NCBI GenBank assembly: GCA_008632985.1
Contig: QPGO01000085.1
Coordinates: 310,001 to 351,893, forward strand
Source: Psammoneis japonica
Lineage: Eukaryota
Length of the DNA stretch: 41,893 nucleotides
Reading direction: 5' to 3'
Shown: positions 1-41,893 of the stretch, piece by piece
How positions within the stretch are numbered: position 1 is the first letter of the stretch
Layout: every line of letters starts with the position of its first letter
The notes under the pieces: model-generated
What the model saw: the letters and a program-made list of their open reading frames with translations, nothing else
What the model was told of the DNA's origin: nothing
The model's database searches: none
Program-made: the position numbers and the translations under genes

Positions 1-224
1 TATTATAAAGCTGTCCCGAGCTATTACAGAACATTTCCGCAAAATCAAAAAGACTTCTTTTTCGTTGTAATCGGAGTAGACCCAAGGAAATCAATCCCCC
101 CAAAATAGGGCCCACATAAATCTCTAGAATTCGTCTACATCAAGAACCCCCATGCGCTCTCATGCTGATTCATTCCTTCTTCTCTAATTCCACACACACA
201 CATCCATACAACAACTTCAGAAAT

Positions 225-875
225 CTACTCTTCATCGTCATCATCTTCGTCATACAAGTTGGCATCGTAAACTTCCTTGAAAAAGGTGGCCGTCTTTTCC
301 GCAACAGCCTTGACAATGGCAGAACGGTGCGAGGTAACACCCTTGCTGGCAAGCCAATGCCAAAAACGTTCCATGTGTTCAAAGCTTTCCACCTTGTGTT
401 CGTCCGTATCGGGGCCCTTGAGCATGAGGAACTGCGTAACAAGAATAATAATAATGTTGCGAGAGTAATATGAATGGGGACGTATGAGTATAAGCAAGCA
501 CAACAACAGTATAATACACAATACATAAGTTATATGTATTATACACGCACCTTTCCAAAAAGCTGAAAGGTATTGGTAACCACCTCATCGCCAGTACCTT
601 CGGCAAGCTTGGCCTTGGTGGCTGGACCAATCCCAGGCACTTCGGCCAGATCGCCCGTGACGGAGCATACCCGCCATAGTTCCATTGTGTCATCCGAGAC
701 TTTGGATTTGCGTGGATCGTAAGGCTGAGAGACAAGCAGAAGAGCAATGCGGGAGTGAGCGACAGAGCGTTGTGTGTGTGTGTTGTGACGGCGTTTGTTT
801 GTATTCACGCACACACTCAAAACAATAACATCAACGATAACCATAGCGACAAATACAGAGCATCATACGTACCAT
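225..875 (-). CDS. BAF-like (barrier-to-autointegration factor-like) HhH DNA-binding protein, ~127 aa, 3 exons (875-873, 724-551, 431-225)
   Basis: ATG at 875-873 is followed directly by a GTACGT intron ending tctctcAG (725). Exon 2 reads PYDPRKSK...EVPGIGPATKAKLAEG...NTFQLFGK; a GTGCGT...cgcAG intron spans 550-432; exon 3 reads FLMLKGPD...FWHWLASKG...DEDDDDEE*. The GIG HhH motif, QLFGKFLMLK and F..WL parallel BAF (GIGEVLGKKL...VVLGQFLVLK...FREWL). Confidence 0.7.
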
Positions 876-1255
876 GATGAAAGCGTTCAGTGACTGATAG
901 AGCAACAACAACAACGACGACAGACGACGTTGGTTCGTGGGTTGTGACAGCGTCGTCGATCGCGCTGGAGAAATCCGACCGCGCCGAAAGTTTCACGCAG
1001 GCTCTGGTAGAAAAATGACGTACAGGATCTGTACGAGGTTTTGAAGAAATCAGAAGCTCGTGGAAGATTTCAGTCGTGAACCGAATGAACGGTTTTGGGA
1101 ACTCGTGACTGAGAAAAGATACCGCTGGCGGCAGACAGACCAGCGGTGTCCGTTGAATTTCATTTTTTCAGGCATTTTGTTGTGAGGGGGGCGTTGTTGA
1201 CGTTTTCGCTGTTGTTGTAACTCTCCTGCTTATATCTACTCGACTGTGCTCCACC

Positions 1256-1861
1256 ATGATGACTTTATTACGACCCCTTTTATTCTTCGTGGCAACTGCA
1301 GTCGCCGTTTCATCTGCTGCAACCATGCAGGACGACACTCCCGAAGGCCGCTTGTTGGCCACGTGCATGTCATATAACGACGGTGACGACGACATTGAAA
1401 CCATTTGGGCCGCGTTAAAGGACGGTGCCGACATCAACATCAAGGACGATGCCAGTGGCCAAACACCGCTCATGGCGTCCGTGTTGCGAGGCAAGACGGC
1501 CCTCGTCAAGTATCTCTTGGCCAAGGGTGCCGACGCGAGTATTGCCGAAAAGGACGGATACACGCCACCACACGGTGCTGGATTTCAAGGACGTAAAGAC
1601 ATTTTTGAGATTTTAGTAGAACAATTTGGCGTTGATATAGTCACGCAAGTCCACAACGATGGCTTTACTCCCTTTCATCGTGCCTGTTGGGGACGAGAAG
1701 CGCGACATGCGGAAACGGTCGAGTATCTGTTACAGCTGGGTGTCGATATGGATTTGCCTGGAGGAACAAACGAACCGAAAAACACGTGCATGGAAATGAC
1801 CAACAATCCCGAAACAAAGCGTATTCTAGAAAAGCATGCAGCTATCAAGCAGGAATTGTAA
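1256..1861 (+). CDS. Secreted ankyrin-repeat protein (201 aa)
   Basis: Hydrophobic signal peptide (LLFFVATAVAVSSA). Ankyrin motifs GADINIKD..GQTPLMAS..GKTALVKYLLAKGAD, GYTPPHGA and GFTPFHRAC...VEYLLQLGVD. Transcribed divergently from the BAF-like gene. Confidence 0.9.
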   Translation: MMTLLRPLLFFVATAVAVSSAATMQDDTPEGRLLATCMSYNDGDDDIETIWAALKDGADINIKDDASGQTPLMASVLRGKTALVKYLLAKGADASIAEKDGYTPPHGAGFQGRKDIFEILVEQFGVDIVTQVHNDGFTPFHRACWGREARHAETVEYLLQLGVDMDLPGGTNEPKNTCMEMTNNPETKRILEKHAAIKQEL

Positions 1862-2533
1862 GCGAGTAATGGGGATGGGAAGTCATTGGAAAAAAGAAGG
1901 AGTATCCACCGCCACGATTTCATACAGTACACCGATAGCGCAAGGAAATGTTTTAAAAAGACATGGTTGTCTAAGACTACGTCACTCTCATTTTGTGTCT
2001 GGTTGTTTCTGCTAATGGTTCGGTGTGCTACTGGCGAAAGCTTGTTCGTGATGATGAATCAGTCACGCTCTGTACGAGTCGTCGTATATCGCTTCACCGT
2101 CCGCTTGCTTTGAGATGATCAGGAGACAGGTTGTATAGGACACGCAACGACATGCTGAACAAGAAGCAAAGCACATAAGCAGCAGACATTGTTTGGGCAT
2201 GAAAGGGATGTGAGTCGTCATATTATACCGGTACGCTCGCTGTGTGAGCGTTATGATATTATGTTCTCCACTTTCTTTTTTCTAACGGTGTCTTCTTGTC
2301 CATAGCCTAGAGTCAAGACGAGGAAAATATATCGTGAATCAGAATCGGTGAGAAAAGAAGAGTTGTGGTGAGCCGTGCTCGAGAATGGTGCATTCCGTTG
2401 CAAAGAGAGAGATATCAAGCCTTCAAGAACGCAAGAGAAACTCTAGTCAATTATTGCTTCTACAATGTGCTACAAACCATGTTGGACCATACTTGGAAAG
2501 CCATTCTCTACTAGCACCGGAAGGAAAGATTCT

Positions 2534-3319
2534 TCAAACGCGGTTCAAAATATCAATGCTCTCCGTAGCGCACTCTCGGATTCCACAGTGGTTAGGAAAG
2601 TTATCCTTGGCAAGGGCAAGCGTTGACAAGGCCATGGAAGACTTGGCGTGAAAGAGGATTCTTTGTTTCTTGCTCAAGAGCAAGTGGTGAAGCAACAAGC
2701 ATGCAGCGTAAATCACTTCACTTTCATCAATGTAACTCTCCATGGTGACAAGGACGAGTGGAATGGTTCCCTCGTCATATAGCTTGAGGCAAAACTTGAC
2801 GTTACCACGCGCAACGAGTCCCAAAATGCTGCAAGCACGCTCGGCGATTCGAGCATCATAGAAGATCATAGCGTCCACAAGTGTCTCTACTGCCCTTGGT
2901 GTCGCTGAAAGCATGTCCCTGACCTGATAACAACGAGACGACAATCGAAGGAGCAACAGTAGTGTATCCTCAATAAAGGAAGAGCGCGAGTCATTGCCGA
3001 CCGACTTTTCAATGTTCTTGAGCAAAATGACACCGTTTGCCGTTGCGTCGGCAAGTTGCCTCAAGCGGGACGACGCATTGGAGTAGCTCTGGTCCGATAT
3101 CAAGAGCACAAGCGCTTCCGTAATCGTGGCGACGGTTTCAAAATCATCGCTCCACAAACCCTTCCACGCGACCTCCGCAATCGAAACGTCGGGTGCTTCG
3201 ACGCGGTTATTGTCGCGGCCACCTTGTGTTTTCGCCTTGCGCTTTCGCTTGTTGTCACTCCCCGTGTCGTTTCTTGAGACAGTGACAACAGTAGGGATGC
3301 GATTGGCATAGGATGACAT
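2534..3319 (-). CDS. Helical/ARM-like repeat protein, tandem paralog A (~261 aa; ATG at 3319 rather than the TTG in the ORF track)
   Basis: Intact ORF aligning along its length with 4042-4815 (LWSDDFET, TANGVILLKNIEKS, VETLVDAM, GTIPL, ALSTLALAKDNFPN, IDILNR). Leu/Ala-rich helical pattern with ACSILG and GTIPLVL is reminiscent of ARM repeats. Confidence 0.7.
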   Translation of the reverse strand: MSSYANRIPTVVTVSRNDTGSDNKRKRKAKTQGGRDNNRVEAPDVSIAEVAWKGLWSDDFETVATITEALVLLISDQSYSNASSRLRQLADATANGVILLKNIEKSVGNDSRSSFIEDTLLLLLRLSSRCYQVRDMLSATPRAVETLVDAMIFYDARIAERACSILGLVARGNVKFCLKLYDEGTIPLVLVTMESYIDESEVIYAACLLLHHLLLSKKQRILFHAKSSMALSTLALAKDNFPNHCGIRECATESIDILNRV

Positions 3320-3405
3320 GGTGTGCTTCAAATCAAAATGTCGGTCTTATGTTCCGTTGTTGTTGTGGTGGGTTGTGGTGGATTTCACGATTGTGTGTCG
3401 CTTGC

Positions 3406-3462
3406 TCGTGGCGCGGTTTTCCAACTGTTTGTCGCGATTTCACGCGCGGGTTTGGCGCGCCA
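3406..3462 (-). promoter_or_regulatory. Upstream block conserved between the tandem paralogs; contains an E2F-consensus TTTGGCGC (3451-3458)
   Basis: cgtggcgcggttttccaactgttt...tttggcgcgc resembles cgtggcgggaatttccatctgtttcgcgcgtggcgcgc upstream of paralog B. TTTSSCGC is the E2F consensus. Confidence 0.35.
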
Positions 3463-4041
3463 ACATTCTGGATTCGATTCATGGTCTGTCGAGTTGATCC
3501 AAGCTTGTTCTAGCTAGTTCCTAAGAAGTACTTCTTGTATCAACGACCAGCATGTTACAAGCTCATAATGGTGAAAAGTCTAAGAAAGAGTTCGACAAGA
3601 AGCATGAAGGAACGTTAGAACTAGAAGCTGGTTGACACGAAGCCGGCCTTGAAGAAAAGCATGCGAAAGCTAAGTCGCTCCGCGACACTCTCCCAAAAAT
3701 TTAAAGTCACCATGTACACGGAAATGTCAAATAATCCAGAAACTAAACGAGCTTGTCACAACGAAATGGATCCGTGGAAAGACTACGAATTGAATCCATC
3801 GAATGAGAATTTCGATCCGCACTCAGGGTGGCGGACAATTCCGTCACAAGGGGTGGTTTTCTACTTCACTAGTGACAAGTCTTACAAACTAATGGGAAAG
3901 TTAGTTTAGGAGTATCGCTCGCTACAAGAGTGATACAAACAAGTCCCGACCTCACACGAGCGCACCGTATTCAACAGCACCCTTCTTGGACTGGCGACTC
4001 TTGAACGGTGCTTTGAGTGCGCACTTCTCTGTTGACCTGCT

Positions 4042-4815
4042 TCAAAGGCGATTCAAAATGTCAATGCACGCGGTGGTGTACATTTGGATTTTGTAGTTGT
4101 TCGGAAAGTTTTCCTTGACGAGGGCAAGTGCCGACAAGGCCTGACAAGACTTTCCTTCCTGAAGAATCATTGCATCGTGGCTCAAGAAGAGCTTGCGAAG
4201 CAAGAAGCAACAAGAGGTCATCAAAAGCTCGTAATCACCAAACCCATCCATTGCATCAAGGGCCAATGGAATCGTTCCCGCCTGATGCATCTGAAGGCAA
4301 AAATCGCGGTTGCCTTCAGCAACAATTCCCAAAACGCTACAAACACCAAGGGCGGCCAGGTCATTGTCAAAATTGATCATGGCTTGAACAAGTGTTTCAA
4401 CGAGCCTTCGCATCGTCGCAAGACATGGCCTGGTGTGAGGAAGAAAATGAGCCAAACGAAAAAGTAACACCAGACTGTCATCCACAAAGTCTTTCCGCGC
4501 GTCATGGTCGAGTGACTTTTCAACATTCTTGAGCAAAATGGCACCATTTGCCGTTTCCTCCGCAAGACGATTCAAGATGGATAACGTGGTGGGATGCGCG
4601 TCGTCGTCCGTCAAGAGCACAAGCATGTTTGTTGCCTTGGCAGCTGTTTCAAAGTCATCACTCCACACGTCCTCCCCAGCGAGCTCCTCAATCGAGCGCC
4701 CGCAGTTCGGTGCGGCGACGTTGGTGCCACCCTGCGTTTCGGCCGCATTGCGCTCGTCGTCGTCATTGGAAGGGACAATGACGATGCCGTTGATGCGAGC
4801 GGTGGAAGAGGACAT
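4042..4815 (-). CDS. Helical/ARM-like repeat protein, tandem paralog B (~257 aa; ATG at 4815)
   Basis: Intact ORF, clear paralog of 2534-3319 (VWSDDFET, TANGAILLKNVEKS, GTIPLAL, ALSALALVKENFPN, IDILNRL). Confidence 0.7.
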   Translation of the reverse strand: MSSSTARINGIVIVPSNDDDERNAAETQGGTNVAAPNCGRSIEELAGEDVWSDDFETAAKATNMLVLLTDDDAHPTTLSILNRLAEETANGAILLKNVEKSLDHDARKDFVDDSLVLLFRLAHFLPHTRPCLATMRRLVETLVQAMINFDNDLAALGVCSVLGIVAEGNRDFCLQMHQAGTIPLALDAMDGFGDYELLMTSCCFLLRKLFLSHDAMILQEGKSCQALSALALVKENFPNNYKIQMYTTACIDILNRL

Positions 4816-4885
4816 GGGGGTTCTATGGTGCTTGTGTACGTTTGAGCTGGCGCTTTGCTGCAAGGATTGTGATGGCTTTCGTGTC

Positions 4886-4925
4886 CGTGGCGGGAATTTC
4901 CATCTGTTTCGCGCGTGGCGCGCGA
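4886..4925 (-). promoter_or_regulatory. Upstream block conserved with paralog A; E2F-consensus TTTCGCGC (4907-4914) and GGCGGGAA
   Basis: Sequence similarity to 3406-3462 at a comparable distance from the ATG. Confidence 0.35.
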
Positions 4926-5755
4926 GATCCTTCGGGAGGAAGAATCATCCCGAGAGCTTTGATGATTTGCCACATCCGCGGCCGCCAACAGACAAATCTT
5001 AGAAGTAGTGTGGATTGGGCATGCCGCAGAAGAGGCCCGAGAAAGTCTAACGAGAAAATTGAAGGAAACGGGAGAAGTCTCGAATTGTGCTTTTGGCATG
5101 AACGCCCGTCACTCTACAAGTAACGAGACATAGATTCAGATGCTGTGCAAGGAAAGCAGTTCTAGATGGCGAGTTGCTACCTCCAATCCTGTAGGAGTCT
5201 CTACCGTAGAACGCGGAGTCGTGTCTTTGAAACATTATCATGGTTTTTGGTGTCGGCACACACCCATTGGTCTGTTGAAATCGTTTGTTCTTCAACCGCG
5301 GTCCAAAACGTCGAGGCAGACACAAACCTCAACATCTGTTTGGTGATTCCTGTGTTTTCAGCCTGCATGTACCTCTTATTACAGGAGGCACCGGTCATTC
5401 AAAGTAAAAGGCCAAACATGGGCCCATAATATGACTGTCAAGCATTGTCCGCGAGCCCTCCCATCTCAGGGAAATGGACCCTCCCCGGCCACTTCTTAAG
5501 TGGAAGAAGCTCCTCCACAGGTCAAAGCAATGATGAATCTTGTTTTCGTTCCGCATTTTCCAGTGATTCCCGAAGCTGTATTACTCTCCTCTGGTTCCGC
5601 AGGGCAAGCAACAGTGCCCAATCCCTGGAAGACGTTCGAGGAAGGGGGAGGTAGCTAGTTCCGACCATCATGGCTCGCTGCTCCGATCACGGTGATCGTG
5701 TAGGCCTCAACTTGCTATCGAAAACAATGGCACAACGTGGCCACTCACGTTCCTC

Positions 5756-7120
5756 TCAGGATCGCAAAGGCGTCATGCAACCCAATGATGCTTCCAAGAA
5801 GTCACAATAATCCGACCAGCTTTTCTTTCCCTTTGCAACATCATCAAGATAAACCAAAGAGTCGTCGCAAAGATTTTGCCAATGTCGAAGCACTCCCTTT
5901 TCTCCTGAGCGCACCAAGATTGCGTTCCGCTGGTTTGTACCTATAGGAACATGTTCAAGGAGCTCTAAGTCTTGCTCGAGGGACGTTTGGTAGCGTCCAA
6001 CAGCAACGTTTATGGAGTGCTGTAGTTGCCTCATTGCATCTCGTTCTGTCTGTAATGAAACCGGTACCTTGCAGGAGGATGGTAGTGCTTCTCCGACTTG
6101 GACGTGGTTCATTCGAACAGCAGAAAGCAAAGCTTTGGCTCTCTTTTTATTGCCAATCGAAATTGAAAATATTTCCGAGTTCATACCCAACTTTGATAGT
6201 ATCTCAACACACGCCATGTCCGGGCATGCTCCATCAGGCCCACGATTTGATTCCATCGCAAATCCATAATGGGATAGGTAGTGAGAATTCGGATGAAGAC
6301 CATAAGACTGACACGCTTCTGATCCCGTAGTTAGACCGCCATCCGCGACTCGCACTACAAAGGCTCCCAAGTCTCGTTCAACTCTCCAGTTGCATGTCGT
6401 TGGATCCAATCTAGACTTGTGATTCAGCATGTCTGCCAATGGAACTAGCGCAGTGGGTCGCTCTACTTTTTGCTCCTCCTTGTCTTCAAAATACACTTCA
6501 CGTAGACGAAAACACCGACTGTCAACCAACGAGTTTGCCCAGAGAAAAGTATTCAATGACGTTTGCTCTCCAAAGAAGGGTGCCCTCTCGACAATTTCTT
6601 CATACATGGATTCCCATTGATTTCGCTTCACCAGAATATCCAATTGGAGATGCGATCCTTCCAATTCTGACAAGTCTTGTTCTGTCCAAAACAGAGGAAG
6701 ATTCCCCATCTCAACCAAACTCGGCAACGTGTCTAGGTAAAAAATGGCATTTGCATCCGTAAGATTCGATTGCGTCCTCTCATGCATAACATGGCATAGC
6801 CAGAACGCGAGAAAGGTTGAATCATCACAGATTGCAGCCATGTCTGCGTCGGCCAAGATGGATTTGCCCACGGGGGTGTCGCGTCCTCGCTCGGGAGTAA
6901 TGACATGTTCGAGAGGGACGGATAAGAGTATCTCGTCTTGTACCAAACCCTTTCCAGTAACACGGACACCACGTTCCGTCGGGGAAATGTCGACAACGGA
7001 CGCCGAGGGGTGCAAGAAACAATGAGTGATGGAGAGCGGTGTTGCTGAGAAGGAGAGAGCCTTCCAGAGAGTCGTAATTGCAACAATACCCCAAAGGTGG
7101 CAGTTGAAAGTTAACTTCAT
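5756..7120 (-). CDS. SET-domain protein lysine methyltransferase (Rubisco-LSMT/SETD3-like), probably plastid-targeted, 454 aa
   Basis: ERGVRV...EILLSVP, YLDTLP..LPLFW..DL.ELEGS, FLWA..LVDSR, ALVPLADMLNH, QSYG..N..LSHYGF, and a C-terminal YQTSLEQD...R.GEK.VL LSMT-type substrate-binding domain. N-terminal signal peptide ends ALS-F (ASAF-like). Confidence 0.88.
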   Translation of the reverse strand: MKLTFNCHLWGIVAITTLWKALSFSATPLSITHCFLHPSASVVDISPTERGVRVTGKGLVQDEILLSVPLEHVITPERGRDTPVGKSILADADMAAICDDSTFLAFWLCHVMHERTQSNLTDANAIFYLDTLPSLVEMGNLPLFWTEQDLSELEGSHLQLDILVKRNQWESMYEEIVERAPFFGEQTSLNTFLWANSLVDSRCFRLREVYFEDKEEQKVERPTALVPLADMLNHKSRLDPTTCNWRVERDLGAFVVRVADGGLTTGSEACQSYGLHPNSHYLSHYGFAMESNRGPDGACPDMACVEILSKLGMNSEIFSISIGNKKRAKALLSAVRMNHVQVGEALPSSCKVPVSLQTERDAMRQLQHSINVAVGRYQTSLEQDLELLEHVPIGTNQRNAILVRSGEKGVLRHWQNLCDDSLVYLDDVAKGKKSWSDYCDFLEASLGCMTPLRS

Positions 7121-8002
7121 ATCATTGATTACCCCCTCAAATCACATTGCATTACTGTACCTGATGCAGTATGATGCTTGGTGCTGAGTGCTGACCCAGC
7201 AACAATTCTGTCCTGTTATTTTTATATTCAAAGCACGTAGCCTTGGTTCAAAGATGTATTTCTTTCAATTGTAATTTTATATTAAATAAGTTTAAATTTT
7301 TTAAATACGAATCTTTGGCTTCTCGCGCCCATCAACAGTTTTGAGGCATGAATCTCCATCCGAAGCCATCCCTATTGATGTCCTCTGTGTGTGTTGAGTG
7401 TGGTACCAGGTATCGTGTAAAGAATGTGAACAAGAACAGGTGAAAGAACATGCAAACTAAAAGACGAACCGGGACGGCGACTGTCAAGGCTAGAACTCTA
7501 CTGTAGAATTCCGCACTGCGCGATAAAGCCTACGCCTGCCGGTAGAGTGAGCAACTTCATAGTGTGGGGTTGTGCTCTGGAAAGAGTTCTTGTGTGTACC
7601 GGTATGAAATGCAATCCCTTCAGATCAGCACTCATGCCTCGGAGAATAATCCTTGTGGTGGCATCACAAGATAGCTTCTTGCACTGTAAACAAAGAATCT
7701 TGCCTGATGTAGCAACCAACCACGGTTTCAGCACCTTTCCTCGTATCATCACTCATCACCGTTCCGCCCTTTTAATGTAACTATCCAACACGTCTATCCT
7801 TCATTTGCCCTGCTCGATACTGACGATGCCAAGACATTGGAAGCGTGCCAGCGTTTAGTGCTGGTCCAATAACTCATGACCGTTAAGCAAAAAATCCAGA
7901 TCCCCTTCTTACTCCGCACCACGCTGGCGGTGCTGAGGCTTCTTCTCCAACGCGCAGTTTGGATGAGGGGCCTCAACCGACGTCCCACAATCAGGAATGT
8001 CG

Positions 8003-11000
8003 CTAATCCAACAACACCTTGTGGCGGTCGCTGTCAACGTCTTCCACTCTCTGGCATGCCTTGAGACCAGAACCTTGCAAAGAATCAGTGTTCAAGGATT
8101 TCTTCAGAAAACCGTGCTTCTCCTCCATTTGCTTTGCCTTTCCCCTAGCATCCCATTCCAGGTAGAGGTCCCTCGCTCGCGTCAAATAGGTGGCGGCCCA
8201 CACGGAATCACCAATGCCCAAAAAATACATTCCTGCCCTCTCGTTTGCCAAGGCTTGGTGGTGTAGTATCCCCAGTTTTGCGGCCGTGGCAATAGCCTTA
8301 TCAAAAGACTCTTGGACTGCTTTAGGGTCTTTTTCGCTCAAGACCTTCATTTCGGCCTTGAGAAACAAAAGCATATGAACACAATTGACGGCACCGTTCT
8401 TTACCCATTTCTCCAATTGCCTCGTCCTACGCCTCGCTCTCCTTTTGTATTTCCTCTTCCTTGTCGATTGGGCCAGGCCTGTTGCAATCAACCCTTCGAA
8501 CAACACTTTGACGGGGAGAGGAGCACCAGGAAAGTCATCCAGCCTCGAAGCCATTTCTTCAGCCAGGGTCAGGTCATTATAATAATAACCAATCAGCATC
8601 TTTGAAAACCAGAGCCACTACAACGCTCTCTCGTTCTTGGTCTCAGTCCATTCCATGATGCATGGTTCTTGGTCCATGGCTTCGCCACTAAAGATGAGTG
8701 GATCGTCGCTCCTTCCCATTAGATTCAGAACCAGTTGCCGTAGAGGCTGAATGAGCGCAACGTGTGTTTTTAGGGAATAGTCGGTCAGCACCGCTACAAA
8801 CTTCTCCATGTCACTCTCGAGCGGGGCAAGACGAAGACCGCAGCATAGATAAACGACAGAGTAGGGAACGATGCGATACACGAGGTGATGCACGTCTCCG
8901 ATTTCCAAAGTCATTTCGTACGAACGAAAAATCGGGTCGAGACTCTCTTGGTACGGTCTTAACCAATGGTGGGACATAAAGTGAGCCAGCGCCATGGCAT
9001 GAGGCTTGTGCATATGCAAATCTTCCTCATCGGCAATGTGCAACGCCAATTTGCTGAAGCGAAAGGCTTCTTGAATGTCACCAGTCATCCCCAGGATCAA
9101 GCTGTACACAGCGAAGGAGACACAACTACTCTCGCTTTGTCCGTGCGATATCACAATCTGCATTCCAGACAGAATCAGAATCGCGAGGAAATTATCATCC
9201 CCAGCTAGCCAGGCCATTCCCCCCAAGTCCGAATGGAAGGGTAAAGCTGAAAGGATGGCTTCGTCCGTCAAAGCGGGAAGCGAGAGCAGTTCTTCGTCGC
9301 GCTTGCCTTTCAACATTTTTCTTTGTCCTGATCACATTCAGAATTACGTGAAATGTGCTGGACCGTCGAGGTAAATGAACGCCAAACTGGTCCATCACCG
9401 ACAGAGAAAGCGCAATGGCATCAAGCATTCTATCTTGCTGGATAAGACGCATAATAGATACATGGTAGGCACCGACCTTGTCCTCTAACCTGCGTGCATT
9501 TTTCAACACCGTTTCGGCGAGTGGACGGGACGCTTCCAGTTCCCCGCAGCACAGCTTCATCTCTGCTAGTGAAGTGTATAGCTTAAGCGCTAATTCATAG
9601 TTCTGAGTCCACGCATTCCCTTGATTTAATTGTTCAATCCCCGTCTCCAGAAACTCTGCAGCTGGGAAGAAGGCGGACTTGCGAATGGCAACCTCGGCGG
9701 CCTCGAGATTGAGACGAGCCAGCATCTCCTTTTCCCGAGGGTCCGCAACATGTTCCGACCCGAGATTCAATTGCCGCACTCCAAGCAACAATAACCGACT
9801 CTTGTTGACAAAATCATTGTTACTAGCAGTCGTACTCATTTCTTGCATCTGATGCCCAATGTTGTAATGTAGCATTGTTTTCTCACGCCCGCTTGGAAGG
9901 AGAGAAAGAACACTTTCTAGTACCCGATCGTGAGCAAACTTATACTTCCCGGGGGAGAGCTCCTCAAGGAGCCCATCCTCGGCAGCTTCCTCCAGTATTG
10001 AACTTAGCTCTTGAGTACTCTCCACAGTCCTGCCGTTGGCGTGCACTCGGTCGACCGTCGCTGCTTGTATAACCGAATAGAGAGTGTCCACATCAAATCG
10101 AGTCAGTCCAGAACATGCCCCAATTGTCAAGACAAGCGAGAACTCGAAGAAGTAGTCTGAATCTTCTCAACAATCATGTCAACGACGTTAACCGAAACAT
10201 TGGTCTGAGATTGGATTTTCTCCACATCCCATTCCCAACCGAAGGTGCTAAGGGAGTATCTAAGATACTTCTCTTGCTCCAGAAAGCGTAGATATTGGAT
10301 GACAAAGATGGCGTTGCCTCGTGTTTTGCGATGAACGACGGATCCAAGAGATTGAACCTGTTGACTCTCTTTCTTCAAAAGACTTGCAAGCAACTCCACG
10401 ACGCTTTCCAGGGTAAGACTGAGCAAGGTAATCTCTGTGATTTGTTGGGCATCGAATAACACATGGAGAGGATGGTCATTAGAAATTTCGCGGTGAGAGC
10501 CGATAAAGAGAAACCTTTGAGCGCTCGCGTCCGTGATGAGCGTCTGTACAAACTCCAATGAATCCGATCTCGCCCACTGCAAGTCATCCAGAAAGATGAC
10601 AACGGGCTGATTCTTACACACGAGACGGAGGAAATCGCGAGCTGCCAACTTGAGCCGATCAAAGTTTGTAGCTTCCCTCCTGGCTACGATGCCTTTTTCG
10701 TCATCATTAACTTCTTGCAGTTTCGGTACAATAGTTGCTAGGACCCTTGCTGTCGGTCCAGCTTCTTGACGAATTTTGTCCAGATCTTGAAGTTGATCCA
10801 CAATCTCATTCAAGGCCTGCACAACTCCCGAGAATGGCTCGGATACGTTTTCCTGCTCATCGAATTTTCCAACGCCAAACACGCAAGAGTTTCCAACCTG
10901 TTGTCGAAAGGCCTCTACAAGACGGGATTTGCCCGTTCCCGAAGTTCCATGGATGCGAGCTACTACCGGCCTTGATGAGCCTTCATCTGTAGCCACGCGA

Positions 11001-11083
11001 TACGCACTGTTTAGTTTGGCGAGTTCCGCGCCTCTTCCGCAAAGGGGGAGGTGAAAGTTGAGTTTCCTCACGTCGTTCTCCAT
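8003..11083 (-). pseudogene. STAND-class/AAA_16 ATPase with C-terminal TPR-like helices, disrupted by two frameshifts and one nonsense codon
   Basis: Walker A GTSGTGKS, GKFDE..EPFS, Walker B VIFLDDLQW, KTRGNAIF, YKFAHDRV, LARLNLEAAE.A...AF, ALANERAG. Lesions: 1-nt frameshift near 10138 (..SR/LVLTIGAC), extra A in an A-run near 9316-9320 (TKK/MLKGK), in-frame TAG at 8618-8620. None has intron-like GT..AG flanks. Confidence 0.75.
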
Positions 11084-12129
11084 TGTTAGGTTCTGGTAAT
11101 GTCAATCGATATAATCTCCATCCATTGCGACAGTTCCAAGCCGAAGCACAAAGCAAATGCACTGCTTATCACATGCTGCAAACGAAATCTCATGTGTCAG
11201 CAAAAATGATGTATCATGTTGTTCTGGATTCGTGGCTTAGCCCGTTCAATGGAGATTCAAATCTGAAATCATATAAGAAAATTATGGTTTTATATACGAA
11301 GAAGTCTCCTAATAAATCCTTCCCTGCGAGCGAGCTGTCCCGCGCTGTGCTGCCTGACTTGGAAGCACTGTCACCATGATGTGTTCTCTGCCTGATGCGA
11401 AGAGCATGTCTCCGACTGGTGCCCCATCTGTTCCTTCAAGGTGTCTCCAAAAGCTGTGCAAAGATTTAGACGCCATGCCACCACTGTCAGATCTTCTTTT
11501 GGCTGCCTGGGGCAATGGCTCTGCACAATGAACAAGTTTGCCTGCTGGGAAATGAGCATCATCTCCTGCCCCATTGTTGCACGCCAAGTTGCCAATGCTC
11601 AAGGGGAAATCAGGGTTGGAAGCTGGAAACACATCTCTTCTGTTGGCATTTCTCATGCCCCTTTCTCAAATGTTTCACCTGTCATCTCTCTCAAATCAGC
11701 AGCTGCGCACGTGCCAGAGGGAGAAGAAAGAGGAGTGTGGCTGTGGGGCACTTCCGCCGCACATTGACCGCATTTGGCCCAAGTGGTTGGATCTTTGGGA
11801 TTGTCACAATTGGTCAGCTGAAGTGATTTGGAAGCCAAAATTGGAGCAGCACATGAATGTCAACTGAAGCAATGCCTCTGGGTGACAAATGGCCCGTGCT
11901 TCAGGTTGTGCTGAAGACTTCCACTTTTGAGAAACTGTGCTTGTGAGACTGCTTTTGCACAGTCATTGGCCAGCAAGCTGCAAGCTGGTTTTTAAGGACA
12001 AAACAGAGTGGGCTGCTCAGAGCTCTGCACAAGCAACAATGAAAAAAAAGAACAGCCCCTGGGCTGGCTGGCTGGCAGCAGCGCGCATGGCACTTGGGTT
12101 GTTGTTGTTGCAAAGAGAGCCACATGATG

Positions 12130-12309
12130 TTTTGCTTGTGAGAGACAAAGGTGGTGCATGACTGTAAAGACAAGGAGGTCATTTTTGTTAAAACCTTGCA
12201 TGAGGGATGGTTGCACAACCCCTGCTCCAGGAGAATGTGGTTTTTTTCCCAAAATGACCGTGCCGCTTCTCACATCTTGCTGTGTCTTCCCCATTTGCCC
12301 ACCAAGGGG
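12130..12309. repeat. ~180-bp dispersed repeat, inverted copy at 37562-37746
   Basis: ttttgcttgtgagagacaaagg...ccatttgcccaccaagggg matches the reverse complement of 37562-37746 with about three substitutions, a 6-nt indel and a 1-nt T-run difference. Confidence 0.92.
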
Positions 12310-13996
12310 CACGTGGCAGTCCTTGGTGGAGCATGAAGTGGCTCCATCATGAGAGTGCTGCTGCATGTGCCAGTGTGTTTGAGAGAGAAGGAAGGTGTTG
12401 TGGCACTGTGGTTGAAGCTCTGTGTTGCAGCTGGGAGGTGGGATGGTGGTGCCAGAACTCGTGACGTGGCAGCATCATCAGCCACAAGTGCTGGAATGAC
12501 ATGCCACCCCATGCTGCTTCAAAAGAGCAGTGGTCCAAGATGCAACAGGAGCCCTCTGGGAGGACCAGAAGGCCAAGCTTGAAATGTGTGGTCAAAGAGA
12601 GGTGCTCTGCTCTGCAGCACAATGCGATGCGCATGTGGGTGATTTCGACGAGGCAAAAATTCAAAATTCTGAGCATTTGAGAAGAACACACAACAACCCA
12701 AGCAAAAACAGTGCAAAAGCATTGCATTGTTCACTCCCTCTTCACATTGCCCTTGCCTTGCAAATCACTGTTTGGTCTGCAAATGATGATGTTGACATTG
12801 ACTTTGCCAAGACACTTCTTGATTTTGCTCCTTGTGGCTGACATGATGGCATTGCGCACTGCGGAGCTTTTGAGCACCAAAGTGCATGGGCAGCTGAGCT
12901 CATCATGGATCTTGTGATGTTTGAGAGATGACTGGTCCACCCTTCTTGCACTGATGGGCATGCTGTGTGGAGAACTTGCCGTTGCAACCATCACAAGCCT
13001 TGGGTGAGTTGGGGGGGCATTTTTTGCCACAGCTCCGTTGAGTGCAGACAGGTGCGTTGAAAGCCAAGCACCAGGTTTGGCACTGCGCCACACTGTGCCA
13101 GCTTCAACATCAGGCACCAGAGTGCAGAGGATAGATTTCAGTGCATCTTCATGCTTTTTGCCTTTCCTTTTGGCAACTGCTGCTTTTGCCTCTTGTGTGC
13201 CATGTCCTTGTGAGCTGCTGTGTTAAATTGCACGCAGCTGTGGAGTGAGTCAATCACCTGAGAGCACATGAGAGTGCTTGCATCAAAGTTCTGCTTTGCT
13301 GACTCCACTGGACTTTGGATGGAAAGTCTTGCAAATTTGATTGGTGGGGTGGCAAGGGCTGGTCTTGGGTTGTTGTCTGCCAGAGTCTTGCCCAAAAGTG
13401 CCAGCGGGAGTTGGTGTTTGATCTCTTCTTAGTCACCACAGTCATTTGCTGCATGTTGAACATGCTGCCACTCATGTTGCAAAGACTTCTGTGGACCTGC
13501 ATGGGCTGTCTGTGGGTGGTGAACCACCATCTTGGCAAGTCCCTGAACAACCAAGGTGTCCACTTTTTGGTCTTCTCCACTGTCCATTTGTCAAAGGCTT
13601 TCCTTTCTCCTGTGAAACCTCCCAGACAACAGCTTCCAGCTTTGGTGGTGAAGCCAAGGTCTCCAAAATAATTCTCAACATTCTCCAGGCTGTGTGCTGG
13701 CACTGCTGGGATGTTCTTGGAGTTGCCAGCAGGGCAGCATCCGTGCTTGGGTTTGTTGGCTTGCAGAGTCAAGAAGAAATTTCACAGGAGGTGAAATTTC
13801 CCTGCTGCTGCAGAGTCGTTGGCATGCCAAGGAGTGAAGGTGTTGGGGAAAAGCTCTTTCATCTCTTGGATCAGTGGGAGAAGTCTCAATCTGTGCACAA
13901 CCACACCTGGTGGATTGCCCTGCATGATGCCTTTGCTCCTTGCTGTGAAGGAGAGCAAAGGTGCTGAGGTTCCTGCAGATGATCTTAACCAAGCAC

Positions 13997-16408
13997 CACC
14001 CCTGTGGTGGGGGAGAATGTGGTGATGTCATGGTCACGTGGCAGTTCATGTCTTGTTCATCACATTTTTGTGCAAATGTTCTTACATTTGTTTGTGCATT
14101 TGCACACAAATGCCAACAGTGGCAGGAAAAATCCTGAACCACATTCTCCCCTGAAACTCTGACCACCAAAAACCGAGGGCACGGAAGCGCACTTTTGGCA
14201 GCTCTTTTCTCCACACAAAAAACACGCGTTTTGACAACTCGACCATGATGATGCCTCATGGTTCTTCCCCATTGCCTTCCCAGGATGCCAATCCCACTGA
14301 CGCCGTTGCTGACAACGCTGATGCAACAGGCAATGTCATTGTTCCGGTTCTCATGGGTGTGACGCATGCAAAATGAGATGCTGCAAACTCACACTGTTGT
14401 TTGCACACTCCACAGCCTCCCACAGACACTGTCACGAATTCCAAAGCTGCACCTGCGTTTCGGGCCCCCAGCATGCCCGACACTGTTTCTCCTGCCCTCA
14501 CTGCTGCAGGTGCTGTTGATGCTGTCATTGTCTTTTGCCAATGACGTCCACAATGAAATGCCAATGACTCACACTTCTTTCATTCTCACCCCACCGCCTC
14601 CCACAGACACCATCATGAATTCCCAAGCCGCGCCTGCGTTTCAGGCCCCTGGCATGCCCGACACTGTTGCTCCTGCCCTCACTGCTGCAGGTGCTGTTGA
14701 CACTGTTGTTGTCTTTTGCCAATGACGTCCACAATGAAGTGCCAATGACTCACACTTCTTTCATTCTCACCCCACCGCCTCTCACAGATGCTGTCACGAA
14801 TTCCAATGCCGCACCTGCATTTCAGCCCCCTGGCATGCACGACACTGTTGCTCCCACCCTCACTGCCTCAGGTGCTGTTGACACTGTTGTTGTCTTTTGC
14901 CAATGACGTCCACAATGAAGTGCTCATAACTCACACTTCTTTCATTCTCACCCCGCCGCCTCCCACAGACACTGTCACGAATTCCAACGCCGTGCCTGCG
15001 CTTCGCCCCCCTGGCATGCCCGACGCTGTTAATCCCACCCGTGCTGCCACAGGCACAGTTGACACTGTTGTTGTTTTTGCTTTGGAAGGAGCACGATGGA
15101 CAACGGCAGACCAGGAAACCCACGCAGCCATGGCCTGCTGATGGACGACACATCAATGGACATGAACAGTGCCTCTTGGTTGGCTCTCGAGTGCAGTCCA
15201 ATCTTTAGAATGCACAGACACATCATGCAGCTCTCTGTAAATTAGAAACCTGACAACAATTGGATGGCAGGCATGCTTTCACAGTTTTTTAGTTTCAAGT
15301 TGGAGAGGTCAGCGAGTTGGTGTTTGTTTGCTGGCAACTTGGCAAGGTTTCAAGTGGTGCATGTGACTTGGACACTGCTCTGTTTTCCAGGACTGGGTCA
15401 TTGTGTGCAATTCCACAAGAGGCCACTCTCGCCGTTTGAATTCTGCGTGTGATGTGCAACATGCTGTTTTTGTAAGTTGCTAAAATGGAGGCAGGTGACA
15501 ACGTGCTTTTGGCAAATGCTCACTGTGTTTGTCACCATTGGACCTTCAAAACTGCTGCCATGTCAACAGCTGTGCTGCCACTTTGCATGCCGGCACCTTC
15601 TCTGCCCGCATTCCATCAGCTGCATCCTCCTTCACATGTTGCTGCGGTTCATCTTGACACCTGTTGTTGGCTCCGATTGGTTCCGCTGGGCTCTGGGTGA
15701 GTCTCAATCACCTCCAGACAGAGGAGGTTCTGCTTGGGAACAACCATCCTGAAAAAAGTCATCACTGTGCCTCCTGTCATAGATGCTCCTCTGCCACACC
15801 CACGCCCACACAAGGAGTGTTGACCAGTGCATCAGTGCTTGTTGATCCCATGCCTTTGTTGTTCCAAGCAAAGTCGCCTTGCTCTGCCACCACCAGGCCC
15901 ACTTGCATCCACAGCAGTTGGAGCACGAGCAGGATTGTTTCGCTTGTTGTTTCATTGTGCTTGATTGCAGCACTCAATGACAAATGGCAGCAATGTCGTC
16001 CACGGTCAATTTTGGATCCAATGAAAATGGGCCCAAACTTCAGGATCACAAATCTGCTGTGTTTGGGTTACAACAGCAGGTTTGACGGCACCGGCCAACA
16101 CAGGAGAGACTGCCATGTCAGGAACGGCAGGCGGGCACATGTCAGGTGGTGTGGGGGGTGAAGAACGAGAGGTCATCATGGTCGAGTTGTCGAAATGTGT
16201 GATGTTTTGGTGTGTGCGCTGTCTTCCAAAAAGTGCACTTCCGCACCCTCGGTTTTTGGTGGTTGGAGTTTTAGGGGAGCTGTGGAACAGGAATTTTCAC
16301 TTGTGGAACACACACACACATGTGGATGTCAACATTGAAACTCAACGCACGGTGAAGCCGTGCGCATGCAACCACGAACACACACACAGCTCCCCTGCCA
16401 CAGGGGTG
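13997..16408. mobile_element. Mutator-like (9-bp TSD) non-autonomous DNA transposon
   Basis: TSD accaagcac at 13988-13996 and 16409-16417. 19-bp TIR cacccctgtgg(tg/ca)ggggag. Subterminal inverted homology ~14130-14250 vs ~16174-16297. The RT sequence (..WPSGAW) resumes across it. Confidence 0.88.
14357..15080 (+). repeat. Tandem array of four ~181-bp units inside the Mutator-like element
   Basis: ccaatgacgtccacaatgaa recurs at 14538, 14719 and 14900 (period 181); a more diverged first unit starts at ~14357. Confidence 0.9.
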
Positions 16409-18144
16409 ACCAAGCACCAGAAGGCCATTTGTGCCCAACAGTGAAAAGCATGAGTGTCCTGTTCTTCTCATTGAAGCCATTGGAGGCATCAATGAAAAGG
16501 AATCCACAGTCATCCTCAAATTTGTGTTGTTCCCAGAGCAGGTTCATTGTGTGAACCCCACCTTCAATGCCTGCTTCCAAACCAGCACACAGCTGATCAG
16601 CTCTGCAAGCCTCTTTAGCTTGAGCTCCAGAAACCAGGAGAATGGCTTTGGCCATGGAGTGTTGCCACACCTCTCCTGTGCCAACTGGGTGGATGCCCAA
16701 ATTTTTGTCCAGCGAGATGAGTCTCTTTGCCATGAGAGCCTGGCAGGTGGCCCAAGGGGGCAACTCATTTGCCAACCAGTTTGCATGCATGCAATGCTTC
16801 ACAAAGCAATCTGCTGGCCTTCCCATGATGGAGAAGCCACTCCAAAACTGTGCTGGCATTGGATCTGCCAAGTCCTGTGCTCCTTGACAGTCTTTGCATG
16901 ACAGTGTTGACGATGCTGTTGGCGAGGATCACATCTTGGAGTCAAGGCAGTTTGCCACATTTGGGAAATTGGGCTTCTTTCAGGATCCTTGAATCTGGAT
17001 GTTTTGATTTGAGGACTTCTAGAGCTGTGTCCTTTGTCTTCTCATTGACTTCATCTGGTGAGATGGAGCTCCACCTGGTGTTCTCTTTGTTGGCACTGGG
17101 GTTGGCCTTTTCTTTTTCTCTTGTGTTGCCTGCTGTCATTGGGGGGGGGGGGGGGGATTTGAGACAAGCTGACAAATTTTTGGCTGAAGTGGATCTGGTG
17201 AAGCAAGCATGAGAGTTTCATGGTTGGTCATGCAGGTGACATGGGCAAACACGTGTTTGGCAGGCAGACACAGAGGTGCAATTGCAGCACAACCCCTTGC
17301 TCTGTTTCTTCTGTTGCATGATTTTTTTTTAATTTCGCTGTGCTTCACCATGGGAAAAAACATCAAGCCACAAGTCTGTGATGGATGTGGTCCATCCACC
17401 AACTCTTGTTCATTTTACATTTGTTGCACATTGAAGGTCACACATGCACCAAATGTTTGTGGTCGGACCACTTCGGCATGTTTTGGAGAAACATCAACTG
17501 TTGCTGTCATTGTCGTGCTTTGCAGCTGGATCATGGATCATGGTGCATGATGTCCTCATTTTCCCATGCAATCAGGTGCATTTTTGCATTGGGGCATTTG
17601 CAGGGAGTCGCCTCAAATCTGTTGCAAAAGAAATCTTTTGAAAATGACCCATGACATGTGTTGCAAAAATCACTTGAGGATGTCCACAGAATCTGCACAT
17701 TTTTGTGCCAAAACTGTTGTCTTCTCAAAACTTTTGCATGAAAGGACTTTGCTGCTAACTGATCAGGTGCATTTTTGCAAATGTGTTGTTCTAAAATGCA
17801 CCTGATCAGCCAGCAGCAAAATCCATTTTTCGCAGAATTAAAATTCACCGAGGGCAGACCGACAGACTGTTCAACATTTTTCTTGGTGCTGGTCCACACA
17901 ATTTCCATGCATTTTTTTACAGTGACCCTGCGGCACGAAAGATTGCTGTTGAAGTGCGCAGGCGAAAGTCCTTGGTGCGCTTGCGCGTGCATTGCTGGAC
18001 CTCACAAGACAAAGCTGCGTTAAAAAGACATTTCAAATCACAAAACAATGGCAGATGTGCAACCATTGTGCTGCCATGCATTGCCTCAGATAACATCAAC
18101 TTAAACAGGCACACATGTCTGGCTCAAAAATTTCAACGGACGTC

Positions 18145-18300
18145 AAAAAACTGTTGAAGCTGATGGCTTCAACAAAAAATCTGTTGAAACTAAAAATGTT
18201 TTGTTGAAACTGACAGTTTCAACAGTTTTTCTGTTGAAACCAACAGTTTCAACAAAACTCGTTTCAACAAAAAGTGTTGAAACTGTTGGAATGTTGAAAT
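18145..18300. repeat. Array of palindromic gttgaaac-N-gtttcaac modules (left arm)
   Basis: Repeated tgttgaaactgacagtttcaaca / ctgttgaaaccaacagtttcaaca, roughly inverted with respect to 19007-19140. Confidence 0.75.
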
Positions 18301-19006
18301 TGATGTCACGGTTTAGAGATTGATGCTCGCAATTGCCGTGCATTGTGCCAACACCCGCCCAACACGCAAATGATGATGGCGGCCCATGGCGGCATCAAAT
18401 TTCCACTTGATGATGACAAAAATGGCGCCGTTAGAACTGCTGCAGTTTGGTCAGCACAAGCGCGAATCTTCTTGTTGTGTTCAGTTGAACAACCACAGAC
18501 TTGCGAGGTGATTTCAGAAACCTTCAAATGAAAAGTTTCTGCACACTTTTCTTGGGCCATTTTGACCCCCTCACTCTAAGAACAAACCTCATGCAAACAA
18601 TCCCATTGGGTCAGACGCATCAAAATCAGCTCTCACATGATCATTGGTGTGACTCTTGCAGACCCAGTTTGGCTGCCTTGGGCATTGAGTTTGTGTGGCG
18701 CAACATGCAACCGACAGCATTAAAATCCTTTGGATGCAGCAGGTCCATTCAAGCAACAAGCACACAACATCACATGCCAGTTCCTTGGCAAAACATGTCA
18801 TTCACACTTCATGTTGTCGATTGGTGCCAATTCTGCAGTGGTCAAGTCTGAAGAGGTTGCCAAAAACAACCGCTCACCACCATGGCAACTTGCACAAAAC
18901 ACACATCTCATCCGATGCGGAGTTCTGCACGCCACTCAGTGCATGGCATCTTGCATCCACTCATTTCACCTTGAGCGAGTCAATTCGTCGGAAATGCTGA
19001 CGCCAT

Positions 19007-19140
19007 GGTTTCAACAAAAACTGTTGAAACTGTTGGTTTCAAAAAAGAAATTGTTGAAACTGTGTGGTTTCAACAAAAATCTGTTGATTTTGTTGAAACT
19101 GTTAGTTTCAACAACTTTTTTGTTGAAAACATCTTCAGTT
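19007..19140. repeat. Array of palindromic gttgaaac-N-gtttcaac modules (right arm)
   Basis: gtttcaacaaaaactgttgaaactgttggtttc...tgttgaaactgttagtttcaaca; same module as 18145-18300. Confidence 0.75.
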
Positions 19141-22100
19141 TTTTGCGGCATTTGTGACTTTTTGAAATGAATGACCAAAATGACGTTTGCCCATTCATTT
19201 GTCGCAAAAATGTGACTTGTCTGCATGTGAAGGTTGGGCAACAGCCCAAATGTCATTCATTGACTTTAAGAACACACATGTGACAAATGCTGTCAATTTC
19301 AATTGTTTGGGCTTTCCACCCCAGCTCCGTGCTTCACATGCAAAAATTGACCCCTGTTGTCAACCAGACACCCACCTCGATCGACTGACAGTGCACAGAT
19401 GCAAAGTTCATGACACTTTTGGGGGGCTAGAATGGGGGTGAACATCAGTTGCCAGCCAATCACTGAAAATTGTCCCTCGTGCTTTCACGTGCAACAAAGG
19501 TGCTCCATGAAAAGCCAGCTCTGTTTTGAAATGTCAGATGCCATGAACGATGCACACCCATTGCATTCTCACAAGACATTGGTTTGAAGAGCATGAGACT
19601 GACAATGCTCATGTCTTGAGCATTTTGTGGCTCTAGCGGGGGTCAAAGTCCAGCCATGACTTCCAAAAAATTCGAGTCGAGCATGTCACACGGGATTCAA
19701 TGCTCGTGACTCGGAGCATGAATCGACCTTTTCTCAACACCGAGACAGATGACAACATCATCACAAACCAATTTCATGGCAATGTTCTACTTTCTAATTT
19801 GTCTTTGACCTCGTGACAACTGCATTTGACCTCTTTCATGCTGTGGATGGGCCAAGCAATCAATGAAGACTCATCTGGCTGCAAGCCACACTCTGCCACT
19901 TTTCACATTTGACACTTGTGTCTTTGCAATCAATCTAGAGTGGATGCAAGCCAGGGAGGAGCTCCATTCCCTGCTGTTTTTCATTCTGTAGAATGACAGC
20001 GTCAGAGTGATTTTGTCAACATTGCTTGACTCCTTCTTTCTTGAACTGCGCGCCAACTTCATTCTGCATTTTCACTCCCATCCGCCCGACTCTCTCCCAT
20101 TCATGAATGCTTGGCTGGATGCATTGCAGTTGCTTCATCAAAGTCTTGAACGAGATTCGTCTGGTCAACGCCATTGCTCAAATGGGTGTGATGATGTGAC
20201 AATGACATGACGACAACGTTGGATTTGCCGATGTGCTGACAGAACAAGAGTCAGCTGCGGCGGCAAGAAAGTCAAGCGAAGCAACAAGTGGTGAGCCTTG
20301 GACACACTGACAACACCATTTTGATTTTCAACCTGCTTGCCTTTTTACAAACTTGGAGTTTAACTCAGTGGGTGCCAGAAATCTGGCTGGTGGTGGGCGT
20401 GTGAAGAATTGTCATGCGACATGCTGTCATGACAAGCGAAACGGCATGTTTCAAAAAAATCTTGCCGAAATGCTTGTCTCTGACTGGACTTTTACAATGG
20501 TGTGATGCACGGAGTCTGACAGAGCAGACACTGCAAATGTCCATAAAACGATGGTGGTTTAGACACCTGTTGAAGCAATGCAACAAAACAGCTTGAGCAG
20601 CTCAACTTTGCATCATCCGGCAAAAATGCTGTTTGCACACATCATCAGCGATTGCTCTCTGATGCCATGAAACAACCACCATGGCCTGTGCTGAGTCCTT
20701 CTTTCTTGCCTTGGGGCTTTGGCTGCATGATCCGATGCTTGGCCGCTTGGCTGCTGGAGGATGTGGAAAGCTCAAAGACAAACATCAGCATGGAAAACAT
20801 CCATCGGCTCTCATGTTGAAACTGCAAGTTGAGCAAAACAATGTCGTCGGGTTGATTTGAAATTTTCAAAAATTGACTTGAATTGTCAGAGAGGGTTTGA
20901 ATTGCCTCAGCGGCAAAAGTTTGATGTCTCCATTGCCGCACGGTAAAAAAGAAGGTCATTTTTTTACTGCCCAGTTAAAAAAAAATGCTCGAACGGCGTG
21001 CGTTTTGGTGATCCGGTAAAAAGAACTGCTGGCACGTCTGATGTCTGAGCAAAAGTGTGCACGTGCATTGTCACACTGCTCAACAGAAAACAAGGTAAAA
21101 CCAAGCTGCATTTTTCAGATCACTTGTCCATCAATTTTTTTTGTTCGACGCGCCACATGAGATTCATCACATGGCAAAACACACCATGACCACGGCACCC
21201 ATCTGCCATCAGATGGAGCAAACCAGCTGTTTCAGTGTTGGTGTTGCATGATGTGGTGGCACACATGATGATGTGGAGCACTGCTGCAAAGAACGGTGAG
21301 TGAAAAAGCACAGAATGATGCAAGAATGCGTGCCCCCCTGCAATGACCGCACACCGATGCGGTGCAGTTGTGAGAAGCCAAGGGCTCTGCACTCGAGAGA
21401 CTTGTGAATGATTTGTTTGCAATGTTTTTCTTGCTGGGGATGAATGTTTTTAGCAAGAGAACAACACAGACTGAACAGTGTCTGACCAATCATGTGCTCA
21501 GTCAATGAAGAAACCACATGCTGAGTGTGGAGTTGACAATGCACAGAGGTGGTGCACAGGCAACAAAGCAAAAAAGAGCCCATGCATTGTGAGGATGGGA
21601 GCTCATCTGTTGTGACTGGATTGCAAAAGATTGAAGGACTGCCCGCACAAGATCTTTTGCCGCCCATGTTTTCATGTGAACAACAGATCTCACAGAACAC
21701 AACTCACAAGCTGCGCCCACATCCTCTTTTCTGCAATGAACTGGCCCTTCTAGACCAGTCATCCAAAACAGTGTTTTCAGATTGTCCAAGACATTTAGGA
21801 AGGTCTCTTGTTTCAATGGCAGCTTGGGCTGATCATTGCCATGGCTGCTGCTTCTGACCCTGCGGTGTTGAGTGAACCAGGCCTTTTGTCCTTGCAGTCT
21901 CCTTCCAAGCTCCTTTTCCATGTTCAGCTTGGAGCAGGATGGAGGCAGTCCTGCCAACTCACTCACTTTTCTCCAAAGGCCCATTCTCTGTTCTCTGTCA
22001 TTTTTGCTTTGGAAGCACAAGTGACTTCAATTCAAACTCTTGGTGCAGAATGCCAGAGCACCGCAACTGATCCCTTCTTGAGTGACTGAGCAGCAGCAAC

Positions 22101-23046
22101 CTTTGATTTCCTGCCTTTTTCAGAGCAAGGACGACTCTCCCAGCGCAACAACAGCCATGCCAACACACGGAAACACCAGTGCAGAAACGAGCCCCTTCAT
22201 GATGAGCTTGCACTGACAGGGCCCTGGGTGACTTGAAAGAGGGCAGCGGGGATGTTGGGCACCATGCAGAGTGCAGAGCAGCAAATTCTGCCAGACACCA
22301 GTGCAAGAGGGCCAGTGCTGAAATGTTGAGGGCATCCACGGGGCTGACGTGCTCAAAGACACCACTCAAGAGACACTGGAATTTTGAGTGGTTTGCAGCA
22401 AAAGCCATGCACAACTGTGATCAGTGCAGAAAGAGAAAAGAGCACAGTCAACAGCAAACTGGTGAGTTGCCACTTGAGTTTTTGTTCGCTGCACGCACAC
22501 AAAATGCCTTGCACCTTTCCAACTTCTGCAGCCAAAATCAGCTGATTCGCGTCCTTCAGATGTGGACAAACGCACGCATCATCCCACCAACATCTTGGAG
22601 GATTTGTTGCAAACAACATGAAAATTGGCAAAGCCAACCAAAAGGCAGTTGCGCACCTTGGCTCCGATGAACAATTGTTCATGTCTGCAATTCGCTGCAC
22701 ATCGATCTGCTGAGGTCGCTTCTTGAGAGATGAATGAGAAGCTGTCGCTTTTCTGCTGTTTTGAGCTTCCTCCCATCCAAGGCCTTCTTGACTTCTCAAG
22801 GCTCAACACCACCCCATCCAGTGCAGCCGATGAAGTCCAAAGGCCAGAGGGTTGCCACAACGCCAGCATTCATCATCGACATGGCTGCGGCATCTTTTGC
22901 CCACGGCGCTCCATGGTTTCATGGCGGCAATCGGCGGACTGAAATCTTTCAGCCTCAGAGGGAGGTCCCCCAATTAAAAAAATTGATGGGCGGGTGATCT
23001 GAAAAATGCATTTGGTGCACCGTCTGGGTGGACGTGTGCTGGAGTG

Positions 23047-23357
23047 CAAATGAAAGCAGAACAAAGCACGAAAAGTGGAAATTGTGAGGTTGCATTTTAA
23101 ATTTCACTCTGTGATTTTTGGTTTCTCCAAAAACAAGTTCTCAATGGCCTGAAGCTTGTGCACTGCCTCCACAGACAAAACGCCTTTTGGAGAACATGAT
23201 TGTGGCAACAGATTGTCCAGATGCGATTGCCACTGACGTGCAACATGTCAACATCATCATTCGATCGTACTTGCAATTCTTGACTTCCGATCAATTCTGT
23301 GTGATTGTTCTGTCCTTTGCGCGCATCCACAATTGTGGCACGATTGATGCACATGTG
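23047..23357. repeat. ~310-bp direct repeat, copy 1 (copy 2 at 29620-29922)
   Basis: Colinear match from caaa.gaaag..gaa..aag..cgaaaagtggaaattgtgag to ttgtggcacgattga; most differences are transitions at TG/CA positions. Confidence 0.92.
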
Positions 23358-23592
23358 TGGCGCGCAACTGCACATGTGCACACAACAGTCGCATGCTGCA
23401 CTTGCCTCCTTGACTGCACACTGGAGTTGTTCATCAAGCGGAGTTGTTCAACGCACACTGACAGTGTCAGCAATGTTTCCATGTTGACTGTGCTGCACTG
23501 CGCCATTGGCGATGACTGTTGTTGTTTTGTGGGCCAGTGCAGGGCCGTTCCAGTTTCCGAGTTTCTTTTGAGAGTGTCGTTGTTTGTCTCTC

Positions 23593-23594
<2 letters not shown>

Positions 23595-23630
<36 letters not shown>
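23595..23630. repeat. (TG)n microsatellite abutting an assembly gap (N at 23631-23757)
   Basis: Directly visible. Confidence 0.95.
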
Positions 23631-24755
23631 NNNNNNNNNNNNNNNNNNNNNNNNNNNNNNNNNNNNNNNNNNNNNNNNNNNNNNNNNNNNNNNNNNNNNN
23701 NNNNNNNNNNNNNNNNNNNNNNNNNNNNNNNNNNNNNNNNNNNNNNNNNNNNNNNNNGTCATTTGTTGAAGTGGGCAGTTTTTCATGCCGCAATGATTGA
23801 AGACCAGTTGTTGTCCTGCTGGCTTCATGGCATCAACTGCAAACAGCATTTTGCCTGACACTTGGCGTGCACTCTCAATCATGGCGCTCACTTGCTTGTG
23901 GATTTCGCACAACTTTCTGGTGAGCTTGCTCTGTGTGCCACATTGCTCTGCCGCACTTCCGCGCATCATGAGCAGCCAACGATGGTCAAGGATGTTTTCT
24001 GACCATTTCGTCTTGACAATCCTGTGGTGGTTGTGGATTCCTTCATGGATTTTTCATTGCTCCAACCATCTTTTCGTTGGATTTGTGCCATTGTTCGGAC
24101 ATTTCTTTTTGACATGCCGGCATTTTTTGTCACTCTGAAGGCCATGCTTTCATGCACCAAGTGGACAAATGTCCATTTTTCTGATGTGTGTGTGTTGTTT
24201 CTGAATCTTCGGCACATCTCGTTTGTCGACATGATGCATTTTCTTTCATGTCTTGCCCCGCACATTGAACATCACAACCACGCAGGTCTTGTGAGATTGT
24301 CTTTTGTGCCAGTGTGAAGTGGGCAGCACAATGTGCGCCAATCTTTCACTTGCTTTTTTCCAACCACCCTTTCTTGAGATGATCTCATCATGATGTGAGC
24401 ATTTTTTGATCTCGCTCGCCTCCACAAAAAGTCTTCGTGTGGTTTGTCATGCCCAACAATTTGGAGGGAATGTCTTCACCCCATTTTAATGGCAAGACAT
24501 TCTCACAGGATTCAGATGCAATCTTGTCAGCTGGAGCTTGTAGACTGGGGTTTTCCATGGGTTCAATTTTTTTCACAGCAAGTTGGCTGATCGCATCTCT
24601 GACAAGGTTTGCCTTGCCCTCAATGTGCATCATTTTGGGGCTGCATTTTTCCATCACAAGTTGCCAATGCGCGACTCTGTCCATTGTGTCTTGTGATCCA
24701 TCATCCATCCATGTGTCAATCTGTTGGCCAAACAGCATGTTCTGGAATTTCTTGA

Positions 24756-25581
24756 GAGCATCTTTGCCAGTGAGTCGCAAGCACAAACACAAACATGGGA
24801 ACACAACCCAAAAGGACAAGCAAACAGACTGCCCCATGTGAGTTTGTGATTCTGCACACAACCATCATTTTCAGTTGATCACAATCACACTCACATTTGG
24901 CTGATGGTTGGGCAGATGTTGAGGCAACAAGCAACTCCACACACGAACATCAATGGCCAACTGATGGTGGGACGGACTTGTCGAATGTTGCTGCATGATG
25001 CCATGGCGGCTTTGAACGCAACACATGACACAAGCCACAGTCTGTTCAAGGACATGTCAATGTCTGTCAATGGAGAACAATTCATGTTGCATGTCTGTGT
25101 GTTGCTGTGTTGTGAGGGGCATTCCACATCGTGAAAACAAGCAAAACGCTGTCACACGATTTACGCCTTGTTCTCTTCTGACCCCACAAACCTCCCACAT
25201 GTCCACTCTCCTCCCATGTCTCAATGCGGCCGCATGCAAGTTCACAAGGTGCAACAAAGTGTCAATTGTTGGGCCTCTGCAAGGTCCTTTCATCAAGAAA
25301 GCATCGATTGTTGTTTTGTCATGGTGACTCGCACTTTCCACAGGATTTCTGCACCCTTTTTGCACCAGAAATTTGCAACTCTCATTTGCAATTTTGGAAG
25401 GTGGATTGCATCCAAGGCCTGATTTGCGATTCACTTTCATGAGTTGCAAATTCAAAAAGGGTTGCAAGCGCAAAAAACATGTTTGCGATCCACCAAAAAT
25501 GACGATTTTTTGTGAATCTCATTCGCATCGGAAGACGTGTGGACATGGGTTTGTGCTCACGACTCGCTGGTGAAGATGCTC
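24756..25581. mobile_element. Non-autonomous TIR element A at an ancestral TTAA site (RR...YY termini, Kolobok-like)
   Basis: ~34-bp TIR gagcatctt(tg/ca)ccag(t/c)gagtcg(ca/tg)agcacaaac. Flanked by TTGA (24752-24755) and TCAA (25582-25585). Interrupts gypsy RNase H between VETL and KKFQ. Confidence 0.75.
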
Positions 25582-25585
25582 TCAA

Positions 25586-26499
25586 GGGTGGTCAGCTGCC
25601 ACTTTTTTCAGCTCAAACTCGGCTGAGTGGCTCATGTTTTGCATGATTTTTCCTGAATTTCACCGTGCTTCACCGTGGTGAAAACAACAAGCCACAAGTC
25701 TGTGATGGAGGTGGTCCGTCCACCAACTCTCATTTGTTTTGTGTTTGTTGTGTGTCAAAGATTGTGTGTGCATGAAAAGTTGGCAGACGGCAAACTGCAT
25801 TTTTGAGAAATGTTGATGATTGTCATCATCGTCGTGCTTCGATCGCGGTGCTGATGGTTCTCGTTTTCGTGTGCGATCGGGTGTTGCCACAAACAGTTCT
25901 TGCACTCAAAAACAAACACCACAAAAAACCTCACTCAAATGCAACGGCAATTTCAGGACAAACCCGGGGATGACCCCCCCCCCCAAGGATGGACCATTGT
26001 TTTGTGGTCGATTTCATTCAGAGCTTGCAAACATTTAAAAATGACCCGGACTTGTCACACTGGCAATGCGCGCATTTGCCAAACAAAAATTCAGCGACAG
26101 GTCGAACTTTGTCTGTTTGCAAGACAACATGGAATGCACATGTGATGGTTGCAACCATGTGTGATGTGCAGCGCAATGACTGCAGATGTGTCTGCAGCTG
26201 GTCAAATGCCAATTGTCGGCATTTCCTGGAAAGTTGTGCCTTGTCTGCTGTTGGCAGTTGGATTTTGGCAAAAAATGGCGCTTCATTGAACATGACAACT
26301 GCACCAAAGCTGACAATTGGCATTTGAGCATTTTCAAGTGCAGTTCACACACAGGTCTGACAGCCCTGATGGGGGCTGGACACACTCACATGTGTTTGGG
26401 GGTGCTCACAGGCATCACAAAATGACACGGGCGAAGCACGGGGAAATTCGAAAATCACAATCCATTGAAAAAAAAACAGCGCAAAACAACAATCCAGCC
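25586..26499. mobile_element. Second insertion B in tandem at the same target site (GG...CC ends, weak TIR)
   Basis: Non-gypsy sequence bounded by TCAA (25582-25585) and TCAA (26500-26503). Ends read GGGTGG / CCAGCC. Gypsy RNase H resumes at 26504. Confidence 0.55.
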
Positions 26500-28463
26500 T
26501 CAAGTGTTTCCACTGTGGACAGAAGTTCTTTTTCCATTGCAGGGCAGCACATCTGCACTTCATTTGGCTTGCAGCTGCAGCTCCCAATTGAGAATTGTTC
26601 GTGTCGGGACATGTCTCAAAGGAAAGTTAAAATTCGGGCATGACAACAATGCAGTTTTTTGATGTGATGCGCTCCACACATTCGGAGACTTTTTGTTCCA
26701 TGCTTGTCCTTTTGCCATTTGACATTTGTTGAGGTGAGTTTGGCCAGTGATGCACAGAAGATTGTTTTGATTGGAGTCAAGCAATGGCATGATGATGTGA
26801 GTTGAGGACCATTGGTCCCATCATCAACTCCATTCATGGAGTCACATGTTTCAATGTGATCGGCTTTCAGCTGGAAAACATTGGCATCGAAGAGTGCATC
26901 AACATTCTTCACAGGTGGAGTTGCTTCTTCCCACTTGATTTCCTCATTTGCAGAGTCCAACATGACTCCAAGACTGGACATTGGGTCATGTCCCATGATC
27001 ATGTTGTGACAACTTGAAGAAGAAGGGGTGTTGTCAGCACACGCCATTGTTTGCATTGTCTCATGCTCATCAAATTCAGGCAAAGAGAGCTGCGCTGAAC
27101 AGCAACCATCAGTTGTGAAGAGTCCATCCTTGGTTTCCCAAGTTTTGGTGGCGGACTCCTTCACTCTCAACTTCTGCATGAATTTGCGCAAAATTGTGGT
27201 TGATGATGTTCTTTGTCAAGAAGAATGGCGTGGAAGCTCATTTTTCACTTTTCTCCAAGAAGCAGTCACACAAACAGTGATGAAAGGACCAGCACAACAC
27301 ACTTCGATGCTTTTTCTGGGTTGCCAGACATCCTGCAATGCGCTGCACTCCTCAAGTGGTGCGAATCTTTGATTGGAGTCAATCGGGTCAATTTTTCCAA
27401 ATTGACAGTTTTGTTCAGCAAGCACATTCCTTTGCCAAGGAACTCACTTCAATTGTTTTTGTGAACTGCCCAGTTCATTGTGGAGCTCAGCTCCTCTTTC
27501 ACAGAGTCATTTCTGCTGTCGTCACATGACCGCATGCAACTGCTGTTAGAGCGTGGTGTGTTGGGGTCTCTTTCAGAGCCACCCTTGCACTCTTTTGCCA
27601 GCTTCTTTTTTCAAAAGCTTTGGTCCATGATGTGGGTGTTCTTTTTGCAAAGATTGGACCTCTCACTCACTTTGGGTTGCTTGGGTGCCATTTGGCGACC
27701 ATTTTTGGAACCAGATTTAGAGCCATTTTTGTTTTTTGAACCAACTTTGCTGTCAGAGCCTGATTTGATGGTTTTTTTGGTCATGGACATCATCAACGAC
27801 CTCTGGATGACTCAAAACTCAATCAGCTCATCAGAAAGGCATGTCCCAGTGGCTCAACATCTTGGATGGTTGACTGATGCCACCATCGCTGCGGCGCGAG
27901 TCACAGCTGACAGCTCGGGGCTCGGTTTCCCACTGGACTCAACTCAGAGTTGATTGAAGGGTCGCACAGACACTCTTCATTGACCTCTTGGGTCCATCAG
28001 ACATTTTCTTGCTGTTCAGCTGCCTTGGTTTCTTCAGATCATCTTGAAAATGACAACTCTGATTCTGAAGTGCATTTCCTTGGGAGACATGAGTTGAGAG
28101 ACGCTTGGGGCACTTTTCAATGGTTCCTTCTTGTTCTTCAGACTCGAGGCTTGTTGATTTGGTCTCAAAAACTCTAAAAAAAAACCAGATCCATGTTTTA
28201 AGTGCTGTCACTCCTTTGCCAGCTGGGCTGGTGCCAGTTGACCCACACCCCCAGCACACAGTCAAGTGCAGCAGGAGCTTGCACAGGATCAGCCGGAACA
28301 GAAGGAATGGTTCACATGAGGAATTTGTTGCATGCTTGATGATGACAGCCACAGAAGGCACACCACAACTGCAACGGACAATTGCACTCAGATGGGTTTT
28401 TAAAACAGTCCACAAAAGGAGCCTTGAAGGCAAGATGAGCAGGTCATCGGAGAAAATGTTCTT

Positions 28464-28943
28464 GACACGCAGAAACAATGCTTGGTCTTGCGCAGAAAGG
28501 CCAACGAGAGCAGCAAACTGAAGACCATCAAATGGCACCACAGGATGACTTGTCTTCTTGCTGAAAAGGACCGCAAAAGAAGCAGCACATTCACCACAAA
28601 GAGTGAAGCACTTGACTGCACAGCAGAGAAAAGAAGAGAGGTTGAAGACCGACTGGCAAGGATGAAAGCAGTCTGGAGAAGTGACATGCAGACAGTCAGA
28701 GATGACACGCAGAAACAATGCCAGATCTTGCGTGGAAAGACCAATGGGGAGCAGCAAATCGACAACAACCAAATGACTCCAAAGGATGACCAATGTTCTT
28801 GCTGAAGGGCTGCAACAGAAGCAGCGCTTGCACCATGAAGAGTGCAGGACTTGATTGCATGGCAAGGAAAAGAAGCAGCTTTGAGAGCCGATTCGCAATG
28901 ATGAAAGCAGGCCGGGGAAGCGACATGCAGATCGTCAGCAGCG
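28464..28943. repeat. Two diverged 240-bp (80-codon) tandem units in a decayed coding-like segment
   Basis: gacacgcagaaacaatgc at 28464 and 28704. Minus-strand translation repeats GLS.QD.ALFLRV and LHV.SP.CFH.C.S. Confidence 0.7.
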
Positions 28944-29619
28944 TCTGCGGATCCGCTTGGAATTTGCACTGGAGCCTGTGCAGAAAGTTTTCTGAGACAG
29001 CAGAAAATTGTGGTCAACAATGACCAGCATGCAAACCAAAAACTTGTCATTTTCCACTGATGAACTTTGCTCATCATGCTGCAATGAGGATGTGCCATTG
29101 GCAAACGTGGACAGAATGGGCTTGTTGGAGCCAAACCAACACCGTCTGAGAACGGCAACACATCGGTGTGAAAACACATGCAGAAACACACACAGGAGGT
29201 TGCCAGTGGGTGCTCACACAGAAGCGTGGTCTCAAAAACTCTCCAATGGTCTCTTCTTGCATGGCAGATGCATTTCTTGGACCTGATCGACTCGAGACTT
29301 GACATTCTGTCCAGCCATGACTTGGCACAGATTTTTGACAATGCTGCACACTCACAGAGTCCTTGATCCTGAATTGCTTGGAATGGGTCACATCAGAATG
29401 AATCCTCTTGTTTTGCAGACAAAAAAAGGGTTCCATCTTGAGGCACTGCTCAGATTGAGCTTCTTCCGCTCGGAAATCGATTCCAGCAGAACTGGTGGTG
29501 CGATTCGTTCCTGCTCACAGAACAATTTGCAAAGAGGCACATCAGTTGAAACTTTCATTTTCCGTGTTTTTACCTTCTGTGGTGTGCACACACAATGCAC
29601 TGTGCTCAAAGAATGAGCA

Positions 29620-29922
29620 CAAACGAAAGTGGAATGAAGTGCGAAAAGTGGAAATTGTGAGAACAAATTTCACTCTGTCATTTTTGGTTTCTCCGAACGA
29701 GTTCTCAATGGCCTAAAGCTTCTGCACTGCTTCTACAGACAAAAGGCCTTTCGGAGAATGTGATCATGACAACAGATTGTCCGGATGCGATTGCCATTGA
29801 CACGCAAGATGTCAACATCGTCATTCGATCGTATTTGCAATTTTTGACTTCCGATCAACTCTGTGTGATCGTTCTGTCCTTCGCACGCATCCACGATTGT
29901 GGCACGATTGACACACACATGC
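29620..29922. repeat. ~300-bp direct repeat, copy 2; retains more ancestral TA/CG than copy 1
   Basis: Matches 23047-23357. Has ggccTAaag (29714) and ttcTAcag (29734) where copy 1 has ggccTGaag (23150) and ctcCAcag (23170). Confidence 0.92.
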
Positions 29923-30001
29923 ATTGTAAAAACAAACCATTGGTTCAGCGGTTCAGCACGGCTAACTCGGAAAACAGGACATTTTTACCTAAAGAATGAC
30001 A

Positions 30002-30058
30002 TGACGTCATAGTGAAGATGACGTCACATGCGAAAAAAATGATGTCCTAGTGACGTCA
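30002..30058. promoter_or_regulatory. Cluster of three TGACGTCA palindromes (bZIP/CRE-type motif)
   Basis: TGACGTCA at 30002, 30019 and 30051; further TGACGT in a duplicated cgtgcgtgacgttgcattt at ~30407 and ~30450. Function is inferred only. Confidence 0.35.
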
Positions 30059-30757
30059 TCTTCAATGTCTTATCTCTAAGTAGTGATGTCAAGTATGTCA
30101 CATCGTATATATGATATGACATAACATCATATAATATAATATATGATATGATGTGATATAAGATGACACAGCAGATTACGACATTGTAAACACACCTTTC
30201 TTCTTGTGCCTTTTGGCTTTTCCTTTCACTCGGACATTGAGAGCCTCGGGCAAAAACTCGCCAGACATGACAAACAAGGTCGTAATGAAGTTGTTCCCAA
30301 CCATTGAAGAGTACTCCATGCTACGAAGGAAAAGGTCACAGGAAAGAAGAAGCATCACGTACACCATGAAAAAGAAAGGATCTGGGACGGCTTTGGAGCT
30401 TTGCCGCGTGCGTGACGTTGCATTTCTTGAGAGGGACGGACAGGACAGCCGTGCGTGACGTTGCATTTATTGAGACAGGACAAATTGAGCTTTGGTTCAG
30501 CACTGGTTCAGCAAAAATCAATTGCCCTTTGGATGCTGGTTCAGCAAAAAATGTCTTGGTTCAGCGCTTTATTACTTATGGTTTTTGAATTATTGTAATT
30601 TTTTATTAAATCGCAATCAAAATTACAGCACACGCACAGCCAGCGAGAGCAGGTACAGTAGCAGCGGTCACGATTTAACTTTTTTTGTAAATGTCTTGGT
30701 CCGCCCCGGGCTGTTCCAACAGTTCCAAAACAGGCCTCCGGAGCACCGTAATGCGTA

Positions 30758-30968
30758 ATTGGACAATTGACAGTTGCCGAATTTTTGCTGAGAGGTTTGA
30801 CTTTGGCGGTTCTCATCGATGAGAAGCATCGATGAGCTACTGGGTACAGCATTTAGTAGGCCCCCCTACAGTACAGTAGCTCGACAATTGGACAAATGCC
30901 GATTTTTTGCCGAGAGGTTCTACTTTGGCGGTTCTCATCGATGTCATCGATGAGAAGCATCGATGAGA
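30758..30968. repeat. Local ~80-bp duplication upstream of the Sel1 gene with a perfect 16-bp palindrome TTCTCATCGATGAGAA (30810-30825)
   Basis: aattggacaa...tgccga.tttttgc.gagaggtt..actttggcggttctcatcgatg...agaagcatcgatgag occurs at ~30758-30836 and ~30886-30967. Confidence 0.8.
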
Positions 30969-31003
30969 GCCGCTACCAGACAAGTCAAAAGCAACACGGC
31001 AAC

Positions 31004-33049
31004 ATGAGTGGCAATGGAAACGAAGAGGAAAGTGCTCCGTCGGAGCGGCCAAGCATGAACGCATGTCGGGAGTTGTTGAATGTGTGCAAACATTCACTGC
31101 TTCCGGTGGTCGATAAAGATGCAAACGCGACCTCCCTTAGCGAGCGTTTAAGGAAAAATCTGAATTATGTGTTCGACGGCGTGTGGCCTTGCCCGACTCA
31201 AGAAGAACCAACGTACACACGCCTCTTTGCTGTTCTCTCATACTTGTTTCTATTTTTGCCCCTTATACTTTTTGCGACCATCATCTTCTTCCTATTTTTT
31301 GCTATTGGTCATTTTGTTGTCGTAGGGATACGTGGGCTTCCACAGGTTTTTTCTAATGACGAGAATATCAAGTATCCATGGCTTCGCAAAGTCGTTCGGT
31401 TGTTCTACGTGGTACTTTGTTTGCCATTTCTATTGGTGGGATCTTTTCTCTCGTTCTTTGTTTTCAGTGTCTACTGCGCTAAAATCGGTGTTGAGAAGGG
31501 CTCGGATTTAATCCGGCGGGAGTTCTCTGGCGTATTCAACTTTCCTGACATTCGTTGTTGGACTCAAGCTTTTCCACAGTCAGTCATGTTTGATCTATAT
31601 GAAAGCGTTTCAAAACGTCCTTTCCATGCGGCTTTGAAGTGGCTTCTTGGACTGCCTCACTTTCAGTGGAAGGGAATTATCCCACCACATCTTCATCATA
31701 ATGACGGTCGCGTCCGAGAAGCTTATTCATACGTACCGAATGTGAGCCTAAGCAAGGATGTTGGCCTAGACGAGGACGCTCTGCTTCTTTCGTCGATAAT
31801 GCATCTTGCGAAACCTGAAGACATCGACGAAGATGATGGCCTTGAGAAAGTAGAAGAACTAGAACCCAGTCAAGTGTGGCCGTTCAAGACGTGCACCCAT
31901 GGTGACTGGGGTTTCTGCGAAGAGTATAATCTGCACCGGTACAAGAGTTCTGAATGCTTCTGTTCAGGTCCGATGTACAGTGAGATCCATAAGTACCACG
32001 ATCAGGCGTGGAAGAGACTTGCAACGGGCGAGCAAAAGGACATTGAAGAGGCGGTATCTCTATTTAGCCGTGTGGTCCAACTTCCTCCAGACGAATCGTC
32101 TGATTATAGGATCCAAGCGTCAGCCTTGTGCGCTTTAGGCGTGTTCCTTTCGTCTCACCTTGCCATAGATGCGGGTGATGGCCTCAGGTTCATATGTAAC
32201 GATCGAAAGGCAGTCTTGCTCTTCAAGGTCGGAGCTGTCGCATATGGAACCCCCGATTGCATGTATTTCTACGGACACGCACTTAGTCATGGTCAAGGCG
32301 GGATCAAAAAGAATCGTGACAAAAGCGTTCAGTATCTTTGTCAAGCTGGGGTGGAAGGCATTGGCGAAGCTCTTTACGAGGTTGGAAAAATTTATGAAGA
32401 TATGGCCACCCGCGAGTGCAGCTGTCACCATGCTAACGTGGACATGCTGTCGTCGGCTCGAGAATATTTTGTCGCGGCGGAGAAGGCATACACTTTCAGG
32501 AATGGTGAGCACTTGCCACCCCCTGGTGCATGGAAGCCATCGATTGTTGCTGTACGGAATCTTCTTGTCACAGAAGGATGGCATACAGCAGAGAATGCGT
32601 CGAGTACCGTCGTGGGTCAGAGATTCAGCTGGGGTATTGCGGCCCAAGCTTTTCTTTTTGCGGCCGCTTCTTCGTTGTCATCCAACAGGCCCGTATCAAA
32701 GATGTTTCAACCACTCATATGGATACTCCCCTTACTAGGAATTGTCTTGGCTCTGCACTCTTTGTTGGGCACCGCTGAAGTGTTGGTGCGTGGGAACAAG
32801 CAACGTTCACTATTGTACAAATTGATCGACGCTAAGATAAAGGCCTACGCCGCAATCCTCGAGGCATCCATCAATGATCGTCTGTACCCGGAAAAGAAGA
32901 GAATTTTGATCTGGAATAAAGACCGCGACCGATTTAGCCATCACATTTTCAAAACGTACTGGCTCATGTTTCTGACTACGTGGTCGAACCGGCTCACCTT
33001 ACTGGTGGATATTGCTTTTCTTATTACTTGGTCGATCCTTCTAAGATGA
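31004..33049 (+). CDS. Membrane protein with Sel1-like repeats (~681 aa from ATG 31004)
   Basis: Long intact ORF with normal Tyr content. N-terminal hydrophobic segments; Sel1 patterns A.CALG...KAV.LF..GA..G, CMYFYG.....GQGG.KKNRDKSVQYL.QAG.EG..EALYEVGKIYE, A.EYF.AA; C-terminal TM helices. Confidence 0.8.
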   Translation: MSGNGNEEESAPSERPSMNACRELLNVCKHSLLPVVDKDANATSLSERLRKNLNYVFDGVWPCPTQEEPTYTRLFAVLSYLFLFLPLILFATIIFFLFFAIGHFVVVGIRGLPQVFSNDENIKYPWLRKVVRLFYVVLCLPFLLVGSFLSFFVFSVYCAKIGVEKGSDLIRREFSGVFNFPDIRCWTQAFPQSVMFDLYESVSKRPFHAALKWLLGLPHFQWKGIIPPHLHHNDGRVREAYSYVPNVSLSKDVGLDEDALLLSSIMHLAKPEDIDEDDGLEKVEELEPSQVWPFKTCTHGDWGFCEEYNLHRYKSSECFCSGPMYSEIHKYHDQAWKRLATGEQKDIEEAVSLFSRVVQLPPDESSDYRIQASALCALGVFLSSHLAIDAGDGLRFICNDRKAVLLFKVGAVAYGTPDCMYFYGHALSHGQGGIKKNRDKSVQYLCQAGVEGIGEALYEVGKIYEDMATRECSCHHANVDMLSSAREYFVAAEKAYTFRNGEHLPPPGAWKPSIVAVRNLLVTEGWHTAENASSTVVGQRFSWGIAAQAFLFAAASSLSSNRPVSKMFQPLIWILPLLGIVLALHSLLGTAEVLVRGNKQRSLLYKLIDAKIKAYAAILEASINDRLYPEKKRILIWNKDRDRFSHHIFKTYWLMFLTTWSNRLTLLVDIAFLITWSILLR

Positions 33050-33944
33050 TGGATCTAGAGTCGAGCACATGCACGTTACGAACTAGAGTGAATAGCCCAA
33101 CTTTTCACTGCTAGCCAGCTCAAGTGGTCGAAAAGGATTTTTTGTCCTTATTCTAAAACCATTCTTCATCATCCTTTTCTCATGTCATGCTCATGTCGAC
33201 ATCGCTACTAGCAAATGACAAGTTATCATCTGACGATGGAACGAACATCATTTGAGTGCAGCGTTTAGCCACTGATTGGCGGCGCAATCCAGATCATACT
33301 GTACGGTGTCATCGAACTGAGTAAATCACGCCATAGTCGCTAAGAAATTGACAAGATACGATAGACCAGGCCTGCGGGGAGCATTGACCACTTGTCTTTC
33401 TTTGTGGGTATGGGTGTGTGCCGTTGCATGCTGTATTGCCTGTACGTACGTAGGGCCCTACCGCCGGGGCCGGTATATATTGTGCGTGGCGGCTGATCTG
33501 AGTGGCGTGGCCACCGCACCGGTGACGCGGATGACCGATATATTTGATGTCTCATGCCATTTTTGGGGCTGTAGCGAGGTGCACGGACACTCTTTTTTTT
33601 CCAATTTATCGCCATAATAGCGCATCGCACAAACTCACTTATTGTTCGATATGTTTTCCCCAATATGACTTTTTCGTGTAGAATTCACGATAAATTATCT
33701 TTGTATATAACTGAATACATTTTTGAACATGCCACGCCGGCAATCCCAATTTTTCAGAACTTTCGAGCTCTCCTGAAAAACCGTGCCACGTACCCGTCGT
33801 AGGGAATTTATCGATTTTTTAGGATGTCCCCACAACCTCTCATGTCCTCAATGATAATTCCAAGAATCCGAAGAATTCATCTGCACTAAACAACCCACAC
33901 CCTTTCAAAATCCAAGGGACACACTTTCAAATTCAGACGGACAA

Positions 33945-34010
33945 CCCGACTGCCCGACCCCCCGACTGCCCGACCCCCCGACTGCCCGACTGCCCGACTG
34001 CCGGACCGAC
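33945..34010. repeat. CpG-rich minisatellite of CCCGACTG/CCCGACC units at the edge of domain II
   Basis: cccgactgcccgaccccccgactgcccgaccccccgactgcccgactgcccgactgccggaccgac. Confidence 0.85.
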
Positions 34011-34389
34011 ACGAAAAAGTCTGCAATCACCAACCACTGAGTGGTCAATGAAAAGTGTTGTCACGGCAATCAACAGGATTCCACTGAGTGGAAATTGTGA
34101 GGGTCACTCCATGCCACCCACCATTTGAGTGACAGTGGTGGTCTTCGCCAAACGGTCCCAACGCTCGTTTCGGTGACAGCATGGCTGGAATTGCTCAGCC
34201 CCCTCGAGCTGACACTGCCACTGCCAATGCTCCAGCTAGAGCAGCCAGTCCAGTCGGGTCAGTTCGACATGGCCTGTGCCTTCCGCATTGCTGCCCTGTT
34301 CCAGGTGAAAATCTAACTTCACATTTCATTCAGGATGGGCAAAACCCCTCCATTTTGGAGGAGAAAATCCTGGCGCCTGTCCATTTTGG

Positions 34390-37300
34390 ATCAGCGCCTG
34401 TTCACCACAGTGCACGGCGAATCAATTGCCAGAGCTTCAGTCCAGGCATCAGCTTTGTCAGCATGTCTGCTGAGAGTTCATGTGTCCATCCTCCCAAGCA
34501 ATCTGCGCAATTCCTGCAGCTTGCACCTCACACATCCGGTGACAAGTGATGGCATTGTGTCTCTTCTCAAGCGTCAACTCTGGCCGTGCTGAGTTCTTGA
34601 ACACAGCCTCATTGTCGCAGAAGACATTGGTTGGCCTCCTTCTTCCCAAATTCCTGGCATTTGAAGCTTGTGACACAAGGCTTCGATCTGCTCTGCCGCA
34701 GTCTTCATCACAACAAATTCTGACCCAAAGGTCAAGAACTCTGCAGCATTCTGCCATTCAGAGTGCCACAAGATTGTTGGTGCCTGTTGCACAAAGATTG
34801 TGGCCCCAGTGCAAGACCTCTGTGTCACACAACAACCAGTGTGATCCATGTCAATGAAACATGTGGCAGCGGCGCTGTTGCCCTGTGTCTTGGGGACATC
34901 CCTCATGACAGCTTTGGCTGCCCTGGGATGGCACTGTGTCCAGCAATGCTTCTGGAAGCATGGTTGGCCAAAAGCAGGCTTGGTGTCATTGAACACCATC
35001 ACAGACTTTGCGCGTGCCTTCAGATGTGCAAAAACATGAAGCTCCTCATCCAAGTGCCCAACTCTTGGTGCTGCCAAGTGCAAGAACATCAAGGACACTG
35101 GGGCTGTGAGATGTTGATCCACCCCAGCTCCAGCTCCAGCACCATCCAACGCAATGCACCAATGAGCCCCTGACAGTGACTTGCCGTGCGGGCATCCAGT
35201 TCAGGGGAACTCTCTGGTTCTGGCCTGTGCCCAGCTGAGCTTGAACTTGACATCAGCAGCTGTCCTCTTGACATGCAAGTCAGCGAACAATGCCCAGCAT
35301 GTGTTGCCATCCAAATCGGATGGTTGGTGCTTGTGGATCTGGGTGCCAAGAAGCTCCTTGGGTTCCTTGACACTGCCATCCTCAAGCATGTGACAAGACA
35401 CCATAAAATCCATGAATGTCTGAGGATCTTGAGAGATGACTGGCAATTTGTCAACACACACAAGTGCACATTCCCAGTGCTTGAAGCCATCAGGCTTGAC
35501 TGCCTTGCACACCCAAACATCAGGGATGCCTTTGAAAGATTGAAAGTTGAAAGATTGAAAGCCCGCTTCATGCAGCATGGCCACCATGTGGTCCTGAAAT
35601 CTGGCGCCTGAGATTTTGAGACCACATGGTTCCTGTGCAATCTTGACAGGTCACCCCTCATTTTGCTTCCCAAATTCCCCAGGCCAGCAGTTGCACAACA
35701 GCATTCCTTGGGTCTTTGCACCCAGATGGGCATTCTGAATGTCAGCGCACACTGTGTCTGGGTCATTCAATGCAGCTGTGGTAAAAGCCATCCTGACACT
35801 GCCGCGCAAGACTGCACTGGAGAGCAGGTTGACTCTTTGGGTGGCTCCATCTGATGACCTTCTGCAACATGTTGGGCTTTCTGGGTCAAATCAGTCTTAA
35901 CATCAAATGCCATGAGATCAAAATTGAAGGTGTTTGTTGCGCTAAACTGCACAGAAAATCAGCCTCTCACGCAATGGATTTCTCCTCACCTGGGGCTGAA
36001 CAGGCCAAGTTTGCCCCCCCCCCCCATCCCTGTCCTTCTTGTTGCCTGACTTGAGAGCAGCACTGCATCCATGAGCTCCAAGCAGTTTTGCATTGCCTCG
36101 GTGTTTAAGTCATCCTCAGCAAGGGCCACTCATCCTTGCAAATGATGGGTCTTCCCAACTCAGGTGGGATTGTGAATGCCATGTTGTCTGTGCAGTTTTC
36201 TGTGGCACTTGACCAGTGTCCAATGCACAGTCAAAGAGGGCATGTGCTGAGACGCCAGGCATCAAACCCGTTGTGTCCTCTTCTGGGACCCCGCCATCCA
36301 TTTCTGGATGTTTGGAGGCAGTCAGCCTCCTCACTGCTGTGACCCACTGGGCACAGTGGGACCAACAACGCTTCGGCACATGTGTTGCCTCATCGCCACT
36401 CTAACTTTCCATTTGAGTTCTCAAGCAGAGGCTTTGGCTAAATTCTGTCATGGACTGCAGGGCACAGTTGCACCCTGCTTGACCCCACATTCTTTGCAAA
36501 TCTCCTTGGTCTGGCCATCAGTTGGCTCGGGTGTGATGTTGGACACAATCTCAAGGGGAACACCAGCATCATGGATGAATGACATCATTGCCTCCGGATG
36601 CTTTCCCTCTGAGTCCCAAGGGTGGAAGTGGTCACAGCCTCTCCTGCCATTGATGATTGAGCCGCCAATGTCCCCATGAATTGATTTGACCTTTGAAAAC
36701 ATTTGGTCCATGTAAAACCTGTCCTTTGCACTGGCGAATTTGAGCCAAGGGGCCTTCTTCCACACCTTCCTCTTGGATGGCACACAGATGTTCCTGACTC
36801 CGGCTTGAGTCATTGCCCCAAGCACATTCTTTGTGGCAGTGAGACCAACGCCCCAATGCCTGGAAGACATCTTGGGTGTGAGAGTGGATTTGCTTTCAGA
36901 GGCAGACAGTGCAAGTGTCCGTGCACACTCCTCGTGATCTTTGTGCACATCTGCTTGGCACTCATCATGCAGACCATCCCCTTTCATGTTGAGATGGGAA
37001 ATGGTCACATTGGCTGCCGTGTGCTTGCACAATGTAGAGTCCTCACCAACAGTTGAGATCTCCTCAGGGTGGTTGAACCCATCATTGATTGGCCAAATGG
37101 CAGAAATGCAACGTGCTTCATTTGAACCCCTGTGGTCCTCTTGTGGGCTGTGCCCCAATGATTGAGACAAGCTGATGGCCATGTTGAGCTTCGACTCAAT
37201 TGCACCCTCATTCTTGGCAAACTCACCAGACAATGGCTCGTGGTTCCCTGGGCATTGTGGATGTAAGTTCAAGACGTGGCAGTTCCTCCAAGTCTTTGTT

Positions 37301-39717
37301 GTCGGCAGGTTTGCATGTCTCATGGGTGGAGACAATTCAGCTCAGTCAGAGCAGAGTCCAGACCTTCAAGTCCAGGAATGAGATTGAGTGTGAGCTTGTC
37401 TCATTGGGCTGCTTCAGCACATTGCCTGCAGTTGAGCCATTGGCTCTCAGTTGATTGGGGCACATCAGCAAGTTTTTCACTTGGTCCCTGAAACACATGG
37501 CCTCACGCAGTGTTGGCAAACAAGGTTGGCCTGTTGAGGGATCTGTCCAGGTGGTGGCAACCCCCTTGGTGGGCAAATGGGGAAGACACAGCAAGATGTG
37601 AGAAGCTGCACGGTCATTTTGGGAAAAAATCACATTCTCCTGGAGCAGCTGACTGGGTTGTGCAACCATCCCTCATGCAAGGTTTTAACAAAAATGACCT
37701 CCTTGTCTTTACAGTCATGCAACACCTTTGTCTCTCACAAGCAAAAGTGATTTTTTCGATGTTTTGTGTCATTTTACGGCACACTTGTTGAGCGATCCGT
37801 CCAACAACTTTTGACATTTAACGTCGAGTGGTAAGAGGCATAATTGTACCACAAACTTGGCCGTTTATTTGATGTTGAAGATAAATGTGTCCATTGATTA
37901 AATTCTCGTACTGCGGAGCTCGCACGTAGAATTCTACGGGCCCAATGTCACACGGAGTCCCACCTGGGGCTGGAACGCGTCAACCAACTGCATGGGGATG
38001 TTGTGAACCAGTTCACACTCGCCGGAGTGCAGGTGCACTGACATGGTGTGAGTGGGGTTAAAAAATGATGGGATGCAACTTGACCCAGCAACACAAGTGT
38101 CAGCATGTGAGTCAAGCTGGTTGAGGAAAATTCCGTCAGAAGACTCAGCGTTGGCTGAGAATGTGGTGCGCTGAGCTGCACATGCAAAGCAAATGGACAC
38201 AAAATTGGCAGGAGCAGTGCCAACAGCAACACCACATGGGTTGGTCAAACAAGGGCTGTTGTCATCAATGGGTGACATGTGACTCTGCAAGAGTCCTCTT
38301 GCTTGCAGGTGCAGCCAATCATTCTCGATTGGGTTTCTCCTTTGAGGGTTCACACTTGATTGCATCCTGAGCCAAAGGCTTGGGCTTGTGAACCACCCTT
38401 CTGAACTGCATGCCAGCATCTGCTCCACCAGCAGCCTCAGCCCCTGCTTCCTCAGGCACAGGCTTGGCATCAGGCTCATTGGATTCAATGGGTTTGGGAG
38501 GGTCACTCAAGACCTTGCTGACCTTCCTGGTGGCAGCATCCTCTTCGGCATCAACAGCCATGGCTTTGCACTTGCGCTCAGGCCTTCTCCCTCTTCTTCT
38601 TCTTGCAGCGTTCCTTGACTTTGGCATGTTCCTCTGGCTCCAGAGCCAGCCATTTGTCCTTCGGATGGTGTCCGGCCCTGATCCTGGGCTTGTCCTGCTT
38701 CTGCTTGCATGGGTTCCCCCCTTCTTCTTGGGATCACGTTCGTTCCAAACCAAGCCAACAGTGTGCTGCTGCTCTGAGCAATTCTTGGCATTCTCAACCG
38801 GAGTCTTCATGTGCTGCTGGCAGAGCTTGAAGCCAGAGAGCTTGGCATCGTCACCACATGACACTCTCACCACAGCTTCCAGTTGGGGGTCAGTGACCCC
38901 CTTCAAGAAGTCAGAGACCTTCTTGGTTTTAGCCACTGGCTCTCCTGGGTCAAGGAGGTCATCATGAGCCTGGGCCCTCTGGCAGCACTGGATGCACTGG
39001 TTGAATGTGCAGTGACTGCGTCCAGCGCACTTTGCTGTCTGAGCATGTGTGCAATTCTTCCAAGTGGCAGTGGCAGCCCAGCTTTCAGCCTGCCTCTTCA
39101 GTGCCAAAAAGCACTGCACACCCATTCCAGGTGTGATTGTGGGGTTTGACAAAGGCCCACCATCTGGGTCCTTCAATGATTGGCTCCTTTTGAGCCCATT
39201 GCACACATGCTTGTCATCCGTCATGTGCGCCTGTTTGGCATGCCACATCATTGCAATCAAGTCCTCACTGAGTTGTGCGGTGGTGCCAGAGCTCCATCTG
39301 GAACAGCTCCTCCTGCTTGACAAAGTCGTGCATCTGGGTGAGAGGAGCACCCTTGGGGGTGTCATTTTCCAACTCCTGCTTGTGGATGTTGTCCAATTCA
39401 GCAAGGTGGTTGGCCCACATTGCAATGACATTGCCAGCGAAATCCTGGGCTTGCGGCACTTCACCCCTGACAGTGTGGCAGTCCAACCAAGCGCAGAGAG
39501 CCTTGAACTTCCTGACAGCAAGACACAGGAAGTTGACAGCATTGTCATCTGAAGTGTCCTTCTGGAGTCCCTCAATCATGTTGTTGACCTCAGCAAATGG
39601 CACTTGGCAGAAATCATCAACAATGGCAGCAAAACCTTGAGCATTGATGCAGCTGCAGGCACCTGCCACGAAGCCTGTCCTGTTCATGCAGGTGGTGAAA
39701 GCAATGGCATCAGCCAT
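34390..39717 (-). mobile_element. Degenerate Ty1/copia LTR retrotransposon (diatom CoDi-like): gag-protease-integrase-RT-RNase H
   Basis: Gag from 39717 (..GEPVA.TKKVSDFLKG.TDP.L); protease LDSHADTCVAG; CPNQLRANG; integrase WG.GL....TQAGVR..D.MFSKVKS.HG...FIHD.GVP...TVP.SPWQN; RT AHLWVQ, KSQAP/GARF.DH, PDVW, HWECALVCVDK (YWEYVLVYVDD); RNase H FIDMDHTG...RSCTG, TFGSEFV.MK, TNVFCDNEAV, KRHNAI. Integrase lies before RT, the copia order. LTRs not identified. Confidence 0.9.
37562..37985. mobile_element. ~420-bp insertion within the copia protease region
   Basis: Copia reading ..HNIPM(Q) / VATTWTDP is interrupted. Imperfect inverted ends ccccttggtggg / cccacctgggg. The left 185 bp match 12130-12309. 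Confidence 0.7.
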
Positions 39718-40199
39718 GGTTGTGAATGATGTGTCCTCTCATGAAGGTGCAGTGGTGTCACAAGTGTGGTGTTTTGTAAAAAAGTGAGAGGAAATGAGTG
39801 ATTTTGTGGTCATGAACAGCTCAATGCAAGAGTGCCGACCAACAGAAATGCATGACGGCAAACAACAACCGCATGACAAAGATCCTCATGTTTGCATGCC
39901 CCACGTGCATCTCAGTGCATGTGTGCTGATGCACACAACAAGTCATTTCCAATGACTGAATTTCCATTGTGCTGCTTGGGTCCAACAAGCGATCACATTG
40001 TGGCAAACATTGCGATTGCGCAAGCAACCATGGACACATGGCGCTCACCGCAAAATTGATGAAAATGGCACCTGAACCATTGCCCGTTCCAGGCTCCAGA
40101 ACAAAGAGAGACATCATTGGCTCTGATTGAGCAAATCACATGCAGTTGCTGAGAAATTGACAAGACATGATAGAAAAGTTTTGCTGTGGCAATCAAGAA

Positions 40200-40950
40200 C
40201 AGGATTCTAGAAATTGTGAGGGTTGCCCTGTGCCACCCACTGTTTGAGCAACAGTGGTGGTCTTTGCCAAATGACCCCAATGCTTGTTTCAGTGACAGCA
40301 TGGCTGGAGTTGCTCAGAATGCTTTGCAAAATCTGATTTGCCCAAGACAAGGGCAGACAAAGGAATCGATTTCAAGTTGGCATCAGGCAGCTCCTCGTGC
40401 GGCAGCCTGTGGCTTGCAGTGGACTTTGCGGAGTCGAACCTTGGCAGGTGATCAACAAATCTGAGCACTCCAGCAGTCCAACAGACCTGCAATGTCTTCA
40501 TGTTCAGTTGTCCATTCAGCTCTTCCCCATTGTGCAGTTTCTGGAGTGTGGGGTTTTGGTCCGACAAATTGTGAGAATGCAGGTTTTCACTGCTTGCTGT
40601 CAACAAGTGTCAGCAAAACCCCCTTTTGCCGGCTGGACCAAAAATGATCCAGTGGTGGTCCCAAATCTTGTCACAAATCAAAATCTTGATCATCTTCATG
40701 CCGGGCCAGCATGCATGAAAATGCATGAGTGGTGGTGCAAAAACCTTTCCTCTGGATTTGACAAATCTGCTCCTGTTGGGTCAAGGGGGTGCCCAGAGCG
40801 CTTGTCCACCAACACTTCATCAAGTGCGTTGATCACCACATGGACTTCAGGAACATCATGGGACAACAGTGACAAGTTCTCAATGATGTGAGTGTGAAGC
40901 TGTTCAACTTCATTCACGTTGGACTTGAGTTGAGTGACAATCAGCTGCTG
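40200..40950 (-). mobile_element. Possible second, more decayed non-LTR (CRE-like) N-terminal fragment
   Basis: Weak motif resemblance only (ALDEV..D...G..LD, R.FVTR, CILT, WTAG..RFVD, HEELP). Confidence 0.25.
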
Positions 40951-41242
40951 AGTCAGGTTTCCCTGATTTGAAGCATCGCTCAGCCTGCGGCAGTCTAAAA
41001 CCAGAGCAGGGGCACAAACACAAGGACAAGATGTTGGTGTTTCTCCTCATTGTTGGGGAGCCATTGTGTGTGCTGTCTGCAACAAGATGCTGGATTTCAT
41101 CTTCCTGCAGAGCAACGTTGACGTTCTCCAATGATGGCATTCCCGGTGTGTCCTGGAACAAAGCCAGCTCATGATTGGCTTGGTTGAGCTGCTGCTGGCC
41201 AGCAAGGATCTCAAGCAACTCAAGAAGACAAAGCTGGAAAAT

Positions 41243-41377
41243 TGGGTGTCACCACTTGCAGCAAGAATTGGATCAGGCTGGAGGTGGCAGGGACAGACAA
41301 AAGTGCAAAACATGCGCGGAAATTGCCACACAGAGACAGACCGCCGCTGAGATTCTTGCTGCAAGTGGCGACACCCA
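41243..41377. mobile_element. ~135-bp MITE with a 26-bp TIR
   Basis: tgggtgtcaccacttgcagcaagaat (41243-41268) vs attcttgctgcaagtggcgacaccca (41352-41377); one mismatch (CA vs CG). Confidence 0.8.
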
Positions 41378-41524
41378 AAATCCAAGTTGGCAGTGGTTTG
41401 GTGGGTGTTTGGAGCAAGTTGTTGCCGGCACTTTTGTTTGCCAGCCAATGTGCAAAGTTGTCTGGCAGTGGTCGACAATGTGGGAGTCCTTTTTTCTCCA
41501 CACACCAGACACTGGATTGGCTCA

Positions 41525-41893
41525 TGTCTGGGTGCCTTGACCAATCATTTGCCAGAATTTGACCTGACTGAAGACCAGTTTCACAAAATCAAGGTTCTTG
41601 ACAGCCAGGGCTTCAACTCCTGCATCAAGCATGTCAACAGAGACAACAATGCAAGAGAAATTGAAGTCAGTCAGCATCTTGTCAACCCACTCTGTTTGGC
41701 TGTCAATCACCTTGGTGAGTCCACAACACTGCAAGATGGGGCAGAGTTGACTGAAGCTCTGGCAGATTTTCAATGTGTGGTCATGACTGACAGCAAGATG
41801 ATCATCTTGCCAGGCAGTGTCCCAGCTGTGTCCTCAATGGAAATGCCATCCATGAACTCACGCATGACAATGGCATCATTTGTGCCTGTGTTG
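41525..41893 (-). pseudogene. hsdR: Decayed fragment of a bacterial-type type I restriction enzyme R subunit (HsdR, EcoAI/EcoEI-like SF2 helicase C-domain)
   Basis: Minus strand with one frameshift: NTGTNDAIV.REFMDG...DTAGTLPGK.II/.AVSHDH.LKI.QSF.QLCP......KVIDSQ......LTDF....VSVDMLDAGV....VKNL.F.K.VFSQVKFWQMIGQGT. This matches recalled HsdR motifs IV (GKTIIFA...HA), V (ISVDMLDTGIDVP..NLVF.K.V.S) and VI (KFWQMIGRGTR). Confidence 0.8.

Follow-up and report, generated by a model that had tools for sequence, protein, structure and literature searches.

Why is the dinucleotide TA almost missing from two long blocks of DNA when the genes beside them carry it at normal frequency? This question is raised by a 41,893-nt stretch of contig QPGO01000085.1 (the window). 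The original prediction, made from the letters of this stretch, had described the near absence of TpA and the abundance of TpG and CpA, and had proposed a process that converts A:T to G:C at TpA on both strands of repeat DNA, in addition to the decay of CpG. We compared the two hypermutated blocks (11.4–29.9 kb and 34.05–41.9 kb) with their flanks, and traced the changes in the coding sequences and long terminal repeats (LTRs) that the blocks contain.

TpA and CpG are depleted in two sharply bounded blocks

TA was found at 106 of 26,232 positions in the blocks and at 590 of 15,239 positions in the flanks (symmetrised counts; odds ratio 0.10, p=3e-153), with observed/expected (o/e) ratios of 0.06 and 0.56 respectively. 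CG was also reduced, with symmetrised counts of 564 in the blocks and 851 in the flanks (p=1e-73) and o/e ratios of 0.36 and 0.99, and the o/e of TG and CA together was 1.75 in the blocks and 1.17 in the flanks. The losses of TA (0.0347) and CG (0.0343) add up to 0.069, compared with a gain in TG and CA of 0.073. All non-YpR dinucleotides stayed within about 14% of their flank values, among them ApA/TpT (ratio 1.06) and ApT (0.92), and the GC content was 0.487 in the blocks and 0.476 in the flanks. GC-biased gene conversion among repeats was ruled out, as ApT and ApA are not depleted; selection against TA or stop codons was likewise ruled out, as the elements are dead and frameshifted.

Sliding-window o/e ratios, which had been suggested with the original prediction, were calculated within the window and separated blocks from genes sharply. 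In 1-kb windows, TpA o/e was 0.00–0.14 over 11.5–29.9 kb and 0.02–0.10 from 34.0 kb to the window end, except in two windows holding a 240-nt unmutated island (0.22–0.23). Over the host-gene stretches (1–11.3 kb and 30–33.9 kb) it was 0.4–0.75. The initial description of TpA-poor, TpG/CpA-rich blocks next to genes with normal TpA was thus accurate, and the claim that TA is absent from ~38935–39770 also held, no TA being present between 38930 and 39777.

Block borders are sharp, to about 100 bp. TA is dense up to 11313 at the left border of block 1, followed there only by the one at 11467. The right border is the end of an LTR-like repeat at 29917, and TA is dense again from 29927; block 2 sets in at ~34020–34050. 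Within the window, only mobile-element DNA is depleted; TpA in the host genes is normal. The host genes are long uninterrupted ORFs, and homologue searches with two of their proteins returned no named relative, with best identities of 43% and 46%. Searches of the window found no tRNA genes and no Rfam families, and no candidate deaminase gene is present in it. The features are listed in Table 1.

Table 1. Positions of blocks, elements and host sequences in the window
Feature	Positions	Strand	Details
Unmutated host genes	1–11313		ankyrin, two paralogous unknowns, Rubisco-LSMT-like SET protein, AAA_16 protein
Hypermutated block 1	11400–29917	.	TpA o/e ~0.06, CpG o/e 0.1–0.7
Contents of block 1			three or more mutually unrelated kinds of sequence, namely a 181-nt tandem array, foldback/TIR-like repeats (17.7–19.1 kb) and LTR element A
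Tandem array	14369–15080	+	181-nt unit, ~4 copies; TpA-free; copies differ mainly at YpR steps
Element A, left LTR-like repeat	23043–23353	+	85% identical to 29616–29917; 34 transitions, 5 transversions
Element A, right LTR-like repeat	29616–29917	+	final base marks the right-hand limit of block 1
Unmutated spacer	29960–33887		contains 729-aa Sel1-like ORF, 30860–33049
Hypermutated block 2	34050–41893	.	reaches the window end
Element B	34050–40317	-	Ty1/copia-like LTR retrotransposon, degenerate, frameshifted
Element B, LTR-like repeats	34050–34198 and 40173–40317		78% identity; 22 transitions, 1 transversion
Element B, pol remnant	34405–38122	-	several frames; profile positions 32–1379, iE down to 4.8e-49
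Unmutated island within element B pol	37747–37990	.	11 TA and 15 CG in 244 nt
Element B, gag-like gene	38301–39768	-	family HMM matches, iE 1.6e-41 and 5.3e-26

Identity of the elements

Element B has the direct repeats and the collinear minus-strand gag and pol profile matches of a Ty1/copia element; no target-site duplication was established. The pol profile was a lineage-specific one, built from 11 intact metagenomic pol ORFs. Six long ORFs from the loci of relatives were scanned, and PF07727 (RVT_2) was found in five of them, all pol ORFs. The gag-like protein had 183 phmmer homologues at E<=1e-3. Element A has many short counterparts elsewhere in the genome, contigs that are 90–99% similar to it.

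Pfam searches of the blocks themselves were silent. No match was obtained at E<=0.001 with 122 of the 126 block ORFs of at least 90 aa, the four overlapping an N run being omitted, and at E<=5 the best result among the 20 longest ORFs was CxC6 with E=0.012, below its cut-off. Stop-read-through frames gave no match either, whether all six frames of 11320–23630 or the minus-strand frames of 23757–29619 and 34197–38398, and a word-based search with the RT ORF at 35092–35766 (minus strand) returned no homologue. Such silence is weak evidence of absence, because the genuine RVT_2 of element B was missed as well. The hypermutated blocks defeat Pfam annotation of transposons because Tyr, Arg and many Ile, Leu and Val codons have been altered, leaving TGA as the only common stop. 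Among the element types first named for the blocks, the copia type was recovered with the lineage-specific profile and is the only one identified; the non-LTR, gypsy, DNA-transposon and HsdR labels are unverified, since the Pfam searches found nothing.

Element B belongs to a family with normal TpA

Logan contigs of run X1, which may be the assembly's own data, were compared with the mutated blocks. There were no differences, at a depth of 26–37 (28.7 for a host gene); examples are a contig of 6576 nt over 37957–41893 and one of 1146 nt over 34344–35489. The mutated sequence, reproduced at single-copy depth, is not an assembly artefact. The original prediction had allowed that reads might show TA at these sites; the contigs of the run instead read exactly as the assembly does.

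The direction of change was followed in the gag and pol sequences of element B. The family consensus has Tyr at 42 positions, of which 32 are now His (17) or Cys (15) and one is still Tyr; Phe was retained at 28 of 41 consensus positions. Tyr codons are TAY, and replacement of Tyr by His or Cys therefore represents TA>CA or TA>TG on the coding strand. The similar numbers of His and Cys support a change acting about equally on both DNA strands, as predicted, and together with the mass balance they support the proposed A:T to G:C process at TpA beside CpG decay. The 418-aa gag-like ORF at 38322–39575 (P0026) contains no Tyr (0 of 418 residues); its homologues average 3.0% (n=60), and none has less than 0.7% (n=150). 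TpA o/e was 0.44–0.93 in 79 of 79 metagenomic loci of relatives, several of which have a CpG o/e of 0.2–0.6. Judged by these sequences, the element B family is not natively TA-poor.

It is therefore scarcely credible that no mutation process took place, and that the sequences are natively TA-poor or products of assembly or polishing. Run X1 may not be independent of the assembly, but the neighbouring genes, which lie in the same contigs, are normal, and a consensus free of TpA with His or Cys in place of Tyr, a reading to which the original prediction had been open, is not what the family and its relatives display.

CpG decay is visible in the same element, in which Gln, His, Cys or Trp has replaced Arg at 33 of the 88 positions where the consensus has it. 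In a comparison with other family copies, the majority keep a CG where the window reads TG or CA at 10 or more of the 40 sites listed.

TpA was changed in the chromosome after insertion

The LTRs of one element are identical at insertion. The differences within the LTR pairs of elements A and B are mostly transitions at YpR steps, and 14 of 221 non-YpR sites differ. Pooled over the alignments (463 columns in all), the YpR columns comprised 12 TG/CA doubles, four with TA against TG or CA, one TA/TA, 17 with CG against TG or CA, seven CG/CG and 65 with shared TG or CA. The CG counts predict about five doubles of CpG origin, and the excess implies about 19 ancestral TA, or 4.0% of columns, matching the usual frequency in the flanks, given small counts and assuming homogeneous CpG decay. 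Shared TG or CA makes up 14%, a normal level, compared with 22% expected of an already depleted source. Per-copy TA retention is roughly estimated at ~0.16, and per-copy change at non-YpR sites at 3.2%. These results support a TpA change that acted in the chromosome, after insertion, and part of the depletion of element A may in addition have been inherited from source copies already mutated.

The same results bear on a different route, in which double-stranded RNA of transposons undergoes A-to-I editing of the ADAR type and the changes enter the genome through reverse transcription and reinsertion. ADARs prefer a 5′ U (bioRxiv 10.64898/2026.01.13.699255), and element B is a retrotransposon. 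In element B, however, T>C on the coding strand (His) is as frequent as A>G (Cys), and the two LTRs of each element, once inserted, grew apart at TA as well as CG steps. Depletion is just as strong in a non-coding tandem array and in other unrelated sequences; it stops at an LTR end yet spans neighbouring unrelated elements. RNA editing followed by reverse transcription, which the original prediction had already doubted, is unlikely because the change keeps to mobile-element DNA and has sharp borders, and we consider it extremely improbable.

Removal of TpA depends on the flanking bases

The density of TA relative to the flanks was 0.013 for RTAY, 0.082 for RTAR, 0.068 for YTAY and 0.351 for YTAR, a 27-fold range from RTAY to YTAR, where the composition of the flanks stands in for that of the elements before mutation. 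YTAR accounts for 62 of the 106 residual TA in the blocks and for 102 of 589 in the flanks (p=2e-17). Some of the residual TA may be new, arising by ordinary CA or TG>TA transitions, rather than resistant. CpG survival was flat across the same flanking classes (0.35–0.46).

Products of the change were examined for a strand-specific motif. The tetranucleotides favour 5′-TAY-3′: YTGY gained 13.8 per kb and YCAY 6.0, and in the other pair RCAR gained 10.9 per kb and RTGR 5.9. At the 32 changed Tyr codons, in contrast, the outcome was independent of the preceding base (Cys, nine R and six Y; His, 11 R and six Y; p=1.0). Because the two strand tests disagree, a strand-specific 5′-TAY-3′ motif was set aside and we claim only a rule of duplex context.

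Two further explanations can be weighed against this rule. Error-prone repair synthesis of the Pol-eta type (WA>WG), recruited to methylated or damaged heterochromatin, was among the candidates of the original prediction. The A>G errors of Pol eta arise where A follows T or A, and the TpA process does coincide with the territory of CpG decay. A WA signature should, however, remove AA too, and neither ApA/TpT nor ApT is depleted, nor is so wide a range between RTAY and YTAR among the known features of the enzyme; this candidate is now disfavoured and appears very unlikely.

A thymine lesion fares somewhat better, although we still regard it as improbable. A TET/JBP-type enzyme would modify T at TpA to 5-hydroxymethyluracil or a derivative, which would mispair with G and give T>C. 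TpA is self-complementary, so that T>C and A>G are indistinguishable from sequence; an enzyme reading double-stranded DNA would agree with both the symmetric effect of the duplex tetranucleotide and the absence of strand bias at Tyr codons, and in dinoflagellate DNA T is preferentially replaced at TpA. Against this, 5-hydroxymethyluracil pairs well with A, and a high yield of T>C is not expected. The authors of a study of Bigelowiella natans, discussed below, prefer adenine deamination, likewise without proof (bioRxiv 10.64898/2026.01.13.699255).

Some repeats of high depth are spared

The unmutated island in block 2 is a unit of a tandem satellite of ~190 nt (joint 37938>37752), with a bin depth of 84,460 compared with ~30. 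A second unmutated repeat copy of high depth lies at ~33.4–33.9 kb, and the high-depth non-coding repeat copies of the spacer (~29.9–30.4 kb and 32.9–33.9 kb) keep normal TpA; copy numbers of repeats are derived from summed contig depth only. No mutated counterpart of the island was found beside the second 186-nt repeat copy, in block 1, the homology stopping sharply at both ends. Copy number alone is probably not the trigger, because the high-depth satellite unit and repeat copy are spared, and because the main target in B. natans, as the preprint describes it, is single-copy. The label 'repeat-restricted' or 'RIP-like' given to the change at first is not supported, a satellite unit of very high depth being unmutated within block 2.

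Discussion

Most probably, each block is a nest of silenced transposable elements in which two distinct mutation processes have acted in situ, both limited to element DNA. One is hypermutation of TpA to TpG or CpA, that is, A>G on either strand or equivalently T>C. It has run near to saturation, equally on both strands, with an influence of the duplex flanks such that RTAY is removed most and YTAR least. The other is decay of CpG to TpG or CpA, as expected from cytosine methylation and free of such context dependence. The agent of the TpA process may be a host enzyme directed to silenced chromatin, and its role may be genome defence. The enzyme could be a TadA/ADAT2-type deaminase acting on adenine in DNA, a candidate to which we give a little less than even weight.

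Our literature search for a TpA>TpG/CpA signature found one report, and the original remark that no described system with this signature was known to its author is outdated by it. Mutation-accumulation lines of B. natans gained 231 new mutations in two stretches of integrated viral DNA, and 230 of these were A>G or T>C changes at TpA, at a rate of ~6e-7 per site per generation; a mutation rate raised ~1000-fold, as measured from new mutations, characterises that system. The targets are integrated NCLDV and virophage DNA, and an ADAT2 homologue is put forward as the candidate enzyme (Mettrop et al. 2026, bioRxiv 10.64898/2026.01.13.699255). The TpA process in the window is probably the same kind of event. 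As far as the preprint describes them, both turn TpA into TpG or CpA on both strands, only in integrated foreign or mobile DNA and with normal neighbouring genes, and clusters of TpA-poor, CpA- and TpG-rich windows in the B. natans genome are enriched in reverse-transcriptase and DDE domains (bioRxiv 10.64898/2026.01.13.699255). The two cases also differ on that description. New mutations were measured there, whereas an end state is seen here; the targets here are retrotransposons and other repeats, near saturation, whereas the NCLDV region of B. natans has a Rho of 0.45 and the virophage region is not depleted (bioRxiv 10.64898/2026.01.13.699255). Strong CpG decay and a flanking-base rule accompany the change here, and the words 'CpG' and 'trinucleotide' are absent from the main text of the preprint. 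The host genes here are uninterrupted, and B. natans averages 8 introns per gene (PMC13746701), which makes B. natans an improbable source of the window.

The pattern resembles fungal RIP: in both, transitions within the genome disable mobile elements, the change stops sharply where the element ends, and certain dinucleotides are preferred. RIP, however, is triggered by duplication and changes C to T, mostly at CpA, which creates TpA; here TpA is destroyed, AT content is not raised, and a satellite unit and a repeat copy are spared. Deamination of 5-methylcytosine accounts for the CpG half of the pattern, including the Arg changes, but cannot remove TpA, and metagenomic relatives show CpG decay with normal TpA. 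APOBEC3 and ADAR, which hypermutate retroelements in animals, provide a likeness in deaminase-type editing directed at mobile or viral nucleic acids, with clustered transitions. They act on one strand, on replication intermediates or RNA and before integration, unlike the change on both strands after insertion seen here. The tRNA adenosine deaminases TadA and ADAT2-ADAT3 and the TadA-derived adenine base editors convert A to I, which is read as G, the change found here, and the natural target of TadA and ADAT2-ADAT3, A34, always follows U33, a T-A step. All of these are nevertheless enzymes of RNA or single strands, whereas here chromosomal DNA was changed.

To our knowledge, no targeted A:T>G:C mutator of chromosomal DNA was known in nature before the 2026 preprint. 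That work concerns one organism and gives no mechanism (bioRxiv 10.64898/2026.01.13.699255). The window adds the signature in what is probably another organism, on ordinary retrotransposons and run near completion, and a TpA process that coincides with CpG decay yet can be separated from it. Any candidate enzyme has to account for the preference for RTAY over YTAR. Should an enzyme be responsible, it would be a naturally occurring editor of adenine in DNA, relevant to genome-defence biology and to base-editing technology. More tentatively, a chromatin- or small-RNA-guided host system might act on integrated mobile DNA and edit A:T to G:C at duplex RTAY, precise to 100 bp or better and working alongside cytosine methylation, in at least two distant protist lineages; we think this rather less likely than its absence. 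Such a system would parallel RIP and APOBEC with adenine as its target, and its enzyme would be a natural editor of that base in double-stranded DNA.

TpA depletion in two sharply bounded territories

The observed/expected (o/e) ratio of TpA was computed in sliding 1-kb windows along the window. TpA is nearly gone in two territories, 11.4-29.9 kb (block 1, 11400-29917) and everything beyond about 34.05 kb (block 2, 34050-41893), where the ratio is 0.00-0.14, with the exception of 0.22-0.23 in two windows around a small island; in the host genes it is 0.4-0.75. With both strands pooled, TA was found at 106 of 26,232 positions in the blocks and 590 of 15,239 in the flanks (odds ratio 0.10, p=3e-153), and CG counts were 564 and 851 respectively (p=1e-73). 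TG + CA o/e rises from 1.17 in the flanks to 1.75 in the blocks, and the losses of TA (0.0347) and CG (0.0343), together 0.069 in frequency, are balanced by a gain of 0.073 in TG+CA. The remaining dinucleotides shift by no more than about 14% (block/flank ratio 0.92 for ApT), and GC content is almost equal (0.487 in blocks, 0.476 in flanks). The original prediction, made from the sequence alone, of TpA loss and TG/CA rise in two territories beside normal genes is therefore real and striking. Pol-eta-like error-prone repair, one mechanism suggested there, does not fit as the source of the change, as AA is untouched in the blocks (ApA/TpT ratio 1.06).

Borders and other features are collected in the table. 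The left border of block 2 coincides exactly with a CpG-rich minisatellite (33930-34010, units such as CCCGACTG), whose CpGs have been kept. Over six frames, block 1 contains 948 TGA, 82 TAA and 39 TAG triplets; with TGA almost the sole remaining stop triplet in the blocks, long spurious ORFs are plentiful in all frames.

Features of the depleted blocks; block structure was derived by self-comparison of the window sequence
Feature	Position	Strand	Evidence or remark
Block 1, left border	~11.3-11.4 kb		TA dense through 11313; beyond, only 11467
Tandem array, 181-nt unit	14369-15080		Self-comparison
Foldback or TIR-like repeats	17.7-19.1 kb		Self-comparison
Element A, LTR-like pair	23043-23353 and 29616-29917		Self-comparison
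Block 1, right border	29917		Final base of LTR-like repeat; dense TA resumes at 29927
Block 2, left border	~34020-34050		At start of another LTR-like repeat
Element B, LTR-like pair	34050-34198 and 40173-40317		Self-comparison
Unmutated island (~240 nt)	37747-37990		Inside element B pol; 11 TA and 15 CG kept
Gag-like ORF, 418 aa	38322-39575	minus	phmmer homologues

Logan contigs of sequencing run X1 contain the mutated sequence with 0 differences (for example 6576 nt over 37957-41893 and 1146 nt over 34344-35489), and a 1712-nt contig over 35881-37591 matches with one gap. Contig depth is 26-37 in the mutated blocks and the same in the host gene between them (2857-nt contig, depth 28.7). An assembly artefact is thereby ruled out, and consensus or polishing error is excluded; run X1 may be the assembly's own data, and so the same isolate.

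The host genes are long uninterrupted ORFs, of which one of 461 aa aligns to homologues over 89-97% of its length; others are of 729, 300, 270 and 234 aa. This differs from B. natans, for which an average of 8 introns per gene is reported (PMC13746701), and makes that species an unlikely source of the window. Two of the host ORFs, 2534-3346 and 4042-4944 (minus), of 270 and 300 aa, are paralogous (DNA 67% identical over 665 nt) and matched no Pfam family.

Element content of the blocks

Pfam searches gave no match for 122 of 126 block ORFs of at least 90 aa, the other four being excluded because they overlap the N run at 23631-23757; none of the 20 longest block ORFs passed a family cut-off at E<=5, and stop-read-through frames of the blocks gave no match. 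A (GT)n microsatellite (23600-23757) leads into this 127-N assembly gap within element A.

Exhaustive phmmer searches with the 418-aa gag-like ORF yielded 183 homologues, 49 at E<=1e-10, which are proteins of approximately 450-500 aa without a Pfam domain. A metagenome scan using their alignment found 79 loci; because Tyr/Phe forms part of one of the two peptide patterns searched, the scan is biased and could let heavily mutated copies escape. The long loci carry a gag-like ORF, a single in-frame stop and then a ~1400-aa pol ORF; RVT_2 (PF07727) was detected in five of six long ORFs scanned from relatives, all five being pol ORFs. A profile of 11 metagenomic pol ORFs matched the minus strand of the window collinearly from 38122 down to 34405, covering profile positions 32-1379 (iE down to 4.8e-49), and the gag profile match covers 38301-39768. 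These matches, with RVT_2 in the relatives' pol, identify element B (34050-40317, minus strand) as a degenerate Ty1/copia-like LTR retrotransposon. Of the element types originally proposed, copia is thus upheld, and non-LTR, gypsy, DNA transposon and HsdR sequences had no Pfam match in the blocks. The genuine RVT_2 of element B was also missed by Pfam, so annotation of genes and transposons can easily go astray in such blocks. The pol profile found no match in element A or the remainder of block 1; the depletion is therefore common to unrelated sequences.

In five metagenomic loci (L009:332-6076, L043:406-5961, L016:1449-7019, L006:2-5425 and L011:142-6018) the gag-like and ~1400-aa pol ORFs lie in one frame with a single stop between them, which suggests expression by stop read-through in this copia-like lineage.

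Direction of the change and flanking bases

Tyr codons are TAY and always contain TpA; Phe codons lack it. Among its 418 residues the gag-like ORF has no Tyr, and its Cys content is 4.3%; the averages in 60 homologues are 3.0% and 0.7%, and every one of 150 homologues has at least 0.7% Tyr (median 2.8%). Taken together, the gag and pol profile alignments include 42 positions with Tyr in the consensus: the window has His at 17 of them, Cys at 15, Tyr at 1 and another residue at 9, while consensus Phe is kept at 28 of 41. TA->CA and TA->TG are therefore about equally frequent on the coding strand, so that both DNA strands are affected, in agreement with the predicted A:T->G:C change. Consensus Arg has been replaced at 33 of 88 positions by Gln, His, Cys or Trp, the residues that CpG transitions produce. 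TpA o/e is 0.44-0.93 in 79/79 metagenomic loci with element B relatives, and the family is not natively TA-poor. CpG o/e is 0.2-0.6 in several of these loci; several copies (L056, L049, L073, L027, L072 and others) have CpG o/e of 0.2-0.5 with normal TpA of 0.6-0.7, indicating apparent CpG decay without the TpA process.

The TA density ratio of block to flank is 0.013 for RTAY, 0.082 for RTAR, 0.068 for YTAY and 0.351 for YTAR (R, purine; Y, pyrimidine), the mixed contexts falling midway between the extremes on a log scale, as if half-sites were independent at ~4-fold each. Of the 106 residual TA in the blocks, 62 stand in YTAR context, compared with 102 of the 589 flank TA (p=2e-17); some residual TA may be new, arising from the very abundant CA/TG. 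CpG survival is flat over these four contexts (0.35-0.46), which marks the two decays as different processes, as had been proposed. Product tetranucleotide counts favour 5'-TAY-3' (largest gains YTGY and RCAR), whereas the Cys or His outcome at 32 Tyr codons is independent of the preceding base; since these disagree on strand, we claim only that TA loss depends on the duplex tetranucleotide. Both element A LTRs (23259-23272 and 29823-29836) retain a TCGATCGTAY patch, which contains two CpG and a TpA in RTAY, otherwise the most depleted context, and may be a locally protected site.

Change after insertion

The two LTRs of one element are identical at integration. The copies now differ by 34 transitions and 5 transversions in element A, and by 22 transitions and 1 transversion in element B. 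The pooled alignments (463 columns) contain, at YpR steps (TA, TG, CA, CG), 12 TG/CA doubles, 17 CG vs TG/CA, 7 CG/CG, 4 TA vs TG/CA, 1 TA/TA and 65 shared TG or CA; outside YpR steps 14 of 221 sites differ. From the CG counts, CpG retention per LTR copy is ~0.45 and about 5 CpG-derived doubles are expected. The other ~7 doubles imply that ~14 ancestral TA were lost from the two LTRs in independent events, which with the 5 visible gives ~19, or 4.0% of columns (flanks 3.6-4.7%); shared TG/CA columns are at 14%, the normal level, compared with 22% in the blocks. These levels indicate that the LTRs arrived with ordinary TA and lost it in place, after insertion. ADAR editing followed by retrotransposition does not fit such a history, since both strands were altered after insertion; the original prediction had likewise considered RNA editing unlikely. 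Each copy has kept a fraction of ~0.16 of its TA, whereas roughly 3.2% of other sites have changed per copy; TA loss would then run some tens of times faster than background and about twice as fast as CpG loss, on small numbers and assuming homogeneous decay.

Spared sequences

By the pol profile, the unmutated island and a 186-nt piece (37562-37746) are an insertion within element B pol. The piece is ~98% identical to 12130-12309, inverted (3 mismatches, 7 gap positions), with an abrupt end to the homology on either side; as the two copies are both TA-poor and have the same TTAA and TTAC sites, the piece was copied after depletion. Contig depth in the island bin is 84,460, relative to ~30 for single copy, and a contig joint from 37938 back to 37752 defines a tandem unit of ~190 nt, so the island is one repeat of a satellite with very high depth. 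The satellite copies compared are at least 90% like the unmutated version. Two non-coding stretches (approximately 29.9-30.4 and 32.9-34.0 kb) have contig depths of 3,000-10,000 and normal TpA in the window copy; among the sites listed, at least six have TA in the window and TG or CA in most related contigs. For element A, among 40 listed of 128 variant sites, most related contigs keep CG where the window has TG/CA at 10 or more, three are TG/CA doubles and no variant restores TA. Judged by summed contig depth, copy number alone thus appears not to be the trigger, and the "repeat-induced" framing of the original prediction is not supported, given the spared satellite unit and high-depth stretches. 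The spared pieces would be either younger or actively exempt.

Known systems and mechanism

RIP was rejected, because it creates TpA and the process in the window destroys it. For the TpA->TpG/CpA signature the literature search yielded a single relevant work, the preprint of Mettrop et al. (bioRxiv 10.64898/2026.01.13.699255) on B. natans mutation-accumulation lines. According to this preprint, two integrated viral regions received 231 of the 302 new nuclear substitutions, 230 of these 231 being A>G or T>C, all on TpA per the authors, at ~6e-7 per site per generation and in some lines only. The genome is reported to contain 124 clusters of windows that are poor in TpA, rich in CpA+TpG and enriched for RT and DDE domains, and an ADAT2-like DNA adenine deaminase was proposed without proof; a term search of the main text found neither CpG nor trinucleotide context. 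The signature, as reported there, is the same as in the window, so the view that no such system had been described does not hold. To the B. natans case, as set out in the preprint's main text, the window adds near-saturation on ordinary retrotransposons, LTR-pair proof of post-integration change, CpG decay that is coincident yet separable, a flanking-base rule and borders within ~100 bp.

Beside CpG decay, a second process thus converts TpA to TpG/CpA in the DNA itself; it acts after integration, on both strands and depending on context, and is confined to mobile-element DNA. The original interpretation was right in kind, as a DNA-level TpA process, but is not supported in its repeat-induced framing and now has a precedent. 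The process is probably enzymatic and would be directed by the silenced state, through methylation, histone marks or small RNA. The lesion might be deaminated adenine, produced by a TadA/ADAT2-like or other deaminase, a reading we hold tentatively; that it is instead a modified thymine seems improbable. The window is a further case of a very recently described kind of TpA hypermutation, which plausibly works as a putative genome defence.

What the first reader, a model, noticed from the sequence alone, without database searches (positions are those of the whole stretch)
13815..13829. Catalytic RT motif WYADD reads WHAND, giving the direction of both mutation classes
Seen: minus strand tgg cat gcc aac gac. 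Established: non-LTR RTs carry YADD. Inference: TAT->CAT (TpA->CpA) and gcC Gac->gcC Aac (CpG->CpA) within 15 bp. A functional RT would have had Tyr here, so the ancestral state was TA; CpG decay cannot produce this change.
Basis: partly seen in the sequence, partly recalled or inferred. Interest (0 to 1): 0.75.

Follow-up and report, generated by a model that had tools for sequence, protein, structure and literature searches.

The report
Dead RT motif records TpA erasure
The catalytic motif of a dead retrotransposon enzyme has mutated from W-Y-A-D-D to W-H-A-N-D, and it is one example of a striking, apparently undescribed process that has removed almost every TA and most CG dinucleotides from the repeat DNA of this eukaryotic genome while leaving the neighbouring genes untouched.

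Summary
13829..13815 (minus) reads tgg cat gcc aac gac = WHAND, at motif C of an R2-like non-LTR reverse transcriptase. The enzyme is dead: three in-frame stops, three frame changes and a 2.3-kb insertion.

None of 145 protein relatives, and none of the 72 of 79 related DNA loci in which the motif was found, has His there (Tyr 127, Phe 14; codons TAT 36, TAC 25).

In a frameshift-aware profile alignment, 36 of 57 single-step changes at conserved columns are TpA>CpA/TpG or CpG>TpG/CpA. A context-blind null gives at most 0.21. Conserved Tyr is retained 0 of 7 times. A separate copia-like element shows the same (Tyr retained 0 of 16; His 8, Cys 4).

Two repeat blocks (about 11.5-29.7 kb and 34.2-41.9 kb) have TpA o/e 0.05 and CpG 0.35. 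Gene-like DNA has 0.56 and 0.99. The CA+TG gain (7.41%) matches the TA+CG loss (7.05%).

TA loss depends on the tetranucleotide: ATAT, ATAC and GTAC are erased, TTAA is kept. It is strand-symmetric.

Best reading: an in-place, DNA-level, sequence-specific A:T>G:C hypermutation of silenced repeats, alongside CpG decay. The enzyme is unknown. Eight literature searches found no description.

The parts
13815..13829 (-). WHAND, the mutated W-Y-A-D-D catalytic motif (motif C) of the reverse transcriptase. Tyr>His by TAT>CAT and the first Asp>Asn by C|GAC>C|AAC.
16804..17070 (-). RT piece A0 (N-terminal region), in the reading frame of 19299. One in-frame TGA at 16944.
   Evidence: profile positions 256-344, E 1.6e-19..
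16413..16787 (-). RT piece A (fingers and motif A, ...DASNGFN...WPSGA), in the frame of 19298. There is a frame change relative to A0.
   Evidence: E 9.4e-59
14040..16340 (.). Insertion of about 2.3 kb that splits the RT (ends approximate). Inverted-repeat arms at 14126-14270 and 16157-16298, and a 181-bp tandem array at 14369-15080. It is a high-copy family in the one DNA sample laid.
   Evidence: summed contig depth 1560-6255 here, against 36-53 in the single-copy bins between 10500 and 13155.
13557..13937 (-). RT piece B1 (motifs B, C and D; holds WHAND). One in-frame TGA at 13784.
   Evidence: (E 1.7e-24)
13150..13548 (-). RT piece B2 (thumb-like region, PQTAHAG...LQHEWQ), shifted into the frame of 19299. 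One in-frame TAA at 13431.
   Evidence: (E 7.4e-26)
12924..13016 (-). RT piece B3, the C-terminal Cys-Cys-His-Cys knuckle (CDGCNGKFSTQHAHQC), back in the frame of 19298.
   Evidence: E 3.4e-11
11470..29700 (.). Repeat block 1, almost free of TpA and poor in CpG. The boundaries are sharp: they lie between TA sites 11467 and 11993 on the left, and near 29571-29714 on the right.
34240..41893 (.). Repeat block 2, with the same composition. It runs to the end of the window.
34050..40317 (-). Ty1/copia-like element: LTR-like repeats at 34050-34198 and 40173-40317, pol at 37585-34405, and a possible gag ORF at 39575-38322. Its YVDD motif reads CVDK. It gives an independent replicate of the Tyr>His/Cys pattern.

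Best explanation
WHAND is the wreck of the W-Y-A-D-D active site of a dead, R2-like non-LTR reverse transcriptase. It has no function now. It is a fossil that records the direction of two dinucleotide-specific transition classes, TpA>CpA/TpG and CpG>TpG/CpA, which have swept all repeat DNA in this window.

Shown:
- The ancestral residues were Tyr and Asp.
- The same two classes account for most changes at conserved codons of two unrelated elements.
- The process stops at the gene boundaries.
- It went on after insertion, independently in each copy.
- It hits both strands equally.
- It depends strongly on the tetranucleotide: RTAY is erased and TTAA is spared.

Inferred:
- The CpG class is ordinary deamination of 5-methylcytosine in silenced, methylated repeats.
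- The TpA class is a DNA-level, sequence-reading process that turns A:T into G:C at TpA in the same silenced DNA. It would be either an enzyme or a sequence-specific base modification.
- My most likely chemistry, at about one chance in three, is deamination of adenine to hypoxanthine, which then pairs as G. The agent would be a zinc deaminase of the TadA/ADAT2 kind, or deamination of a modified adenine.

The effect resembles fungal RIP: it destroys transposon reading frames by transitions with few indels. The direction is the opposite, because TpA is consumed, not produced.
For: Motif: 0 of 145 relatives have His and 141 of 145 have Asp at the first Asp position. Related DNA loci use TAT or TAC there in 61 of the 72 loci with the motif.

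Codon table: 191 conserved columns, 66 changed, 57 of them single-step. CpG>CpA 17, CpG>TpG 4, TpA>CpA 10, TpA>TpG 5, other transitions 9, transversions 12. Retention: Tyr 0/7 and Arg 2/11, against Lys 8/8, His 5/5, Cys 5/5, Trp 7/8. The null for the labelling rule is at most 0.21.

Replicate in the copia-like element: Tyr 0/16 retained (His 8, Cys 4), Ile 2/16, Arg 13/28, against Pro 24/27 and Lys 15/19.

Census: 25.3 kb of repeat blocks have TA o/e 0.05, CG 0.35 and CA/TG 1.76. 15 kb of gene-like DNA have 0.56, 0.99 and 1.17. The other twelve dinucleotides differ by at most 0.14 in o/e. Budget: TA -3.50%, CG -3.55%, CA+TG +7.41%.

The family is not intrinsically TA-poor. 70 related open frames have a median TpA o/e of 0.52, range 0.18-0.77.

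After insertion and per copy: in two LTR-like pairs, 43 of 62 mismatches are transitions at Y-R steps, with 11 CA/TG double differences. Control gene paralogues give 49 of 229. Other genomic copies differ from the window by 170 transitions against 38 transversions. 4 adjacent CA<>TG pairs appear among the 40 rows shown.

Specificity (strand-symmetrised counts, gene-like > depleted): ATAT 104>0, ATAC 85>0, GTAC 92>2, but TTAA 38>46 (frequency ratio 0.72).

Strand symmetry: 17 His and 17 Cys among 34 Tyr events.

The sequence is real: contigs of a public DNA sample match the depleted DNA with 0 other letters over seven pieces, at single-copy depth.

Biochemical precedent for one enzyme deaminating both A and C in DNA: amphioxus ADAT2/3 (PMC10354150, passages read).
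Against: No enzyme, modification or gene was identified. No genome is held for this window, so neither genome-wide extent nor a candidate deaminase could be examined.

The simple model of a single-strand enzyme reading 5'-TA[N]-3' fits the tetranucleotide survival but fails its own prediction. Whether Tyr became His or Cys does not depend on the preceding base: Fisher p = 1.0, 17 His observed against 12.4 expected, and 2 His of 5 where the model gives about 0.05. So recognition looks site-level, not strand-level.

The context reported for amphioxus ADAT2 on DNA is GAA and TCG, not TpA.

The LTR-like pairs also carry 13 other transitions and 6 transversions in 440 aligned bases. The elements are therefore not young, and a slow, continuous decay fits as well as a RIP-like burst.

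The ancestral composition of the repeats is assumed to have been like the gene-like DNA.

The sequencing platform of the supporting run is not on record, and the run may come from the same organism as the assembly.
Confidence: 0.7

Rival explanations
1. Slow passive decay. Thymine (for example 5-hydroxymethyl- or 5-formyluracil made by a TET/JBP-type oxygenase) or adenine is chemically modified at TpA in silent chromatin. The modified base occasionally mispairs at replication, so TpA decays to CpA/TpG over long times, just as 5mCpG decays to TpG/CpA. No dedicated mutator is needed.
For: Both classes are confined to the same blocks and stop at the same gene boundaries, as a chromatin-bound modification would. 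The outcome is strand-symmetric and site-level, as expected of a mark placed on both strands of a palindromic step. LTR-like pairs show background divergence as well, so there was time. That thymine modification in some protists favours TpA is recalled knowledge and comes from no call.
Against: TA loss is more complete than CpG loss (91% against 65% of the gene-like level). This holds even in the 2.3-kb insertion, which must be younger than the RT it splits and still keeps 68 CG but only 12 TA. So the rate would have to exceed that of 5mC deamination. No paper found links such a mark to TpA loss.
Confidence: 0.2
2. RNA editing fossil. Transposon transcripts were hyper-edited A-to-I by an ADAR-like enzyme, and the edited RNA was reverse-transcribed and integrated.
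For: A>G at a 5'-U neighbour is the ADAR preference (recalled knowledge). Both elements with readable genes are retroelements.
Against: Half of the Tyr events are T>C on the sense strand (17 His against 17 Cys), which editing of the sense RNA cannot give. The inverted-repeat insertion, the tandem array and all intervening DNA are equally depleted. LTR-like pairs and dispersed copies differ by CA/TG double differences that arose after copying. TAT is the most affected context and TAG is among the less affected ones, only TAA being spared more.
Confidence: 0.03
3. Artefact. The DNA really has TA and CG, but heavy base modification in repeats makes the sequencer or basecaller read CA/TG.
For: Sharp regional boundaries and strand-random outcomes would also follow from a regional modification. 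The platform of the assembly and of run X1 is not on record.
Against: Seven contigs assembled from a public run match the depleted DNA exactly at depth 28-38, close to the 50.7 of the flanking gene contig. That gene contig differs from the window at 6 of 666 bases, so the run is not a copy of the assembly. The window has a sized 127-N gap typical of scaffolded short-read or Sanger assemblies. A miscall rate above 90% at TA, with TTAA spared, is not a known basecaller behaviour (my knowledge).
Confidence: 0.04
4. Ordinary neutral decay plus CpG methylation only, or a natural His variant of an active RT.
For: CpG decay is clearly present (CpG o/e 0.35). Three in-frame stops and three frame changes show that the copy is old.
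Against: Neutral decay does not remove 91% of one dinucleotide while leaving AT, AA and the rest at their gene-like levels. CpG loss explains only half of the CA/TG gain. His occurs in 0 of 145 relatives, and the catalytic Asp is also lost.
Confidence: 0.02

Closest known systems
Repeat-induced point mutation (RIP) of Neurospora and other fungi
   Same: Transitions only, tied to one dinucleotide, confined to repeated DNA with sharp edges at genes. It kills transposon genes mainly by substitutions, and each copy is mutated independently.
   Different: RIP changes C:G to T:A at CpA and so creates TpA (abstracts of PMC2621366 and PMC7882544 in the listing). Here A:T becomes G:C at TpA and TpA is destroyed: the reverse reaction on a different base. 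The organism is not shown to be a fungus; the hints point to a diatom-like protist. Dependence on duplication and on a sexual phase was not tested.
CpG decay by deamination of 5-methylcytosine in methylated transposons
   Same: The Asp>Asn change of WHAND (C|GAC>C|AAC) and 21 of 57 single-step changes in the RT are of this class. Loss is weaker in G+C-rich flanks (GCGC ratio 0.93, ACGA 0.24).
   Different: It cannot make TAT>CAT, and it accounts for only about half of the CA/TG excess. Methylation itself was not measured.
Editing of retroelements by ADAR (A>G) or APOBEC3 (G>A), fixed in genomes after retrotransposition
   Same: Clustered transitions in mobile elements with a nearest-neighbour preference.
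   Different: Those are strand-specific and are acquired before integration. Here both strands are hit equally, non-retro repeats are affected too, and copies diverge after insertion. The comparison rests on recalled knowledge of those systems.
ADAT2/ADAT3 tRNA deaminase with DNA activity (amphioxus; trypanosome)
   Same: One natural zinc deaminase can deaminate both adenine and cytosine in DNA (PMC10354150, passages read). Its tRNA target A34 follows U33, which is a T-A step (recalled).
   Different: The reported DNA contexts are GAA and TCG in E. coli, with hairpin loops as substrates. No role in genome defence is known. No such gene was examined here.
R2 / CRE group of site-specific non-LTR retrotransposons (restriction-like endonuclease type)
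   Same: RT with W-Y-A-D-D, followed by a C-terminal Cys-Cys-His-Cys knuckle. No apurinic-type endonuclease domain was found in 8 relatives. The best solved matches are R2 proteins (E 2.1e-8).
   Different: Clade placement was not tested by a tree. Target-site specificity is unknown. The window copy is truncated or unreadable beyond the knuckle.

Membership tests
Non-LTR retrotransposon reverse transcriptase (RVT_1 type) | RT fingers/palm motifs, including motif A (D..NAFN) and motif C (Y/F-A-D-D) | tested here: met
   The window pieces match a profile of 33 relatives (E 9.4e-59, 1.7e-24, 7.4e-26). Five of 8 relatives hit Pfam RVT_1 at E<=0.01, 2 of them above the curated cut-off. The window ORFs themselves hit no Pfam family.
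Non-LTR retrotransposon reverse transcriptase (RVT_1 type) | Intact catalytic Asp pair and an open frame (an active member) | tested here: not met
   WHAND has Asn for the first Asp. There are three in-frame stops, three frame changes and a 2.3-kb insertion. It is a dead copy.
The only related evidence is that the best solved relatives are R2 proteins.
R2/CRE-type (restriction-like endonuclease) non-LTR elements | C-terminal Cys-Cys-His-Cys knuckle followed by a PD-(D/E)XK-like nuclease, and no N-terminal apurinic-type endonuclease | tested here: inconclusive
   The knuckle is present at 13016-12924. The relatives' consensus continues with conserved E-P, D and K positions, which I read as nuclease-like from memory only. 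No Pfam endonuclease hit in 8 relatives. The window has no readable sequence beyond the knuckle.
Fungal RIP | C:G>T:A transitions at CpA (or another CpN), giving a TpA excess | tested here: not met
   TpA o/e is 0.05 and CpA/TpG 1.76 in the repeats. The inferred direction is TpA>CpA/TpG.
Fungal RIP | Restricted to duplicated DNA, with sharp borders and independent mutation of each copy | tested here: inconclusive
   Sharp borders and copy-specific CA/TG outcomes are met. Whether duplication is the trigger could not be tested. A 200-bp TA-normal island sits inside block 2.
5mC-driven CpG decay | CpG>TpG/CpA with CpG depletion limited to methylated DNA | tested here: inconclusive
   Depletion and direction are met. 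Methylation was not measured.
Ty1/copia LTR retrotransposon (second element, 34050-40317) | RVT_2 reverse transcriptase and integrase core in one polyprotein, flanked by direct repeats | tested here: met
   Relatives P0157 and P0158 carry RVT_2, and P0157 also rve. They align to 37585-34405. Direct repeats 34050-34198 and 40173-40317 are 78% identical.

The most novel reading that the evidence does not exclude
This genome runs a genome-defence or heterochromatin-linked DNA editing system of a kind not described before. A sequence-reading activity converts A:T to G:C at R-T-A-Y sites in silenced repeats, on either strand, until TpA is all but extinct. As a by-product it wipes out every Tyr codon and every TAA/TAG stop in transposon genes. 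The likeliest agent would be a natural DNA adenine deaminase, perhaps one enzyme that also deaminates cytosine at CpG. It would be a mirror image of fungal RIP and a natural counterpart of engineered adenine base editors.
Probability: 0.3. Interest if true: 0.95.

Novelty: new variant of a known kind. Interest (0 to 1): 0.8.

Why it matters
Dinucleotide-specific hypermutation of repeats is known only as C>T, in fungal RIP, CpG decay and APOBEC. A process that removes TpA by A:T>G:C transitions, with tetranucleotide specificity and gene-sparing borders, would be a new mutational signature. If it is enzymatic, it would be the first natural genome-scale DNA adenine editing.

It has practical consequences too. 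In such DNA only TGA stops survive: 1335 TGA against 142 TAA+TAG over six frames. Long spurious ORFs therefore appear in all frames. Transposon proteins lose all Tyr, and profile searches miss them: 0 of 66 ORFs hit Pfam. Repeat annotation and gene calling in this lineage will be misled unless the signature is recognised.

The WHAND motif is the cleanest single site that fixes the direction of the change.

Tried and rejected
- Whole-genome search: no genome is held for this window.
- Pfam on the window's own RT ORFs: no hit even at E 10.
- Pfam on 66 ORFs of at least 100 aa from the depleted blocks: 0 hits.
I replaced it with stop-to-stop ORFs under table 1.
- The 418-aa ORF at 38322-39575: no homologue among proteins of 229-732 aa. 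Its reading as gag is a guess from position only.
- My first codon table treated 13200-14027 as one frame. tblastn frames showed frame changes near 16800, 13550 and 13025, so the 'outer' columns were misaligned. I dropped them and redid the table piece by piece.
- Per-strand 5'-TA[N]-3' model: it fits tetranucleotide survival but its prediction for His against Cys failed. I rejected it as a strand-level mechanism.
- Pair 23047-23353 / 29620-29917: I hoped for a mutated copy against an unmutated one. Both copies are depleted.
- Self-BLAST against the database returned almost nothing. I repeated it with -subject.
- Relatives with Tyr-free composition, which would be other hypermutated copies in public data: none clear among 189 proteins of at least 200 aa.
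- Sequencing runs: no RNA holder is listed. Only one sample holds the stretch.
- Earlier notes of this scan: none for this genome or this sequence. The only 'TpA depletion' note concerns a phage and was not used.
- Literature: eight searches listed no paper describing TpA loss in repeats. Two diatom transposon papers contain none of RIP, point mutation, TpA, hypermut or deaminat (term counts only, text not read).
- Organism: the Atlas gives only 'eukaryote, Bacillariophyta or Chlorophyta commonest'. One RT relative is named from a Thalassiosira species. The taxon stays a hint.
Full report
THE SITE. The minus strand of 13829..13815 reads TGG CAT GCC AAC GAC, that is W-H-A-N-D. It lies in a reverse-transcriptase remnant on the minus strand between about 17070 and 12924.

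A search of 1.84 billion representative proteins with the 199-residue ORF 16329-16928 gave 2445 relatives at E<=0.001; the best 150 were listed. tblastn of five long relatives placed all their matches in this one locus.

A profile of 33 relatives of at least 560 aa matches five window pieces:
- 17070-16804, E 1.6e-19
- 16787-16413, E 9.4e-59
- 13937-13557, E 1.7e-24 (this piece holds WHAND)
- 13548-13150, E 7.4e-26
- 13016-12924, E 3.4e-11 (a Cys-Cys-His-Cys knuckle)

The pieces alternate between two reading frames, giving three frame changes. They hold three in-frame stops: TGA at 16944, TGA at 13784 and TAA at 13431. They are split by an insertion of about 2.3 kb with inverted-repeat arms and a 181-bp tandem array. 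The copy is dead.

WHAT STOOD THERE BEFORE. Among 145 relatives that cover the motif, the second residue is Tyr 127, Phe 14, Cys 1, Val 1, Ala 1, Leu 1 and never His. The first Asp is Asp in 141.

Seventy-nine related DNA loci were fetched from metagenomes. The motif was found in 72 of them. The codon at the Tyr position is TAT 36, TAC 25, TTT 7, TTC 2, TTA 1, GCT 1. The closest relative reads PWYADDAASAGKF against PWHANDSAAAGKF.

DOES IT GENERALISE WITHIN THE ELEMENT? In the frameshift-aware alignment, 191 columns are conserved at 60% or more among the relatives. The window differs at 66 of them. Fifty-seven differences need one base change:
- CpG>CpA 17
- CpG>TpG 4
- TpA>CpA 10
- TpA>TpG 5
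- other transitions 9
- transversions 12

Nine more need several changes. The labelling rule favours the four context classes when a change is ambiguous. I therefore simulated context-blind single substitutions under the same rule. At most 0.21 are so labelled, even with transitions only (computed on the 127 core columns, where the observed share was 26 of 35).

Retention by residue tells the same story. Tyr is kept 0 of 7 times and Arg 2 of 11, against Lys 8/8, His 5/5, Cys 5/5 and Trp 7/8. The nine columns where Tyr is the commonest residue read Cys 5, His 3, Phe 1.

AN INDEPENDENT REPLICATE. The 297-aa ORF 36451-37341 found two relatives with RVT_2 and integrase domains. They align to 37585-34405 on the minus strand. 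This is a Ty1/copia-like element between direct repeats at 34050-34198 and 40173-40317.

The two relatives agree at 375 columns. At the 16 Tyr columns the window has His 8, Cys 4, Phe 2, Asn 1, Leu 1, with none retained. Ile is kept 2 of 16 times and Arg 13 of 28, against Pro 24/27 and Lys 15/19. Its own catalytic YVDD reads CVDK.

THE COMPOSITION OF THE BLOCKS. In 500-bp windows the count of TA falls from 13-31 in most gene-like windows (three windows, at 3001-3500 and 4001-5000, hold only 3-7) to 0-8 at about 11.5 kb. It stays there to about 29.6 kb, returns to 19-31 up to 34 kb, and falls again to the end of the window.

Strand-symmetrised observed/expected values:

| | TA | CG | CA/TG |
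|---|---|---|---|
| 25.3 kb of depleted DNA | 0.05 | 0.35 | 1.76 |
| 15.0 kb of gene-like DNA | 0.56 | 0.99 | 1.17 |

The other twelve dinucleotides differ by at most 0.14. As shares of all dinucleotides, TA falls by 3.50% and CG by 3.55%, while CA+TG rises by 7.41%. The books balance only if both classes feed CA/TG.

The RT family is not TA-poor by nature. Seventy related open frames of at least 400 aa have a median TpA o/e of 0.52, range 0.18-0.77.

One side effect: in the depleted DNA the six frames hold 1335 TGA but only 96 TAA and 46 TAG. This is why long ORFs abound in every frame and why none of 66 such ORFs hits Pfam.

WHEN AND WHERE IT ACTS. Two LTR-like pairs, presumably identical at insertion, differ at 62 positions. 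Of these, 43 are transitions at pyrimidine-purine steps, 13 are other transitions and 6 are transversions. There are 11 places where one copy has CA and the other TG. Control paralogous genes at 2532-3184 / 4040-4695 give 49 of 229.

I laid contigs of the one public DNA sample that holds this stretch. Other genomic copies of the repeats differ from the window by A>G 45, G>A 44, C>T 42 and T>C 39, against 38 transversions in all. Four adjacent CA<>TG pairs appear among the 40 differences shown; 172 more were not shown.

So the changes were made in place, copy by copy.

The 2.3-kb insertion must be younger than the RT it splits. It keeps 68 CG but only 12 TA in 2261 bases. The RT pieces keep 16 CG and 7 TA in 1884 bases. 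TA loss thus seems to run ahead of CpG decay, although the starting CpG content of the insertion is unknown.

SPECIFICITY. Loss of TA depends on both flanking bases. Symmetrised counts, gene-like > depleted:
- ATAT 104>0
- ATAC/GTAT 85>0
- GTAC 92>2
- CTAG 56>12
- CTAA/TTAG 49>27
- TTAA 38>46 (frequency ratio 0.72)

A multiplicative model with one factor per flank reproduces all ten contexts. The factors are 0.054, 0.145, 0.369 and 0.871 for a 3' T, C, G and A. ATAT and TTAA have the same base composition, so duplex stability cannot be the cause. Something reads the sequence.

I then tested whether the factors belong to the strand that is changed. They do not. Among 34 Tyr codons that became His or Cys, the split is 17:17 and is independent of the preceding base (Fisher p = 1.0). 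The flanks set the rate at the site, and either strand is then changed with equal chance.

CpG loss is milder and weakest in G+C flanks (GCGC ratio 0.93, ACGA 0.24).

IS THE SEQUENCE REAL? Seven contigs from a public run match the depleted DNA with no differing letter; one of them has a single gap. They cover 11136-12137, 12321-13271, 13245-13718, 16507-17156, 19010-19511, 23102-23579 and 24806-25370, at depth 28-38. The contig over the flanking gene has depth 50.7 and differs from the window at 6 of 666 bases. The platform is not on record. No listed piece is shown across the motif itself.

MECHANISM. Shown: direction, context, restriction to repeats, action after insertion, and strand symmetry.

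These results exclude four readings:
- a natural His variant
- plain neutral decay
- CpG decay alone
- editing of sense RNA before reverse transcription

Inferred: the CpG class is deamination of 5-methylcytosine in silenced repeats. The TpA class needs either adenine read as guanine or thymine read as cytosine.

I favour enzymatic or modification-dependent deamination of adenine, at about one chance in three. Deamination is the only simple chemistry that gives A>G. The same fold can act on both A and C in DNA: amphioxus ADAT2/3 does so, and the same paper cites trypanosome ADAT2/3 for C only (PMC10354150, passages read). The tRNA target of that family, A34, follows U33 (recalled). Against this, the DNA contexts reported there are GAA and TCG.

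The main rival, at about one in five, is slow mispairing of a modified thymine or adenine laid down at TpA in silent chromatin. Neither can be settled without the genome, which is not held.

WHAT FAMILY IS THE RT? Relatives hit Pfam RVT_1 weakly (5 of 8 at E<=0.01, 2 above the cut-off) and no endonuclease family. They share a C-terminal Cys-Cys-His-Cys knuckle followed by conserved acidic and Lys positions. A profile of 17 relatives finds R2 retrotransposon proteins as the best solved structures (E 2.1e-8).

This fits the R2/CRE group of non-LTR elements.

The host looks like a photosynthetic protist. The genes have long, uninterrupted ORFs (ankyrin, SET/Rubisco-LSMT-like, AAA_16, Sel1). The Atlas neighbours are mostly from diatoms and green algae. 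One RT relative is named from a Thalassiosira species.

NOVELTY. Eight full-text searches listed only fungal RIP, ADAR and CpG papers. Two diatom transposon papers contain none of the terms RIP, point mutation, TpA, hypermut or deaminat (term counts only). The scan's own notes hold nothing for this genome.

I cannot exclude a description in a subscription journal or in the genome paper of this organism, which I did not try to identify.

VERDICT. The motif itself is an ordinary dead active site. Its value is that it fixes the direction of a very unusual, highly specific and apparently undescribed mutational process in repeat DNA.

Noticed in passing
window 37747-37950: A stretch of about 200 bp with normal TA and CG density lies inside the otherwise depleted copia-like element, between the possible gag ORF and pol. 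The TA run at 37686-37935 holds 13 TA sites, 11 of them at 37775-37935 inside this stretch and the other two (37686, 37710) in the neighbouring duplicated segment. It may be a young insertion or a join. It has no Pfam hit.
   Followed up: partly
window 12130-12309 and 37562-37746: A near-identical inverted duplicate links the two depleted blocks (99% over 92 nt, 94.6% over 186 nt). Only 3 mismatches in 179 aligned bases, none at a Y-R step. It was therefore copied or homogenised after the depletion. It abuts the TA-normal island.
   Followed up: partly
window 14040-16340: The element that splits the RT has inverted-repeat arms (14126-14270 / 16157-16298, 77% identical) and three 181-bp tandem units. 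Summed contig depth is 1560-6255, against 36-53 in the single-copy bins between 10500 and 13155, so it is a high-copy family. No coding capacity was recognised.
   Followed up: partly
window, depleted blocks: GCGC is not depleted at all (82 > 128 symmetrised counts, ratio 0.93), while other CpG contexts fall to 0.24-0.52. Either this context escapes methylation or deamination, or a GCGC-rich repeat inflates the count.
   Followed up: no
window 2532-3184 and 4040-4695: Two 67%-identical paralogous coding stretches lie 1.5 kb apart in the gene-like region. I used them as the TA-normal control. They have no Pfam family.
   Followed up: no
window 10500-11165: The public run's contig differs from the window at 6 of 666 bases over the AAA_16 gene, but at 0 bases over the next depleted pieces. 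This suggests another haplotype or strain with uneven divergence.
   Followed up: no
proteins P0229, P0176, P0120; locus L024: A few relatives carry WCADD or WYAND at motif C. One metagenome locus has TpA o/e 0.18 with CpG 0.55 and CA/TG 1.47. These may be partly converted copies from other organisms with the same process.
   Followed up: no
window 23580-23757: A (TG)n-like run reads straight into the 127-N gap. The contigs of the public run appear cut at 23580-23630.
   Followed up: no

What the first reader, a model, noticed from the sequence alone, without database searches (positions are those of the whole stretch)
34390..39717. Near-complete copia polyprotein with systematic Tyr->His/Cys replacement
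Seen: YVDD reads CVDK (35458-35447) within HWECALVCVDK; also WHS (WYS), LCHKLQ (LRYKLR), ITCHR (IAYHR), GCDHFHPW (GYDHFYPW), VPCSPW (VPYSPW). Inference: TAY codons went to TGY or CAY, meaning A->G on either strand. Ile->Met/Thr and Val->Ala changes fit ATA/GTA codons, and Arg->Cys/His/Gln fits CpG decay. This is the best single substrate in the window for measuring saturation.
Basis: partly seen in the sequence, partly recalled or inferred. Interest (0 to 1): 0.7.

Follow-up and report, generated by a model that had tools for sequence, protein, structure and literature searches.

The report
TpA-erased copia retrotransposon relic
This is a dead copia-type jumping gene in which nearly every TA step in the DNA has been rewritten to TG or CA, erasing its tyrosines; the pattern resembles a targeted DNA-mutating defence recently described in one marine alga.

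Summary
Of 26 columns where 120 intact relatives agree on Tyr, the window keeps 1; 13 are His, 10 Cys and 2 Leu. Phe is kept in 21 of 25 columns and Trp in 14 of 17.

The cause is not general A-to-G change. It is a dinucleotide-specific, strand-symmetric conversion of TpA to TpG/CpA, alongside CpG decay. In the element TpA odds are 0.05, CpG 0.22-0.24 and CA/TG 1.79. The medians in 74 intact relatives are 0.69, 0.93 and 1.14.

The signature fills two sharply bounded blocks, about 11.5-29.6 kb and 33.9-41.9 kb. The first block also holds a non-LTR RT relic with 0 of 9 Tyr kept. Genes and unique intergenic DNA in the window are spared.

The two LTRs read CA versus TG at six homologous sites, so conversion followed integration.

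The closest known case is the TpA-only hypermutation of integrated foreign DNA in Bigelowiella natans (bioRxiv 10.64898/2026.01.13.699255). This window is probably from another, unidentified intron-poor eukaryote. It adds CpG co-decay, near-saturation and a flanking-base preference.

The enzyme is unknown. Raw reads could not be checked.

The parts
40170..40322 (-). 5' LTR (well-aligned core; may extend to about 40125)
   Evidence: Direct repeat with 34045-34203, start-to-start spacing about 6.1 kb. A weak PBS-like ATCAGAGCC lies downstream.
38790..39717 (-). gag, split over two frames; the ATG is at 39717-39715
   Evidence: tblastn of the ORFs 39265-39738 and 38319-39575 hits the DNA just upstream of pol in related metagenome loci, e.g. 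L009 at 2e-21 and L007 at 2e-18.
37981..38122 (-). Aspartic protease region; the motif LDSHADTCVAG is kept
   Evidence: Residues 129-175 of ORF 37934-38506 match the start of pol in 9 related loci and the family consensus ELDSHADTCVAG.
37562..37980 (.). Roughly 400-bp segment absent from relatives, with much milder depletion (TpA odds 0.42, CpG 0.74). 185 bp of it is 94.6% identical to 12130-12309.
   Evidence: In relatives the PR motif and the VATVW motif lie about 35 aa apart; here they are about 175 codons apart.
36120..37585 (-). Integrase region
   Evidence: tblastn with P0001/P0002. rve was found in 8 of 25 family members scanned. Motifs GCDHFHPW and VPCSP*.
35914..36119 (-). Junction of an internal deletion of about 740 bp. 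Homologue residues about 511-826 have no counterpart here.
   Evidence: Gap between tblastn segments.
35201..35913 (-). Reverse transcriptase; YVDD now reads CVDK at 35458-35447
   Evidence: tblastn with P0002, E 2e-111. RVT_2 in 25 of 25 relatives. Motif coordinates. Pfam on the window's own translation found nothing.
34405..35200 (-). RNase H and the C-terminus of pol
   Evidence: tblastn. Motifs WHS, LCHKLQ and ITCHR.
34045..34203 (-). 3' LTR (core), preceded by a purine run GAGGGGG that looks like a PPT
   Evidence: The LTR pair is 78% identical over 183 aligned bases, with 6 CA-versus-TG sites.
33890..41893 (.). TpA/CpG-depleted block 2. It contains the element and runs on to the end of the window.
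   Evidence: TpA odds 0.06, CpG 0.28, CA/TG 1.76. The last ordinary TA is at 33887.
11470..29570 (.). TpA/CpG-depleted block 1 (18 kb; N run at 23631-23757)
   Evidence: TpA odds 0.06, CpG 0.40, CA/TG 1.75. Boundaries.
12927..17196 (-). Relic of a non-LTR-type reverse transcriptase inside block 1 (matches at 12927-14027 and 16308-17196)
   Evidence: phmmer found 2445 homologues at E<=0.001. Four of 5 top hits scanned match RVT_1 at E<=1.2e-5, 2 of them above the curated cut-off. Tyr kept in 0 of 9 consensus columns.

Best explanation
The locus is a dead Ty1/copia LTR retrotransposon, about 6.3 kb on the minus strand, with the order LTR-gag-PR-IN-RT-RH-LTR. Its loss of tyrosine is how a DNA-level process shows up in the protein.

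After the element integrated, TpA dinucleotides were converted to TpG or CpA, by an A:T to G:C transition at either position of this self-complementary step. About 93-95% of them are gone. In the same DNA, CpG decayed to TpG/CpA, with about 75% gone.

The process is confined to repeat or transposon-derived DNA and stops within roughly 100-400 bp of the junctions with gene-bearing DNA. It therefore behaves like a targeted, RIP-like genome defence. It is not ordinary neutral decay.

Shown here: the footprint, its dinucleotide specificity, its strand symmetry, its restriction to certain blocks, and its timing after integration.

Inferred: the biochemistry. My leading guess is enzymatic deamination of adenine to hypoxanthine, which is read as G, in a 5'-TA context on silenced and probably cytosine-methylated DNA. 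This is what was proposed for Bigelowiella natans. It best fits a spectrum made almost only of transitions. A second route gives the same footprint: modification of thymine at TpA (5hmU/5fU from a TET/JBP-type enzyme) followed by mispairing with G. I take CpG loss to be 5mC deamination in the same silenced chromatin.
For: 1. Tyr loss: 1 of 26 consensus Tyr kept, 13 His and 10 Cys.

2. Dinucleotide odds: in the element TpA is 0.05, CpG 0.22-0.24 and CA/TG 1.79. In 74 intact relatives of at least 2 kb the ranges are TpA 0.48-0.88 (median 0.69), CpG median 0.93, CA/TG median 1.14. The lost TA and CG reappear as CA/TG: my arithmetic predicts 1.81 and 1.79 is observed.

3. Specificity: AA, GA and AT odds are 0.94-1.11. 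At conserved columns, 146 single-step changes include 115 transitions, of which 56 are CpG-type and 33 TpA-type.

4. Symmetry: 650 TG and 670 CA on the coding strand.

5. Targeting:
- Unique intergenic DNA in the window has TpA 0.65 and CpG 0.97; host ORFs have 0.50 and 0.99.
- The depleted blocks have 0.06 and 0.28-0.40.
- Boundaries lie at about 11.3-11.5 kb, 29.6-30.0 kb and 33.9 kb.

6. Independent replicate: the non-LTR RT relic keeps 0 of 9 Tyr (4 Cys, 4 His, 1 Phe) and 2 of 11 Arg.

7. Timing: the two LTRs were identical at integration. Now they read CA versus TG at 6 homologous dinucleotides, CG versus TG/CA at 6, and TA versus TG at 1. That accounts for 19 of 40 mismatched positions.

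8. Precedent: mutation-accumulation lines of B. natans show de novo mutations that are almost all on TpA, going to TpG/CpA, in integrated viral DNA. That genome also has clusters of TpA-depleted, CpA+TpG-enriched 1-kb windows, and its low-TpA coding sequences are enriched for RT and DDE domains (Results and Discussion read). Twenty-five of the 41 1-kb windows here pass that paper's thresholds.
Against:
- No other copies of this family from the same genome were available. Ancestral states therefore come from protein consensus and one LTR pair. They do not come from DNA alignments of paralogues.
- 26 of the 115 inferred transitions are in other contexts, including 13 A>G that are not preceded by T. 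Context assignment is imperfect, or a weaker non-TpA component exists.
- The 419-bp segment at 37562-37980 inside the element keeps 13 TA. The process is therefore not acting continuously on everything in the block, or that segment is young.
- CpG co-depletion is not reported in the B. natans preprint ('CpG' occurs 0 times in its main text). The two cases may not be the same system.
- The enzyme is entirely inferred.
Confidence: 0.75

Rival explanations
1. Editing before integration. The retrotransposon RNA or cDNA was hyper-edited by an ADAR-like (A to I) or similar enzyme, and the edited copy then integrated.
For: Per the preprint's Discussion, ADAR usually favours a U upstream of the edited A and mostly targets repeat-derived dsRNA. 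The affected sequences identified here are retroelements.
Against: - The LTRs disagree (CA versus TG) at 6 homologous sites. That needs independent events after the LTRs were made.
- Outcomes are strand-symmetric: 13 His to 10 Cys, 650 TG to 670 CA.
- Depletion runs on past the element into flanking repeat DNA and stops at gene boundaries.
- About 95% of TpA is lost while AA, GA and CA adenines are untouched. That would be unusual for ADAR.
Confidence: 0.05
2. Ordinary neutral decay under a genome-wide context-dependent mutation bias, with hypermutable TpA and CpG everywhere. Genes look normal only because selection preserves them.
For: Both blocks are dead, unselected DNA. Host ORFs already have lowish TpA odds (0.50).
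Against: - 6.1 kb of unique intergenic DNA in the window has TpA odds 0.65 and CpG 0.97, higher than coding DNA.
- Boundaries are sharp, within roughly 100-400 bp.
- Intact relatives of the element have TpA odds 0.48-0.88.
Confidence: 0.07
3. Sequencing or assembly artefact. Heavily modified bases in silenced repeats (for example modified T or A at TpA, 5mC at CpG) were systematically miscalled as TG/CA.
For: Modified bases are known to cause systematic consensus errors on some platforms (recalled, not from any call). In dinoflagellates 5hmU is enriched in repeats and prefers TA and TC (PMC11572971, passages seen). Reads could not be checked.
Against: - The element carries independent signs of real decay: 6 in-frame TGA stops (only 2 at consensus Arg, the others at Gly, Trp, Glu and Ala columns), at least 7 frame switches, a deletion of about 740 bp, and 31 transversions among 146 changes.
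- LTRs are discordant in both directions.
- A segment with near-normal TA sits inside the block.
- The assembly has a 127-N gap. That fits a scaffolded short-read or Sanger assembly better than an unpolished long-read one (inference).
Confidence: 0.05
4. The same targeted DNA-level process, but driven by thymine modification at TpA (TET/JBP-type hydroxylation to 5hmU/5fU, mispairing with G) instead of adenine deamination.
For: In dinoflagellates 5hmU is made by TET/JBP homologues, is enriched in transposable elements, overlaps 5mC in repeats, and preferentially replaces T in TA and TC (PMC11572971, abstract and passages). That would explain why TpA loss and CpG loss share the same blocks here.
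Against: - TC is not depleted here (odds 1.0).
- 5hmU pairs well with A, so an almost pure transition spectrum is less expected than for inosine (recalled chemistry, not from a call).
- Nothing here suggests a dinoflagellate: genes lie on both strands, are intron-poor and compact, and there is no spliced-leader relic.
Confidence: 0.2

Closest known systems
TpA-specific hypermutation of integrated NCLDV/virophage DNA in Bigelowiella natans (Mettrop et al., bioRxiv 10.64898/2026.01.13.699255; abstract, Results and Discussion read)
   Same: Only TpA is hit. It goes to TpG or CpA depending on strand. The process is restricted to foreign or mobile DNA. [quoted passage not shown] Twenty-five of 41 1-kb windows here pass that paper's cut-offs.
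   Different: - Here the evidence is a fossil footprint. No mutation rate was measured.
- Depletion is near saturation (odds 0.02-0.14 in most 1-kb windows, against 0.45 for their NCLDV region).
- The identified targets are an LTR and a non-LTR retroelement.
- CpG is co-depleted in the same blocks, which that text does not mention (0 occurrences).
- The host is probably a different, intron-poor eukaryote: the best homologue of a host protein is 43% identical.
Repeat-induced point mutation (RIP) of ascomycete fungi
   Same: DNA-level, repeat-restricted, dinucleotide-biased transition hypermutation that kills transposons and leaves sharp compositional blocks.
   Different: RIP is C:G to T:A, mostly at CpA, and so creates TpA (abstract of PMC2621366 in the listing). 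Here the direction is the opposite and TpA is destroyed. Dependence on duplication and on a sexual stage could not be tested.
CpG decay of cytosine-methylated transposons
   Same: CpG odds are 0.2-0.65 in the blocks against about 1.0 outside. Arg goes to Gln/Cys/His/Trp/stop, Thr to Met, Ala to Thr/Val.
   Different: It explains only the CpG half. No known methylation-deamination route removes TpA.
Ty1/copia elements of diatoms (CoDi groups, Maumus et al. 2009, PMC2806351; term search only)
   Same: Copia gene order, and RVT_2 reverse transcriptase in all relatives.
   Different: Placement in a CoDi group was not tested because I held no reference sequences. That paper's text has no mention of hypermutation, RIP, dinucleotide or deamination.
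5hmU marking of transposons in dinoflagellates (Li et al. 2024, PMC11572971; abstract and passages)
   Same: A transposon-restricted modification of a base in the TA step that coexists with 5mC on repeats. It is a possible chemical route to the same footprint.
   Different: No mutational consequence is reported in the passages seen. TC is not depleted here. The window does not look dinoflagellate.

Membership tests
Ty1/copia LTR retrotransposon | Gene order PR - IN - RT - RNase H, with integrase upstream of RT | tested here: met
   tblastn places the homologues' IN part at 37585-36120 and the RT-RH part at 35913-34405 on the same strand. The PR motif is at 38122-37981.
Ty1/copia LTR retrotransposon | Copia-type reverse transcriptase (Pfam RVT_2, PF07727) | tested here: inconclusive
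   The window's own translation gives 0 Pfam hits even at E<=10. It matches proteins that carry RVT_2 at E 2e-111, and 25 of 25 relatives scanned carry RVT_2. Kinship is clear; the direct model match is lost to mutation.
Ty1/copia LTR retrotransposon | Flanking long terminal repeats with PBS and PPT | tested here: inconclusive
   A direct repeat of about 155-195 bp flanks gag-pol, 78% identical. There is a PPT-like GAGGGGG and only a weak PBS-like ATCAGAGCC. Target-site duplication is unclear (CATTC versus CATTG, read by eye).
Ty1/copia LTR retrotransposon | Integrase core (rve) | tested here: inconclusive
   rve was found in 8 of 25 relatives (best E 1.1e-5). It was not found in the window's own translation.
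CoDi lineages of diatom copia elements | Phylogenetic placement with named CoDi reference elements | not testable with these tools
   No named CoDi sequences were available. All relatives are unnamed metagenome or assembly proteins.
B. natans-type TpA hypermutation of foreign DNA | Changes fall on TpA and give TpG or CpA | tested here: met
   TpA odds are 0.05 with CA/TG 1.79 and the lost dinucleotides accounted for. Tyr goes to His/Cys. Leu(CTA) goes to Pro and Val(GTA) to Ala.
B. natans-type TpA hypermutation of foreign DNA | Restricted to foreign or mobile DNA, with the rest of the genome normal | tested here: met
   Met within this window only: blocks 0.06 against intergenic 0.65 and coding 0.50. 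The whole genome is not held.
B. natans-type TpA hypermutation of foreign DNA | Measured de novo mutation rate about 1000-fold above background | not testable with these tools
   This needs mutation-accumulation or population data.
Fungal RIP | C:G to T:A at CpA, raising TpA and lowering CpA/TpG | tested here: not met
   The opposite is seen: TpA 0.05-0.08 and CA/TG 1.76-1.79.
ADAR/APOBEC-type editing before integration | Single-strand bias and identical edits in both LTRs | tested here: not met
   13 His to 10 Cys, p = 0.68. 650 TG to 670 CA. Six CA-versus-TG discordant LTR sites.

The most novel reading that the evidence does not exclude
A second eukaryote lineage, not a chlorarachniophyte (probably a diatom-like or other stramenopile alga), runs a RIP-like genome defence in the reverse chemical direction. 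It converts every TpA in transposon DNA to TpG/CpA until saturation. It shares targeting with cytosine methylation, since CpG decays in exactly the same blocks. It has a flanking-base preference, with A-TA-T converted best and T-TA-A worst. If so, TpA-directed DNA editing would be a widespread eukaryotic defence that has gone unnoticed. One reason it could be missed is that its products cannot be recognised by standard domain models: 0 Pfam hits in 92 ORFs of the depleted DNA outside the copia coding region, and 0 in 10 pieces of the copia element itself.
Probability: 0.45. Interest if true: 0.85.

Novelty: new member of a known kind. Interest (0 to 1): 0.7.

Why it matters
Targeted A:T to G:C hypermutation at TpA has, in the literature I could search, one description: a 2026 preprint on one alga. 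A second, saturated example in retrotransposons of what looks like a different host would matter in three ways.

1. It would show the process is not a quirk of one species or of viral insertions.
2. It gives comparative leverage to find the enzyme, by asking which deaminase or TET/JBP genes are shared by genomes that carry the footprint.
3. It links the process to CpG decay, and so probably to methylated, silenced chromatin.

It also gives a testable extended motif.

There is a practical point as well. Such relics lose Tyr, Arg, TAA and TAG, so Pfam-based transposon annotation misses them and all six frames fill with long spurious ORFs. Genome annotators should screen for low TpA with high CA/TG.

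Tried and rejected
Searches and tools that gave nothing useful:
- Pfam on 10 pieces of the element's own translation: 0 hits at E<=0.01 and only noise at E<=10.
- Pfam on 92 ORFs of the depleted blocks: 0 hits, apart from one sub-threshold TBCC match.
- Rfam on the window: 0.
- Whole genome not held. No earlier notes on this genome or on look-alike sequence. A word search returned only unrelated phage findings.
- A dinoflagellate spliced-leader motif, recalled from memory: 0 matches with up to 3 mismatches.
No read-level check was made and I did not try another route.
- The first metagenome scan (A3) matched 606 stretches, but none was confirmed. The confirming sequence was the integrase piece while the patterns lay in RT. 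The allowed second scan with A4 gave 595 confirmed of 606. Its patterns contain Tyr, so it could not find TpA-depleted relatives.
- The viral-contig scan with the window's RH piece found nothing.
- The PDB profile search with A4 found 0.

Host identification failed:
- The best homologue of the SET-domain ORF is 43% identical.
- Cluster look-ups gave no informative names beyond distant chrysophyte and ciliate entries.
- Atlas hits mixed Bacillariophyta and Chlorophyta in one search and were bacterial Sel1 clusters in the other.

Ideas rejected:
- GC-biased gene conversion. It is not TpA-specific and would oppose CpG loss.
- The idea that the TA-rich segment at 37.7-37.9 kb is a second copy of the element. 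Only an 18-nt match was found and it does not extend.
- The 185-bp repeat pair (37562-37746 and 12130-12309) has too few differences to inform the spectrum.

Literature searches for the same phenomenon in diatoms or elsewhere found only the B. natans preprint.

Full report
**Observation**

One is slightly off: 'VPCSPW' really reads VPCSP* (TGG to TGA).

To test the pattern properly I needed intact relatives.
- The 297-aa integrase-region ORF found two long proteins carrying Pfam RVT_2.
- One of these, P0002, then retrieved a family of 1884 proteins at E<=1e-20, of which 120 were fetched.
- tblastn of all 120 against the window shows one copy, at 34399-35982 and 36114-37672, plus a weak protease match.

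I projected the homologues' residues onto each window codon, using columns covered by at least 40 homologues.

| Residue (majority >=50%) | Columns | Kept |
|---|---|---|
| Tyr | 26 | 1 (13 His, 10 Cys, 2 Leu) |
| Phe | 25 | 21 |
| Trp | 17 | 14 |
| Lys | 30 | 22 |
| Arg | 56 | 16 |
| All except Tyr and Arg | 572 | 360 |

- At >=90% majority, 0 of 13 Tyr columns are kept.
- Tyr against the remaining residues gives Fisher p = 7e-10.
- His against Cys gives p = 0.68, so there is no strand bias.
- Arg goes mostly to Gln, Cys, His, Trp and stop.

**Anatomy**

The element lies on the minus strand. In reading order:
- A 5' LTR core at about 40322-40170.
- Gag from the ATG at 39717 down to about 38790, in two frames. 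It is homologous to the DNA upstream of pol in related loci.
- A protease motif LDSHADTCVAG at about 38122-37981.
- A segment of about 400 bp that relatives lack (37980-37562).
- Integrase at 37585-36120.
- A junction where about 740 bp, corresponding to homologue residues about 511-826, is missing (36119-35914).
- Reverse transcriptase at 35913-35201, with YVDD now reading CVDK.
- RNase H at 35200-34405.
- A PPT-like GAGGGGG.
- A 3' LTR core at 34203-34045.

Pol has 6 in-frame stops, all TGA, and at least 7 frame switches. 'Near-complete' is therefore true for the domain inventory only.

Pfam does not recognise any piece of the window's own translation. All 25 relatives scanned carry RVT_2, and 8 carry rve.

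**What the signature really is**

The Tyr loss is one symptom of a change at the dinucleotide level.

| Sequence | TpA odds | CpG odds | CA/TG odds |
|---|---|---|---|
| Element (with or without the inserted segment) | 0.05 | 0.22-0.24 | 1.79 |
| 74 related metagenome loci >=2 kb | 0.48-0.88 (median 0.69) | median 0.93 | median 1.14 |

- Moving the lost TA and CG into CA/TG predicts 1.81, which matches the observed 1.79 (my arithmetic).
- AA, GA and AT are unaffected, at 0.94-1.11. Residues with A outside TpA are mostly kept. This is TpA-specific and is not general A-to-G change.
- At columns with >=70% majority, 146 single-step changes comprise 115 transitions. Of these, 56 are CpG-type, 33 are TpA-type and 26 are in other contexts. 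The remaining 31 changes are transversions.
- All 6 Leu-to-Pro changes trace to CTA, and 6 of 8 Val-to-Ala changes trace to GTA.
- The coding strand has 650 TG and 670 CA.
- In the three minus-strand reading frames of the element, stop codons are 140 TGA, 10 TAA and 4 TAG. In 1-10500 the counts are 174, 103 and 91.

**Not just this element**

The window is split into compositional blocks.

| Region | TpA odds | CpG odds |
|---|---|---|
| 11470-29570 | 0.06 | 0.40 |
| 33890-41893 | 0.06 | 0.28 |
| Host ORFs | 0.50 | 0.99 |
| 6.1 kb of unique intergenic DNA | 0.65 | 0.97 |

- Boundaries are sharp. TA is frequent up to 11313 and from about 29.6-30.0 kb up to 33887, and almost absent in between and beyond.
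- Normal intergenic DNA argues against a genome-wide untargeted bias.
- Block 1 contains a second, unrelated retroelement. The ORF at 16332-16928 has 2445 homologues. Four of 5 top hits scanned match RVT_1, 2 of them above the curated cut-off.
- In that relic 0 of 9 consensus Tyr are kept (4 Cys, 4 His, 1 Phe) and 2 of 11 Arg. This is an independent replicate.

**Timing**

The two LTRs are identical when an element integrates. Here 183 aligned bases are 78% identical. The 40 mismatched positions break down as follows:
- 12 are six dinucleotide sites that read CA in one LTR and TG in the other.
- 6 are CG versus TG/CA.
- 1 is TA versus TG.
- 10 are other transitions.
- 11 are transversions, several of them in the poorly aligned ends.

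A CA-versus-TG pair requires an ancestral TA (or CG) that changed independently, at different positions, in each LTR after integration. This, the strand symmetry and the spill-over into neighbouring repeats argue against RNA or cDNA editing before integration.

TpA loss is more complete than CpG loss: about 7% of TpA survives against about 24% of CpG, relative to the relatives' medians (my arithmetic).

**Extended context (exploratory, n = 88)**

The surviving TAs in the blocks are not a random sample.

| Context | Share of survivors in blocks | Share in normal DNA |
|---|---|---|
| TTAA | 26% | 3% |
| CTAA/TTAG | 31% | 9% |
| GTAA/TTAC | 20% | 11% |
| ATAT | 0 | 9% |
| ATAC/GTAT | 0 | 15% |

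- Precursor CA/TG tetranucleotides are about evenly abundant (518-824), so precursor supply does not explain the skew.
- The ranking of all ten contexts fits an additive model in which conversion is fastest with A 5' of the T (equivalently T 3' of the A), then G, then C, and slowest with T.
- This is a prediction that can be tested elsewhere.

**Comparison with what is known**

The literature searches turned up one description of this chemistry: Mettrop et al. 2026 (bioRxiv 10.64898/2026.01.13.699255; abstract, Results and Discussion read).
- In B. natans mutation-accumulation lines, 230 of the 231 mutations in an integrated NCLDV and a virophage are A>G or T>C, and all of these fall on TpA.
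- The rate is about 6e-7 per site per generation.
- Low-TpA coding sequences are enriched for RT and DDE domains.
- The authors propose an ADAT2-like DNA adenine deaminase.

By their thresholds, 25 of the 41 1-kb windows here qualify.

Differences:
- Depletion here is near saturation.
- The identified targets are LTR and non-LTR retroelements.
- CpG decays in the same blocks. Their main text never mentions CpG.

Other comparisons:
- Fungal RIP is the functional analogue, but it runs the other way and creates TpA.
- In dinoflagellates 5hmU is made by TET/JBP enzymes, marks transposons, overlaps 5mC and prefers TA and TC (PMC11572971, passages). That offers an alternative chemistry. TC is not depleted here.
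- The diatom CoDi paper does not mention any such mutation pattern (PMC2806351, term search only).

**Host**

The host is unknown.
- Host genes are compact, lie on both strands and are intron-poor. They include a 729-aa Sel1-repeat ORF, ankyrin, SET/LSMT-like and AAA_16 genes.
- The best database homologue of the SET protein is 43% identical and no identical protein is on record.
- I therefore think it is probably not B. natans. This is an inference, not proof.

**Limits**

- Ancestral states rest on protein consensus and one LTR pair.
- An artefact caused by modified bases is unlikely, given the independent decay of the element, but it is not excluded.
- The enzyme is inferred.
- The segment 37562-37980 inside the element keeps 13 TA (odds 0.42). 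Either it is a later arrival or the process acts in bursts.

**Verdict**

This is a real, strong and well-bounded footprint. I file it as a new member of a very recently described kind.

Noticed in passing
window 37562-37980: A segment of about 400 bp sits between the protease and integrase parts and has no counterpart in relatives. It keeps 13 TA (odds 0.42) and has CpG odds 0.74 inside an otherwise TA-free block. 185 bp of it (37562-37746) is 94.6% identical, inverted, to 12130-12309. It may be a younger insertion or a repeat that escaped conversion.
   Followed up: partly
window 11470-29570 and 33890-41893: The 88 surviving TAs are strongly skewed towards TTAA, CTAA and GTAA, with none in ATAT or ATAC. 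This fits a flanking-base preference of the converting process, A-TA-T best and T-TA-A worst.
   Followed up: partly
window 12927-14027 and 16308-17196 (minus strand): A relic of a non-LTR-type reverse transcriptase whose relatives carry RVT_1. It shows the same Tyr loss (0 of 9 kept) and Arg loss (2 of 11 kept).
   Followed up: yes
both depleted blocks: Because TAA and TAG are nearly gone, only TGA interrupts reading frames. The blocks hold 92 stop-to-stop ORFs of at least 90 aa in all six frames, and none has a Pfam match. Gene finders and transposon annotators would be misled.
   Followed up: yes
window 4045-4944 (minus strand) versus 2537-3346: Two paralogous host ORFs, about 67% identical in DNA and 123 of 254 aligned residues identical. 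The copy at 4045-4944 has only 8 TA (odds 0.15) but normal CpG (1.08). It shows 10 sites with TA in the other copy and TG/CA here, against 4 the other way. This could be mild TpA conversion of a duplicated gene, or chance.
   Followed up: partly
window 33930-34010: A CG-rich tandem repeat of the CCCGACTG type lies directly outside the 3' LTR. It is not CpG-depleted, which marks the edge of the affected block.
   Followed up: no
window 14369-15080: Tandem copies with a period of about 180 bp, 75-87% identical, inside depleted block 1.
   Followed up: no
window 23631-23757: A run of 127 N (an assembly gap) inside depleted block 1.
   Followed up: no
window 37532-37549 and 37786-37803: An 18-nt direct repeat, 16 of 18 identical. 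The copy in the TA-rich segment keeps two CpG that the other lacks. The similarity does not extend further.
   Followed up: yes
window 8003-11101 (minus strand): A large host gene with an AAA_16 ATPase domain at its N-terminus, followed by about 760 codons with no Pfam match. It is read as four abutting or overlapping ORFs, which suggests short introns or frame errors.
   Followed up: no
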